Part shown: positions 1 through 64,000 of the stretch, piece after piece
Layout of the letters: each line of letters opens with the position of its first letter
Numbering within the stretch: the stretch's first letter is position 1
DNA from: Eledone cirrhosa
Taxonomy: Eukaryota
Direction: 5' to 3'
DNA: 64,000 bases
Assembly: GCA_964016885.1 (NCBI GenBank)
Contig: OZ024740.1
Span: 223,200,001-223,264,000, forward strand
Translations under genes and position numbers: made by a program
The notes under the pieces: generated by a model
Seen by the model: the letters and a program-made list of their open reading frames with translations, nothing else
Database searches by the model: none
Told to the model about the DNA's origin: nothing

Positions 1-546
1 AAAGACTTAAAGACTTGGGACGAAGTGATAAAAGCTGACTTTGCCCAATTGCACCTCACAAAAGTGATGACTGAGGACCAGGATCTCTGGTGTTACGCAG
101 TAATGCAGAAGACCCGACTTCCCATGGGCACAGGCTGAAGATGTAGCATGTGTAAAATATGCACCCACCCACTCCCATACATACATTCACTGAAGCCTCT
201 AGCCCACACTGTAAAGTAGTCACATATGTATCATGGCAAAAAGCACCCAGTCCACACTGTAAAGTGGATGTGTATGGCAAAAGTGCCAAGCCCACACTGT
301 AAAGTGGTCATGTAGGCGTCATACGAAAAAAAGCACCCAGTCCATACTCTAAAGTGTGATCCTGTAGGCATCACAACAAAAAGCACCCAGTACTCACTAT
401 AAATGAGTTTTCAACTGGGAAGGGCATTCAGCTGTAGAAACCAAACCAGTCCTGTATGAATATGACCTGGCATTGCTCACAACACGATAACTCGTCTAGC
501 CCATGCCAGCATGGAAAAATTGATGTTAAACGGTGATGATGATGAT
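1..546 (+). mobile_element. RTE-clade LINE 3' end with tandemly repeated 3' UTR motif and (GAT)n tail
   Basis: From nt 10 it reads KTWDEVIKADFAQLHLTKVMTEDQDLWCYAVMQKTR, an RTE ORF2 C-terminus pattern. About 5 copies of AAAAGCACCCAGTCCACACTGTAAAGTGG follow, then GGAAGGGCAT..GCTGTAGAAACC, CATGCCAGCATGGAAAA and a GATGATGAT tail. Confidence 0.75.
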
Positions 547-587
547 AAATATATATAACTTGGTTGTCCATCGTAAACGATGATGAC

Positions 588-638
<51 letters not shown>

Positions 639-974
639 CACATACACATGTATTTATACGTATATATGTAGGTTTACACACACACATATATATATTTCAC
701 TCAGATTCATAATACATAATTAAATAAAGAAATAATTGGAAATATTACTTTTTTAACATTCAAAGAACAAAGCTATAATATTTGTTTACAATACATGAAG
801 TTCCACAAAAACTCTCTTTATAATAACTGTACATCAAGATGTTTGATAATTATATTTAAAATAAAATTAGGTCTGTAGTCAATCTGGCACAACATTGAAA
901 TACAGAAAATCAAGATTTAAAAAATTGGAATGTTTTCAATCAATTAATGACTTACCAGCTGCATATAAATATAA

Positions 975-1038
975 ATAAATACATACATATATACATGTAT
1001 ATATTATATATGTATAAATGTGTGTGTATATATATGTA

Positions 1039-1119
<81 letters not shown>

Positions 1120-1132
1120 ATGTGTGTATATG

Positions 1133-1199
<67 letters not shown>

Positions 1200-1447
1200 A
1201 TATATATATGTGTGTATGTGTATATATATATATATATATACAATATATATATATATAGGTGTGTGTGTGTATATATATATATGTATATATATATTTGTTT
1301 GTTTACTTGTCTCGCTCGTTCCCTCTATTTACGTGTATAAACGACTTTCTTTAGCCGTTGCTCGCACTAACCAGAGGTATATGATCTTTAAAGCGATGAA
1401 ATACCAATGAAGGCTGGAAGATCACTGATGAAGGAATAATTTTATTC

Positions 1448-1507
<60 letters not shown>

Positions 1508-1610
1508 ATAAGAAAAAATTTGAAGACTAAAATCCTAAGAGGGCTCGATAAGGATAAATATATATCAAATATATAAGAACCGTAGAGCAAATATTTAATC
1601 TGTTATTTTA

Positions 1611-1693
<83 letters not shown>

Positions 1694-1700
1694 ATATATA
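975..1700. repeat. (TA)n/(TG)n microsatellite cluster with short unique spacers
   Basis: Seen directly in the sequence. Confidence 0.9.
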
Positions 1701-2717
1701 TATGTGCGTGTATGTATGTATATATATATATTGGAATTAGGAAATGAAAATTGTTTCTCAATTTTAGGAAAGAAACATCACCATGACAAATGTTGCATGT
1801 AATATAACAAGTTTGCATTGTTTTACAGCAGAAGTAATCCGTGCTTGTCACTAATTATATTATCTTGATGTGTTTCGTCAAAATTTAATTCAATATGTCA
1901 TCATATACAAAAGTAACAGAAAGAATAATGTAGTCACAGTGACAAACACATGGGCACAGACACTCGTAACCCCACCCACTCCACATACATATATATATAT
2001 AGTATATTCTATATATTGTGAAATATCCAACCAATGACACATTAATTCACAGGCTGGTCATTCCATTGATTGAACAACTGAGTACTGGCTCTTCCAGAAG
2101 TTAGCACTTCTAACAACATCACTTTCAGAAACATGAAGAGGCATGCAGGCCTCTTCAACACGTCAATGTTGTAAATATTTGCTGAACGTTCTTTGATATA
2201 TTACTGATGTAATACATACATCTACAGGCTGCGTTTTAAAGTATTTTCATCCCACAAATTTTCTTCTGTTTTTAACTGCAGAAATATAAAATCTAAGTGT
2301 TGAAAGATGCAACAGTAGCATTTTTATGATTATTGTAGTCCAGAGGAAACAGGATAGAAACAAAAAGGAAAGAGAAAAATTGAGATGTAAAAACTAAACT
2401 ATTGTTTGTTTTTTTTTATTTACATTCTTCTTACTATACCACTCTAATGCTTCTTATTTTTGACAGAATAACAAAATTTAAGATACACGTTAACTGACTC
2501 CATTGCAGTTTTATATCACCCTTGGCTTTTCCAATCCGTGAATTCCTTCTTTTCATATAAATCAAACTTTTTTCTTAGCTATTTACCTAAATGTGTGTAT
2601 AACGAATGTGTGTATAACGACAAATGTTATAATTCTTCATATATATATATATATATATATAAGTATGTATGTATGTGTACAGCCACCGGAAATAACATCT
2701 GTGAAATATGCAGCGCC

Positions 2718-3628
2718 GTGCGAATGCCGTTCGGTCTGCGCAACGCTGCACAAACTTTTCAGCGGTTTATTGACACCGTGTTACGCGATCTACCCTTCGT
2801 ATACGCGTATATTGACGACGTGCTGGTAGCAAGTACTTCCGAGCAAGAACACGAGAAGCACTTAGATCTCCTTTACCAACGTTTGACTGAATACGGTATC
2901 ATCATCATTAACCCCAGCAAGTGCCTTCTCGGGGTTCCTTCACTGTCCTTCCTCGGGCACATCATCGATAAAGACAGCATTCGTCCACTTCCCGAGAAAG
3001 TAGAAGCTATCCGCAGTTTTCCCGCACCTACATCACTTCGGAAAGTGCGGGAATTCCTCGGTCTGGTGAATTTGTATAGGCGTTTTATCCCTCATTGTTC
3101 CGACGCAGCCAGACTCCGCGCGGACCTTCTTCGTAACCGGACTCGCAAAAACGAAGAGATCACTCTAAACGAGGAAGAATTAACATCTTTTAACCGCCTG
3201 AAGGAAATGTTGGCAAACGCTTCCATGCTCGTTTTCCCCAGGTCTGGCGCTCCTCTTTCGCTGCTAGTGGACGCATCAGACACGGGGGTTGGTGGCGTTT
3301 TACAACATGTCGACGGCGTGTGGCAACCCTTATCCTTCTTTTCTAAGCGGTTGCAACCGGCAGAAACGAAATACTGTATCTTTGGCCGCGAACTCTTGGC
3401 AACCTATCTTTCGGTTAAGCATTTTCGGCCCATGCTCGAAGGATCGGATTTCGTATCTACACGGTCCATAAACCACTAGTTTATGCGTTCCGTACCAAAC
3501 CTGATCGACATTCACCGAGAGAACTCCGACACCTGGATTTTGTCTCCCAATATTCAATTGATATTCGGCATATCAAGTGATCAGACAACGTAGCAGCCGA
3601 CGCCCTGTCCCGAATCCAGCTGAACGCT
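2718..3628 (+). pseudogene. Gypsy pol fragment: RT and RNase H, frameshifted near 3460
   Basis: Motifs RMPFGLRNAAQTFQR, YAYIDDVLV, SFLGH, VDASDTGVGGVL, FFSKRL..GRELLA, and DNVAADALSR in a shifted frame. Confidence 0.92.
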
Positions 3629-4070
3629 CCCAGATGGTTGCTCCCATCTTTCCTCAGGATATTCCAGACCCAGGATCATACGTACACCGTCTTCGACAAT
3701 ATATGTCTCACCTTGCTCCTGCAAGCACCCGTCAACAGAACACGGCCACACACGTACCTTCAGACATTAAAGATTGGACACACGTTTTCGTTCGAAACAA
3801 CACCATCTCAGCTCATCTTCGACCTCCATATTCTGGCCCTTGTGTTCTACAAAATATCCGAAATATTTTATTCTCGATCTAGATGGTAAACAGAATTCTG
3901 TCAGCGTGGACAGATTAAACAAAGCCATCATGGATACTGTTACAGTCTCTACACCAGAAGCTCCAACAGATTGCTGTCCCAGCGAGCCACCCGTTTCATC
4001 TCCAGTCACGAGACGTGGACGACGCGTCCATTGGCCCGCCAAGTTGGCACAATATGTGAATTACCGTTAA
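3629..4070 (+). pseudogene. Gypsy integrase C-terminal GPY/F region; integrase core absent
   Basis: THVFVR..LRPPYSGP, then KYFILDLDGKQNSVSVDRL and TRRGRRVHWP in another frame. Confidence 0.8.
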
Positions 4071-4969
4071 CCTCAAGTGAGTTTCTTAATCATTCTTCGT
4101 GCAAAACATTTCCATTTTCTTGTGTTTACTATTTCCAGTTTCAAATACAATGAATTTCTGCTTGAACAATTGCAATTTTTAGTGACCATGTGCTCATGTC
4201 ACGAAGAACATTATTTATTATGAACATTATTTATTACAAACACTATTTAAGAACAAACATTGTGTATATCATTGTGTATAACATTTTTTTCTTCTCTCTC
4301 TTGTTTTGCAAAAAAAATTATTTTTCTTGTTCTGTAACATTGATTGTGTAATTGCCATACTTTTTATATACATACAAGGCGTGTACATATTCTGTTTTTC
4401 ATGCACACTACAAAACCACGTTTGTTTCACCTTTTAGTTCATACACTGAGCAATAGATATTTTTCTTACACGACAAAATGTTTTCTCTTTGATCACGCAT
4501 TTCACAAATCGCATCCTCAAAACATGTACACATTCACTCAATAGCTCGAGAATGCCTCGTTATTTTTTTTACCACATGCATTCGCTCAAGTTATATTCTG
4601 TGGAGCAAACTGTTACTTTTAGGCAGCATGCTTACGGCCATTCAGTTCACACATTACGGTTATCTTCATTGCCCAGTTAGACTTTTTGTCACGCAATTCA
4701 CAGGCAGCTCAACCCAAATTGCAACAGGCTCATTCATCACGCCTGCATAAATCTGGTCAAAGTCATTTTATAGTTTATTTCTTTTTTCTCTTCCTGACAC
4801 ACATCTTGCCATATCATCTCTACATCGACTCTGTCCTGTACTCGATGATCACAAAATTTCACAACGTGCTGGACACTCCCGGGGCTATTGTCATGACAAA
4901 TGCACCACTGGCCCATTACTATACGATATTTCGCTCTTTTGTTGTACTAAAGATCTGGCAGGAGGCTAA

Positions 4970-5467
4970 TGTACAGCCACCGGAAATAACATCTGTGAAA
5001 TAATCAGCGCCATCTACCTGTTAGCTAGCTACCTCAACGTGAAACAAAAGAACCCTTAAAAGCTACCAAAATAAACGCCTACACAGCGGCTAAACATCAA
5101 ACGATTATTTCTGTATAAATAGAGTGGTTCTAAACACTTCGCAGTCGACATTTGGCAGAGTCAACTCGCGTATCGTTGTCCCTCGCCTCTGCCACGCTTT
5201 GTCTCTCACACACGCCTTGTACCTCGTATCGTCACTTCATGTGAAAATAAATAGCTGATCGAATTTACATCTCGTCTTGCTTCGTCCTTTCAACTTGTGC
5301 TTTCGTCTGTCCATCTTCAACAGTTCTTTTAAGGGCTATATGCGACTACAGTTCTTTTAAGGGCTATCGTCAGATATGATCAGACCGTATGCGATAACAG
5401 TCCTTCTAAGGGCTGTTCTCGGATCTGATCAGAAGTAGTGACCAGACTGACTAACCACGTCGCTACA
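4970..5467 (+). repeat. 3' LTR of the Gypsy element
   Basis: TG...CA termini, purine-rich GGCAGGAGG just upstream (PPT), TATAAATA at 5114 and AATAAA at 5246. Confidence 0.85.
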
Positions 5468-5689
5468 TATGTATACGTACATACATATATGTATACGGAT
5501 GTACAGTAGTATGTATATATATACATGCATGCACACATATATATATATGCACACAGACACATGTATATATATATTTATATATATATATATATATGCACAC
5601 AGACACATGTATATATATATTTATATATATATATATATATATGCACACAGACACATGTATATATATATTTATATATATATATGTATATA

Positions 5690-5778
<89 letters not shown>

Positions 5779-6369
5779 CAGTATAATATGAGATATTTTT
5801 CAAAGAATTAGTAGCATATATTTTCCCCCTGTTTATATTTCTTTCATCTCAGCTAACGTAGCTTAGAAGTTTACAGGTTTCATTGTATTCATTACTGTAG
5901 GCATTAGAAGTTAGAATCATCACTGATTATTATGACAAAATCTAAATGAAAATCTATTTATTTAACTACACACTCACACACATAAATATATTTAGATTAT
6001 TTTGCAATAGATTACAGTGTATTTCAACTTTAGGCTGTGTATAAATATATAAAGACATTCGAAAATATAGTTATACCAATGCAGATAACTATAGTAATAG
6101 TTGATGACTGAAATAATATTTGAACAATCATATAATAAGCATCCCGGAGATGGGAAAATGGACAAAGATGCATGAATCGAAATAAGCATCTCTTGAATTA
6201 TCCAGCAAATAGGAAAAGTTTCCAGGGGGGTACATTATTCGATTTGCTTAACTATTATTAATAGTTAACTAAACTAATATTAAAATTACCAAATATTATT
6301 ACAATTATCTGCATGGGGCATCTATATTTTCACATATCAAATTCCCCGATGCTTCGTAAATTAAACAAG

Positions 6370-6441
<72 letters not shown>

Positions 6442-6616
6442 TATGTATATATATATATATATAAATATATATACATATATATATACATATATAAATATAT
6501 ATATATATAAATATATACATATATAGATATATACATATATAAATATATACATATATAAATATATACATATATAAATATATACATATATATATATATACAT
6601 ATATAAATATATACAT

Positions 6617-6665
<49 letters not shown>

Positions 6666-6688
6666 TATATACACATATATATATATAC

Positions 6689-6721
<33 letters not shown>

Positions 6722-6861
6722 CATATATATATACATATACATATAAGTTGTAATAAAATGAAAACGAAATTTCATTTCTCACTCTTAGTACGACACTTAC
6801 TTAAAAGTAAGTATGTATGTATACGTACATACATATATGTATACAGACGTACAGTAGCATG

Positions 6862-6897
<36 letters not shown>

Positions 6898-7048
6898 CAG
6901 GTACACATACATATATGTACGTATCAGTTTAGCGGACGCTTATTATAACGCCCGCTTTGTTCGTTTGTATACAAACTGAACAGCCTGAATTTATGCCGTA
7001 CCGTGTTAAGGCAACTACGTCACCTTTTTGTTCAACACGGACACAGGA

Positions 7049-7091
7049 ACGATGTACTAGTTTCAAGCTTGTTAGCTATCATCAGCACCGT
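7049..7091 (-). ncRNA. Minimal type I hammerhead ribozyme
   Basis: acggug CUGAUGA u-agcu-aaca-agcu-u GAAAC-ua-GUA caucgu. Stem I is 6 bp with one GU pair, and stem III is palindromic (ACUAGU). Confidence 0.8.
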
Positions 7092-7327
7092 ATACCCTTC
7101 TGCCAGATGGTTGAACGTTCGAAAGTATATACTTTCCTTATGAAAATTAACGGCTGAGCAGCCTAGTTTGTATATCGAGTGAGCTGAATCGGCCAGGCGT
7201 ACCGAAAAGGATAAGTTGTAATAAAATGAAAACGAAATTTCATTTCTCACCCTTAGTACGGCACTTACTTGAATGTAAGTATAAATGTATACGTACATAC
7301 ATATATGTATACAGACGTACAGTAGCA

Positions 7328-7405
<78 letters not shown>

Positions 7406-7556
7406 CAGGTACACATACATATATGTACGTATCAGTTTAGCGGACGCTTACTATAACGCCCGCTTTGTTCGTTTGTAAACAAACTGAACAGCCTGAATTT
7501 ATGCCGTACGGTGTTAAGGCAACCACGTCACCTTTTTGTTCAACACTGACACAGGA

Positions 7557-7599
7557 ACGATGTACTAGTTTCAAGCATGTTAGCTATCATCAGCACCGT
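7557..7599 (-). ncRNA. Minimal type I hammerhead ribozyme (copy 2, one stem II change)
   Basis: Same motif as 7049-7091; the stem II region reads uagcuaacaugcuu. Confidence 0.75.
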
Positions 7600-7836
7600 A
7601 TACCCTTCTGCCAGATGGTTGAACGTTCGAAAGTACATACTTTCCTTATGAAAATTAACGGCTGAGGAGCCTAATTTGCATATCGAGTGAGTTAAATCGG
7701 CCAGGCGTACCGAAAAGGATAAGTTGTAATAAAATGAAAACGAAATTTCATTTCTCACACTTAGTACGGCACTTACTTAAATGTAAGTATGTATGTATAC
7801 GTACATACATATATGTATACAGACGTACAGTAGCAA

Positions 7837-7914
<78 letters not shown>

Positions 7915-8128
7915 GTACACATACATATATGTACGTATCAGTTTAGCGGACGCTTATTATAACGCCCGCTTTGCTCGTTTGTAAACAAACTGAACAGCCT
8001 GGATTTATGCCGTATGGTGTTAAGGCAACCACGTCACCTTTTTGTTCAACACTGACACAGGAACGATGTATGTATATGTACATACATATATGTTTGTTTA
8101 CGATGTATGTATACGTACATACATATAT

Positions 8129-8750
8129 GTTTGTTTACAAACGAACAAAGCGGGCGTTATAATAAGCGTCCGCTAAACTGATACGTACATATATGTATGT
8201 GTACCTGTATGTATATATATATATATATATATATATGCATGCTACTGTACGTCTGTATACATATATGTATGTACGTATACATACATACTTACATTTAAGT
8301 AAGTACCGTACTAAGAGTGAGAAATGAAATTTCGTTTTCATTTTATTACAACTTATCCTTTTCGGTACGCCTGGCCGATTTAACTCACTCGATATGCAAA
8401 TTAGGCTGCTCAGCCGTTAATTTTCATAAGGAAAGTATATACTTTCGAACGTTCAACCATCTGGCAGAAGGGTATACGGTGCTGATGATAGCTAACAAGC
8501 TTGAAACTAGTACATCGTTCCTGTGTCAGTGTTGAACAAAAAGGTGACGTGGTTGTCTTAACACCGTACGGCATAAGTTCAGGCTGTTCAGTTTGTTTAC
8601 AAACGAACAAAGCGGGCGTTATAATAAGCGTCCGCTAAACTGATACGTACATATATGTATGTGCACCTGTATGTATATATATATATATATATATGCATGC
8701 TACTGTGCGTCTGTATACATATATGTATGCACGTATACATACATATTTAC
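8129..8750 (+). mobile_element. Inverted ~1.3 copies of the same hammerhead-bearing unit
   Basis: Reverse complement of the 6743-8068 unit. GTTTGTTTACAAACGAAC recurs at 8129 and 8591 (period 462). Confidence 0.85.
8476..8518 (+). ncRNA. Minimal type I hammerhead ribozyme (copy 3)
   Basis: ACGGTG CTGATGA TAGCTAACAAGCTT GAAAC TA GTA CATCGT; predicted cleavage after 8512. Confidence 0.8.
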
Positions 8751-8995
<245 letters not shown>

Positions 8996-9007
8996 AATAC
9001 ATTTATA

Positions 9008-9063
<56 letters not shown>

Positions 9064-9072
<9 letters not shown>

Positions 9073-9474
9073 GACGGAAAATAAGAAAATTATAAAAATT
9101 ACTTACTAAAATTTCACTCCAACTAATTAGTTTCTGAAAGGGAATAAACATGGTTTCCGAATGGAACGTATGGAGAAACTTTTCGTCATCAGGAAGCTCA
9201 TTCTCAGCTAAGTTACCAGGCGATGCGTGGACCCAGGGAACTTATACAAAAATAATTCAGGTAATGGAAAAAAGCAAGCCTGAATTATTTTTGTATATGT
9301 TCCCTGTGTCCACGCATTGCCTGGTAACTTAGCTGAGAATGAGCTTCCCGATGAAAGTTTTCTCCATGCGTTCAATTCGGAAACCATGTTTATTCCCTTT
9401 CAGAAACTAATTATTTGGATTGAAATTTTAGTAAGTTAATTTTTATAATTTTCTTATTTTACGTCTTTCATATA
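9064..9474. repeat. Fold-back inverted repeat, ~195-bp arms and 17-nt loop
   Basis: 9064-9261 is the near-exact reverse complement of 9279-9474. Confidence 0.92.
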
Positions 9475-9582
9475 ATTGTTCTGCATCCCCTTGCATTGAG
9501 CCACAAAGTTACAAAGACAAACCTATATATTTTCGAGCATAGGTATGCATCTGTATATATATGTTGGTAGATATACTAATTC

Positions 9583-10260
<678 letters not shown>

Positions 10261-10487
10261 ATGGAGGTGGATGTGTTTAAGAAACATCTCGACACCTTGT
10301 TATCCAGGATCCCGGATGAGCCCACAGCAAGACACGAGGGAAACCTAAGGGCAGCAGCAACACACTCCCTCTTACACCAGTGGCCAACCTATACAGGCTG
10401 GAGATAAAATGTGTAGCAACAAGGGCGGTGCCCCAGCATGACCTCAGCCGGATGGCTGAAACAGGTAAAAGAATAAAAAGTAAAAGA

Positions 10488-10488
<1 letters not shown>
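10261..10488 (+). mobile_element. Short 3' fragment of a CR1-group LINE
   Basis: [17 protein letters not shown]..., then the tail GGCGGTGCCCCAGCATG..GCTGAAACAGGTAAAAGAATAAAAAGTAAAAGAA. It mirrors 10583-10811. Confidence 0.85.
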
Positions 10489-10582
<94 letters not shown>

Positions 10583-10583
<1 letters not shown>

Positions 10584-12864
10584 TCTTTTACTTTTTATTC
10601 TTTTACCTGTTTCAGCCATCCGGCTGAGGTCATGCTGGGGCACCACCCTTGTTGCTACACATTTTATCTCCAGCCTGTATAGGTTGGCCACTGGTGTAAG
10701 AGGGAGTTTGTTGCTGCTGCCCTTAGGTTTCCCTCGTGTCTTGCTGTGGGCTCATCGGGGATCCTGGATAACAAGGTGTCGAGATGTTTCTTAAAGACAT
10801 ACATCTCCACGTCATGCAAGTCTCTCAGATGCCTCGGTAGCCTGTTGATGATTTGAGGGCCCTTGTATCCCAGGCTATTGCAATACCTGCTCCTTATTCT
10901 AGATGTGGAAGATGGGACCTTTGGCACCACACAGTGACGTCCTGTTCGACGGTTGGTCCAGCTCCCAATGCCAAATTTTGGTGCTAGTCCCTCCAGGATT
11001 TTCCACATGTAGATCACTGCGTATCTCTCCCGTCTTCGCTCCAAGGAGTAGAGGTTCATTTCCTTTAGCCTCTCCCAGTAGCTGTCTCGCTCATCTTGGC
11101 AATCCTCTTGGTGTAGCTTCGCTGGATTGCCTCAAGCTCCGTGGTTAGTTTGACACTATGGGGTGACCACAACTGGGAGCAGTAGTCCAGGCGGCTTAGG
11201 ACAAAAGTCCTCCACAGTGTCAACATGATGTCTCGATTTCTTGTCCGGAATGTCCTCAAGATCCAGCCAGCGAGTCGTCTGCACGTTGTCGCCACTTTCA
11301 TGATGTGTGAAGAAAAAGATGCATCATCGCTCATGTCTATGCCCAGGTCTCGTATCGATTTTGACACGGGGATATCGGTCCCTCCTGGTCCTGTGTAGCT
11401 GTGTTCCACTATATTTGTTTTTGCAGGTTTGTATTGTAGGGCTTGGAATTTGCCAGCATTAAACTGCATGTTGTTTTCTTCCGCCCATCTATATATGGCA
11501 TCCAGATCCTGCTGTAAAAGGGCAGCGTCAGCCGGGTTTTTGATTGCCTGTGCTACCTTAGTGTCATCAGCATAGCTAGTGAGGGATGTTGTTGCATGCA
11601 CCACAGAGGGCATGTCCGAGAGAGCCACTAAAAACAGTAGTGGTCCCAGGACTGTCCCCTGGGGCACCCCACTTGTTATCGGTGTTTCCCTCGAGAGGGC
11701 CCCATTTGCTGCGACTGCCTAGCTTCTGTCCCTTAGGAAGCCATGCAGCCACTCACCTACTTTTCCAGTTATGCCGAGTCCGTGTAGTTTGTGACATGTC
11801 ATTCCGTGGTCGACCTTGTCAAAGGCCTTCGCAAAGTCAAGATATATCACGTCCACATGTGAGCTGTCTAGTAGTTGTCTCAGTACCCAGTCGTAGTGAT
11901 GTAGCAGCTGTGTAAGGCAGCTTCTTCCTGGGCGGAAGCCATGCTGCGTGCTAGTCAGGCGGTCATTTTCTTCGAGGAAAGTGATTAGTTTCTTTCTGAT
12001 GACTCGCTCCTTGACCTTACTGATATGCGACGTCAGGGAGACTGGCCTATATTTCTTGGCCTCCGCTCTGCTACCTCCTTTATGGATAGGGCATATTGTG
12101 CCTTCTTTCAGCTCCCTGGGTAGTACACCGCTAGCCAAGGAGCTTCTGAAGAGCATCTTCAGTGGAGTTGCTAAGGCCCGCTTACATATTTTTAAGAGAA
12201 CTGCTGGGAATCCATCAGGTCCAGCAGCCGAGTCTGTTCTAATTTCATCAATGGCGTACACCACATCCTCCTCCGTTATGTCTATGTGGTTGATGGTTGC
12301 CATTTCTTGGTGTAGTGTTGTGGCATCAAATAACTCCTCTGGCTTCTCCTCAGTGGACATGTGAAGACACTTTTGTACTGTTCGTTCAGTATTTCACATA
12401 TCTCTTGGGGGTTTTCGGTTAATGAACCGTCCGTGTGGAAGAGAGGCCCAATCTTGCAGTGTACTGAGGCAGTTTCTTTTGCAAATTTAAAGAAGGCCTT
12501 AGGGTTTGTTTCAATGTTTTCTATGGCCCTGTTCTCTTTCTTTGCCCTCTCATTCTCATGGGAAATTTTGAGTGCAATCTCGGTGTCAAGTAGTGCACGT
12601 TTCAAATAGCATTCCTTCTTGTTTTTGTTTTGTTGACTATTCAACTGGTTGGAGAGTTTAGTTCTACGTCTCATAAGGATTTTCCTATCTCTGGGAATAA
12701 GATGTTTGTGTCTGTTTGCCTCTTTCTCCGGGACAAACCTTTTGCACACAGTGTGTATCATTGTCATGAAGTGTTGAAATTGTGTGTTAGTGTCTTGTGT
12801 GGCGGTGTTTTCACTCCATGTTTGCTTCCGGATTTCACTCTTAATCTTTTTCCAGTTAGCCTTG
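10583..12864 (-). mobile_element. 5'-truncated CR1/L2-group LINE; ORF2 RT pseudogene with a stop and frameshifts
   Basis: AAGPDGF, YRPVSLTS, QHGFRPGRSCLTQL, IYLDFAKAFDKVDH, PQGTVLGPLLF, SYADDTK, RDLGI and YSLERRRERY, spread over four ORF pieces. Confidence 0.93.
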
Positions 12865-14220
<1,356 letters not shown>

Positions 14221-14221
14221 G

Positions 14222-14940
14222 TTAATAAGAGGAATTCCAACTTTGTCTGATTTACTCGTTTTATTTACAATCCTTTAAAATATATATAATGGTATTATAA
14301 TGAAATAGTATGATAGAATATTAAATTCTAAGTGTGAATTGAACAAGTACTTTCATGCTTTCGCAATCTTCAGGTTCATGATATGTGGTGACAGTCGAGT
14401 TTGCAATTTTCAACTGTAATGAGATGGGTAAATTTCCTACCTTTTATACATTTTATACAGAGAAAAGTGGCTCCAGAATGCAAAGCCCCGTAAACTGTAT
14501 TTCGACCAATCAGTGTGTAGTTTCACTGAATTACTACAGCTGATTGGTTAAAGCGTCACGGCTGGTTGAGCATGCTAACGACCAGTAGTCATATCCAACG
14601 TATCAATTGTTTTGCTTTTTTTTTAAATGATGAAAATAGCATTTTCTATTAATCATCACCATCAACATCACTTTTATTATTATTATTATTGTTGTTGTTG
14701 TTGTTGTTAGTGGTCGTGGTCATAGTGGTAGTGGAAGTAATACCCCTAGGCGTTATTATTGTTCATTTAGCTTGGGTTTGAATTTATCAATAAAATTCTT
14801 TTATTTGATTTTTCTCTTGATTTCACTTGGGCTGTGTAATTTGTAGAATGGGAATATTATAAATATTCCCTGACCACATGTTGCCAGGTGGCCGCTTAGG
14901 GGTATCTGACGGACATTTGGGTCTCTGATTTGTTGACGGT
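14222..14940 (-). mobile_element. Penelope-like element 3' arm: C-terminal part of GIY-YIG plus pseudo-LTR
   Basis: Reverse complement of 39027-39754 with only scattered substitutions. Encodes RQQIRDPNVRQIPLSGHL...FIDKFKPKLNEQ*. Confidence 0.93.
14340..14378 (-). ncRNA. Minimal type I hammerhead ribozyme in the PLE pseudo-LTR
   Basis: ugaac CUGAAGA u-ugc-gaaa-gca-u GAAAG-ua-CUU guuca, with palindromic stem III AAGUACUU. Confidence 0.78.
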
Positions 14941-17900
14941 CGAGCCCATAGCCGGGGCTAGCCCATAGCCGGGGCTAGCCCCTAGCCGGGTCGAGCCCAT
15001 AGCCGGGTTCGAGCCCCTATCCGGTTCGAGCCCATAGCCGGGTCGAGCCCATAGCCGGTTCGAGCCCATAGCCGGGGCGAGCCCCTAGCCGGGTCGAGCC
15101 TCTAGCCGGGTCGAGCCCATAGCCGGGTCGAGCCCATAGCCGGGTTGAGTCCAGAACGAGGCTTAGACCAGAACGAGGCTACTTCCAGAACGAGGCTACT
15201 TCCAGAACGAGGCTGAGTCCAGACTGAGGCTGAGCCCAGAACGAGGCTGAGCCCAGAACGAGGCTGAGCCCAGAACGAGGCTGAGTCCAGAACGAGGTTG
15301 AGTCCAGAACGAGGCTGAGTCCAGAACGAGACTGAGACCAGAACGAGGTTGAGTCCAGAACGAGGCTGAGTCCAGAACGAGGATGAGTCCAGAACGAAGC
15401 TGAGTCCAGAACGAGGCTGAGTCCAGAACGAGGCTGAGTCCAGAACGAGGCTGAGCCCAGAACGAGGCTGAGCCCAGGGCGAGGATGAGCTTAGAAGGAG
15501 GCTGAGCCCAGAACGAGGCTGAGTCTAGAACGAGGCTGAGTCTAGAACGAGGCTGAGTCTAGAACGAGGCTGAGTCCAGAACGAGACTGAGTCCAGAACG
15601 AGGCTGAGTCCAGAACGAGACTGAGTCCAGAACGAGGTTGAGTCCAGAATGAGGCTGATTCCAGAAGGAAGCTGAGTCCAGAACGAGGCTGAGTCCAGAA
15701 CGAGGCTGAGTCCAGAACGAGGCTGAGTCCAAAACGAGGCTGAATCCAGAACGAGGCTGAGTCCAGAACGAGGCTTACCCAGAACGAGGCTGAGTCCAGA
15801 ACGATGCTGAGTCCAGAACGATGATGAGTCCAGAACGGGGCTGTGTCCAGAACGAGACTGAGTCTAGAACGAGACTGAGTCCGAAACGAGGCTGAGTCCA
15901 GAACGAGGCTTAGTCCAGAACGAGGCTTAGTCCACAACGAGGCTTAGTCCACAACGAGGGTGAGTTCAGAACGAGGCTGAGTCCAGACCGAGGCTGAGTC
16001 CAGAACGAGGCTGAGTCCAGAACGAGGCTTAGACAGAACGAGGCTGAGTCCAGAACAAGGCTGAGAACATAATGAGGCTGAGTCCAGAACGAGGCTTAGT
16101 CCAGAACGAGGCTGATTCCACTACGAGGCTGAGTCCAGAACGAGGCTGAATCCAGAACGAGGCTTAGTCCAGAACGAGGCTGAGCCCAGAACGAGGCTAC
16201 ATCCAGAACGAGGCTGAGTCCAGAACGAGGCTGAGCCCAGAATGAGGCTGAGCCCAGAACAAGGCTAAGCTCAGAACGAGGCTGGGCCCAAACCAGGCTG
16301 AGTCCAGTACGAGGCTAAGCCCAGAACGAGGCTGAGCCCAGAACGAGGTTGAGCCCAGAACGAGGCTGAGTCCAGAATGAGGATGAGTCCAGAATGAGGC
16401 TGAGTCCAGAACGAGGCTGACTCCACTACGAGACTGAGGCACAGAACGAGGCTGATTCCAGAACGAGGCTGAATCCAGAACGAGGATGAGTCCCGAACGG
16501 AGCTGAGTCCAGAACGAGGCTGAGTCCAGTACGAGGCTAAGCCCAGAACGAGGCTTAGTCCAGAACGAGGCTTAGTCCACAACGAGGGTAAGTTCAGAAC
16601 GAGGCTGAGTCCAGACCGAGGCTGAGTCCAGAACGAGGCTGAGTCCAGAACGAGGCTTAGCCCAGAACGAGGCTGAGTCCAGAACAAGGCTGAGAACATA
16701 ATGAGGCTGAGTCCAGAACGAGGCTTAGTCCAGAACGAGGCTGATTCCACTACGAGGCTGAGTCCAGAACGAGGCTGAATCCAGAACGAGGCTTAGTCCA
16801 GAACGAGGCTGAGCCCAGAATGAGGCTACGTCCAGAACGAGGCTGAGTCCAGAACGAGGCTGAGCCCAGAATGAGGCTGAGCCCAGAACAAGGCTAAGCT
16901 CAGAACGAGGCTGGGCCCAAACCAGGCTGAGTCCAGTACGAGGCTGAGCCCAGTACGAGGCTGAGCCCAGAACGAGGCTGAGCCCAGAACGAGGCTCAGT
17001 CCAGAATGAGGCTGAGTCCAGAATGAGGCTGAGTCCAGAACGAGGCTGACTCCACTACGAGGCTGAGTCCCGAACGAGGCTGAGTCCAGAACGAGGCTGA
17101 ATCCAGAACGAGGATGAGTCCCGAACGAGGCTGAATCCAGAACGAGGCTTAGCCCAGAACGAGGCTGAGTCCAGAACGAGGCTGAGAACATAATGAGGCT
17201 GAGTCCACAACGAGGCTGAGTCCAGAACGAGGCTGACTCCACTACGAGGCTGAGTCCAGAACGAGGCTGAGTCCAGAACGAGGCTGAATCCAGAACGAGG
17301 CTTAGTCCAGAACGAGGCTGAGCCCAGAACGAGGCTGAGTCCAGAACGAGGCTGAGCCCAGAGTGAGGCTGAACCCAGAACAAGGCTAATCTCAGATCGA
17401 GGCTGAGCCCAAACGAGGCTGAGTCCAGTAGGAGGCTGAGTTCATAACGAGGCTGAGTCCAGAACGAGGCTGAGCCCAGAACGAGGCTAAGCCCAGAACG
17501 ATGCTATGTATAGAACGAGGCTGAGTCCAGAACGAGGCTGAGTTCAGAACGAGGCTGAGTCCAGAACGAGGCTGAGTCCAAAACGAGGCTGAATCCAGAA
17601 CGAGGCTGAGTCCAGAACGAGGCTTAGTCCAGAACGAGGCTGAGTCCAGAATGGGCTGAGTCCAGAACGATGCTGAGTCCAGAACGATGCTGAGTCCAGA
17701 ACGGGGCTGTGTCCAGAACGAGACTGAGTCCAGAACGAGACTGAGTCCGAAACGAGGCTGAGTCCGAAACGAGGCTGAGTCCAGAACGAGGCTTAGTCCA
17801 GAACGAGGCTTTGTCCAGAACGAGGGTGAGTTCAGAACGAGGCTGAGTCCAGAACGAGGCTGAGTCCGGCTCGAGCCCATAGCCGGGTCGAGCCCCTAGC

Positions 17901-20900
17901 CGGGTCGAGCCCATAGCCGGGTCGAGCCCATAGCCGGGTAGAGCCCCTAGCCGGGTCGAGCCAATAGCCGGGTTGAGCCCATAGCCGGGTCGAGCCCATA
18001 GTGGGGGAGCCCATAGCCGGTCGAGCTCATAGCCGTGTCGAGCCCATAGCCGGATCGAGCCCCTAGCCGGGTCGAGCCCATAGCCGGGTCGAGCCCATAG
18101 CCCGAGCCCATAGAACGAGGCTGAGCCCAGAACGAGGCTGAGCCCAGAACGAGGCTGAGTCTAGAACGAGGTTGAGTCCAGAACGAGGTTGAGTCCAGAA
18201 CGAGGCTGAGTCCAGTACGAGGCTGAGTTCAGAACGAGACTGAGTCCAGCACAATGCTGAGTCCACTACGAGGCTGAGTCCAGAACGAGGCTGAGTCCAG
18301 AACGAGGCTGAGCCCAGAACGAGGCTGAGCCCATAACGAGGCTGAGACCAGAACGAGGCAGAACCCGGAACGAGACTGAGTTCGGAACGAGGCTGAGCCC
18401 GGAACGAGGCTGAGTCCAGAATGAGGCTGATTCCAGAAGGAAGCTGAGTCCAGAATGAGGCTGAGTCCAAAACGAGGCTGAATCCAGAACGAGGCTGAGT
18501 CCAGAACGAGGCTGAGTCCAGAAAGGGCTGAGTCCAGAACGATGCTGAGTCCAGAACGAGACTGAGTCCAGAACGAGACTGAGTCCGAAACGAGGCTGAG
18601 TCCGAAACGAGGCTGAGTCCAGAACGAGGCTTAGTCCAGAACGAGGGTGAGATCAGAACGAGACTGAGTCCAGAACGAGACTGAGTCCAGAACGAGGATG
18701 AGTCCGGCTCAGCCCATAGCCGGGTCGAGCCCCTAGCCGGGTCGAGCCCATAGCTGGGTCGAGCCCATAGCCGGGTAGAGCCCCTAGCCGGGTCGAGCAA
18801 ATAGCCGGGTTGAGCCCATAGCCGGGTGGAGCCCATAGTGGGGCGAGCCCATAGCCGGGTCGAGCTCATAGCCGGGTCGAGCTCATAGCCGTGTCGAGCC
18901 CATAGCCGGGTCGAGCCCCTAGCCGGGTCGAGCCCATAGCCGGGTCGAGCCCATAGCCCGAGCCCATAGAACGAGGGTGAGCCCAGAACGAGGCTGAGCC
19001 CAGAACGAGGCTGACTCCAGAACGAGGTTGAGTCCAGAACGAGGCTGAGTCCAGTACGAGGCTGAGTTCAGAACGAGACTGAGTCCAGCACAATGCTGAG
19101 TCCACTTCGATGCTGAGTCCAGGCGAGGCTGAGAACATAATGAGGCTGAGTCCAGAACGAGGCTGAGTTCAGAACGAGGCTGAGTCCAGAACGAGGCTGA
19201 GTGCAGAACGAGGCTGAGTCCAGAACGAGGCTGAGTCCAGAACGAGGCTGAACCCAGAACAAAGCAGAGCCCAGAACGAGGCTGAGCCCAGAACGAGGCT
19301 GAGCCCAGAACGAGGCTGAGTCCGGATCGACCCCATAGCCGAGTCGAGCCCATAGCCGGGTCGAGCCTCTAGCCGTGTCGAGCCCATAGCCGGGGCGAGC
19401 CTCTAGCCGGGTCGAGCCCCTAGCCGGGTCGCGCCCATAGTCGGGTCGAGCCCCTAGCCGGGTCGAGCCTCTAGCCGGGTCGAGCCCATGACCGGGTCGA
19501 GCCCCTAGCCGGATCGAGCCCATAGCTGGATCGAGCCCATAGTGGGTCGAGCCCATAGCCGGGTTGAGCCCATAGCCGGGTCAAGCCCCTAGCCGGGTCG
19601 AGCCCATAGCCGGTTGAGCCCCTAGCCGGGTCGAGCCAATATACTGGTCGAACCCCTAGCCGGGTCGAGCCCATAGCCGGGTCGAGCCCCTAGCCGGGTC
19701 GAGCCCATAGCCGCGTCGAGCCCATAGCCCGAGCCCATAGAAAGAGGCTGAGCCCAGAACGAGGCTGAGCCCAGAACGAGGCTGAGTCTAGAACGATGTT
19801 GAGTCCAGAACGAGGTTGAGTCCAGAACGAGGCTGAGTCCAGTACGAGGCTGAGTTCAGAACGAGACAGAGTCCAGCACAATGATGAGTCCACTTCGATG
19901 ATGAGTCCAGAACGAGGCTGAGCCCAGAACGAGGCAGAGCCCAGAACAAGGCAGAACCCGGAACGAGACTGGGCCCGGAACGAGGCTGAGCCCGGAACGA
20001 GGCTGAGCCCCGAACGAGGCTGAGTCAGGAACGAGGCTGAGTCCACTACGAGGCTGAGTCCAGAACGAGGCTGACTCCAGAACGAGGCTGATTCCAGAAC
20101 GAGGCTGAGTCCAGAACGAGGCTGAGTCCAGAACGAGGCTGAGCCCAGAACGAGGCTGAGGCCAGAACGAGGCTTAGTCTAGAACGAGGCTTAGTCCAGA
20201 ACGAGGCTGAGTCCAGAACGAGGCTGAGAACATAATGTGGCTGAGTCCAGAACGAGGCTGAGCCCAGAACGAGGCTGAATCCAGAACGAGGCTGAGTCCA
20301 GAACGAGGCTGAGCCCAAACGAGGATGAGTCCAGTAGGAGGCTGAGTCCATAACGAGGCTGAGTCCAGAACGAGGCTGAGCCCAGAACGAGGCTGAGCCC
20401 AGAACGAGGCTGAGCCCAGAACGAGGCTGACTCCACTACGAGGCGGAGTCCAGAACGAAGCTGAGTCCAGAACGAGGCTGAATCCAGAACGAGGCTTAGT
20501 CCAGAACGAGGCTGCGCCCAGAACGAGGCTGAGTCCAGAACGAGGCTGAGCCCAGAATGAGGCTGAGCCCAGAACAAGGCTAAGCTCAGAACGAGCTTGG
20601 GCCCAAACCAGGCTGAGTCCAGTACGAGGCTAAGCCCAGAACGAGGCTGAGCCCAGAACGAGGTTGAGTCCAGAATGAGGCTGAGTTCAGAACGAGGCTG
20701 ACTCCACTACGAGACTGAGTCCAGAACGAGGCTGAGTCCAGAACGAGGCTGAATCCAGAACGGGGATGAGTCCCGAACGAGGCTGAGTCCAGAACGAGGC
20801 TTTGCCCAGAACGAGGCTGAGTCCAGAACGAGGCTGAGAACATAATGAGGATGAGTCCAAAACGAGGCTGAGTCCAGAACGAGGCTGAGTCCAGAACGAG

Positions 20901-23900
20901 GCTGAATCCAGAACGAGGCTTAGTCCAGAACGAGGCTGAGCCCAGAACGAGGCTGAGTCCAGAACGAGGCTGAGTCCAGAACGAGGCTGAGCCCAGAATG
21001 AGGCTGAGCCCAGAACAAGGCTAAGCTCAGAACGAGCTTGGGCCCAAACCAGGCTGAGTCCAGTACGAGGCTAAGCCCAGAACGAGGCTGAGCCCAGAAC
21101 GAGTTTGAGTCCAGAATGAGGCTGAGTTCAGAACGAGGCTGACTCCACTACGAGACTGAGTCCAGAACGAGGCTGAGTCCAGAACGAGGCTGAATCCAGA
21201 ACGGGGATGAGTCCCGAACGAGGCTGAGTCCAGAACGAGGCTTTGCCCAGAACGAGGCTGAGTCCAGAACGAGGCTGAGAACATAATGAGGATGAGTCCA
21301 AAACGAGGCTGAGTCCAGAACGAGGCTGAGTCCAGAACGAGGCTGAATCCAGAACGAGGCTTAGTCCAGAACGAGGCTGAGCCCAGAACGAGGCTGAGTC
21401 CAGAACGAGGCTGAGTCCAGAACGAGGCTGAGCCCAGAATGAGGCTGAGCCCAGAACAAGGCTAATCTCAGAACGAGGCTGAGTCCACTACGAGACTGAG
21501 TCCAGAACGAGGCTGAGTCCAGAACGAGGCTGAATCCAGAACGGGGATGAGTCCCGAACGAGGCTGAGTCCAGAACGAGGCTTTGCCCAGAACGAGGCTG
21601 AGTCCAGAACGAGGCTGAGAACATAATGAGGCTGAGTCCAGAACGAGGCTGAGTCCAGAACGAGGCTGAATCCAGAACGAGGCTTAGTCCAGAACGAGGC
21701 TGAGCCCAGAACGAGGCTGAGTCCAGAACGAGGCTGAGTCCAGAACGAGGCTGAGCCCAGAATGAGGCTGAGCCCAGAACAAGGCTAATCTCAGAACGAG
21801 GCTGAGTCCAGTAGGAGGCTAAGTCCACAACGAGGCTGAGCCCAGAACGAGGCTGAGCCCAGAACGAGGCTGAGCCCAGAACGAGGCTGAGCCCAGAACG
21901 AGGCTGAGCCCAGAACGAGGCTAAGCCCAGAACGATGCTGAGTCCAGAACGAGGCTGAGTCCAGAACAAGGCTGAGAACACAATGAGGCTTAGTCTAGAA
22001 CGAGACATAGTCCAGAACGATGCTGAGTCCAGAACGAGGCTGAGTCCAGAATGATGCTGAGTCCAGAACGATGCTGAGTCCAGAACGAGGCTGAGTCCGG
22101 ATCGAGCCCATAGCCGAGTCGAGCCCATAGCCGGGTCGAGCCTCTAGCCGTGTCGAGCCCATAGCCGGGGCGAGCCCCTAGCCGGGTCGAGCCCCTAGCC
22201 GGGTCGCGCCCATAGCCGGGTCGAGCCCCTAGCCGGGTCGAGCCTCTAGCCGGGTCGAGCACATGACCGGGTCGAGCCCCTAGCCGGATCGAGCCCATAG
22301 CTGGATCAAGCTCATAGTGGGTCGAGCCCATAGCCGGGTCGAGACCATAGCCGGGTCGAGCACCTAGCCGGGGCGAGCCCCTAGCCGGGTCGAGCCCATA
22401 GCCGGGTCGAGCCCATAGCCGGTTCGAGCCCATAGCCGGGTCGAGCCCATAGCTGGATCGAGCCACTAGCTGGGTCGAGCCCATAGCCGGGTCGAGGCCC
22501 TAGCCGTGTCGAGCCCCTAGCCGGGTCGAGCCCATAGCCGAGTCGAGCCCATAACCGGGTCGAGCCCATAACCGGGTCGAGCCCATAGCCGGGTCGAGCC
22601 CATAGCCGATGCAGAGTCCAGAACGAGGCTGAGTCCAAAACGAGGCTGATTTCAGAACGAGGTTGAGTACTGAACGAGGCCGAGTCCAGAACGAGGCTGA
22701 GCCCAGAACGAGGCTGAGTCCAGTACGAGGCTGAGTCCAGAACGAGGCTGAGTCCAGAACGAGGCTGAGTCCAGAACGAGGATGAGTTCAGAACGAGGCT
22801 GAGTCCAGAACGAGGCTGAGTTCAGAACGAGGCTGAGTCCAGAACGAGGCTGAACCCAGAACGAGGCAGAGCCCACAACGAGGCTGAACCCAGAACGAGG
22901 CTGAGCCCAGAACGAGGCTGAGTCCGGATCGAGCCCATAGCCGAGTCGAGCCCATAGCCGGGTCGAGCCTCTAGCCGTGTCGAACCCATAGCCGGGGCGA
23001 GCCCCTAGCCGGGTCACGCCCATAGCCGGGTCGAGCCCCTAGCCGGGTCGAGCCTCTAGCCGGGTCGAGCCCATAGCCGGGTCGAGCCCCTGTCTGGATC
23101 GAGCCCATAGCCGAGTCGAGCCCATGCCGGGTCGAGCCCATAGCCGGGTTGAGCCCATAGCCGGTCGAGCCCATAGCTGGGTCGAGCCCCTAGCCGGGTC
23201 GAGCCCCTAGCCGGGTTGAGCCCATTATGGGTCGAGCCCATAGCCGGGTTGAGCCCATAGCCGGGTCGAGCCCCTAGCCGTGTCGAGCCCATAGCCGGGT
23301 CAAGCCCCTAGCCGGGTCGAGCCCATAGCCGGGTTGAGCCCCTAGCCGGGTCGAGCCAATATACTGGTCGAACCCCTAGCCGTGTCGAGCCCCTAGCCGG
23401 GTCGAGCCCATAGCCGGGTCGAGCCCCTAGTCGAGTCGAGCCCATAACCGGGTCGAGCCCATAGCCGGGTCGAGCCCATAGCCGATGCTGAGTCCAGAAC
23501 GAGGCTGAGTCCAAAACGAGGCTGATTTCAGAACGAGGTTGAGTACTGAACGAGGCCGAGTCCAGAACGAGGCTGAGCCCTGAACGAGGCTGAGCCCAGA
23601 ACGAGGCTGAGTCCAGTACGAGGCTGAGTCCAGAACGAGGCTGAGTCCAGAACGAGGCTGAGTCCAGAACGAGGCTGAGTCCAGAACGAGGCTGAGTTCA
23701 GAACGAGGCTGAGTACAGAACGAGGCTGAGTTCAGAACGAGGCTGAGTCCAGAACGAGGCTGAGTCCAGAACGAGGCTGAACCCAGAACAAGGCAGAGCC
23801 CACAACGAGGCTGAACCCAGAACGAGGCTGAGCCCAGAACGAGGCTGAGTCCGGATCGAGCCCATAGCCGAGTCGAGCCCATAGCCGGGTCGAGCCTCTA

Positions 23901-26900
23901 GCCGTGTCGAACCCATAGCCGGGGCGAGCCCCTAGCCGGGTCACGCCCATAGCCGGGTCGAGCCCCTAGCCGGGTCGAGCCTCTAGCCGGGTCGAGCCCA
24001 TAGCCGGGTCGAGCCCCTAGCTGGATCGAGCCCATAGCCGAGTCGAGCCCATGCCGGGTCGAGCCCATAGCCGGGTTGAGCCCATAGCCGGTCGAGCCCA
24101 TAGCCGGGTCGAGCCCCTAGCCGTGTCGAGCCCCTAGCCGGGTCGAGCCCCTAGCCGGGTTGAGCCCATTATGGGTCGAGCCCATAGCCGGGTTGAGCCC
24201 ATAGCCGGGTCGAGCCCCTAGCCGTGTCGAGCCCATAGCCGGGTCAAGCCCCTAGCCGGGTCGAGCCCATAGCCGGGTTGAGCCCCTAGCCGGGTCGAGC
24301 CAATATACTGGTCGAACCCCTAGCCGGGTCGAGCCCATAGCCGGGTCGAGCCCCTAGCCAGGTCGAGCCCATAGCCGGGTCGAGCCCATAGCCCGAGCAC
24401 ATAGAACGAGGCTGAGCCCAGAACGAGGCTGTGCCCAGAACGAGACTGAGTCTAGAACGAGGTTGAGTCCAGAACGAGGTTGAGTCCAGAACGAGGCTGA
24501 GTCCAGTACGAGGCTGAGTTCAGAACGAGACTGAGTCCAGCACAATGCTGAGTCCACTTCGATGCTGAGTCCAGAACGAGGCTGAGGCCAGAATGAGGCT
24601 GAGCCCAGAACGAGGCTGAGCCCAGAACGAGGCAGAACCCGGAACGAGACTGAGTCCGGAACGAGGCTGAGCCCAGAACGAGGCTGAGTCCGGAACGAGG
24701 CTGAGTCCACTACGAGGCTGAGTCCAGAACGAGACTGAGACCAGAACGAGGTTGAGTCCAGAACGAGGATGAGTCCAGAACGAAGCTGAGTCCAGAACAA
24801 GGCTGAGTCCAGAACGAGGCTGAGTCCGGCTCGAGCCCATAGCCGGGTCGAGCCCATAGCCGAGTCGAGCCCATAGCCGGGACGAGCCCATAGCCGGGTA
24901 GAGCCCCTAGCCGGGTCGAGCCAATAGCCGGGTTGAGCCCATAGCCGGGTCGTGCCCATAGTGGGGCAAGCCCATAGCCTGGTCGAGCCCATAGTCGTGT
25001 CGAGCCCATAGCCGGATCGAGCCCCTAGCCGGGTCGAGCCCATAGCCCGAGCCCATAGAACGAGGCTGAGCCCAGAACGAGGCTGAGCCCAGAACGAGGC
25101 TGAGTCTAGAACGAGGTTGAGTCCAGAACGAGGTTGAGTCCAGAACGAGGTTGAGTCCAGTACGAGGCTGAGTTCAGAACGAGACTGAGTCCAGCACAAT
25201 GCTGAGTCCACTTCGATGCTGAGTCCAGAACGAGGTTGAGCCCAGAACGAGGCTGAGCCCAGAACGAGGCAGAACACGGAACGAGACTGAGCCCGGAACG
25301 AGGCTTAGCCCGGAACGAGGCTGAGCCCAGAACGAGGCTGAGTCCGGAACGAGGCTGAGTCCACTACGAGGCTGAGTCCAGAACGAGGCTGAGTCCAGAA
25401 CGAGGCTGAGACCAGAACGAGGCTGAGTCCAGAACGAGGCTGAGTCCAGAACAAGGCTGAGTCCAGAACGAGGCTGAGCCCAGAACGAGTCCGAGCCCAG
25501 AACGAGGCCGAGCCTAGAACGAGGCCGAGCCCAGAACGAGGCCGAGTCCAGAACGAGGTTGAGTTCAGAACGAGGTTGAGTCCAGAACGAGGCTGAGTCC
25601 AGAACGAGGCTGAGCACAGAACGAGGCTGAGCCCAGAACGAGGCTGAGCCCTGAACGAGGATGAGCCCAGAACGAGGCTGAGTCCAGTACGAGGCTGAGT
25701 CCAGAACGATGCTGAGTCCAGAACGAGGCTAAGTCCAGAACGATGCTGAGTCCAGAACGAGGCTGAGTCCAGAACGAGGCTTAGCCCAGAACGAGGATGA
25801 GTCCAGAACGAGGCTGAGTCCAGAACGAGGCTGAGTCCAGAACGAAGCTGAGTCCAGAACGAGGCTGAGCGCAGAACAAGGCTGAGCCCAGAACGAGGCT
25901 GAGCCCAAACGAGGCTGAGTCCAGTACGAGGCTGGGCCCAGAACGAGGCTGAGTCCAGAATGAGGCTGAGTCCAGAATGAGGGTGAGTCCAGAACGAGGC
26001 TGACTCCACTACGAGGCTGAGTCCAGAACGAGGCTGAGTCCAGAACGAGGCTGAATCCAGAACGAGGATGAGTCCCGAACGAGGCTGAGTCAAGAACGAG
26101 GCTTTGCCCAGAACGAGGCTGAGTCTAGAACGAGGCTGAGAACATAATGAGGCTGAGTTCAGAACGAGGCTGAGTCCAGAACGAGGCTGACTCCACTACG
26201 AGGCTGAGTCCAGAACGAGGCTGAATCCAGAACGAGGCTTAGTCCAGAACGAGGCTGAGCCCAGAACGAGGCTGAGTCCAGAACGAGGCTGAGCCCAGAG
26301 TGAGGCTGAGCCCAGAACGAGGCTGAGTCCAGAACGAGGCTGACTCCACTACGAGGCTGAGTCCAGAACGAGGCTGAGTCCGGATCGAGCCCATAGCCGA
26401 GTCGAGCCCATAGCCGGGTCGAGCCTCTAGCCGTGTCGAGCCCATAGTCGGGGCGAGCCCCTAGCCGGGTCGCGCCCATAGCCGGGTCGAGCCCCTAGCC
26501 GAATCGAGCCTCTAGCCGGGTCGAGCCCCTAGCCGGGTCTAGCCCCTAGCCGGATCGAGCCCATAGCCGAGTCGAGCCCATGCCGGGTCGAGCCCATAGC
26601 CGGGTTGAGCCCATAGCCGGTCGAGCCCATAGCCGGGTCGAGCCCCTAGCCGTGTCGAGCCCCTAGCCGGTACGAGCCCCTAGCGGGGTCGAGCCCATGG
26701 CCGGGTTGAGCCCCTATCCGGGTCGAGCCCATAACCGGGTCGAGCCCATAGCCGATGCTGAGTCCAGAACGAGGCTGAGTCCAGAACCAGGCTCAGTCCA
26801 GAACGAAGCTGAGTCCAGAGCGAGGCTGAGTCCAGTACGAGACTGAGTCCAGAACAAGGCTGAGTACAAAACGAGGCTGAGCCCAGAACGAGGTTGAGCC

Positions 26901-29900
26901 CAGAACGAGGCTGAGCCCAGAACGAGGCTGAGCCCAGACCGATGCTGAGTCCAGAACGAGGCTGAGCTCAGAACGAGGCTGAGTCCAGTATGAGGCTGAG
27001 TCCAGAACGAGGCTGACTCCACTACGAGGCTGAGTCCAGAACGAGGCTGAGTCCAGAACGAAGCTGAATCCAAAACGAGGCTGAGTCCAGAACGAGGCTG
27101 AGTCCAGAACGAGGCTGAGTCCGGATCGAGCCCATAACCGAGTCGAGCCCATAGCCGGGTCGAGCCCCTAGCCGTGTCGAGCCCATAGCCGGGGCGAGCC
27201 CATAGCCGGGTCAAGCCCATAGCCGGGTCGAGCCATAGCCGGGTCGAACCCCATAGCAGGGTCGAGCCCATTGCCGGGTCGAGCCCCTAGCCGGGTCGAG
27301 ACCGTAGCCGGGTCGAGCCCATTATGGGTCGAGCCCTCGCCGGGTCGAGATCATAGCCGGGTTGAGCCCATAGCCGGGTCGAGCCCATAGCCGGGTCTAG
27401 CCCATAGCCGGTTCTAGCCCATGCCGGGTCGAGCCCATAGCCGGGTCGAGCCCCTAGATGGGTCGAGCCCGTATCCGGATCGAGCCCATAGCCGGGTCGA
27501 GCCCATAGCCGATGCTGAGTCCAGAACGAGGCTGAGTCCAGAACGAGGCTGAGTTCAGAACGAGGTTGAGTCCAGAACGAGGCTGAGTCCAGAACGAGAC
27601 TGAGTCCAGAATGAGGCTGAGTCAGAACGAGGCTGACTCCAGAAGGAGGCTCACTCCACTACGAGGCTGAGTCCGGAACAAGGCTGAGTCCAGAACGAGG
27701 CTGAATCCAGAACGAGGCTGAGTCCAGAACGAGGCTGAGTCCAGAACGAGGCTGAGAACATAATGAGGCTGAGTCCAGAACGAGACTGAGTTCAGAACGA
27801 GGCTGAGTTCAGAACGATGCTGAGTCCAGAACGAGGCTGAGTCCAGAACGAGGCTGAACCCAGAACAAAGCAGAGCCCAGAACGAGGCTGAGCCCAGAAC
27901 GAGGCTGAGCTCAGAACGAGGCTGAGTCCGGATCGAGCCCATAGCCGAGTCGAGCCCATAGCCGGGTCGAGCCTCTAGCCGTGTCGAGCCCATAGCCGGG
28001 GCGAGCCCCTAGCCGGGTCGAGCCCCTAGCCGGGTCGCGCCCATAGCCGGGTCGAGCCCCTAGCCGGGTCGAGCCTCTAGCCGGGTCGAGCCCATGGCCG
28101 GGTCGAGCCCCTAGCCGGATCGAGCCCATAGCTGGATCGAGCCCATAGTGGGTCGAGCCCATAGCCGGGTTGAGCCCATAGCCGGGTCGAGCCCCTAGCC
28201 GTGTCGATCCCATAGCCGGGTCAAGCCCCTAGCCGGGTCGAGCCCATAGCCGGTTGAGCCCCTAGCCGGGTCGAGCCAATATACTGGTCGAACCCCTAGC
28301 CGGGTCGAGCCCATAGCCGGGTCGAGCCCCTAGCCGGGTCGAGCCCATAACCGGGTCGAGCCCATAGCCGATGCTGAGTCCAGACCGAGACTGAGTCCGA
28401 AACGAGGCTGAGTCCGAAACGAGGCTGAGTCCAGAACGAGGCTTAGTCCAGAACGTGGCTTAGTCCAGAACGAGGGTGGGTTCAGAACGAGGCTGAGTCC
28501 AGAACGAGGATGAATCCGGCTCGAGCCAATAGCCGGGTCGAGCCCCTAGCCGGGTCGAGCCCATAGCTGGGTCGAGCCCATAGCCGTGTCGAGCCCATAG
28601 CCGGGCAGAGCCCCTAGCCGGGTCGAGCCCATAGCCGGGTCGAGCCCCTAGCCGGGTCGAGCCCATAGCCGGGTCGAGCCCATAGCCCGAGCCCATAGAA
28701 AGAGGCTGAGCCCAGAACGAGGCTGAGCCTAGAACGAGGTTGAGTCCAGAACGAGGTTGAGTCCAGAACGAGGCTGAGTCCAGAACGAGGCAGAGCCCAG
28801 AACGAGGCAGAACCCGGAACGAGACTGGACCCGGAACGAGGCTGAGCCCGAAACGAGGCTGAGACCAGAACGAGGCTGAGTCCGGAACGAGGCTGAGTCC
28901 ACTACGAGGCTGAGTCCAGAACGAGGCTGACTCCAGAACGATAGCCCATAGCCTATTCGAGCCCATAGCCGGGTCGAGCCTCTAGCCGTGTCGAGCCCAT
29001 AGCCGGGGCGAGCCCATAGCCGGGTCGCGCCCATAGCCGGGTCGAGCCCCTAGCCGGGTCGAGCCTCTAGTCGGGTCGAGCCCATAACCGGGTCGAGCCC
29101 CTAGCCGGATCGAGCCCAAGGCGAGTCGAGCCCATGACGGGTCGAGCCCATAGCCGGGTTGAGCCCATAGCCGGTCGAGCCCATAGCCGTGTCGAGCCCC
29201 GAGCCGGGTCGAGCCCCGAGCCGGGTCGAGCCCATAGTGGGTCGAGCCCATAGCCGGGTTGAGCCCATATCCGGGTCGAGCCCCTAGCCGTGTCGAGCCC
29301 ATAGCCGGGTCAAGCCCCTAGCCGGGTCGAGCCCATAGCCGGGTTGAGCCGCTAGCCGGGTCGAGCCAATATACTGGTCGAACCCCTAACCGGGTCGAGC
29401 CCATAGCCGGGTCGAGCCCTTAGCCGGGTCGAGCCCATAGCCGCGTCGAGCCCATAGCCGCGTCGAGCCCATGGCCGGGTTGAGCCCCTAGCCGGGTCGA
29501 GCCCATAACCGGGTCGAGCCCATAGCCGATGCTGAGTCCAGAACGAGGCTGAGTCCAGACCGAGGCTGAGTCCAGAACGAGGCTGAGTCCAGAACGAGGC
29601 TTACTCCAGAACGAGGGTGAGTTCAGAACGATGCTGAGCCCAGAACGGGGCTGTGTCCAGAACGAGACTGAGTCCAGAACGAGGCTGACTCCACTACGTG
29701 GCTGAGTCCAGAACGAGGCTGAGTCCAGAACGAGGCTGAATCCAGAACGAGGCTTAGTCCAGAACGAGGATGAGCCCAGAACGAGGCTGAGTCCAGAACG
29801 AGGCTGACTCCAGAACGAGGCTGAGCCCAGAATGAGGCTGAGCCCAGAACAAGGCTAAGCTCAGAACGAGGCTGGGCCCAAACCAGGCTGAGTCCAGTAC

Positions 29901-32900
29901 GAGGCTAAGCCCAGAACGAGGCTGAGCCCAGAACGAGGTTGAGCCCAGAACGAGGCCGAGTCCAGAATGAGGCTGAGTCCAGAACGAGGCTGAGTCAAGA
30001 ACGAGGCTGAGTCCGGTTCGAGTCCATAGCCGGGTCGAGACCATAGCCGGGTCGAGCACCTAGTCGGGGCGAGCCCCTAGCCGGGTCGAGCCCATAGCCG
30101 GGTCGAGCCCATAGCCGGTTCGAGCCCATAGCCGGGTCGAGCCCATAGCTGGATCGAGCCACTAGCTGGGTCGAGCCCATAGCCGGGTCGAGGCCCTAGC
30201 CGTGTCGAGCCCCTAGCCGGGTCGAGCCCATAGCCGGGTCGAGCCCCTAGTCGAGTCGAGCCCATAACCGGGTCGAGCCCATAGCCGGGTCGAGCCCATA
30301 GCCGATGCTGAGTCCAGAACGAGGCTGAGTCCAGAACGAGGCTGAGTCCAAAACGAGGCTGAGTTCAGAACGAGGTTGAGTCCTGAACGAGGCCGAGTCC
30401 AGAACGAGGCTGAGCCCTGAACGAGGCTGAGCCCAGAACGAGGCTAAGCCCAGAACGAGGCTGAGTCCAGTACGAGGCTGAGTCCATAACGAGGCTGAGT
30501 CCAGAACGAGGCTGAACCCAGAACAAGGCAGAGCCCAGAACGAGGCTGAGTCCAGAACGAGGCTGAGTCCAGAACGAGGCTGAGTCCGGATCGAGCCCAT
30601 AGCCGAGTCGAGCCCATAGCCGGGTCGAGCCTCTAACCGTGTCGAGCCCATAGCCGGGGCGAGCCCCTAGCCGGGTCGCGCCCATAGCCGGGTCGAGCCC
30701 CTAGCCGGGTCGAGCCTCTAGCCGGGGCGAGCCCCTAGCTGGATCGAGCCCATAGCCCAATCGAGCCCATGCCGGGTCGAGCCCATAGCCGGGTTGAGCC
30801 CATAGCCGGTCGAGCCCATAGCCGGGTCGAGCCCCTAGCCGTTTCGAGCCCCTAGCCGGTTCGAGCCCATAGTGGGTCGAGCCCATAGCCGGGTTGAGCC
30901 CATAAACGGGTCGAGCCCCTAGCCGTGTCGAGCCCATAGCCGTGTCAAGCCCCTAGCCGGGTCGAGCCCATAGCCGGGTTGAGCCCCTAGCCGGGTCGAG
31001 CCAATATACTGGTCGAACCCCTAGCCGGGTCGAGCCCATAGCCGGGTCGAGCCCTAGCCGGGTCGAGCCCATAGCGGGGTCGAGCCCATAGCCCGAGCAC
31101 ATAGAACGAGGCTGAGCCCAGAACGAGGCTGAGCCCAGAACGAGACTGAGTCTAGAACGAGGTTGAGTCCAGAACGAGGTTGAGTTCAGAACGAGACTGA
31201 GTCCAGCGCAATGCTGAGTCCTCTTCGATGCTGAGTCCAGAACGAGGCTGAGTCCACAACGAGACTGAGCCCAGAACGAGGCTGAGCCCAGAACGAGACA
31301 GAACCCGGAACGAGACTGAGCCCGGAACGAGGCTGAGCCCGGAACGACGTTGAGCCCAGAACGAGGCTGAGTTCGGAACGAGGCTGAGTCCACTACGAGG
31401 CTGAGTCCAGAACGAGGCTGAGACCAGAACGAGGTTGAGTCCAGAACGAGGATGATTCCAGAACGAAGCTGAGTCCAGAACAAGGCTGAGTCCAGAACGA
31501 GGCTGAGTCCGGCTCTAGCCCATAGCCGGGTCGAGCCCATAACCGGGTCGAGCCCATAGCCGGGACGAGCCCATAGCCGGGTAGAGCCCCTAGCCGGGTC
31601 GAGCCAATAGCCGGGTTGAGCCCATAGCCGGGTCGTGCCCATAGTGGGGCGAGCCCATAGCCGGGTCGAGCCCATAGCCGTGTCGAGCCCATAGCCGGGT
31701 CGAGCCCCTAGCCGGGTCGAGCCCATAGCCCGAGCCCATAGAACGAGGCTGAGCCCAGAACGAGGCTGAGTCCAGAACGAGGCTGAGTCCAGAACAAGGC
31801 TGAGCCCAGAACGAGGCTGAGCCCAGAACGAGGCAGAACCCGGAACGAGACTGAGTCCAGAACGAGGCTGAGCCCAGAACGAGGCTGAGTCCACTACGAG
31901 GCTGAGTCCACTACGAAGCTGAGTCCAGAACGAGGCTGAGTCAAGAACGAGGCTGAGACCAGAACGAGGCTGAGTACAGAACGAGGCTGAGTCCAGAACG
32001 AGGCTGAGTCCAGAACGAGGCTGAGCCCAGAATGAGGCTGAGCCCAGAACAAGGCTAATCTCAGAACGAGGCTGAGCCCAAACGAGGCTGAGTCCAGTAG
32101 GAGGCTGAGTCCAGAACGAGGCTGAGCCCAGAACGAGGCTGAGCCCAGAACGAGGCTGAGCCCAGAACGAGGCTAAGCCCAGAACGATGCTGTGTCCAGA
32201 ACGAGGCTTAAGTCCAGAACGAGGCTGAGTTCAGAACGAGGCTGAGTCCAGAACGAGGCTGAGTCAAGAACGAGGCTGAGTCCGGTTCGAGTCCATAGCC
32301 GGGTCGAGACCATAGCCGGGTCGAGCACCTATCCGGGGCGAGCCCCTAGCCGGGTCGAGCCCATAGCCGGGTCGAGCCCATAGCCGGTTCGAGCCCATAG
32401 CCGGGTCGAGCCCATAGCTGGATCGAGCCACTAGCTGGGTCGAGCCCATAGCCGGGTCGAGGCCCTAGCCGTGTCGAGCCCCTAGCCGGTTCGAGCCCAT
32501 AGCCGGGTAGAGCCCCTAGTCGAGTCGAGCCCATAACCGGGTCGAGCCCATAGCAGGGTCGAGCCCATAGCCGATGCTGAGTCCAGAATGAGGCTGAGTC
32601 CAAAACGAGGCTGAGTTCAGAACGAGGTTGAGTCCTGAACGAGGCCGAGTCCAGAACGAGGCTGAGCCCTGAACGAGGCTGAGCCAAGAACGAGGCTGAG
32701 CCCAAACGAGGCTGAGTCCAGTAGGAGGCTGAGTCCATAACGAGGCTGAGTCCAGAACGGGGCTGAGCCCAGAACGAGGCTGAGCCCAGAACGAGGCTGA
32801 GCCCAGAACGAGGCTAAGCCCAGAACGATGCTGAGTCCAGAACGAGGCTGAGTCCAGAACGAGGCTGAGTTCAGAACGAGGCTGAGTCCAGAACGAGGCT

Positions 32901-35900
32901 GAGTCAAGAACGAGGCTGAGTCCGGTTCGAGTCCATAGCCGGGTCGAGCCCATAGCCGGGTCGAGCACCTAGCCGGGGCGAGCCCCTAGCCGGGTCGAGC
33001 CCCTAGCCGGGTCGAGCCCATAGACGGTTCAAGCCCATAGCCGGGTCGAGCGCATAGCTGGATCGAGCCACTAGCTGGGTCGAGCCCATAGCCGAGTCGA
33101 GCCCATAGCCGGGTCGAGCCTCTAGCCGTGTCGAGCCCATAGCCGGGGCGAGCCCATAGCCGGGTCGCGCCCATAGCCGTGTCGAGCCCCTAGCCGGGTC
33201 GAGCCTCTGGTCGGGTCGAGCCCATAGCCGGGTTGAGCCCCTAGCCGGATCGAGCCCATAGCCGAGTCGAGCCCATGCCGGGTCGAGCCCATAGCCGGGT
33301 TGAGCCCATAGCCGGTCGAGCCCATAGCCGTGTCGAGCCCCGAGCCGGGTCGAGCCCCTAGCCGGGTCGAGCCCATAGTGGGTCGAGCCCATAGCCGGGT
33401 TGAGCCCATAGCCGGGTCGAGCCCCTAGCCGTGTCGAGCCCATAGCCGGGTCAAGCCCCTAGCCGGGTCGAGCCCATAGCCGGGTTGAGCCGCTAGCCGG
33501 GTCGAGCCAATATACTGGTCGAACCCCTAACCGGGTCGAGACCATAGCCGGGTCGAGCCTCTAGCCGGGTCGAGCCCTTGGCCGGGTCGAGCCCATAGCC
33601 GCGTCGAGCCCATAGCCGGGTCGTGCCCATGGCCGGGTTGAGCCCCTAGCCGGGTCGAGCCCATAACCGGGTCGAGCCCATAGCCGATGCTGAGTCCAGA
33701 ACGAGGCTGAGTCCAGACCGAGACTGAGTCCAGAACGAGGCTGAGTCCAGAACGAGGCTTAGCCCAGAACGAGGCTGAGTCCAGAACAAGGCTGAGAACA
33801 TAATGAGGCTGAGTCCAGAACGAGGCTGAGTCCAGAACGAGGCTGACTCCACTACGTGGCTGAGTCCAGAACGAGGCTGAGTCCAGAACGAGGCTGAATC
33901 CAGAACGAGGCTTAGTCCAGAACGAGGATGAGCCCAGAACGAGGCTGAGTCCAGAACGAGGCTGAGTCCAGAACGAGGCTGAGCCCTGAACGAGGCTGAG
34001 CCAAGAACGAGGCTGAGCCCAAACGAGGCTGAGTCCAGTAGGAGGCTGAGTCCATAACGAGGCTGAGTCCAGAACGAGGCTGAGCCCAGAACGAGGCTGA
34101 GCCCAGAACGAGGCTGAGCCCAGAACGAGGCTAAGCCCAGAACGATGCTGAGTCCAGAACGAGGCTGAGTTCAGAACGAGGCTGAGTCCAGAACGAGGCT
34201 GAGTCAAGAACGAGGCTGAGTCCGGTTCGAGTCCATAGCCGGGTCGAGCCCATAGCCGGGTCGAGCACCTAGCAGGGGCGAGCCCCTAGCCGGGTCGAGC
34301 CCCTAGCCGGGTCGAGCCCATAGACGGTTCGAGCCCATAGCCGGGTGGAGCGCATAGCTGGATCGAGCCACTAGCTGGGTCGAGCCCATAGCCGAGTCGA
34401 GCCCATAGCCGGGTCGAGCCTCTAGCCGTGTCGAGCCCATAGCCGGGGCGAGCCCATAGCCGGGTCGCGCCCATAGCCGGGTCGAGCCCCTAGCCGGGTC
34501 GAGCCTCTGGTCGGGTCGAGCCCATAGCGGGGTCGAGCCCCTAGCCGGATCGAGCCCATAGCCGAGAGGAGCTGATGCCGGGTCGAGCCCATAGCCGGGT
34601 TGAGCCCATAGCCGGTCGAGCCCATAGCCGTGTCGAGCCCCGAGCCGGGTCGAGCCCCTATACGGGTCGAGCCCATAGTGGGTCGAGCCCATAGCCGGGT
34701 TGAGCCCATAGCCGGGTCGAGCCCCTAGCCGTGTCGAGCCCATAGCCGGGTCAAGCCCCTAGCCGGGTCGAGCCCATAGCCAGGTTGAGCCGCTAGCCGG
34801 GTCGAGCCAATATACTAGTCGAACCCCTAACCGGGTCGAGCCCATAGCCGGGTCGAGCCCCTAGCCGGGTCGAGCCCTTAGCCGGGTCGAGCCCATAGCC
34901 GCGTCGAGCCCATAGCCGGGTCGAGCCCATGGCCGGGTTGAGCCCCTAGCCGGGTCGAGCCCATAACCGGGTCGAGCCCATAGCCGATGCTGAGTCCAGA
35001 ACGAGGCTGAGTCCAGACCGAGACTGAGTCCAGAACGAGGCTGAGTCCAGAACGAGGCTTAGCCCAGAACGAGGCTGAGTCCAGAACAAGGCTGAGAACA
35101 TAATGAGGCTGAGTCCAGAACGAGGCTGAGTCCAGAACGAGGCTGACTCCACTACGTGGCTGAGTCCAGAACGAGGCTGAATCCAGAACGAGGCTTAGTC
35201 CAGAACGAGGATGAGCCCAGAACGAGGCTGAGTCCAGAACGAGGCTGAGTCCAGAACGAGGCTGAGCCCAGAATGAGGCTGAGCCCAGAACAAGGCTAAG
35301 CTCAGAACGAGGCTGGGCCCAAACCAGGCTGAGTCCAGTACGAGGCTAAGCCCAGAACGAGGCTGAGCCCAGAACGAGGTTGAGCCCAGAACGAGGCTGA
35401 GTCCAGAATGAGGCTGAGTCCAGAACGAGGCTGAGTCAAGAACGAGGCTGAGTCCGGTTCGAGTCCATAGCCGGGTCGAGACCATAGCCGGGTCGAGCAC
35501 CTAGCCGGGGCGAGCCCCTAGCCGGGTCGAGCCCATAGCCGGGTCGAGCCCATAGCCGGTTCGAGCCCATAGCCGGGTCGAGCCCATAGCTGGATCGAGC
35601 CACTAGCTGGGTCGAGCCCATAGCCGGGTCGAGGCCCTAGCCGTGTCGAGCCCCTAGCCGGGTCGAGCCCATAGCCGGGTCGAGCCCCTAGTCGAGTCGA
35701 GCCCATAACCGGGTCGAGCCCATAGCCGGGTCGAGCCCATAGCCGATGCTGAGTCCAGAACGAGGCTGAGTCCAAAACGAGGCTGAGTTCAGAACGAGGT
35801 TGAGTCCTGAACGAGGCCGAGTCCAGAACGAGGCTGAGCCCTGAACGTGGCTGAGCCCAGAACGAGGCTAAGTCCAGAACGATGCTGAGTCCAGTACGAG

Positions 35901-37963
35901 GCTGAGTCCAGATCGAGGCTGAGTCCAGAACGAGGCTGAACCCAGAACAAGGCAGAGCCCAGAACGAGGCTGAGCCCAGAACGAGGCTGAGCCCAGAACG
36001 AGGCTGAGTCCGGATCGAGCCCATAGCCGAGTCGAGCCCATAGCCGGGTCGAGCCTCTAACCGTGTCGAGCCCATAGCCGGGGCGAGTCCCTGCCGGGTC
36101 GCGCCCATAGCCGGGTCGAGCCCCTATACGGGTCGAGCCTCTAGCCGGGTCGAGCCCATAGCCGGGTCGAGCCCCTAGCTGGATCGAGCCCATAGCCGAG
36201 TCGAGCCCATGCCGGGTCGAGCCCATAGCCGGGTTGAGCGCATAGCCGGTCGAGCCCATAGCCAGGTCGAGCCCCTAGCCGTTTCGAGCCCCTAGCCGGG
36301 TCGAGCCCATAGTGGGTCGAGCCCATAGCCGGGTTGAGCCCATAAACGGGTCGAGCCCCTAGCCGTGTCGAGCCCATAGCCGGGTCAAGTCCCTAGCCGG
36401 GTCGAGCCCATAGCCGGGTTGAGCCCCTAGCCGGGTCGAGCCAATATACTGGTCGAACCCCTAGCCGGGTCGAGCCCATAGCCGGGCCGAGCCCTAGCCG
36501 CGTCGAGCCCATAGCGGGGTCGAGCCCATAGCCCGAGCACATAGAACGAGGCTGAGCCCAGAACGAGGCTGAGCCCAGAACGAGACTGAGTCTAGAACGA
36601 GGTTGAGTCCAGTACGAGGCTGAGTTCAGAACGAGACTGAGTCCAGCACAATGCTGAGTCCTCTTCGATGCTGAGTCCAGAACGAGGCTGAGTCCAGAAC
36701 GAGGTTGAGCCCAGAACGAGGCTGAGCCCAGAACGAGGCAGAACCCGGAACGAGACGTAGCCCGGAACGACGCTGAGCCCAGAACGAGGCTGAGTCCGGA
36801 ACGAGGCTGAGTCCACTACGAGGCTGAGTCCAGAACGAGGCTGAGACCAGAACGAGGTTGAGTCCAGAACGAGGATGAGTCCAGAACGAAGCTGAGTCCA
36901 GAACAAGGCTGAGTCCAGAACGAGGCTGAGTCCGGCTCGAGCCCATAGCCGGGTCGAGCCCATAGCCGGGTCGAGCCCATAGCCGGGACGAGCCCATAGC
37001 CGGGTAGAGACCCTAGCCGGGTCGAGCCAATAGCCGGGTTGAGCCCATAGCCGGGTCGTGCCCATAGTGGGGCGAGCCCATAGCCGGGTCGAGCCCATAG
37101 CCGTGTCGAGCCCATAGCCGGGTCGAGACCCTAGCCGGGTCGAGCCCATAGCCCGATCCCATAGAACGAGGCTGAGCCCAGAACGAGGCTGAGCCCAGAA
37201 CGAGGCTGAGTCTAGAACGAGTTTGAGTCCAGAACGAGGTTGAGTCCAGAACGAGGCTGAGTCCAGTACGAGGCTAAGTTCAGAACGAGACTGAGTCCAG
37301 CACAATGCTGAGTCCACTTCGATGCTGAGTCCAGAACGAGGCTGAGTCCAGAACGAGGCTGAGTCCAGAACGAGGCTGAGCCCAGAACGAGGCTGAGCCC
37401 AGAACGAGGCAGAACCCGGAACGAGACTGAGCCCGGAACGAGGCTGAGCCCAGAACGAGGCTGAGTCCGGAACGAGGCTGAGTCCACTACGAGGCTGAGT
37501 CCAGAACGAGACTGAGTCCAGAACGAGGCTGAGTCCAGAACGAGGCTGAGTCCAGAACGAGGCTGAGCCCAGAACGAGTCCGAGCCCAGAACGAGGCCGA
37601 GCCCAGAACGAGGCCGAGTCCAGAACGAGGCTGAGCCCAAACGAGGCTGTCCAGTACGAGGCTGAGTCCAGAACGAGGCTGAGTCCAGAATGAGGCTGAC
37701 TCCAGAACGAGGCTGACTCCAGAACGAGGCTCACTCCACTACGAGGCTGAGTCCAGAACAAGGCTGAGTCCAGAACGAGGCTGAATCCAGAACGAGGCTG
37801 ATTCCAGAACGAGGCTGAGTCCAGAACGAGGCTGAGCCCAGAACGAGGCTGAGTCCAGAACGAGGCTGAGTCCAGAACGAGGCTGAGTCCAGAACGAGGC
37901 TGAGTTCAGAACGAGGCTGAGTTCAGAACGAGGCTGAGTTCAGAACGAGGCTGTATCCAGAAC
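14941..37963. repeat. ~23 kb composite satellite of two 17-bp monomers: A = GAGCCCATAGCCGGGTC and B = GAGTCCAGAACGAGGCT
   Basis: About 1,350 monomers (length divided by 17), all in one orientation. About 22 alternating A and B blocks, with recurrent variant motifs marking higher-order repeats. Confidence 0.97.
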
Positions 37964-38503
37964 GTTGTTGTATAGGTATTTTTATAGCCCGCCGTATGCC
38001 TTTTTCTATAAGTAGAGATGGGTATTTTTGTTTGAGCAAAAATTCTCTTAGTTCTGTTAGGCGTTTGTACCTGGTATTCGTATCTTCTACAATGGTACAA
38101 ATTCTTCTGGCTAGGCTGTATGTGATGTTGCGTTTTGTATGAAGTGGATGGCACGACTTAAAATTCAGATATTGATGGGTGTCTGTGTGTTTATAATATA
38201 TATCCGTGGTAATGGTGGTGTTGTTTTTGATTATAATTTGGTCCTACTCATCTCTTATGTGAATTGGAGAGATGGGTGTAGGTTATTCAGGAGGATATTG
38301 AACTCATCCAGAGTATCTAGAGATTCTGTCCAGATGATGAAACAGTCGTCAAGGTATCTCTTCCAAGATTTTTCAATGTACTTTCTAAAGTCAGTACTAT
38401 ATTTTTCCTCTATTGCTTGGTAGAGTTGTTGTTCTAAGTATCCCATTACAGAGTTCGCGTAAACGGGAGCAAACTTCGTTCCCATCGCTGTGCCTCTAAT
38501 TTG
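37964..38503 (-). pseudogene. Penelope-like RT fragment (motif B through thumb) running into the satellite
   Basis: QIRGTAMGTKFAPVYAN, WKRYLDDCFIIW, LNNLHPSLQFT*, then DIYYKHTDTHQYLNFKSCHP...LLKQKYPSLLIEKGIRRAIKIPIQQ. Confidence 0.92.
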
Positions 38504-39211
38504 CTCAAACAAAAATTCCCATCTCTACTTATAGAAAATGGCATACAGCGGGCTATAAAAATACCTATACAACAACTTAGAACAACCCAAGGAAGAAGAA
38601 ACCAAGAACTGGTCATACCATTTATAATGACACACAACCCATGTCACCAGAATATCTTCAACACTGCCAAAGCAAACCTACCGATCATTGCTCAAAGTAA
38701 TGAATTAAAAGGCTTAATCACAGATCGATCTTTGACTCTTAGTAAAAGACAGCCAAAAAATTTGAAGCAATTGCTAACAAAAGCAAAGTTTGACCTTAAC
38801 AACAAACACCAATCATTCACTGTATCTAAATGCAATGATAATCGATGCGGCACATGTCAATCCATACACACCGGTCAATATATGAAAACAAAAACTGGAA
38901 AAATATTCCCAAATGCAAATATGAACTGCAAAAGCAGAAATCTAATTTACTGCATTAAATGCCCGAATTGTGAAGAACTATATGTCGGTCAAACTGGAAA
39001 TGCATTATCGGAACGTTCACGGGTACACCGTCAACAAATCAGAGACCCAAATGTCCGTCAGATACCCCTAAGCGGCCACCTGGCAACATGTGGTCAGGGA
39101 ATATTTATAATATTCCCATTCTACAAATTACACAGCCCAAGTGAAATCAAGAGAAAGATCAAAGAAAAGAATTTTATTGATAAATTCAAACCCAAGCTAA
39201 ATGAACAATAA
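38501..39211 (+). pseudogene. PLE ORF C-terminus with Cys-rich linker and GIY-YIG endonuclease (open frame, no true start)
   Basis: KCNDNRCGTC, NCKSRNLIYCIKCPNCEELYVGQTG, R..HR, RKIKE..FI..FKPKLN. Confidence 0.9.
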
Positions 39212-39597
39212 TAACGCCTAGGGGTATTACTTCCACTACCACTATGACCACGACCACTAACAACAACAACAACAACAACAACAACAATAATAATAATAAT
39301 AAAAGTGATGTTGATGGTGATGATTAATAGAAAATGCTATTTTCATCATTTTAAAAAAAAGCAAAACGATTGATACGTTGGATATGACTATTGGTCGTTA
39401 TCATGCTCAACCAGCCGTGACGCTTAAACCAATCAGCTGTAGTAATTCAGTGAAACTACACACTGATTGGTCGAAATACAGTTTACAGGGCTTTGCATTC
39501 TGGAGCCACATTTCTCTGTATAAAATGTATAAAAGGTAGGAAATTTACCCATCTCAATACAGTTGAAAATTGCAAACTCGACTGTCACCACATACCA

Positions 39598-39636
39598 TGA
39601 ACCTGAAGATTGCGAAAGCATGAAAGTACTTGTTCA
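39598..39636 (+). ncRNA. Minimal type I hammerhead ribozyme in the PLE pseudo-LTR
   Basis: TGAAC CTGAAGA TTGCGAAAGCAT GAAAG TA CTT GTTCA; identical to the reverse complement of 14340-14378. Confidence 0.78.
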
Positions 39637-39834
39637 ATTAACAGTTAGAATTTAATATTCTATCATACTATTTCATTATAATACCATTATATATATTTTA
39701 AAGGATTGTAAATAAAACGAGTAAATCAGACAAAGTTGGAATTCCTCTTATTAATAATCTTCTATACACAATCATCCATACCCGTGTATATTTACCTATC
39801 TATATCTATATATATATATATATATATATACATA

Positions 39835-39971
<137 letters not shown>

Positions 39972-40130
39972 ATACTTTGGGAGGGTCATGTTGCCAATAA
40001 GAAACACACGCACCAGTTGATTCACTTCAATTTATTATATATTTATAAATTTATAAATTTACAAATTTACAAACTTATAAATTTCTGGTTGGTTGGTTGG
40101 TTCCAGAACCAGATAGTTATTTATATATAT

Positions 40131-40175
40131 AGTCATAGTCCTTTCGTCACACACTCTGTGACCTCTTCAGTGACT
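40131..40175 (-). ncRNA. Type I hammerhead ribozyme
   Basis: aguca CUGAAGA g-gucac-agagugu-gugac GAAAG-ga-CUA ugacu. Stem I is 5 bp; stem II is 5 bp with one unpaired G. Confidence 0.78.
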
Positions 40176-40472
40176 GGGGATTCCTTTCTTCGTTTCTGTG
40201 CCTTTCCTTTCCTCTATCCTACGCCATTTTGTTTCTGTGTGTGTTGTGTGCTCAGTTTGCGCATGCGCCACATCCGGGTGTCTGTGTGTGTTTGTGTTCA
40301 TTTTTCTATTTTTCTATTTATATTTTTCTATTTGTTTATTTATTTATTGTTGGTTGGTTGTTTGTTCTATGTGTGTGTGTGTTTTCATTTTGTCCTGTGT
40401 GTGTTTTCATTTTATGTGTGTTTTCAATTGTAAGTTGTTTGTTCTATGTGTGTGTGTGTTTTCATTTTGTCC

Positions 40473-40996
40473 TTAATTGTAAGTTGTGATGTTGCTGTTC
40501 CACTCATATTTTCTATTTAATTTTGGTTTTAATTCTTTTATGCTTACTGCCTCTGTAATTTGCCTAAACATTGCGTCTTTTCTGTGTGTGGATTCTATTT
40601 TTATTTCTATGCTCTCTAATCTACCCCTGTGTTCTATCTTAGCATGTTGGTAGAGCACAGATGATTCTTTATTATCTTGGAGGTCTCGCCAGTGTTCATT
40701 TATTCGTTCCCCTATACTACGAGCTGTCTCACCTATGTACACTATAATTTTGTTTCTACATTGTCCTTCAGTACATCTTATGCTATACACTACATTTCTA
40801 GTTTTACAGTTAATATGGGGGCTTAATTTACAGGTTATACATTTCTTATCTATACATGAGGGTCTTTGGAACGGGTATGTCTTGCTAATAAGTGTTTTTA
40901 CGGAGGTACCAGGTCTTTCTACTATCTTAATATTGAGATTATATTTATTTAGGGCCCTTCTAAATTTGTAGGCTAGTTCGCCTCTAGGGGTTGTAT
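40473..40996 (-). pseudogene. PLE GIY-YIG endonuclease fragment
   Basis: CIDKKCITC, NCKTRNVVYSIRC, VYIGETARSIGERINEH, RQITEAVSIKELKPKLNRKYEW. Confidence 0.9.
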
Positions 40997-41195
40997 TGGA
41001 ACCAACCAACCAACCAGAAATTTATAAGTTTGTAAATTTGTAAATTTATAAATTTATAAATATATAATAAATTGAAGTGAAAGCAACTGGTGCGTGTGTT
41101 TCTTATTGGCAACATGACCCTTCCAAAGTATAACAATATCGGTTTCAACACACGATTTCAGATAAAGAATCTTGCTAAACAAATTCAGAAACGAA

Positions 41196-41800
<605 letters not shown>

Positions 41801-41848
41801 TTATTATGAAAATAAAACAAAGAAGCCTTCAATACATCAAAAGTCTTT

Positions 41849-41893
41849 ATTAGCCTACAATGTTTCGTCCTATTAAGGACTCATCAGGGCAAT
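41849..41893 (-). ncRNA. Type I hammerhead ribozyme with canonical core; no ORF nearby
   Basis: auugcc CUGAUGA gucc-uuaaua-ggac GAAAC-auu-GUA ggcuaau. It has the canonical G10.1-C11.1 pair and a GUA triplet. Confidence 0.82.
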
Positions 41894-42900
41894 CAAAACC
41901 ACAAGAAGCACTATCGGCCAATACAAGCCGAAAACTCCGAAGAATATGGAGTGTACATACACTAATGTATTGGAAGATTATGGGTAAAAATATATAATAA
42001 AATTTACTAAGGAGGTGGATTACATTTTGAACCATATTACAAATATAGTCCAAAGCAAAAAACTAGAGCTAAACAAAGGTGGTTATATAGAGCGGGAATT
42101 ATAATACTATATCTAATATAATATAATATAATATACTTGTAACAATATAAAAATTAAAATTAAAATTAAAAGGCACAATATACGTATGTATATATATACG
42201 CACATATACATATACATATACATCAATACACATTTCCATCATTAACAGCACAAATTAAATCTTATTAAGAGTTCAAATATAAATAAGCATAATAGGAATA
42301 AAAATAAAAATAATACGTATATCAAATATACTGTATAACATGAAGTAATGAAATGATTAAAAATAACACATATAATATATAATAAACTATATAATTATAT
42401 AATATATAATATAATATAATAGATAATCTCCGGTTAATTTACACAAACAATATAGATGTCACAATAACACTATAATAATAATATAATAATATATACTATA
42501 TAATGGCATGTAAGTTAACAAATCAATTCATATAGAGTTAGAGAGCAGGTGAGAAAAAAAATATAAATTGTACAATACCCAAAATTATGATGGTACAAAA
42601 ATATATAAACATCTTTCATGATATATAAAATTTAACATATCATAATGGTACATAAAATCATCGGTAAGTAACAAAGATCAATATCACATTTACAAAGAGT
42701 TGAATAACAACTTCAATATAAAATAATGAACATAATATAATATATAATTACTTATAATTACAAGGTTGGTAAACAGACACATATGTGAATGAGTCAATAA
42801 GGGCCAGACATAAAATACTATGCACAGTAGTATTAATAAATAAATAAATTTCTATAATACGAAGAGGGTGTTTAACTCCAACACGCTCCAGTATTTTAAT

Positions 42901-42974
<74 letters not shown>

Positions 42975-42982
42975 ATATATAC

Positions 42983-43015
<33 letters not shown>

Positions 43016-43132
43016 CATTCTCTCCATCTTAACATAATCGCACACACACACATAACACCCATATACACACTCACACAACTCCCTCCCCCATTTCTACTAA
43101 TAGAATCATATTCCAATACACACACACACACA

Positions 43133-43760
43133 CACAAGCACACAAATAAACATACATATCTTTACTTCAATAGAAAATCTGAACTCTGACACCCCAGCGA
43201 ATTAACCATATTCACTGAACCAGAACAATTCTCCCAATCCCATTTCTCTTGACCACTATCTTTCCCTTGTCATAAAATTCTCTATAAAGGCTACAGAATA
43301 GATTTCCAAATAAGGGCGCAAAAATGTAATGAAAACTTGTTCACGTGACAGCCAAATTTCATTTATAACCAATCAAATCACTTTATTTAAAAAAAGCCTT
43401 CGTGAGCCACCTTTTTTTTAAGTAAAGAAATTCAAACACACTCACAACACACACACAAGCACACAAATAAACATACATATCTTTACTTTCTTTATTCAAT
43501 AGAAAATCTGAATTCTGGCACCCCAGCGAACTAACCATATTCACTGAACCAGAACAATTCTCCCATGCCTTTCTCTTGACCATTATCATTAACTTATCAT
43601 AAAATTCTCTAAAAAGGCTACAGAATAGATTTCCAAATAAGGGCACGTAAATTTAATGAAAACTTGTTCACGTGACAGCCATAATTTCATTTGTAACCAA
43701 CCCCCAAAAAGCCTTTGTGAGCTCCTTTTTTCAAGTAAAAAGAAATTCAAACATTCATAT
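43133..43760. repeat. Diverged direct tandem duplication, ~320-bp period
   Basis: ACACAAGCACACAAATAAA..CAATAGAAAATCTGAA..CACCCCAGCGAA..GGCTACAGAATAGATTTCCAAATAAGGGC..TTCACGTGACAGCC at ~43133 and ~43453. Confidence 0.85.
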
Positions 43761-44141
43761 ATGAAAAAACAACCTGTGACAACCGCCCTCTCTTATTTGA
43801 AGAACTATTGTAACGCGAACTGGCGCGAAATTTATTATAATTATTGACAAACCAATCAAATTACTTCTCGAAAAACCTAGCATTTCGAGCCACTTTTTCC
43901 ATATAAAACAAGTAACATTCAGAGACCAACCAGATGTGAGAAAAACCACAGACCCTCCATCTCAACTCACCTTTTGAAAAGCAGAAGAAGTGCAAAACCG
44001 GTAAAGGAACCAAATAAATATATATATTTTAAAAAAAAATAAGACTCCAGTTGCATTTTCGATTCCATCTCTTTTTCTTTATACTTTCACTCGTGTAGGA
44101 CACCTCGGTTATTTTCAATTTGTAAAAAAAAAACTATATAA

Positions 44142-44196
<55 letters not shown>

Positions 44197-44426
44197 CAAA
44201 TATATACATATATATATATATGGGAGGAGGTTATAGTTCACTTGAAGCATTGTGTAATGAGGTATAAACGTTTGAATATGTGTAATAAAGCCAAAACAAT
44301 GCAGGTATGGACATAGAAAAAAGAATGCAATTGTAAAAGATATTGTTGACAATTCGTCCTTTACCTTGAATTTATTTAAATGTCCTTAATTTTCGAGATA
44401 ATATCTCTTCTTCGGAGGGAAATAAT

Positions 44427-44609
44427 TGTTTCTACTTTAGGCACAAGGCCAGCAATTACCCAGTGCATTACTGGTACTTTTATTTTATCGACCCCGTAAG
44501 GATGAAAGGCAAAGTCAACCTCGGCGGGATTTGAACTCAGATCGTAAAGGGACGTAACTATGCTGGAAAGCATGGTGTTCGACCCTCTACCGATACTGCC
44601 AATCCATTG
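44427..44609 (-). mobile_element. tRNA-derived SINE with a 17-bp TSD
   Basis: Minus strand has an A-box-like TGGCAGTATCGG and B-box GAGTTCAAATCC. Central domain reads ATCGACCCC..GGATGAAAGGCAAAGTC on the plus strand. CTTCGGAGGGAAATAAT lies at 44410-44426 and 44610-44626. Confidence 0.88.
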
Positions 44610-45005
44610 CTTCGGAGGGAAATAATGGTCTCAAACCAGCGCTCTAAATATCTAGCCAAGCCATGCTGACAGGAAATAGTATCGAGTATCTGTTCTATCT
44701 CTAATATCAAAGAATTAAAATTAGGTGGATAAAGAGTAGTCTCCCTTTAAAAGGGGTTTGTTTAGGGGTTTTTTTGTTTTTATTTTATATACATGCCTGT
44801 ATAAGTGTGTGGGAGAATGCATGAAGGTGTAGGTATGTGGGTGTGTGTGTGTGAGTGTGAGAAGATAGGTCTATTCGTAAATGTGGGGGGTAGGTGTTAT
44901 CTGGTGTTAGAACTGGTTTTGTGTGTGTATGTGTGAGAGAGAATAAGTGGAGGTGTAAGCGTGTGTGTGTGCGTGGGGTGTGTAAATATGGGGCTAGAGG
45001 CCCTA

Positions 45006-47350
45006 TCAGGTTATAAATTGGGTGTTGAGTTCTAGTCTATTATTGATTGGTGGGTGTGTTTTATCTATAATTAGTGCTTCCTTAATTCTAAGATTGCCGA
45101 GGTTTCTTTCCTTAGTTTCTATCCTAACTGTTATGGTTTTGTCGGTGTTTTTGCATTTAACTAGGTGTTTCTTAAATGAGGAAGCGTTAGTATTGATGTG
45201 TTCTTTTATTCTTATGTGGAGTGGTCTGGTGGTGCTACCTACGTAGAAGTTGTTGCATTTGTCACACTCTAGTCTGTATACGACGTAAGCCTGGTGGCAT
45301 AGGTCTGTGTCAGTTGGCTAGTCTGCAGCAGTTGTCATGTCTGGTGGAGTGTCTCTTGGCCAGCCGTCCGCGCAGAGAAGGACCCGAGTGGGCCAGTTGG
45401 ATATCCAGTCCCTCTCGTCTGATGGCTCTGCGGATGCCTGTTGTTTCTTCACTGAAGTGTGGGAGCTTCAGGAAGCAAGTGTTAGTGCCTCGGGTGTGGT
45501 GTCCTCTGTTCTTTCTGGCACGGTTTGTGGTGGATGTCGTGTATCTGTTCAGTTTGAGTACTTCCAGCAAATGTGTGGTGTGTGTGTCTCGGTCTCTAGC
45601 GTCGGTGCATTTGTTCCTGATACGTGCCAGTTCGTTCCTTATGTATCCGAACTTGGCACCGAGTGGGAGGGCCGATCTGAAATGTACGAACAGGTCCCTG
45701 CTGGCGGATTTTTTATAGAAGCAGGTGTGGATGTTGCCTTCCTCTGTTACCCTGAGTTGGAAGTCCAGTAGGGATAAGGATCCGCGGTCATCGGGGTGTT
45801 CCATGCTGAACTTTATACTGGCGTCCATGCTGGAGAATGTTGTGTATATTTTATCTGCCTCCTCACGGGATGATGTAAGGATGAGTATGTCATCTACATA
45901 TCGGGTGAAGAAGGCATGGGAATGGCAGGTGTTGAGGGCTCGGCATTCTAGCTGGTTCATGTAGGTGATGGCCAGCAGGCCCGATAGGCTGGATCCCATG
46001 GGTAATCCTGTTGTCTGTCTGTATGTGTGGTGGTGGAAGGTGAAGTACGTGTTGTCTACTGTGAAGGACAAAAGCTGGTGTATGTCCGTCGGGTGGAGGC
46101 CGTAGCAGTGGTGTCCTCTGCGACCACGCAGTCCGTCAATAAATCGACAGCTGGATGAGCGGGGACTGTAGTGTAGAGGGAGACAACGTCGAGGCTAAAA
46201 GCGTATTTATTTAGTTTAAGTTGTTCTGGCTGGAGTTGGTGTAGTCTACATATAACTTCGTCGGAGCTACTGACATGCCCGGGGAAGGTGGAGAGTAGAG
46301 GCTTGAGGACCTGGGAGAGAAGCCAGGAAATTTTGTATAGGGGTCCTTCTATGCTAGAGACGATGGGTCTTGTTTGCGTCTTAGTACTATTCTTGTGGGT
46401 CTTGATGAGGTGGTAGAAAGTGGGCAGTCTGCTATTTCTAGTGGTGTAGTTGAGCTTAACTTTATTTGGGAGTTGTCTTCTCCTACAGATATCGAACCAA
46501 ATGGAGTTGGTCTGTTTTTCGATCTGGGCTGCAGTCATGTCCGGGATCACTGTGTATAATTCACTGTCGCTTAGGTGTTCGAAGGCTAGGTTATTGTATG
46601 TGGCTTGAGAGATGACGCAAAACTCTTTACCTTTGTCGGATGGTAAGTAAATAAGTTCCCTATTCCGTAGGTTCTTCAGGGCGAGTTGTTGTGTCCTGGA
46701 GAGGTTTGGGGCCATCTTCTTCTGTTTCCGTAAGATGTTAAATACGGAATGTTTTAGTCTCGAGAGTTTTTCTTCAAGATCGTGGTTGGCAGGCGGTGGA
46801 TAGAGTGGGCGATCTAGTTGGTATATCGGGAATCTGGGTTTGATGGATTCCGTGGTGTTGTTGTCGAGAGTCAATATCCATTTCAGTTGGTAGGCAGCCC
46901 GACAGAAATTCGTTTCTATGTCGAGCCATAGTCTGTCGTCCAGTCTCTGTTTCAATATGAACTTGGGACCCAGGCTGAGGAGGTCTAATTCCTCTCGGGA
47001 GAGGGATCCTGTCAAGTCTGTGACGAGGTGTTTTACGTCAGGTGTGTTGTTGGTCGGGGCGCCGCTAGGTTCGGTGTTGGTAACGTCTTGTTCGCCTCTG
47101 TTGGTGTTTAGAGTTGGGATGTTGTTAAGACAGTTGGCCGTCCTGAGTTTGAGAAATTTTTGCGTTAGACGTATTTTCTCGTAGTCTCGACGGTGGTGGT
47201 ATGACCTGTGTATAGTGGCGGAGATGACTCTGGACAGAGGTTCTGGGGTTTCAGCGAGTTGTGGTACAAGGATGGAAATAGTCCGTATGTGATGCTGTAG
47301 CGTGCGGTGTAGGTGTTGTATGAGTTTTCTTAGGCAGAATTTTTGTATGT
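45006..47350 (-). mobile_element. Third PLE family: near full-length ORF (N-terminus, RT, GIY-YIG) with two frameshifts
   Basis: LSLGPKF, PSDKGK, FYHLIKTHK, RPIVS, FSLDVVSLYT, YRQTTGLPMGSSLS, TRYVDD and LSLLD. After a shift near 45310 it reads VVYRLECDKCNNFYVGSTTRPLHIRIKEH...RIKEALII...INNRLE, with the stop at 45006-45008. Confidence 0.93.
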
Positions 47351-47680
47351 AACTATTTCAGAGCTCCAATTCTAATTTTTTATTTCTGCCTGACCAACAA
47401 CCGCTCAGCATAATCAGCTCCTATTTATTTACTAGATTTCTATAAGAATATAACATCAATGATCTCAGTAGACAGGTGGGGTAGTTGGCCTTGATAAGCT
47501 TCAACCAAAGCGAAACAAGTCTTGTCGGCTTATCTCCCCTGTTTGCTGAGCTCAAAGTGAGTGAATTTGTCACTACTTTAAAACAATAGCTTACGGTCTT
47601 CACAATGCTTTTAATTAAGCATAAAGTGTATTGCAAAATACATTATATATACATATATATATATATATTTATATACACAC

Positions 47681-47711
<31 letters not shown>

Positions 47712-47764
47712 TATATATATCTATATATATATATATATATACACACATATATATATATATATAT

Positions 47765-47899
<135 letters not shown>

Positions 47900-47903
47900 T
47901 ATA

Positions 47904-48210
47904 CTAGAAGAAGTGCCCGGCGTTGCTCGGGGCTGAATTGCTTGAAAGTACTGTTAATGATTGCACTGAATTATGATTATTCAGGCAAAGATTGATATAA
48001 CTTTACGCCGAATGAATCCATTTGTAAGTGTATAGAAAGCCCTGTAAAGGGGTTCCTACACCCTCGTAGAATGGTGTAAGAATTGAGTGTTTGTATGTGT
48101 TTGCAAATAAATAAATCAGTTTGAAGACTCACATTTAGAATAAACGAAATTGTACGTTAATGTGGCTAATGTTTTTGTTGTTTAGTCTGTAAAGTGTATG
48201 AGTTGAAATA
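47904..48210 (-). mobile_element. Helitron-type 3' terminus (non-autonomous fragment)
   Basis: Minus strand reads CCCGAGCAACGCCGGG (hairpin), then CACTTCTT, CTAG and a T. The far boundary is only inferred from where (TA)n resumes. Confidence 0.65.
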
Positions 48211-48564
48211 TTATGTATATATATTATGTATATCATCATCATCATCATCATCATATATATATGTATATATATGTATATATATATATTAAGTGTATATATA
48301 TATTATGTATATATATATATTATGTATATATATATATTATGTATATATATATATATTATGTATATATATATATTTTTATATATTATGTGTATATATATAT
48401 ATATTATGTGTATATATATATATATTATGTGTATATATATATATATTATGTATATATATATATATATGTATATATATGTAGGAGGTGAGTTTTATTGTAG
48501 TACAATAAAGCAATGCAGATATCGGATAAGAAGCACTCTACAGTTTGTAGGACTGGAGTATACA

Positions 48565-48911
48565 TAATATAAGATCAAAAGATAGTTAAAGGAGTTCCAT
48601 GTATTTTATTATGCGCATTTCAAAAACAAACATCATCAGGTAATAATATTTGTGTTTTCATCAGATAAAACAGAACATGATATGAAGGCTAAAAAACACT
48701 TGTGGATAGTGCAGTTTTAAATCAACATGTTGATTAAATCAATATGTTGATTTAAAACTGCACTATCCACAAGTGTTTTTTAGCCTTCATATCATGTTCT
48801 CCTGTTTTATCTGATGAAAACACAAATATTATTGCATGATGATGTTTGTTTTTGAAATGCGCATAATAAAATACATGGAACTCCTTTAACCATCTTTTGA
48901 TCTTATATTAT
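48565..48911. repeat. Nearly spacerless palindrome, ~170-bp arms
   Basis: ATAATATAAGATCAAAAGAT...GTGCAGTTTTAAATCAAC is mirrored around ~48736. Confidence 0.92.
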
Positions 48912-49201
48912 ATGTATATATATATATTTTGTATATATTATGTGCATATATATAAATATTATGTATTTAGGTTTGAAGGTTCACCACTGGATAGAGCTGG
49001 TCAATTCCGTATGGTCAGTCTTGATGTAATAATATGGAGAGTACTCAACGTAAAGCAGCTCAACCGTCTTCGTTTGTGTAGTTGGTGGTGCGAGTACGGA
49101 GTTAAATATTACAATACATTGAAATGATCATAGTATAATAAACCTTTCAAGGATTTACACAAATCCAGCCTCCTGTTATTTTATTATTATATTATATATA
49201 T

Positions 49202-49243
<42 letters not shown>

Positions 49244-49355
49244 GTATATATATTATGTATATATATATATATATATATTATGTATATATATTATGTATAT
49301 ATATATATATATATTATGTATATATATTATGTATATATATATATTATGTATATTA

Positions 49356-50253
49356 ATCAGAGTGCGAATTGATCTAGACGAAATGCAGTTCGGGTTTGTG
49401 TCAGGTAAAAGTAAAACAGACGCTCTTTTCATTGTACGACAACTACAGGAGAAGTACCTAGCCAAAAGTAAACTCCTATACTTAGCTTCTGTTGACTTGG
49501 AGAAAGCCTTTGACAGAGTACCCCGCTCGTGGGGACTTAGAAAACTAGGTGTTGATGAATGGCTTGCGAGAGCTATACAAGCCATGTATAAAGAAACAGT
49601 CAGCAAGGTTATAATTAACAACGAAGATAGTGAAGAGTTTAGCGTAAAAGTTGGTGTTCATCAGGGCTCCGTCCTTAACCCCCTACTATTTATTATTGCC
49701 TTTCAGGCTATAACAGAGGAGTTCAAGACCGGCTGCCCATGGGAATTTCTATACGCAGATGATCTAAGGCTCATAGCTGAATCAATGGCTGAACTAGAGA
49801 ATAAATTCCAAACATGGAAGCATAGCCTAGAATCAAAAGGCCTTAAAATTAACCTGTCTAAGACTAAAGTTCTAGTTTGTAGGAAGGAAAGTTGGGCACT
49901 GGTCCCATCTGAGAAATGGCCATGCTCGGTGTGTAGGAAAGGAATAGGCAGAGACTCCATTTTATGTCCCAAATGCAACGTATGGGTGCATAAAAGATGT
50001 AGTGGGATCACAGGTAAGCTAACTAAGAATATAGATTTTATATGTGGCCGGTGCTCTGGTGCAATAAGTAGCAGCAAGTGCCCACAGCATATTAGCTCAT
50101 TCCATTGCACAGATGGTTCTATAGAAATAGTGGACACCTTCCATTACCTGGTTGACAAAATCAGCAGTGGCGGAGGTTGCTCCAAAGTACAGTAACTAGA
50201 GTCAGAACGGCATGGAAGAAGTTCAGAGAGCTTATAACACTATTGGCCGCTAG
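49356..50253 (+). pseudogene. RTE-clade LINE RT fragment with an internal PHD-type zinc finger
   Basis: MQFGF, DALFIVRQLQEKY, VDLEKAFDRVPR, GVHQGSVLNPLLF, LYADDL, GLKINLSKTKV, a C4HC3 cluster, then RVRTAWKKFREL after a frameshift. Confidence 0.92.
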
Positions 50254-50279
50254 AAATAGCTTGGAAAATTCCAAGCTAT

Positions 50280-50377
50280 TTCTGTGTTGAGATGTCACCA
50301 GTGACAGAGGAACATTTTGTATAAATCCATTATTATCAATGTCTTAAGTAAATCAGATAGACTAAGATCCATATATA
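50280..50377 (+). repeat. 98-bp exact copy of 54632-54729
   Basis: TTCTGTGTTGAGATGTCACC...GACTAAGATCCATATATA is identical at both places by eye. Confidence 0.9.
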
Positions 50378-50479
50378 CATAATATATATATATATATATA
50401 CACATATATATATACATAATATATATATACATACATATATATATACATAATATATATATACATAATATATATATACATA

Positions 50480-50510
<31 letters not shown>

Positions 50511-50556
50511 ATATATATATACATAATATATATATATACATAATATATATATATAC

Positions 50557-50592
<36 letters not shown>

Positions 50593-50843
50593 ATATATAT
50601 ATACATAATATATATATTCATAATATATACACACATAATATATATATTCATAATATATACATAATATATACATAATATATATATATATACATAATATTTA
50701 TTTTATTATATATATTCCAAGGGTACTAAAATTTTTTGTACGCTATCATCAGATAAATCACGAAGTGTGTTTTATAAATTTTGACATAACGAAGGAGAAT
50801 ATACCTTTCCGGTTCAAGTTATCCCTGGATAGTAATATATATA

Positions 50844-50995
50844 TGCGGAGGTGGTAACGTCAGTCCTAAGATCACTGAAACTCACCGAGCAGATGACGAA
50901 GGACCTTGCCAAGTGGAGAGATGCTGTGCTGAATAGGACTCGCTCAACCCTTGCAAGCATGGAATAGCGAACGTAAAATAATGATGATGATGATA
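50844..50995 (+). mobile_element. RTE LINE extreme 3' end
   Basis: AEVVTSVLRSLKLTEQMTKDLAKWRDAVLNRTR, then CCCTTGCAAGCATGGAA and a (GAT)n tail. Confidence 0.78.
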
Positions 50996-51281
50996 TATAT
51001 ATATATTTTATTTTTTCCTGCAAAATGGCTGATTGAATGTACATGTGCTTTTTCTCAACTTTTTCCCAAAATATGTTTTTCCAATCCTTCCTCCTCTCAC
51101 TCTCTATTTTTCTATTTCATGTTTTATTTCTCATTCTATTTTCAGATGATAGACTAATGTCCAAAACGTCAAGGCTCTTTTCCTACTATATCATGAATTC
51201 AACTCACATATTTCTTCATTGTATTGAGTTGTTTGCATTGTTGTTTCCATTTACTTTTGTATATATATTTATATATATATC

Positions 51282-51555
51282 AGACCGGGTGATGTGTTGT
51301 TTCCTTGAGCAAGAGACTTTATTTCACATTGCTCCAGTTTACTCAGCTGTAGAAATGAGATGATAGGGAATGGGGTCTCTATCATTCCACTGCAAAGTGG
51401 TCGTGGAGGTGCCACGGCAAAAAAGCACCCAGCACTCACTGTAAATGAGGTTGGTGTTAGGAAGGGCATCCGGCTGTAGAAATCAAGCCAGAATCAGTTC
51501 CCGTCCCACCCTTGCAAGCAGGGAAAAGCGGACGTACAATGAAATGAAATGAAAA
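51282..51555 (+). mobile_element. SINE remnant with RTE-derived tail
   Basis: GTGTTGTTTCCTTGAGCAAG..CACATTGCTCCAG..ACTCAGCTG, then AAAAGCACCCAG..GGAAGGGCATCCGGCTGTAGAAA (shared with 1-546) and a (GAAAT)n tail. Confidence 0.65.
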
Positions 51556-52771
51556 AAATGATATGTAATAAACAACATAAGATAACCATTTCATTCACCA
51601 ACGGTTTCCTGAAGACAGGCACCTACGACTGTCCTTATCCACCAGAAGAAACATTTATTTAAGCATTAAATTTATATTAAATTTAAGATTAAATAAATAC
51701 TTCCTCCGACGAATGAAGACAAACCCAAGCATCCATCTTCAAGAAACCACTGGTAAATGAAACAACCATCCTATGTTGTTTATTACATAACTAAAAACTC
51801 TGTAGCCTACATAGAGCACGGTTTTCCTTTACCTTTCCTACGGAAATACTTCATTTATATATATTTATATATAGACACACACACACACAAACATTTTTAT
51901 TCAACTATATATACTCACACAACTAGACATATAACCATATAAATAGATATAAATACATATATTTATATAAGTACTTATATTTACATATATATGTTCACAC
52001 ACACACACAGCATCCTATAAATTCACCCGAAGTTCAATAAAATGAATAGAAATGAAAGCTTAGAAAATATCAATCATTTCTAGTTATTTTCATTTACTTC
52101 AAATGCCCATCGTTCCTTACTTTTTTCCTTAGTGCTTTCCATTCACAAAGATAGGAATCTATAAATAAATTGAACAAAGTGTATATTGGTACGTAAAAAA
52201 ATAAACACCCACACAAGCTAGAAAATATGGATTATATGTTGCCCCATATAACTCTAAGATGTTAAATCAGAATATATACAGTTTTCCTTTTTGTTTTATT
52301 AGTTATAGAACTTAAATGTAGCAGAAGTTATAGAATATATTTATTTATTAGTATTATAAAACTTTCTTCTCTCCTCATAAATAAAAATCACACACAAAAT
52401 AAGTTTCCCCTCTATTTTCTAGAGGCAATTAATGTTCAATATAAATTTGAACAATATACGTTGGCTTTAAAATTCATCAGTTCATTTAACATTGCCTGTG
52501 GCATCTAAAATCTAACATAACTGTTTTTATTTCAATGATCTTTCTGTGCTTTATTATTATTATGCAAGATAACGTTTGTATTATGACGAAGGGTGGATGG
52601 GTGATAGAATTTATATTATTGAAACTGAAAATAAATAGGTAACAAAAAGTATGTGTTAAAATAAAAGTACTGTTTTTTTTATCCCAAGAATTTTTATCTA
52701 TTTTCCTATGCTTGCCATTGGTAAATAGCTTGGAAAATTCACCAAAAGTTTACACGAATTGTTTTAAAGTT

Positions 52772-52811
<40 letters not shown>

Positions 52812-53360
52812 CATAAGCAGGCACCTCTGTTGCAACGATTCCAGAGGGTGGTGGAAACTAAAATTATTATAGCTCTAGTATTATAGAGTGGTGGAATTTG
52901 TGAAGATGTGTGGAATGAAACGTTGTAATTGTAGGGTCTGGAGATGCAGTAAGCCATCGCCCACCCCAAGAAAATTTTTAAATTAGACTAATTCAATAGG
53001 TATTTTGCAGTCATATGAAATGGGTATTTATTTGATCATAATTGTTCTGGACAGAAATATTTAGTATTTAATTAAATGATAATAATAATACTGTTAATCA
53101 ATTACTGGCCACAAATTGTCAAAGTTAAAAAGAGAGGTTTCAAATAATATTAAATTAACAATATATTCCAGTATAACGATCTTCCATTGAATACATTTCG
53201 TTCAGAAAGGCACTACTTTACCTCTGACCTACAGTTACAGCATAGTAGAAATAGTGACTAAGATCACAAACTTTAAGTATTACAGTTGTGGGATTTGAGA
53301 CTTTTCAAGTAGCTGGGTCAATAATTATGAAGTTCTTGAAGTCTCTGGCATTTCATGAAA

Positions 53361-53857
53361 TATGAGAGTGCTTCAAATCGTTCGTGGAAAAGGACAGATA
53401 AAAATCCCATGCAGGAATCTTGATCTTAATGCACCTTCTCATACTAACGTGTTATAACATGTTCTAACATGAGCCCTTAAATATATGTTGCAATGCAGCA
53501 GTGCCAGTCGGAAGTCAGCACCCACTCAAGTAACATGACCTCCATCAAAACATCAAATTCATTGTGAAGCTAGGATGGAAGAGCAGCCAAATCATTGACG
53601 TTCAGAAGCAAGTTTATGGGGACAATGCCCCAAAATAATCAACAAATGGATAAGTTGTTCTAGAAGTGGAAGAGATGAGGTTGAAGATGTAAAAAAAGTT
53701 GCTTTGACATGGTTTAAATCACATGGCTCTCATTTTTACACAGACTTAAAGGCTGGTATCAACACTTGCATAACATGTGTTAAAAAATAAACATCATAAT
53801 TAAACTGTTTTTTCCAACTATCCTGTTTCCGCAAACCTTTTGAAGACGTCCCACATA
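53361..53857 (+). mobile_element. Internally deleted mariner (Hsmar2/irritans-like) with degenerate TIRs
   Basis: IKFIVKLGWKSSQIID..KQVYGDNAPK and SGRDEVED are fused to the C-terminal VKKVALTWF. The ends, TATGAGAGTGCTTCAAATCGTTCGTGGAAA and TTTCCGCAAACCTTTTGAAGACGTCCCACATA, are imperfect inverted repeats bounded by TA. Confidence 0.78.
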
Positions 53858-55379
53858 AACCATGCAATGTAAAAAGAATTTTATCTAACTGCACAGTCCC
53901 ATGACACTAATAGGAATATAAAGCAAGATAATGTAAAAATAGCAACTTAATTTAAAACTAAATATTGACAGTAAAGTGAAAGTTGTGGTGCAATATGAAA
54001 TCACGATGGTATAAAACAAAAGTTCAAAAATAAATCTCCATACCACATCAACAGACACATGAATATTTTTTAATTAATGATCCAATATCGTATTAGGCCT
54101 TCCAACAAGGTAAATAACTGGATCCCAAACAGAAGAGAAGTCTTGTAAATGATCTGATATGGCTTGAGCTTTTCAGGTCATCTCAGGAATGTTACTCATT
54201 GTAAGCTTTCACTGTTGACAGTGAGTCATTGAACCTGGTTTCTTACGCCAGAATGACACTAGTTTATGTAATTTATAATACTACTGATAAATTGCTTACC
54301 TCCTCTTTGCCCCCCATCCAACAGAAAGCCTCCTCCAGAGTATGATGCAACTAACATATTTGCCACTCTTAGCATGTACCCATGATGTGTTGTATAATTG
54401 ATTCTCTTGCACTTTTTGCTCATTTCTTGTGAGATGTATATCCTTATGAAGATGTCCTGCTACTAAGAATCAAGAAGAACTATATATATTTACAACACAG
54501 AAATCAAGAGACTAAACACACTATATATCTCTTCAGTTGAAATAATATAGTAGGAGTCTTCAGATATCATTGCAAATGTGCACACAATATGTTCGTGGTA
54601 AATAAAGAAGGATGCACTGCACTTGTTTCAATTCTGTGTTGAGATGTCACCAGTGACAGAGGAACATTTTGTATAAATCCATTATTATCAATGTCTTAAG
54701 TAAATCAGATAGACTAAGATCCATATATAACAGATTATTGACAGCTAAATTAATAAATTATTGGTGCATTAACTGTGTTTTCTGCTACAGAGTTAATGAA
54801 GATATTGTATACAGAGGCTATGTACTTAAATTCAGCTTTGATATACATGTTAACACATTAGTAATTTATTATTTTATTAACCATTTAAATGTGGAAGGCA
54901 AAGTAAACACCTAACATGATTTGAATTTAAAACATAAAGTAGCATAATTAAATACTGTATGACATTTTGTCTAGATCCAGACATCTGCATACTTTTTCAT
55001 AAACAATAAAAACACTAACTTGTGAAAAGGTGTAAATCTAAGTTAAAGTCATGAAAAAACAATGGCAAAAAAGACCCTTTTCTTCCTGCTCTTTCTTCTG
55101 TGTATACTCATTCCTTAGAAGGTAATAGGGTAGAATCATCAGACACCTTCCAGAGGATCCTATGAAAAGCAACTATCTCCAAATGATCTGGCTGGTTCCC
55201 CAAGCAAGACCAACTGAGATTATAGATATTAACCAACCATCTTGCTCATGGTCTACCTCTAGGTCACTTGCTGGTTGAATTCGTCAATAGAATTTGTCCA
55301 CTGATTTTTTCCTAGAACAAAAACACAAATGGTTACATAGATGAATGTAATATGACTCAGAGAGAAAAAAATAAACAAT

Positions 55380-55620
55380 GAATTACAGAGTATGATGGGA
55401 GTAGGTCCTGTTACAAATGTTGCAAAGAGAAATTGAATGAGATAGTTGGGACATGTGGTGAGGTGGGATGAAAGAGATTGAGTGAAAAGAATGATGGAAG
55501 TGATTGTGGAAGAAAGTGGAAAGGGAAGACAGAGAGACATGGCTAAAAATGATGGAGGAGGAAATGAAAGACAGGGTATTGGTACGGAGGGGGGTGTAGA
55601 GGATAAAGTAAAATGAAGAA
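55380..55620 (+). mobile_element. Decayed RTE LINE 3' coding remnant
   Basis: MR*LGHVVRWDERD*VKRMMEVIVEESGKGR resembles the LRWxGHVxR..RGR C-terminal motif. Confidence 0.55.
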
Positions 55621-56490
55621 ACTTGTCATAGGGCTCACAAAGTTAACACTTGCTTTAGTAAGGGAAATGAATTTAAAACGGTTATTGCTTGCTGCTGTAG
55701 TAGTAATAATAATTAAAGTATTAATGATACAGTGGTGTCTGCACAAGGTTTGAGGTGCTGTATCCCACTACATGGTTTACTGTTTATGAGATGCCGGTAC
55801 AAATTAGAACTAATTCTACTTGACTGTGACACCTTCAGGCCTAATTAAGAAAAACACACAATCAAATTGTTATTTCGACATTATTAGTGAATATATTTGA
55901 TAGCAATTAGAAGGAAAATATATTACCTCTAAACAACTTCAAAAACTGCATCAGAACCATCAATGCAACATTAATCATAATTATAAACTTCATAATAATG
56001 ATTTAGATAGATATTGCTAAAAGAAAAAAAAAAGCTGAAGTATAACTACAGAAAAAAATGAGGATTAAATATTTTTCAATAACATTCTACCAATCAGATA
56101 ATAAATGAATATACAGGAAGCTGAAGTCATAAAAACTTGCTTTGATATATCAAAAATTAATTTACTGAAACGTATGAAAATGAAAAGACAGCATTGAGCC
56201 AAACAAATTAAATATCATTTCATCATTGAGCTAAAGTAAATAAACTAAGGTAAATTAATTTTCACTCATGTGAGAGGTTTAGATGTTCATTTTATATTAG
56301 ATTTAACCCTTCTATAAACAGAATAGTTATCTTTGACATCACAAAAAAGTTTTTGTAGGAAACAAATTTGCTTGTAAATAGTTAAAATTGCAGAGTCTCA
56401 CTCATTTCTGATACTTTTTAATTATTTATAATTTCAATAATTTTTAGCCAATAATCTAGACAAAATCGTTTTATGTATTAAAAGGGTAAT

Positions 56491-56695
56491 AAATATTTAT
56501 AATTTAGGCACAAGGCCAATAATTTTCTGGGAGGGGAAGTTGATTACATCGACTAAAATACATGACTGGTGCTTAATTTTATTGAACCCAGAAGGATGAA
56601 AGGCAAAGTTGGCTTCAGTAAGATTTGAACTCAGAATGTAAATAGCTATAATTCATTTTACCCAATGCTCTAATGATTCTACCAATACATCACTC
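56491..56695 (-). mobile_element. tRNA-derived SINE (more diverged copy)
   Basis: TTTAGGCACAAGGCC..GGATGAAAGGCAAAGT..GATTTGAACTCAGA; same family as 44427-44609. Confidence 0.8.
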
Positions 56696-56708
56696 TTAAA
56701 AGGGTAAT

Positions 56709-56924
56709 TATTGTTTCTACTTTAGGCATAAGGCCAGCAATTTTGGGGGAAGGGAAAGTCGATTAAATCGACCCCAGTGCATTACTAGTGCTTTATTTTA
56801 TCGACCCCTCATGAGGATGAAAGGCAAAGCTAACCACAGCGAGATTTGAAGTCAGATCATAAAGCATATTGTATGCCATAAAGCATATTGTCTGATGCTC
56901 TACCGATACTGCAAATATACCTCC
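56709..56924 (-). mobile_element. tRNA-derived SINE (less diverged copy)
   Basis: TTGTTTCTACTTTAGGCATAAGGCCAGCAATT..ATCGACCCC..GGATGAAAGGCAAAG..CTCTACCGATACTGC. Confidence 0.85.
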
Positions 56925-57527
56925 TAAAAGGGTAATAATAAAAAGTGTTTTGTCCAATATTTTCCTATATATTAATTGCTTTTTCTTAGTGGCTCAAATC
57001 CTTAATTGAAGAAGATTAAACATGAAAGTAATAATGTAACTGTTGAGCTGAAATGCCTTTGATCATAGATCTATTCAATCAAGGTTGACCTGAGGTTAAA
57101 CAATCACAACAACAAAAGCATACTGAAATTGCTCATATATCTACAATAATTGGTGTACGTATATTTGATGATAAGTTCTGAGTCAGTAGAGGGTTGGATT
57201 AAGTGTCCCAATATTTATTCAGACTAGACTCTCTGCAGTTCAAGTTCAAATTCTGTCAATGTCAGCTTTGTTTCATTCAATCAGGTTCGATGACTAAAGT
57301 ACCAGTCCAGGGGCAATGTATTGATAGAATTGTTAAAGTAGTGGGGAGGATACTTTGAGGTATCTGCATTCTCAGTTAAAATTTCACCTTTTGTCATAGA
57401 AAAAACAGTAAAATTTCTGTTAATTTAGTGACTGGCAGATTGTATCGGCCATGGATGGACTAATGGAAATATACTTTATTCCATTTCCCTATACTCCTTA
57501 TGAAATAGAATTAGTATTTAGTTCTTA

Positions 57528-57675
57528 TGGTGGCAAACTGACAGAGTTGTTAGAACATCAGATAGAATACTTTGTCGTACTTGTTTGGGCTCTCTGAGTT
57601 CAATGCCTGGTGAGGTAAACTTTGCATTTTATCATTTTAGGTCGATAAAAAAAGTACCAGCCCAGTATAGGGGTA
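57528..57675 (+). mobile_element. Decayed SINE of the same superfamily
   Basis: CTGAGTTCAA..GAGGTAAACTTTGCATTTTATCATTTTAGGTCGATAAAAAAAGTACCAG. A weaker copy lies at ~57180-57315. Confidence 0.6.
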
Positions 57676-59029
57676 ATTTCCTCATCTATATCTCTTTCTC
57701 ACTTCCATTCTCTCACTCTCTATCCTTCTCTGGAAGAAATCTGCTGTATTCATATCTGGAAGGACGTGGGCTCTGCCATGTTTTAACAAAATGACCTAGA
57801 TGTGCCATATGACACGAAAGCACCTGCACATCTAATTCAGGAGTTACAGATTCATATATATATATATATATGCATTCAGTTTTCAGATATGCAGAAAGGG
57901 AAAATATTATAATGTATCAACCAACAGGTTAACAAAGATAGTCATATAGCAAACAGACTTTCAATTGATACAAAAGAAAGTGTAATCATTCCTTAATTCA
58001 TACTGCAGCAATATAGGGAATATCAAGAATGAAATAAAGTAGAAATAGGATAATTATTTGATACAGAACACAAATGACTGACATAACAGTGTAAGATATA
58101 TATATATATATATATAGATATATATATATTTATATATATATATATATATACATGTATATGTGTGTGTATACATGCATACATATATATATAGAGAGAGATA
58201 AAGAGTGAGACAAATGGGACAGCCAGAGAAAAAGCATTTGTATGATGTTTAGTTCACATTTTCTCATCTAAAAGTAAATTAAGAAGTTGATTCCATCCAT
58301 ATCCTACCGATATGTTATATGACAATTCATCAAGCTAAGTAGTATGTAATTTCTCTTGACTATGTGGCACAATCTGTAACAGTGCTATAGGAAGATTAGT
58401 GAAAACATCTGTCTGTCTAAAATAACAAACTCATTATTTATGTCTATGTCTGATAGGCAGCAATATCTATATATAATATGGACCTATAGTGGTGTGTAGG
58501 CAATGATGTTAACATACAAGCAGCTGGCCTCCAATTTGTCAATTAGTTTAAAGCATATTTGCATACAACTTTATGAGTATATATATCATCATCATTTTTA
58601 ACATCTGCTCTTCCCAATAACAATGCTCAAAAAAGAAAAACATATATATATATATATATATAAACAAATAAAATGCTATAATTCTCACTAAACTCTTGGT
58701 GGTATTGTTATCATATATATGTAACCTAGAGATCATAGAAATGAATAGAAAACAATCATCATCATTCAACACAATCATGATAATGTTTAGATCCAGTGTA
58801 CTAAACATATTCATCAATATTCCTACATATATATTATCATCATCACTGTTGTTGTTTGACATCAACTTTACAGGCTAGCATATGTGGGACAGTCTGTCAT
58901 GGTCTAAGATTGGAAATGTATTATCTTGCTTATATATTCTATATCTGGCTTGCATATATATATATATATACATACATACAATGACTTCGATACAAAGCTA
59001 CATTAAATTAAAGCTTAGGTCCTCCCAGT

Positions 59030-60050
59030 GTGCATACGCATTGGTATCTTATCTGGCTGACTGGCTGATCTGAAATCAGCAGATCCACCCACATCAACTG
59101 CAAGGAGATGCTTTTGTTTTTCCTTGCTCCAGCATGTCGCAGCCCTTCCTCCAACCTTACTTCTCCTCCTGGCTTACACAACAGTTTGCCTCAAATTCAC
59201 TGGTGGCCTGCTGGATGGTGCAGCACCAAGCAATGTGGTCAGCAGTGAGGCAGGTTCATTGTTGAGGGATGATGTTACATGATTTCATGCTCTTTTATAA
59301 CATGTCTTTACACTGCTTCATGGGCGCATTGCTGTTTCAACTGCCAGAAAACAATTCTCCATCATGCACAATCTATGGCATGTGATGGTCTGTCATTTCT
59401 TACTCAATGCAGCTGTGTCTTCATAAGAGTAGCCTTGATACTGGTGGTTTTGGCTCTCTCGAGGACCTTTGTGCTGGTGACATGTTCTTTCTAGTTAATG
59501 TTTAATATGCTGCGCAGACAGCATTGGTGGAATCTCTCCTGGAGACAGGTGTGACAGCGATACAAGATCCATGTCTCAGAGCCGTATAAGCGGGTGGTTA
59601 GGACTACAGCCCTGAAGACTGAGTTTGGTTTCTGTTTTGAAGTTATTGTTTCTCTACACCCTCTTGTTTAGTCTCACAAAGGCACTGCTGGCTTTGGCTA
59701 GTCTGTTGTCCAATTCCTTATCAATTCTTGTGTCGATGGAAATGACACTCCCAAGAAAGCAGAATTACTGCACAGCATTGAGCTTTGCCTGTTTGATGGA
59801 GATGTCTGGTGGATGGTATATATATATCTTGAGGAGCAGGTTGGTAGAGGACTTCAGTCTTTTCCAAACTGATCTCCAGGCAATAAAAAAATCAGAAGCG
59901 TTTGCAAAGCATGAATCTAGGCATTGTATGGCTCTTTCATTGTGCACAAGAAGTGTGGCATCATCAGAAAACAGAAGCTCTCGGATCAGTTTTTCTGTGG
60001 TCTTGGTGTATGCCTAGAGTCATCACAGGTTGAAGAGGCGTCTAGTAGTT
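59030..60050 (-). mobile_element. Decayed RTE (BovB-type) LINE 3' part
   Basis: FCFLGSVIS..IDKELDNRLAKASSAF.RL, LYGSETW..Y and RFHQCCLRSILNI, with many stops and frameshifts. Confidence 0.8.
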
Positions 60051-63000
60051 AATTCGACATATCTCATTTTTTTCTTGGTTTAAAACTTTTCATTACATTG
60101 TTTTCGACCTGGTCACAGACAGTCCTCTCACTATTAGTCTTTGGTTTGATTGCAATGACAAAAGAACATAAGGTCCAGTCAGTGGCAGCCTTATTCTGAT
60201 TCCATGGTAAGTAAAGAGAGGTGAAAGCCTAATTGTGTTAGAATCCAGATTAATATAGGAATGCCTGCTAAGCCTACATAATCATAATGAGGTCTGGGTG
60301 GGATACATGGAGTAAAGTAGCCAGCTTATAGATAGGGCCCTAGGTGGGGTTGAGAATCATATATTACTCTCTTTCATCATATAGACATGTGTGACATTGT
60401 GTAGTAGGAGAAAGAGGGTATTATAGAAGAGAAGGTAGGACAGAATGAAACAAGCAAGTAGAAGATAGGATATTTAAGAGAGAGAGAATGATAGAAAGTT
60501 ACATGCTGGTTGAAGGTATGACAGCCGCATGAAGGTAATTTGCAAGAAGTTTGAATAGAAATATCATAATTGTCAGGGTAATAGAAGTTAAACAACAAAA
60601 GTGAAGGAGATTTAATTGAAAGAAAGTTCATATTCTAGTTTGCTGGGCATAGCTGACAATAACAGAGTGGTAAGGTGGCATTGTGGGGGAAGAAAGTATG
60701 ATAGATGAGGGATAGTGAGATGGTGGAGAAGGAGACAATGGAATGCAGGGAAAGTGATAGAAAAAGATGGATGGTGAATGACTGTTAAGAGCATAATGGG
60801 AAAAAGAGCAGTCAATGGTACCAAGATAGTAGTAGAGAGACTTAAACATAATGTTTGACAAAGACCCACATTTAGAATTTAAATGCCCCAAACTATCACC
60901 ATCATCATTGGTTACATCCATTTTTGATGCATGCATAGGCTGGGTGTGTCTTCTCCAGAACAGCATTTGGTTACTTGTCATGCTAATAGTAATCTCCTTT
61001 GTGAGATTCATTCACTTGTGGAGATGTTTCACCACGTCTGTTCATATATTCTAAATATTCCTCCACTTGGAAAGCTTGGCACTTCCTAAAACAACAGATG
61101 ACATCTATATGTACCACATGCAAGTAGTAGTGCAGTCTTCTTTCTTTCACACTACATTTGTGGCCCATCATTCAAACACACAATTCTGATTTTTTGTTCA
61201 ATATTACAATGTAATAGGATGTTTTTTTTCTTTTGTTTCTGAGAGACTGGGTTCTTTTTGTTTTCTTCTTTATCCACTTATTACTATGTTAATTGTTTGA
61301 GCAGAACCCTCAAGCATACCTTCTAGCAGATCCTGTAAGAAGCAACTGTCTCCAATTAATCGAGCTGGATTTCCAAGCAAAATTTGTTGTGGAAGGTTCT
61401 ACAAGATTATGGGATGGATGAGCAGCATCCTGTTGCCTTTATGTCTCTACATGAACACAGTAGTTTTTATGTTTGGATAATGGTCCTAAGCGGAAACCAT
61501 TCAATGTGGGTGTCAGACTCTGCCAAGTGTGCATACTATCACCTCTCCTAAAGATAATCTTCATGAAGTGGATTGACAAGTGCAGCTGGATTGGAAGTGA
61601 TATCAAGACTGTCGAGTGTGGGATCAGTCAGGAGGCTTGTATTACTTAACTCAGTGGAAGGTGGTCTGTGACAAGCATTTGATAGGTTTGCTGCTGATTA
61701 TTGCATGACAGGAATGAAAACCAAGGCTATGAAAACTAAGACACTCATTCTCTCAAAGAAGCCTGCACATATGAATAAATTTTCACTGAAGTAGATGGAG
61801 ATCTCCAAGTATCTCGAGGCCATTTTCACATGGTTTGGGGGGATTTTTCACAAAATATCTTGAAATCTTGTTACAAAATTTTAAATGAAAGACGCAGTCT
61901 TTATGTATCTGGTTTAGAATAGCCAGCCTGTATACCTGCATGTCAGAAACAGTAAGTAGAATGGTTGCTGCTATTAAGAGAATCTGGCTCTAAAACATTG
62001 TCTTAAAAAAAGATGCCATGCCAACACCTACACATGGGAAAAATGATGTTAAAAATGTTGTTGCATGCTGGTGTCTACAATTTTCAAGTAATTTTGAAAT
62101 AATCTGAAATTTGGAGGGATTTAGCAATGTAAGTAGCTTTCTCTTTAAGTTGATGTTCAGAGCATGACTTAAGAAAAGTTTTTACATAAAATCATGATGG
62201 AAAGTTTTCCGATAAATATAAACATTTTAAAACAAACAGATTTGTATTGTAGAATCAGAGAGGGTTTCAAGCAGTTTAAAATCAAAAGGGTTAATTAGAA
62301 GATTGTAGATATTCTTGTTACAATATTTCTCTATTATAAAAAGAAAACAATTTTTCTTTTGAAATGCTTCAATAACTCTATTTTGTCTGTATCGATAACA
62401 TAATAATTATATTATATTATAATTGTATGGTTTTAAAGTAGAAGAACAGTTATCAAATAGTAAATGTGGGCAATATAAAGCAGTCATATGCTAGTATGGT
62501 GCAAAGTAGTTGGGAAATTTCAATCTGATGGTGGGAAGGTCTGTAGTGGTTCAAGAGAAAAGGCAAATATTTTTGTATGAATATGAGTTAAACTACTGTA
62601 TATAATCTTGTATATGTTGTACAGATAAATAAGTCACACCTACATTTTGCATACAGTATTTACAACCATTATCATAATCATTATCATTTTACAGCAGTTT
62701 TCTTTGTTGACATGGGTTGAGCAGATTGTCACAGTCTAAGACTAGATGAGTTAAATTAACATGTCATTCTCATACATTACATATTTTTATATGCTTTCTA
62801 CAGCTGGATGCCCTTCATAATGCTTGCCACTATACAGAATGTAGTGGGTGTATTTTATCATGGTACTAGCACTGTTAACTTATAGAGTGTGCTGGGTGCA
62901 ATGTACCATATATTTTGAATGTAGGCTTTGTATGTCTATTCACTCTATGATCATGTTGCATCCAGCCAAAGGAAACATGTCAAAACTAGAATGTACAAGA

Positions 63001-63828
63001 ATGACAGGTTTTTCCAGCCTGCCCAGCCTTAAACTTGATATACCCATTCAGCCCATCCCAGCATTGATAGCAAGTACGACATGATGATGATGATGATGAG
63101 TGTAAAATCAAATGACAATGATAATGATGATGATAACAATGGGAGTTGGATATTTCAGTGATATTGAGTTATGAATTAAATAATTAAATATTCATATACT
63201 CTAAATGCACCTACAACCAGATGCCCTATAGAGGTCACTGAAGGACATATCAGATTATACCTTCAAATGCAATCAGGCTTCCCTGAAAGAAGGCAGAGAT
63301 AGCCAACAAATTTTGGTGTGTCTCCATATAAATTCCATCCTCTTGTTCCAGTTCCTTATCAGTAAAATTATTTGCAGAAAGTGACCCAGATAATTATAGA
63401 GCTTGTATTGTTAATGATAATGACACTGATTGGGATGTCACAAATGATTCACCCTTAGTCCTGAGGTGATGGACATTAACTCTACTTCAATAATTGCATT
63501 ATTGTCAAGTAATTTTCTTTACTTGTTTCCATTGATGAGAATGTGTTCCACTAAAATTCTGTAGAAATTTTTTTTTGTGTTATGAGAATATTGTTAAAGC
63601 CAGTAATATTTGATAATATCAACTAATTAGCAACAAATCAGGTATTAATATTTGGCAGAAAAAATATATATAACATCTAAATATTAACTGCAATTTAATC
63701 AATAAATGTAAAGGATGTTATTCACATTAGTATTCTTTTGTTAAGATGAACAAAATAATAGAGTTAAAATTAACAAAAGGTTAATTTAGAATGGAACATA
63801 TTTGAAATAACACAATATTACCCAAAGC

Positions 63829-64000
63829 ATGAGGGAGTGCTGAAAAGTTCCTAGCTTTCGGTAAAAGAAAATGTAGGAGGATCAGTTAATATTCAACATA
63901 TAGCCCTCTCGGATTCACACACTTATTGCAGAAGTCCTTTAGTTTTTCTAAGCCCTGTCAAATGAACTCGGAATGTTGGGCTTCCAACCAGTCTCTGTAG
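63829..64000 (-). mobile_element. Mariner 3' end (TIR plus transposase C-terminus), runs off the window
   Basis: TIR-like GAGGGAGTGCTGAAAAGTTCCT. Minus strand reads QGLEKLKDFCNKCVNPRGLYVE, matching the mariner C-terminal KCV..G.YVE motif. Confidence 0.7.

Follow-up and report, generated by a model that had tools for sequence, protein, structure and literature searches.

A 23-kb satellite array inside an inverted Penelope-like element of Eledone cirrhosa, probably placed there by break repair

Introduction

A de novo insertion of the alpha-satellite D18Z1 at human 15q26 measures 50–300 kb and is accompanied by a 2.8-kb deletion and a 4-nt ambiguity, with no target-site duplication (TSD) (PMC8662618). 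In Drosophila, Rsp-like satellites have reached new loci within 1.688 clusters through microhomologies and with small target deletions, and MMEJ, FoSTeS/MMBIR or eccDNA have been proposed for their spread (PMC7403614). The Penelope-like elements (PLEs) Pen1 and Pen3a of Adineta vaga carry foreign DNA between parts of the element, together with an inverted pseudo-LTR, an optional tail and microhomology deletions (PMC3846280). Insertions of the Neptune and Nematis PLEs combine a C-terminal GIY-YIG endonuclease, a CX2-5CxxC linker, an inverted 5'-truncated copy, a 30–40-bp tail, a microsatellite target and a hammerhead-like motif (PMC8557442). Tandem arrays tied to a mobile element are also described among TE-derived satellites and retrozyme arrays (PMC12628747; bioRxiv 10.64898/2026.07.22.740005).

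Here we describe a PLE of E. cirrhosa that contains a satellite array, and compare it with these systems. The locus resembles the D18Z1 insertion in its large, apparently pre-formed higher-order array, its new repeat-rich site, the target deletion, the lack of a TSD and the few ambiguous bases, with break repair inferred in both; for D18Z1 the donor and the parents are known, whereas in the present case a young inverted retroelement received the array, the monomer has 17 bp and the array is known from one locus. Rsp-like junctions recur at many loci with short arrays, in contrast to the single junction pair and 23 kb found here. The captures of Pen1 and Pen3a are non-repetitive, 0.9–4 kb long and placed between pseudo-LTRs with a TSD, whereas in this case 23 kb of satellite lies inside the ORF and replaces sequence. 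The features listed above for Neptune and Nematis are shared, and the embedded array is the sole difference. In TE-derived satellites and retrozyme arrays the monomer comes from the element or travels with it; here it is unrelated to the element, and the two are uncoupled across organisms. In the main texts of the open literature we found no paper on this satellite, on a PLE-embedded satellite or on capture of satellite RNA by a reverse transcriptase (RT).

Results

Structure of the locus

The window analysed is a stretch of 64,000 nucleotides (contig OZ024740.1, positions 223,200,001 to 223,264,000), and all positions are given within it. Positions 14222–39797 form one insertion unit in (TA)n, a Neptune/Nematis-type PLE in head-to-head, tail-out arrangement. 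The unit runs from (TA)n through a tail-less end, the left arm, the centre at 38500–38503, the right arm and a tail of about 40 bp back into (TA)n, with the following features.

12865–14221, no strand: imperfect (TA)n tract of 1.36 kb, left target flank (TRF and sequence)
14222–14940, minus strand: left arm, distal piece, with the last 60 endonuclease codons, stop, 3' UTR/pseudo-LTR and tail-less end (reverse complement of 39027–39754; tblastn to residues 670–729 of P0004)
14340–14378, minus strand: minimal hammerhead-like motif, left copy (pattern match, stem I/II fold)
14941–37963, plus strand: satellite array of 23,023 bp, in one orientation
14941–15200, plus strand: left end of the array, containing a B-to-A joint and variants unique within the array
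37964–38040, minus strand: left arm, 77 bp of RT thumb common to the right arm (3 substitutions relative to 38500–38576; satellite junction at 37963/37964)
38041–38503, minus strand: left arm, C-terminal part of the RT (QIRGTAMG...RYLDD), 5'-truncated, with one stop and a 19-nt loss near 38233 (RVT_1, E=7e-4, below the curated cut-off)
38500–38503, no strand: head-to-head inversion centre, 4-nt overlap
38500–39757, plus strand: right arm, with thumb, linker, CX4CX2C, GIY-YIG endonuclease (stop at 39211) and 3' UTR/pseudo-LTR
38577–39026, plus strand: 450 bp without left-arm counterpart (sequence comparison of the arms)
39598–39636, plus strand: minimal hammerhead-like motif, right copy (pattern match, fold)
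39758–39797, plus strand: tail of about 40 bp, at this end only, followed by (TA)n to 39967

A sequence-only reading of the window had traced the left arm from 38503 to 37964, through the satellite, and on from 14940 to 14222. Self-BLAST with the array masked bears out this path, returning two pairs, both inverted (14940–14222 with 39027–39754, and 38040–37964 with 38500–38576), and it finds no counterpart of 38577–39026 in the left arm, where the array stands in place of the equivalent 450 bp. That reading was right to take the missing part from the right copy, but the copy is not the intact one it was held to be: it is itself a 5'-truncated piece of 1.26 kb without the RT core. The start proposed for the unit (14222) stands; its end lies at 39797, where the tail ends, rather than at 39754.

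The 1.26-kb inverted arms are 459 bp apart. An inverted 5'-truncated copy with a tail at one end in a (TA)n target is a described form of PLE insertion (PMC8557442), so the unit can be regarded as canonical. A neighbouring LINE, with a 52% hit named from Octopus sinensis that points to a probable molluscan host, is interrupted at 12864. No continuation was seen on the right flank, and the residues of P0043 upstream of 297 match nothing within the window; the two flanks are thus only putatively one former locus.

Identity of the element

The pieces of the element lie in order along residues 332–729 of P0004 and give the arrangement of endonuclease-positive (EN+) PLEs, in which an RT is followed by a C-terminal GIY-YIG domain in one ORF; the inverted 5'-truncated copy and one-sided 30–40-bp tail are likewise those of EN+ PLEs. 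The right ORF carries a GIY-YIG domain (PF01541) above the Pfam cut-off at residues 148–234. Among 834 candidates it has 41 longer homologues, with RVT_1 and GIY-YIG; the best reaches 62%, and proteins named from bivalve projects about 50%. The CCHH residues C154, C157, H176 and H193 and the linker knuckle C111, C116 and C119 (CX4CX2C) are invariant in all eight aligned proteins. As had been read from the letters, the missing 450 bp (38577–39026) encode the linker, the CX4CX2C knuckle and the LIY...YVG core.

A linker CX2-5CxxC knuckle marks Neptune and Nematis and is described as absent from Penelope and Poseidon (PMC8557442). Because the knuckle is present here, the element is placed by its sequence with Neptune/Nematis, and the Penelope/Poseidon clade is ruled out. 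The long linker (about 85 aa) favours Neptune over Nematis, by inference.

An in-frame stop interrupts the left RT piece, from which 19 nt of other family copies are missing. The minimal hammerhead core pattern with its stems occurs in both arms; Rfam gave 0 hits over the window at gathering score, hammerhead motifs included, and the fold of the motifs was no better than that of shuffled sequences (z -0.42 and -0.22). In run X1, one of the public sequencing runs considered below, 26 contigs place the end of the family at 39756 and 11 place it at 39794, with TA next in either case, and both end types, tailed and tail-less, recur in the family. Two start sites account for such tails in vitro (PMC11167929).

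The satellite array

The array consists of 829 A-type (GAGTCCAGAACGAGGCT) and 517 B-type (GAGCCCATAGCCGGGTC) 17-mers in 44 alternating blocks; the two types are alike at 10 of 17 positions in register, and both contain CpG. Orientation is uniform (423 forward, 0 reverse). There are 314 distinct variants (187 A-type and 127 B-type), and monomers differ pairwise by 15% on average. Short runs of a variant that is rare or absent elsewhere in the array occur at both ends.

Neither monomer was found in the element, as had been stated: the best matches (11/17 and 12/17) are at the level of shuffles (11–13), and none was found elsewhere in the window. An origin of the satellite from the element is rejected on this basis. 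In metagenome contigs, prokaryote genomes and viral contigs, which are non-animal collections and carry little weight, the satellite patterns had 0 matches. A coding role was also considered and set aside: frames are open for up to 437 codons on the minus strand and 60 on the plus strand, and the long minus-strand frames are explained by the 17-mers being stop-free.

The order of the monomers is inherited, since the best duplicates of 10-monomer windows have a median identity of 96.5%, against about 90% after shuffling. Of 126 multi-edit variants, 48 occur twice or more, and they do so in a fixed order, which indicates DNA duplication rather than repeated copying from a short template. The 20 A-to-B joints are stereotyped, with a common 11-nt spacer in three sequence types. 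Segments centred on these joints form a branching tree, and its lineages are intermixed along the array; a difference of no more than 2% is found in only 5 of 190 pairs, medians are 6.7% within and 12.8% between types, and the segments fall into 15 clusters at 2% and 10 at 3.5%. Exact repeats within the array reach 361 bp at most, and about 14.5 kb of the array has no earlier copy at 98%. When the array was cut into 135 tiles of 170 bp, 41 had a copy of at least 98%, 42 had none at 95% and 17 had none at 92%; a divergence of 1.6–2.5% would leave 0.2–2.8% of tiles under 95%, against the 42/135 observed. Tile identity is also reduced by gain and loss of monomers, a caveat for reading it as age.

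By its internal divergence the array is several-fold older than the arms, and most of it would predate the element, assuming that the satellite, with CpG in both monomers, does not mutate 5–10 times faster. At least about 10 kb would then have arrived at once, and growth in place may account for up to about a third of the array.

The two arms

The arms differ at 16 of 796 sites (2.0%). Thirteen substitutions are found in the 719 aligned bases of the distal piece (14940–14222 versus 39027–39754), close to the dozen or so in about 720 bp estimated earlier, in addition to one 9-nt indel in an AAC run; the other three lie in the 77-bp overlap (38040–37964 versus 38500–38576). When the 13 distal differences were compared with the letters of the family, 7 were right-specific (family as in the left arm) and 1 ambiguous, while the remaining 5 had no family variant among the 40 of 354 listed and are read as left-specific. 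In the overlap, 2 are left-specific and 1 is right-specific.

Both arms also have non-majority letters in common, at 39439 (where the family has T in 92% of X1 depth and 49% of X6) and at 39648–39649 (other letters in 49% of X1 depth and 84–95% of X24 reads). These common letters and the similar arm-specific mutation loads make the arms look like the product of one event, and a single insertion about 1% old per arm would fit, without proof. That the two left pieces are colinear counts for little when taken alone.

The junctions

The homologies at the junctions, 1 nt (C) and 3 nt (ACC), and the absence of a TSD agree with the earlier description. Together with the deletion of target sequence they correspond to a break-repair insertion, for which 0–7 nt of homology is expected. 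A summed homology of at least 4 has P=0.047 under random joins. Short microhomology fits both break repair and RT jumps and does not separate them.

The right junction is spanned by a 7-nt word that is found again at 39012–39018, at a distance of 8 nt from the second breakpoint; 20,000 random joins give P=0.010 for this. Were the letter of the left arm at 39017 that of the family majority, the match would be of 5 nt and P would be 0.11. A single contiguous arm from which both junctions had been cut would be expected to leave such a recurrence. If the link is real, the event may have been a 439-bp microhomology deletion plus a satellite insertion replacing 8 bp, with homologies of 5 and 3 nt; this is suggestive only. 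Multi-switch patterns of this kind are typical of repair synthesis. The terminal partial monomers of the array were also considered as an eccDNA signature, in which they would complete one monomer: they are near register, but across monomer types, as happens by chance in about 3 of 17 cases, and the match was not counted.

Element and satellite in public sequencing runs

Twenty of the 24 runs listed contain part of 37900–39800 (best, 51% of words), and four were compared in detail. No RNA run is among those listed as containing the sequence, to which no weight is given. The summed depths of the satellite bin and the element bin 38028–38091, which are not copy numbers, were 47,663 and 35,106 in X1, 24.8 and 141 in X4, and 0.56 and 38,709 in X6. 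X24 gave no satellite reads; being a RAD-seq run, it is uninformative here. In organism C the element is plentiful and the satellite gives hardly any signal, and the two are uncoupled across organisms A, B and C.

No abundant element–satellite junction was seen in organism A among the 24 of 640 loose ends and 15 of 42 joints listed, and in X1 no satellite loose end fell at 39027 or 38576 among the same 24. Likewise, no reads or contigs across either satellite junction were seen among the rows listed from the runs compared. An abundant chimera should have shown in these runs; a single-copy one need not. Contigs drop rare forms. The retroelement-seeded satellite system proposed in the sequence-only reading is unsupported by these results.

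In X1, the part of the element that lies 30–37 bp from the junction has a depth of 49.8, contributed by 3 contigs, all of which differ from the window at 38001; at most diagnostic sites, letters specific to the window are missing from the X1 contigs. X1 does contain a variant string also present in this array. The depth of the family there is about 15-fold higher at the 3' end (526,000–722,000 in the last 190 bp against 12,000–71,000 in the body). Other family copies often show internal gaps: 9 of the 15 joints listed (of 42) are skips of 86–419 nt, all in X6 and several with 1–27 filler letters, although joints at a likeness under 95 can arise from repeats.

Discussion

Origin of the structure

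The explanation that we consider the most probable, with somewhat better than even confidence, is a one-off break repair that put a segment of a pre-existing satellite array into the left arm. Inverted repeats and (TA)n tracts are fragile, and the break would have occurred in the left arm of a head-to-head Neptune-type PLE within (TA)n, at a site made fragile either by the 1.26-kb inverted arms or by the adjoining 1.36 kb of (TA)n. Both arms would derive from one insertion. The divergence within the array gives it a much greater age than the element, so that it probably entered as a finished block rather than being synthesised by the element's enzyme; a segment of an older array elsewhere would have been copied or moved in as DNA. 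The repair would probably have been DNA-templated, by template-switch synthesis or by end joining of a linear or circular fragment, with joining through 1–5-nt microhomologies and loss of 450 bp of the left arm. Microhomology deletions are described as disabling PLE copies elsewhere (PMC3846280). The patching of a break with satellite DNA, one of the three options of the sequence-only reading, is accordingly the one that fits best.

Another of those options was that the RT jumped to a satellite RNA or reiterated a short template. In the first form, the RT, primed at the left (TA)n end, would have copied 719 nt of the 3' part, switched to a long transcript of the satellite (or to read-through RNA already containing satellite), copied many kb of it and come back 450 nt upstream. 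The single orientation of the array and the short junction homologies fit such a path. Host spacers of 0.9–1.5 kb and an NRPS module with an intron have been captured between the pseudo-LTRs of Adineta PLEs, which also have inserts between RT and EN ascribed to template jumps (PMC3846280); a PLE protein can, in vitro, cut and extend both strands and needs no homology for priming (PMC11167929). But a 23-kb cDNA would be needed from a strongly 5'-truncated family, at least about 10 kb of array must arrive at once, and in PMC6431247 the largest EN+ capture seen cited is 4 kb and retrotransposon limits are about 10 kb; we regard RT capture as rather unlikely. It is also unlikely that the element serves as a vehicle for satellite DNA, its RT or integration complex having captured and moved an already formed array, larger than 10 kb, between the two primed ends and doing so repeatedly in this genome. 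Far less credible is the second form, telomerase-like reiteration of a short RNA template, which can be taken together with the third option, a short seed of monomers that expanded in place. In favour of these, the RTs of PLEs form the sister group of TERT (PMC8557442), rare-variant runs occur at both array ends and 41 of the 135 tiles have a 98% copy. Both versions are contradicted by the deep, ordered genealogy of the array, several-fold older than the arms, with its two monomer types, 187 + 127 variants in ordered recurrence and three joint lineages at a median of 12.8% between types, and neither monomer is in the element; we consider them highly improbable.

A resident array could have received two separate insertions at its ends, a 5'-truncated one on the left and a 5'-inverted one on the right with a 77-bp overlap, for which L1 twin priming offers a parallel; the 450-bp deletion would be a coincidence. 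No movement of 23 kb is then needed, tail-out ends make the agreement in strand automatic, and colinearity is likely, most copies being short. This is nevertheless doubtful: neither junction has a (TA)n remnant, the arms have common non-majority letters and similar mutation loads, the 7-nt word links the junctions, and a head-to-head copy with one tail is the normal form of a single event. Two loci might instead have been joined through satellite, by array exchange or by the assembler, and the lack of spanning reads among the rows listed from the runs compared, as well as the LINE cut at 12864 without continuation on the right flank, agree with this. However, the longest exact repeat of the array, 361 bp, is easy for long reads, joint lineages are interleaved along the array and the two ends of the element match one element lineage, which makes a joining of loci quite improbable.

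Significance

The structure is real. If the element flanked many arrays, it would provide a retroelement route for the spread of satellites and raise the known cargo limit of EN+ PLEs several-fold; the cargo of such a vehicle would be several times larger than the PLE captures found reported. Under the preferred reading, one-off repair, the locus would reveal no new enzyme activity but would be a clean, datable case of a large satellite block colonising a new site. With the right arm the locus carries its own copy of the target before the insertion, and the divergence of the arms caps the age, so that donor, breakpoints and growth in place would be readable.

Satellite monomers

In the satellite array (14941-37963), the A-type and B-type 17-mers compared in register are identical at 10 of 17 positions, and they alternate as units of 0.4-3 kb with fixed joints. 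The paper search returned no match to the monomer words.

Retroelements and fold-backs in the window

Other retroelement features of the window
2472-4067, plus: Gypsy-type RT/RNase H fragment
10262-12864, minus: LINE ORF2, cut at the (TA)n edge
41021-40473, minus: GIY-YIG ORF of the element at 39968-41195
45009-47357, minus: third-family PLE, near full-length, frameshifted (RVT_1 + GIY-YIG)
49134-50192, plus: LINE RT with PHD finger

The LINE ORF2 is cut directly past its endonuclease domain. This LINE also carries a 548-bp palindrome (97%), a fold-back of its 3' end, which terminates at another (TA)n tract. Several further palindromes and inverted duplications, likewise associated with (TA)n, lie at 6453-9950, 48559-48918 and 51562-51789; fold-back events seem common in the window.

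The second GIY-YIG element (39968-41195), inverted and tail-out, belongs to a different family from the head-to-head Penelope-like element (PLE) at 14222-39797. It is flanked by (TA)n tracts, with a well-formed hammerhead-like motif at about 40170 and a tail of about 55 bp at its right end only. The AT-rich unit at 41805-42900, with (TA)n tracts on both sides and a hammerhead-like motif at about 41887 (minus strand), is perhaps a non-coding PLE end.

Depth of the PLE 3' end

In the public sequencing run X1, the depth summed over the last 190 bp of the 14222-39797 PLE (39564-39755) is about 15 times that over its body; these depths are not copy numbers. This excess implies that organism A has very many short PLE ends bearing the hammerhead-like motif.

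Follow-up and report, generated by a model that had tools for sequence, protein, structure and literature searches.

How do two different 17-mers come to alternate in blocks through only a few stereotyped switch sequences? The question is raised by a 23-kb satellite array of units A and B in the window, the 64-kb stretch of DNA analyzed here. We consider it likely that the two units are related, that the seams between them were inherited from a few old microhomology joins, and that the array, which lies within a broken Penelope-like element, was copied in during break repair.

A two-model alignment over 14941–37963 resolves 1,364 units, of which 818 are B, 495 are A, and 51 are junction pieces, and all 43 switches were classed together with the variants flanking them, as the original prediction had proposed for its own verification. 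The pure blocks that it described (∼0.2–0.8 kb for A and 0.15–2.7 kb for B) are reproduced as 22 blocks of each unit, measuring about 0.17–0.76 kb and 0.145–2.72 kb, respectively. None of the 1,245 full-length 17-mers is nearer to the consensus of the other type, and identity to the own consensus averages 92% in A and B alike. Inverted portions are absent from the array, which has no 14-mer in common with its reverse complement. In 8- and 12-unit windows, 68–77% of the monomers have a paralog within 3%, compared with none when the monomer order is shuffled; the block structure is far beyond chance by this comparison. A fixed multi-monomer period, as in the regular higher-order repeats of the alpha-satellite type, is not found. 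The best paralog offsets range from 0.3 to 19 kb, and the junction classes succeed one another in irregular order along the array.

The units have equal length and match at 10 of 17 positions in register, as had been noted before. This likeness exceeds chance only to a moderate degree (P = 0.16 when the best of 34 registers is taken, P = 0.006 for a fixed register) and is weak alone as evidence of ancestry. When the A/B matches are summed over three sub-repeat registers, they reach 27 (P = 0.002–0.005, for a statistic picked after inspection of the data); self-periodicity within each monomer alone is not significant (P = 0.14–0.17). The common ancestor proposed in the original prediction is therefore probable and not proven: equal length, common strand, an in-register junction, and the three-register match argue for it, but the 10/17 likeness alone is weak.

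Switches from B to A proceed almost always through the 11-mer GAGTCCGG(A/C/T)TC, as predicted (20 of 21, with a lone exception at 28942). The variable base is A in nine junctions, C in six (one of them GAATCC), and T in five. In the C subclass, positions 1–6 of B join positions 13–17 of A across a CC microhomology, and the junction is short by one 6-base sub-repeat. The exception is likely a deletion derivative, because the block behind it is of the A-subclass type. The consensus G at position 15 of A occurs in 0 of the 20 11-mer junctions, compared with 410 of 450 A units, which is somewhat odd whatever the model. Among the 22 switches from A to B, the two forms named in the original prediction account for 21: an 18-mer, GAGCCCATAGCCGATGC(T/A), is used 11 times (AB1), and a 13-mer plus 19-mer form 10 times (AB2). 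The remaining switch, which is the first (15146), is clean and in register, a form not mentioned before. Overall, three forms cover 41 of the 43 switches, foreign DNA is found at none of the junctions, and the joins within the array fall on the microhomologies CC, CG, AG, and TGAG.

The flanks of the junctions indicate how these forms came to recur. We scored the rare variants common to the six flanking monomers of junction pairs and used random windows as the null. Downstream scores within subclasses are 0.60 (A), 0.38 (C), 0.70 (T), and 0.36 (AB2), compared with 0.07 (A) and 0.045 (B) in random windows and 0.00–0.09 between subclasses. The offsets of the diagnostic monomers are fixed: +1 as well as +3 in 8 of 9 A-class junctions, −1, +1, and +3 in all five T-class junctions, +6 in 5 of 6 C-class junctions, and +6 to +8 in 8 of 10 AB2 junctions. 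Indeed, GAGTCCATAGCCGGGTC occurs five times among the 495 A units, each time immediately after one of the five T-class junctions, and GAGTCAAGAACGAGGCT lies immediately upstream of all five. Variants are shared only in part in the flanks upstream of the junctions and in those downstream of AB1 (scores of 0.13–0.40, with 22–42% of pairs exceeding the 95th percentile of the null in most classes), which we put down to subsequent indels and crossovers. Flanks of the same subclass diverge by 5.8% on average and by 11.4% at most. Those of the three B-to-A subclasses are 13–14% apart, the same as random, so flanks alone cannot separate one origin from three.

Larger segments were duplicated as well, in copies that diverge by 0.3–3% and lie 441 bp to 19 kb apart; besides the segment listed in the table, offsets of 441, 628, 927, 1300, and 12106 bp were found. 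The blocks are mosaic: the T-class block has as its body what forms the distal half of the A-class block at 22104, whereas the blocks at 32929 and 34229 begin as T and go on with the body of A. Because ordered rare neighbor variants are specific to each junction subclass, the junctions are most likely copies of a few founding joins (roughly 3–6, at 2–4-base microhomologies) spread by segmental duplication. The amplification of a few founding junctions, as originally suggested, thus finds support in the rare monomers at fixed offsets. The original prediction had also reasoned that flanking variants shared throughout a junction class would mark simple descent from one event, and such sharing is what we find within the subclasses (0.38–0.70, compared with 0.07 at random).

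The setting of the array had escaped the original prediction: the satellite stands in place of 450 bp inside a Penelope-like retrotransposon. The piece to its left is an inverted copy of 39027–39753 (13 substitutions in 718 bases), and 37964–38040, to its right, is an inverted copy of 38500–38576 (3 differences in 77), so that the two arms differ at 16 of 795 bases (2.0%). Both flanking pieces are collinear and share one orientation. Between them 450 bp of the element are lacking, and no (TA)n is left where element and satellite meet; the joint at 14940/14941 has a GGT microhomology and the other array end a G. An origin of A and B from the replaced segment was rejected, because no match to either unit in it exceeds 10/17.

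The GIY-YIG endonuclease is recognized by PF01541 (E = 1.3e-6, above cut-off). The reverse transcriptase match to PF00078 is below cut-off (E = 0.0011, for an 82-residue piece), with QxxGxAMG and YLDD visible. Judged by eye, the translation of 38438–39211 fits the definition of endonuclease-positive Penelope-like elements in the available text of PMC8557442, and the linker finger CNDNRCGTC fits the CX2-5CxxC of Neptune/Nematis clade elements as defined in the accessible parts of PMC3846280 and PMC8557442. The latter also describes, in those parts, an inverted 5′-truncated copy and a one-sided tail of 30–40 bases as typical of Penelope-like elements, and both are present here (with a tail of ∼45 bases). 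The family is multi-copy, with 2,463–2,762 contigs per sequencing run aligning to the right flank, and its contigs continue into (TA)n at their 3′ ends. The letter at 39439 is common to both arms and absent from 70–92% of the contig depth of the family, of which the 64-kb window holds no third copy. The surroundings of the array consist of retroelement fragments and (TA)n tracts. For the centromeric or subtelomeric location that the original prediction had wished to see checked, the flanks speak rather of a 23-kb array set into a Penelope-like element. At the 3′ end of the element, a hammerhead core pattern matches at 39603 (+) and 14373 (−); the motif gives no Rfam hit at gathering score and folds no better than shuffles.

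Table. Coordinates in the window of the satellite array, its junction classes, and the surrounding Penelope-like element
Feature	Position	Strand	Remarks
Main Penelope-like copy, 3′ part (second half of GIY-YIG region and 3′ end)	14223..14940	−	
Satellite array, 17-mers A and B	14941..37963	+	22 A blocks and 22 B blocks, single orientation
Leftmost A block	14942..15146	+	ends in sole in-register A-to-B switch (TGAG common to both)
B-to-A 11-mer, C subclass, 6 copies	17862..17872	+	also 18700, 24822, 28512, 31505, 36928
A-to-B class AB2 (13-mer + 19-mer), 10 copies	18091..18122	+	AG microhomology
B-to-A 11-mer, A subclass, 9 copies	19318..19328	+	also 22093, 22920, 23847, 26376, 27117, 27924, 30582, 36006
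A-to-B class AB1 (18-mer), 11 copies	22596..22613	+	CG microhomology
Lone atypical B-to-A junction	28929..28958	+	
Segment with recent copy ∼5.44 kb downstream	29221..31260	+	0.6–4.2% divergence in 5/6 windows
B-to-A 11-mer, T subclass, 5 copies	30009..30019	+	also 32278, 32918, 34218, 35450; invariant rare neighbors on both sides
Main Penelope-like copy, reverse-transcriptase and thumb part	37964..38499	−	QIRGTAMG, YLDD motifs; frame broken
Inverted, 5′-truncated Penelope-like copy	38500..39755	+	thumb end, C-x4-C-x2-C linker, GIY-YIG endonuclease with CCHH, 3′ end
450-bp element segment missing from minus-strand copy, satellite there instead	38577..39026	+	
Hammerhead-like core motif, element 3′ end	39598..39640	+	mirror copy near 14373 (−); motif match only
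∼45-base tail, at one end of unit only, then (TA)n	39756..39800	+	

Could the junctions have been made anew each time? The original prediction had offered as an alternative that a polymerase switches between two templates, and a telomerase-like enzyme or a Penelope reverse transcriptase reiterating two short templates at fixed registers would explain why few junction forms recur 5–11 times each, all at short microhomologies, and why three B-to-A subclasses have a common breakpoint yet unrelated flanks. The reverse transcriptase of the host element is, moreover, sister to telomerase according to the available text of PMC8557442. This alternative fails within the subclasses, which carry flank variants of their own, and we find it hardly credible: ordered strings of rare variants move with each subclass, entire multi-block segments are duplicated with 0.3–3% divergence, the monomers are 8% off consensus with heritable variants, unlike fresh template copies, and the replaced segment of the element offers no A/B template. 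A Penelope reverse transcriptase might instead have jumped onto a satellite transcript and back, so that a seed came with the element and grew in place to 23 kb. The insert does lie between thumb and endonuclease, where Adineta Penelope elements hold long captured inserts that the accessible text of PMC3846280 attributes to template jumps; short microhomologies mark both array ends, and both consensus units are stop-free on the coding strand of the element (377 stop triplets there, compared with 1,409 on the opposite strand). Yet such a jump is unlikely. On an equal clock, the internal splits of 6–11% predate the 2% divergence of the arms, so that the jumped piece would already need several kilobases and several junction lineages. 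Half of the endonuclease region is lost, unlike in the frame-preserving Adineta inserts, and the scarcity of stops on one strand, which is due to each monomer having a single TAG or TGA, is interrupted by common variants. It is likewise doubtful that a two-unit satellite of kilobase scale was captured through template jumping by a Penelope-like reverse transcriptase and put down at a new site within the element's own body, with telomerase-related elements thus seeding new arrays in animal genomes; if the Penelope enzyme did bring the satellite, retrotransposons would be added to the routes by which satellite arrays are seeded.

The two element pieces might also be independent copies of an abundant Penelope-like family that inserted at the edges of an old resident satellite locus. 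The multi-copy nature of the family, the apparently greater age of the array, and the resemblance of the right-hand piece alone to a 5′-inverted retro-insertion are in keeping with this reading, which is nevertheless quite improbable: the two pieces belong to one element, of which they are collinear parts that point the same way, neither (TA)n nor unique DNA is left at either border although family contigs enter (TA)n 3′, and the window lacks a third family copy, with both arms having a minority letter in common. An error of assembly, in which repeat copies led a real satellite contig to be joined to unrelated flanks, seems a highly improbable source of the Penelope setting. Assemblies are known to have difficulty with inverted Penelope structures (PMC8557442, available text), and among the 24 contig pieces listed, with 7,913 more beyond the listing, none bridges either element–satellite joint or the inversion joint. 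However, arms that differ at 16 of 795 bases are not a single sequence in double use, the joints, collinear and precise to the base, contain no gap, and the variant mosaic of the array is unlike a collapsed consensus.

In the origin that we favor, a break-repair copy-in of a two-unit satellite with inherited seams, A and B would have split from one 17-mer, probably a degenerate 6 + 6 + 5 repeat, and been homogenized as separate tracts. Rare repair or slippage events would then have joined A and B tracts at the 2–4-base microhomologies seen at the junctions; all 43 switches would go back to a single B-to-A join, two joins from A to B, the in-register switch, and a later deletion. As the array itself shows, join-spanning segments of 0.3–5.4 kb were copied both in tandem and over long distances, and recombination within the A and B tracts took place in register, which gave the irregular higher-order mosaic. 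An already structured piece of satellite would have taken the place of 450 bp in one of the two arms of a Penelope-like inverted repeat arranged head to head, a geometry that is directly observed. This most likely came about through templated repair of a double-strand break or the reintegration of a circle, with amplification going on afterwards. As a signature of a circle, truncated end units that complete one monomer were set aside: they do so within one base, but a fit of this kind arises in ∼40% of cases by chance (rough hand estimate).

The oldest splits inside the array amount to 6–11%, compared with 2.0% between the arms, a relative dating that presumes equal mutation rates for satellite and arms. 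Probably, the satellite already had its structure when it was copied in, and the array continued to grow afterwards. Because 57–59% of the monomers have a paralog within 2% (a measure biased low), a large part of the array may have arisen after the insertion; with a fast clock, the satellite could have grown from a small seed. The inverted arms (2% divergence) provide an internal clock, of a kind rarely available, for the arrival of a satellite at a new site and its later growth. Most likely, the array is neutral repeat DNA for which no function is required.

The array fits satellites with two intermingled subfamilies and inherited junctions and is a further case of known parallels. As far as the available text of PMC13081366 goes, TmSat1 and TmSat2 of Tribolium madens, which derive from one ancestral element, also alternate in arrays; two transition zones, conserved and prevalent, consist of subunits that are truncated or chimeric, have one type on either side, and contain no foreign DNA. 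Those elements, however, are ∼110 bp long, multi-megabase and (peri)centromeric in arrangement, and show macro-dyad inversions, whereas here the unit is 17 bp, the array is 23 kb, and inversions are absent. The satellites Rsp-like and 1.688 of Drosophila simulans and Drosophila mauritiana (PMC7403614, accessible text) likewise have microhomology junctions of few recurrent types tied to flank variants, and their authors propose that rare hybrid repeats spread as higher-order units via unequal exchange, conversion, or circles. Those repeats are unrelated and long, with junctions over many small loci, in contrast to probably related 17-mers with 43 alternations in one array. In the composite higher-order repeats of Meloidogyne chitwoodi and Meloidogyne fallax, divergent monomers are joined at fixed short motifs, which are conserved boxes of 17–20 bp, one of them CENP-B-box-like (PMC3694981, available parts), and not 2–4-base microhomologies as here.

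The Penelope elements of Adineta vaga resemble the host element in that they are inverted head to head, have a tail on one side only, accommodate long stretches of foreign DNA between reverse transcriptase and endonuclease, and show internal deletions mediated by microhomology; their inserts, by the accessible text of PMC3846280, are 1.4–1.7 kb of Asn-rich coding DNA, often in frame, whereas here a 23-kb satellite replaces 450 bp. The 7-bp satellites AAACTAC, AAACTAT, and AAATTAC of Drosophila virilis are related, equal in length, and arranged in pure blocks, but differ from one another by one base, are extremely abundant, and show few clean boundaries and no kilobase-scale alternation in the available text (10.1101/693077). 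No description of this satellite was found in the literature searched, which comprised main texts and few subscription papers. It is a small, fully resolved case of two interleaving sister satellites in which each junction lineage can be traced, useful for satellite specialists and leaving the model unchanged.

Other readings were examined and set aside. A coding function was rejected: minus-strand frames reach 437 codons, but they are interrupted by common variants, and the composition of the monomers explains the pattern. So was a telomeric or telomerase-made repeat, because the array is not terminal, lying between 15 kb and 26 kb of other DNA, and its 8% diverged monomers have inherited variants; its minus strand contains TTAGGG 3 times and CTAGGG 122 times. 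Neither unit shows a CENP-B-box-like motif: the best matches over 34 registers are 6/9 (A) and 5/9 (B), counted without a null at nine positions of the box. Canonical G-quadruplex motifs are absent from both strands, the 64-kb window contains no Rfam family, and one of four 85-base satellite folds is better than shuffles (z = −2.7). Outside the array, A/B likeness in the window is limited to scattered 13/17 matches.

The B dimer has no match in metagenome contigs and the A dimer none in viral contigs, collections in which matches are unexpected. Three sequencing runs (one sample, one study) contain 0.26, 0.11, and 0.05 of the words searched; they possibly represent the source sample and are not independent support. 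RNA runs are absent from the matches listed. Across 37915–39790, contigs from all three runs cover the terminal B units, one contig with a variant pair that occurs four times in the window. The summed contig depth on B is about 5–15 times that of a simulation of this array alone, assuming a single-copy depth of 7–14, and is not a copy number; it gives a weak hint that the genome holds more B than this array contains.

We decomposed the satellite array (14941–37963) by dynamic programming, using both of its 17-mer monomers, A and B, as models. Of its 1,364 units, 818 are B and 495 are A, the other 51 being junction pieces; each monomer forms 22 blocks, the sizes of which match the original prediction. 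Units of A and of B are each 92% identical to their own consensus. Within the array, no full-length monomer lies nearer to the opposite consensus, and inverted segments were found nowhere in it. The few stereotyped switch sequences proposed earlier were likewise recovered. An 11-mer is used in 20 of 21 B-to-A switches and falls into three subclasses by its ninth base (A, n = 9; C, n = 6; T, n = 5). Two forms account for 21 of the 22 A-to-B switches, an 18-mer (AB1, n = 11) and a 13-mer plus 19-mer (AB2, n = 10); the only in-register A-to-B switch is the array's first. The junction forms are joins at short shared words (CC, CG, AG, or TGAG).

The alternative that a polymerase switches at fixed registers did not survive the test set for it beforehand, as flanking variants are shared within each junction subclass. 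We scored shared non-consensus variants in the six monomers on either side of every junction. For downstream flanks, the score is 0.60 in subclass A, 0.38 in C, 0.70 in T, and 0.36 in AB2, against 0.07 (A) and 0.045 (B) for random in-phase windows and 0.00–0.09 for pairs across different subclasses. Sharing is weaker in the upstream flanks (0.15–0.40) and downstream of AB1 (0.13). One A variant is rare (5/495 units), and all of its copies immediately follow T-class junctions; all five T-class junctions also have a rare B variant immediately before them. Blocks are mosaics of one another: the A-class block at 22104 has the T-class body as its distal half, and in each of two 44-unit blocks a T start leads into an A body. 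Multi-block segments are repeated at offsets of 441, 628, 927, 1300, 5441, and 12106 bases and up to 19 kb, with 0.3–3% divergence. In the real array, 68–77% of monomers have a paralog within 3%, compared with 0 windows after shuffling of monomer order. Together, the subclass-bound variants, mosaic blocks, duplicated segments, and shuffling result indicate that the junctions are inherited through duplication and in-register exchange, not switching.

The three B-to-A subclasses have flanks that are mutually as unlike as random ones (13–14%), so that flanks do not discriminate between one and three origins. The consensus G at position 15 of monomer A occurs in 410 of 450 A units and, as the ninth base, in 0 of the 20 B-to-A 11-mer junctions (17862–36938); C at this position occurs in no ordinary A unit. 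By hand estimate, three independent joins in the same register, each with a rare base, come to <1 in 1,000; a single join with two later substitutions, both at the same one of 11 sites, comes to near 1 in 15. We favor a single B-to-A origin. The other switches would then trace to two A-to-B origins and the lone in-register switch, with 28942 as a deletion derivative. The ninth base never being G is a small residual oddity.

The proposed shared ancestor of A and B is probable, although the in-register match on which it was based (10/17 positions, as stated) is less telling than it seems: with B shuffled, 16% of trials give 10 matches in the best of 34 registers (0.6% in a fixed register). At shifts 5 and 11, 9 and 8 positions are identical, as expected if both monomers derive from a 6+6+5 sub-repeat. 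The three-register total of 27 has P = 0.002–0.005, for a statistic picked after the profile was seen. Internal periodicity is not significant in A alone or B alone. The B-to-A join, exactly one 6-base sub-repeat short, fits the sub-repeat reading, and common ancestry gains weight from the equal length and shared strand of the monomers and from the first switch being in register.

Judged by their sequence, both flanks of the array belong to one Penelope-like retrotransposon, which the original prediction overlooked. The element shares the typical layout described in the accessible portions of PMC8557442 and PMC3846280, namely a main copy, an adjacent inverted 5′-truncated copy, and a one-sided tail.

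Components of the Penelope-like element around the array
Feature	Position	Details
Long-arm pair	14223–14940, inverse of 39027–39753	13 substitutions in 718
Short-arm pair	37964–38040, inverse of 38500–38576	3 differences in 77
GIY-YIG endonuclease	plus-strand copy	PF01541 E = 1.3e-6; CCHH; C-x4-C-x2-C linker
Reverse-transcriptase motifs	37964–38499	minus strand

The satellite occupies the site of 450 bp missing from the minus-strand copy and abuts the element directly at both borders, over GGT at the left one and over G at the right one; no seed for A or B was found in the missing 450 bp. Contigs from three sequencing runs place the element in a multi-copy family with 3′ ends running into (TA)n. 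The left arm carries the family majority letter at at least 4 of the 13 long-arm differences (40 of 47 rows listed, which lack the other nine sites), and at position 39439 the two arms have in common a letter that is in the minority in the family. At 39553–39790, summed contig depth, which is no copy number, is about tenfold above the rest of the element, suggesting a far more abundant short derivative with the same 3′ end, hammerhead-like motif included.

The arms diverge by 2.0% (16 of 795), and the flanks within one junction subclass by 5.8% on average (maximum 11.4%). Divergence from the nearest paralog, measured in fixed windows, has a median of 4.2% and is biased high; best windows, biased low, give 1.5–2.0%. 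On an equal clock, which may not apply, the junction lineages would be several times older than the element, and perhaps half the array as young as the element or younger. In the simplest reading, what entered the element was a piece of satellite with its block structure already in place, which then grew further. Before this entry, the element would have been an inverted repeat (about 1.25 kb) with a spacer of about 460 bases in the middle. Inverted repeats of such size and spacing are break-prone; therefore, we prefer templated break repair or circle reintegration as the possible entry route. The element's own enzyme might instead have brought in the satellite by template jumping, an unlikely route here, for which the Adineta inserts are a precedent (accessible text of PMC3846280). 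That two independent insertions, instead of one element, flank the array is quite improbable. An assembly misjoin would be consistent with the lack of contigs bridging the element–satellite borders (14940/14941 and 37963/37964) or the inversion joint among the 24 pieces listed (7,913 more are unlisted), and is the most improbable of these explanations.

This kind of system is already known. The accessible portions of the respective reports describe sister satellites that intermingle in Tribolium madens and meet at two conserved, chimeric transition zones (PMC13081366), microhomology junction types that are linked to particular flanking variants and have propagated in the form of higher-order units in Drosophila Rsp-like/1.688 (PMC7403614), fixed junction motifs in Meloidogyne (PMC3694981), and related satellites of the same length in pure blocks in D. 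virilis (10.1101/693077). The accessible main text of a centromere atlas (10.64898/2026.09.17.752431) contains no mention of octopus, cephalopod, or "17 bp", and no description of the A/B satellite was found in the literature searched. New here is this satellite with its unusually short unit, in a tidy and datable setting. Nothing in the sequence indicates a centromeric or other function.

Our data comprised the 64-kb window, contigs of three sequencing runs, and the literature. The window is AT-rich eukaryotic DNA in which (TA)n tracts are frequent, as are broken retroelements; its short interspersed repeats (e.g. 44416–44603) are presumably similar to the ones in octopus genomes. Inverted ends also mark a second Penelope-like remnant (39968–41140), which belongs to a different family; it contains a GIY-YIG-like frame without a Pfam match (40473–41021, minus strand) and, near 40170, a hammerhead-like core. 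On the minus strand, a hammerhead core pattern with a complementary four-base stem is matched near 41887; Rfam returned nothing at threshold. Long frameshifted reverse-transcriptase frames with a cysteine-rich end (45310–47357, minus strand; PF00078 E = 7.8e-12 on 45313–46191) probably represent another Penelope-like element. A roughly 470-bp unit in direct and inverted copies (6453–8819) contains hammerhead-like cores (near 7085, 7593, and 8482) and may be a retrozyme-like repeat of the non-autonomous kind. A (TA)n tract of 1.35 kb splits a broken LINE-like reverse transcriptase (10664–12900; PF00078 E = 9.5e-13 on 11722–12390), and the fragment at 2472–3479 has the look of a Gypsy-type pol. 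Fold-back segments (8648–9950, 10262–10809, 48559–48918, and 51562–51789) are at most 97% identical and often surround (TA)n tracts. An exact direct duplicate of 98 bases lies at 50280–50377 and 54632–54729, 4.35 kb apart.
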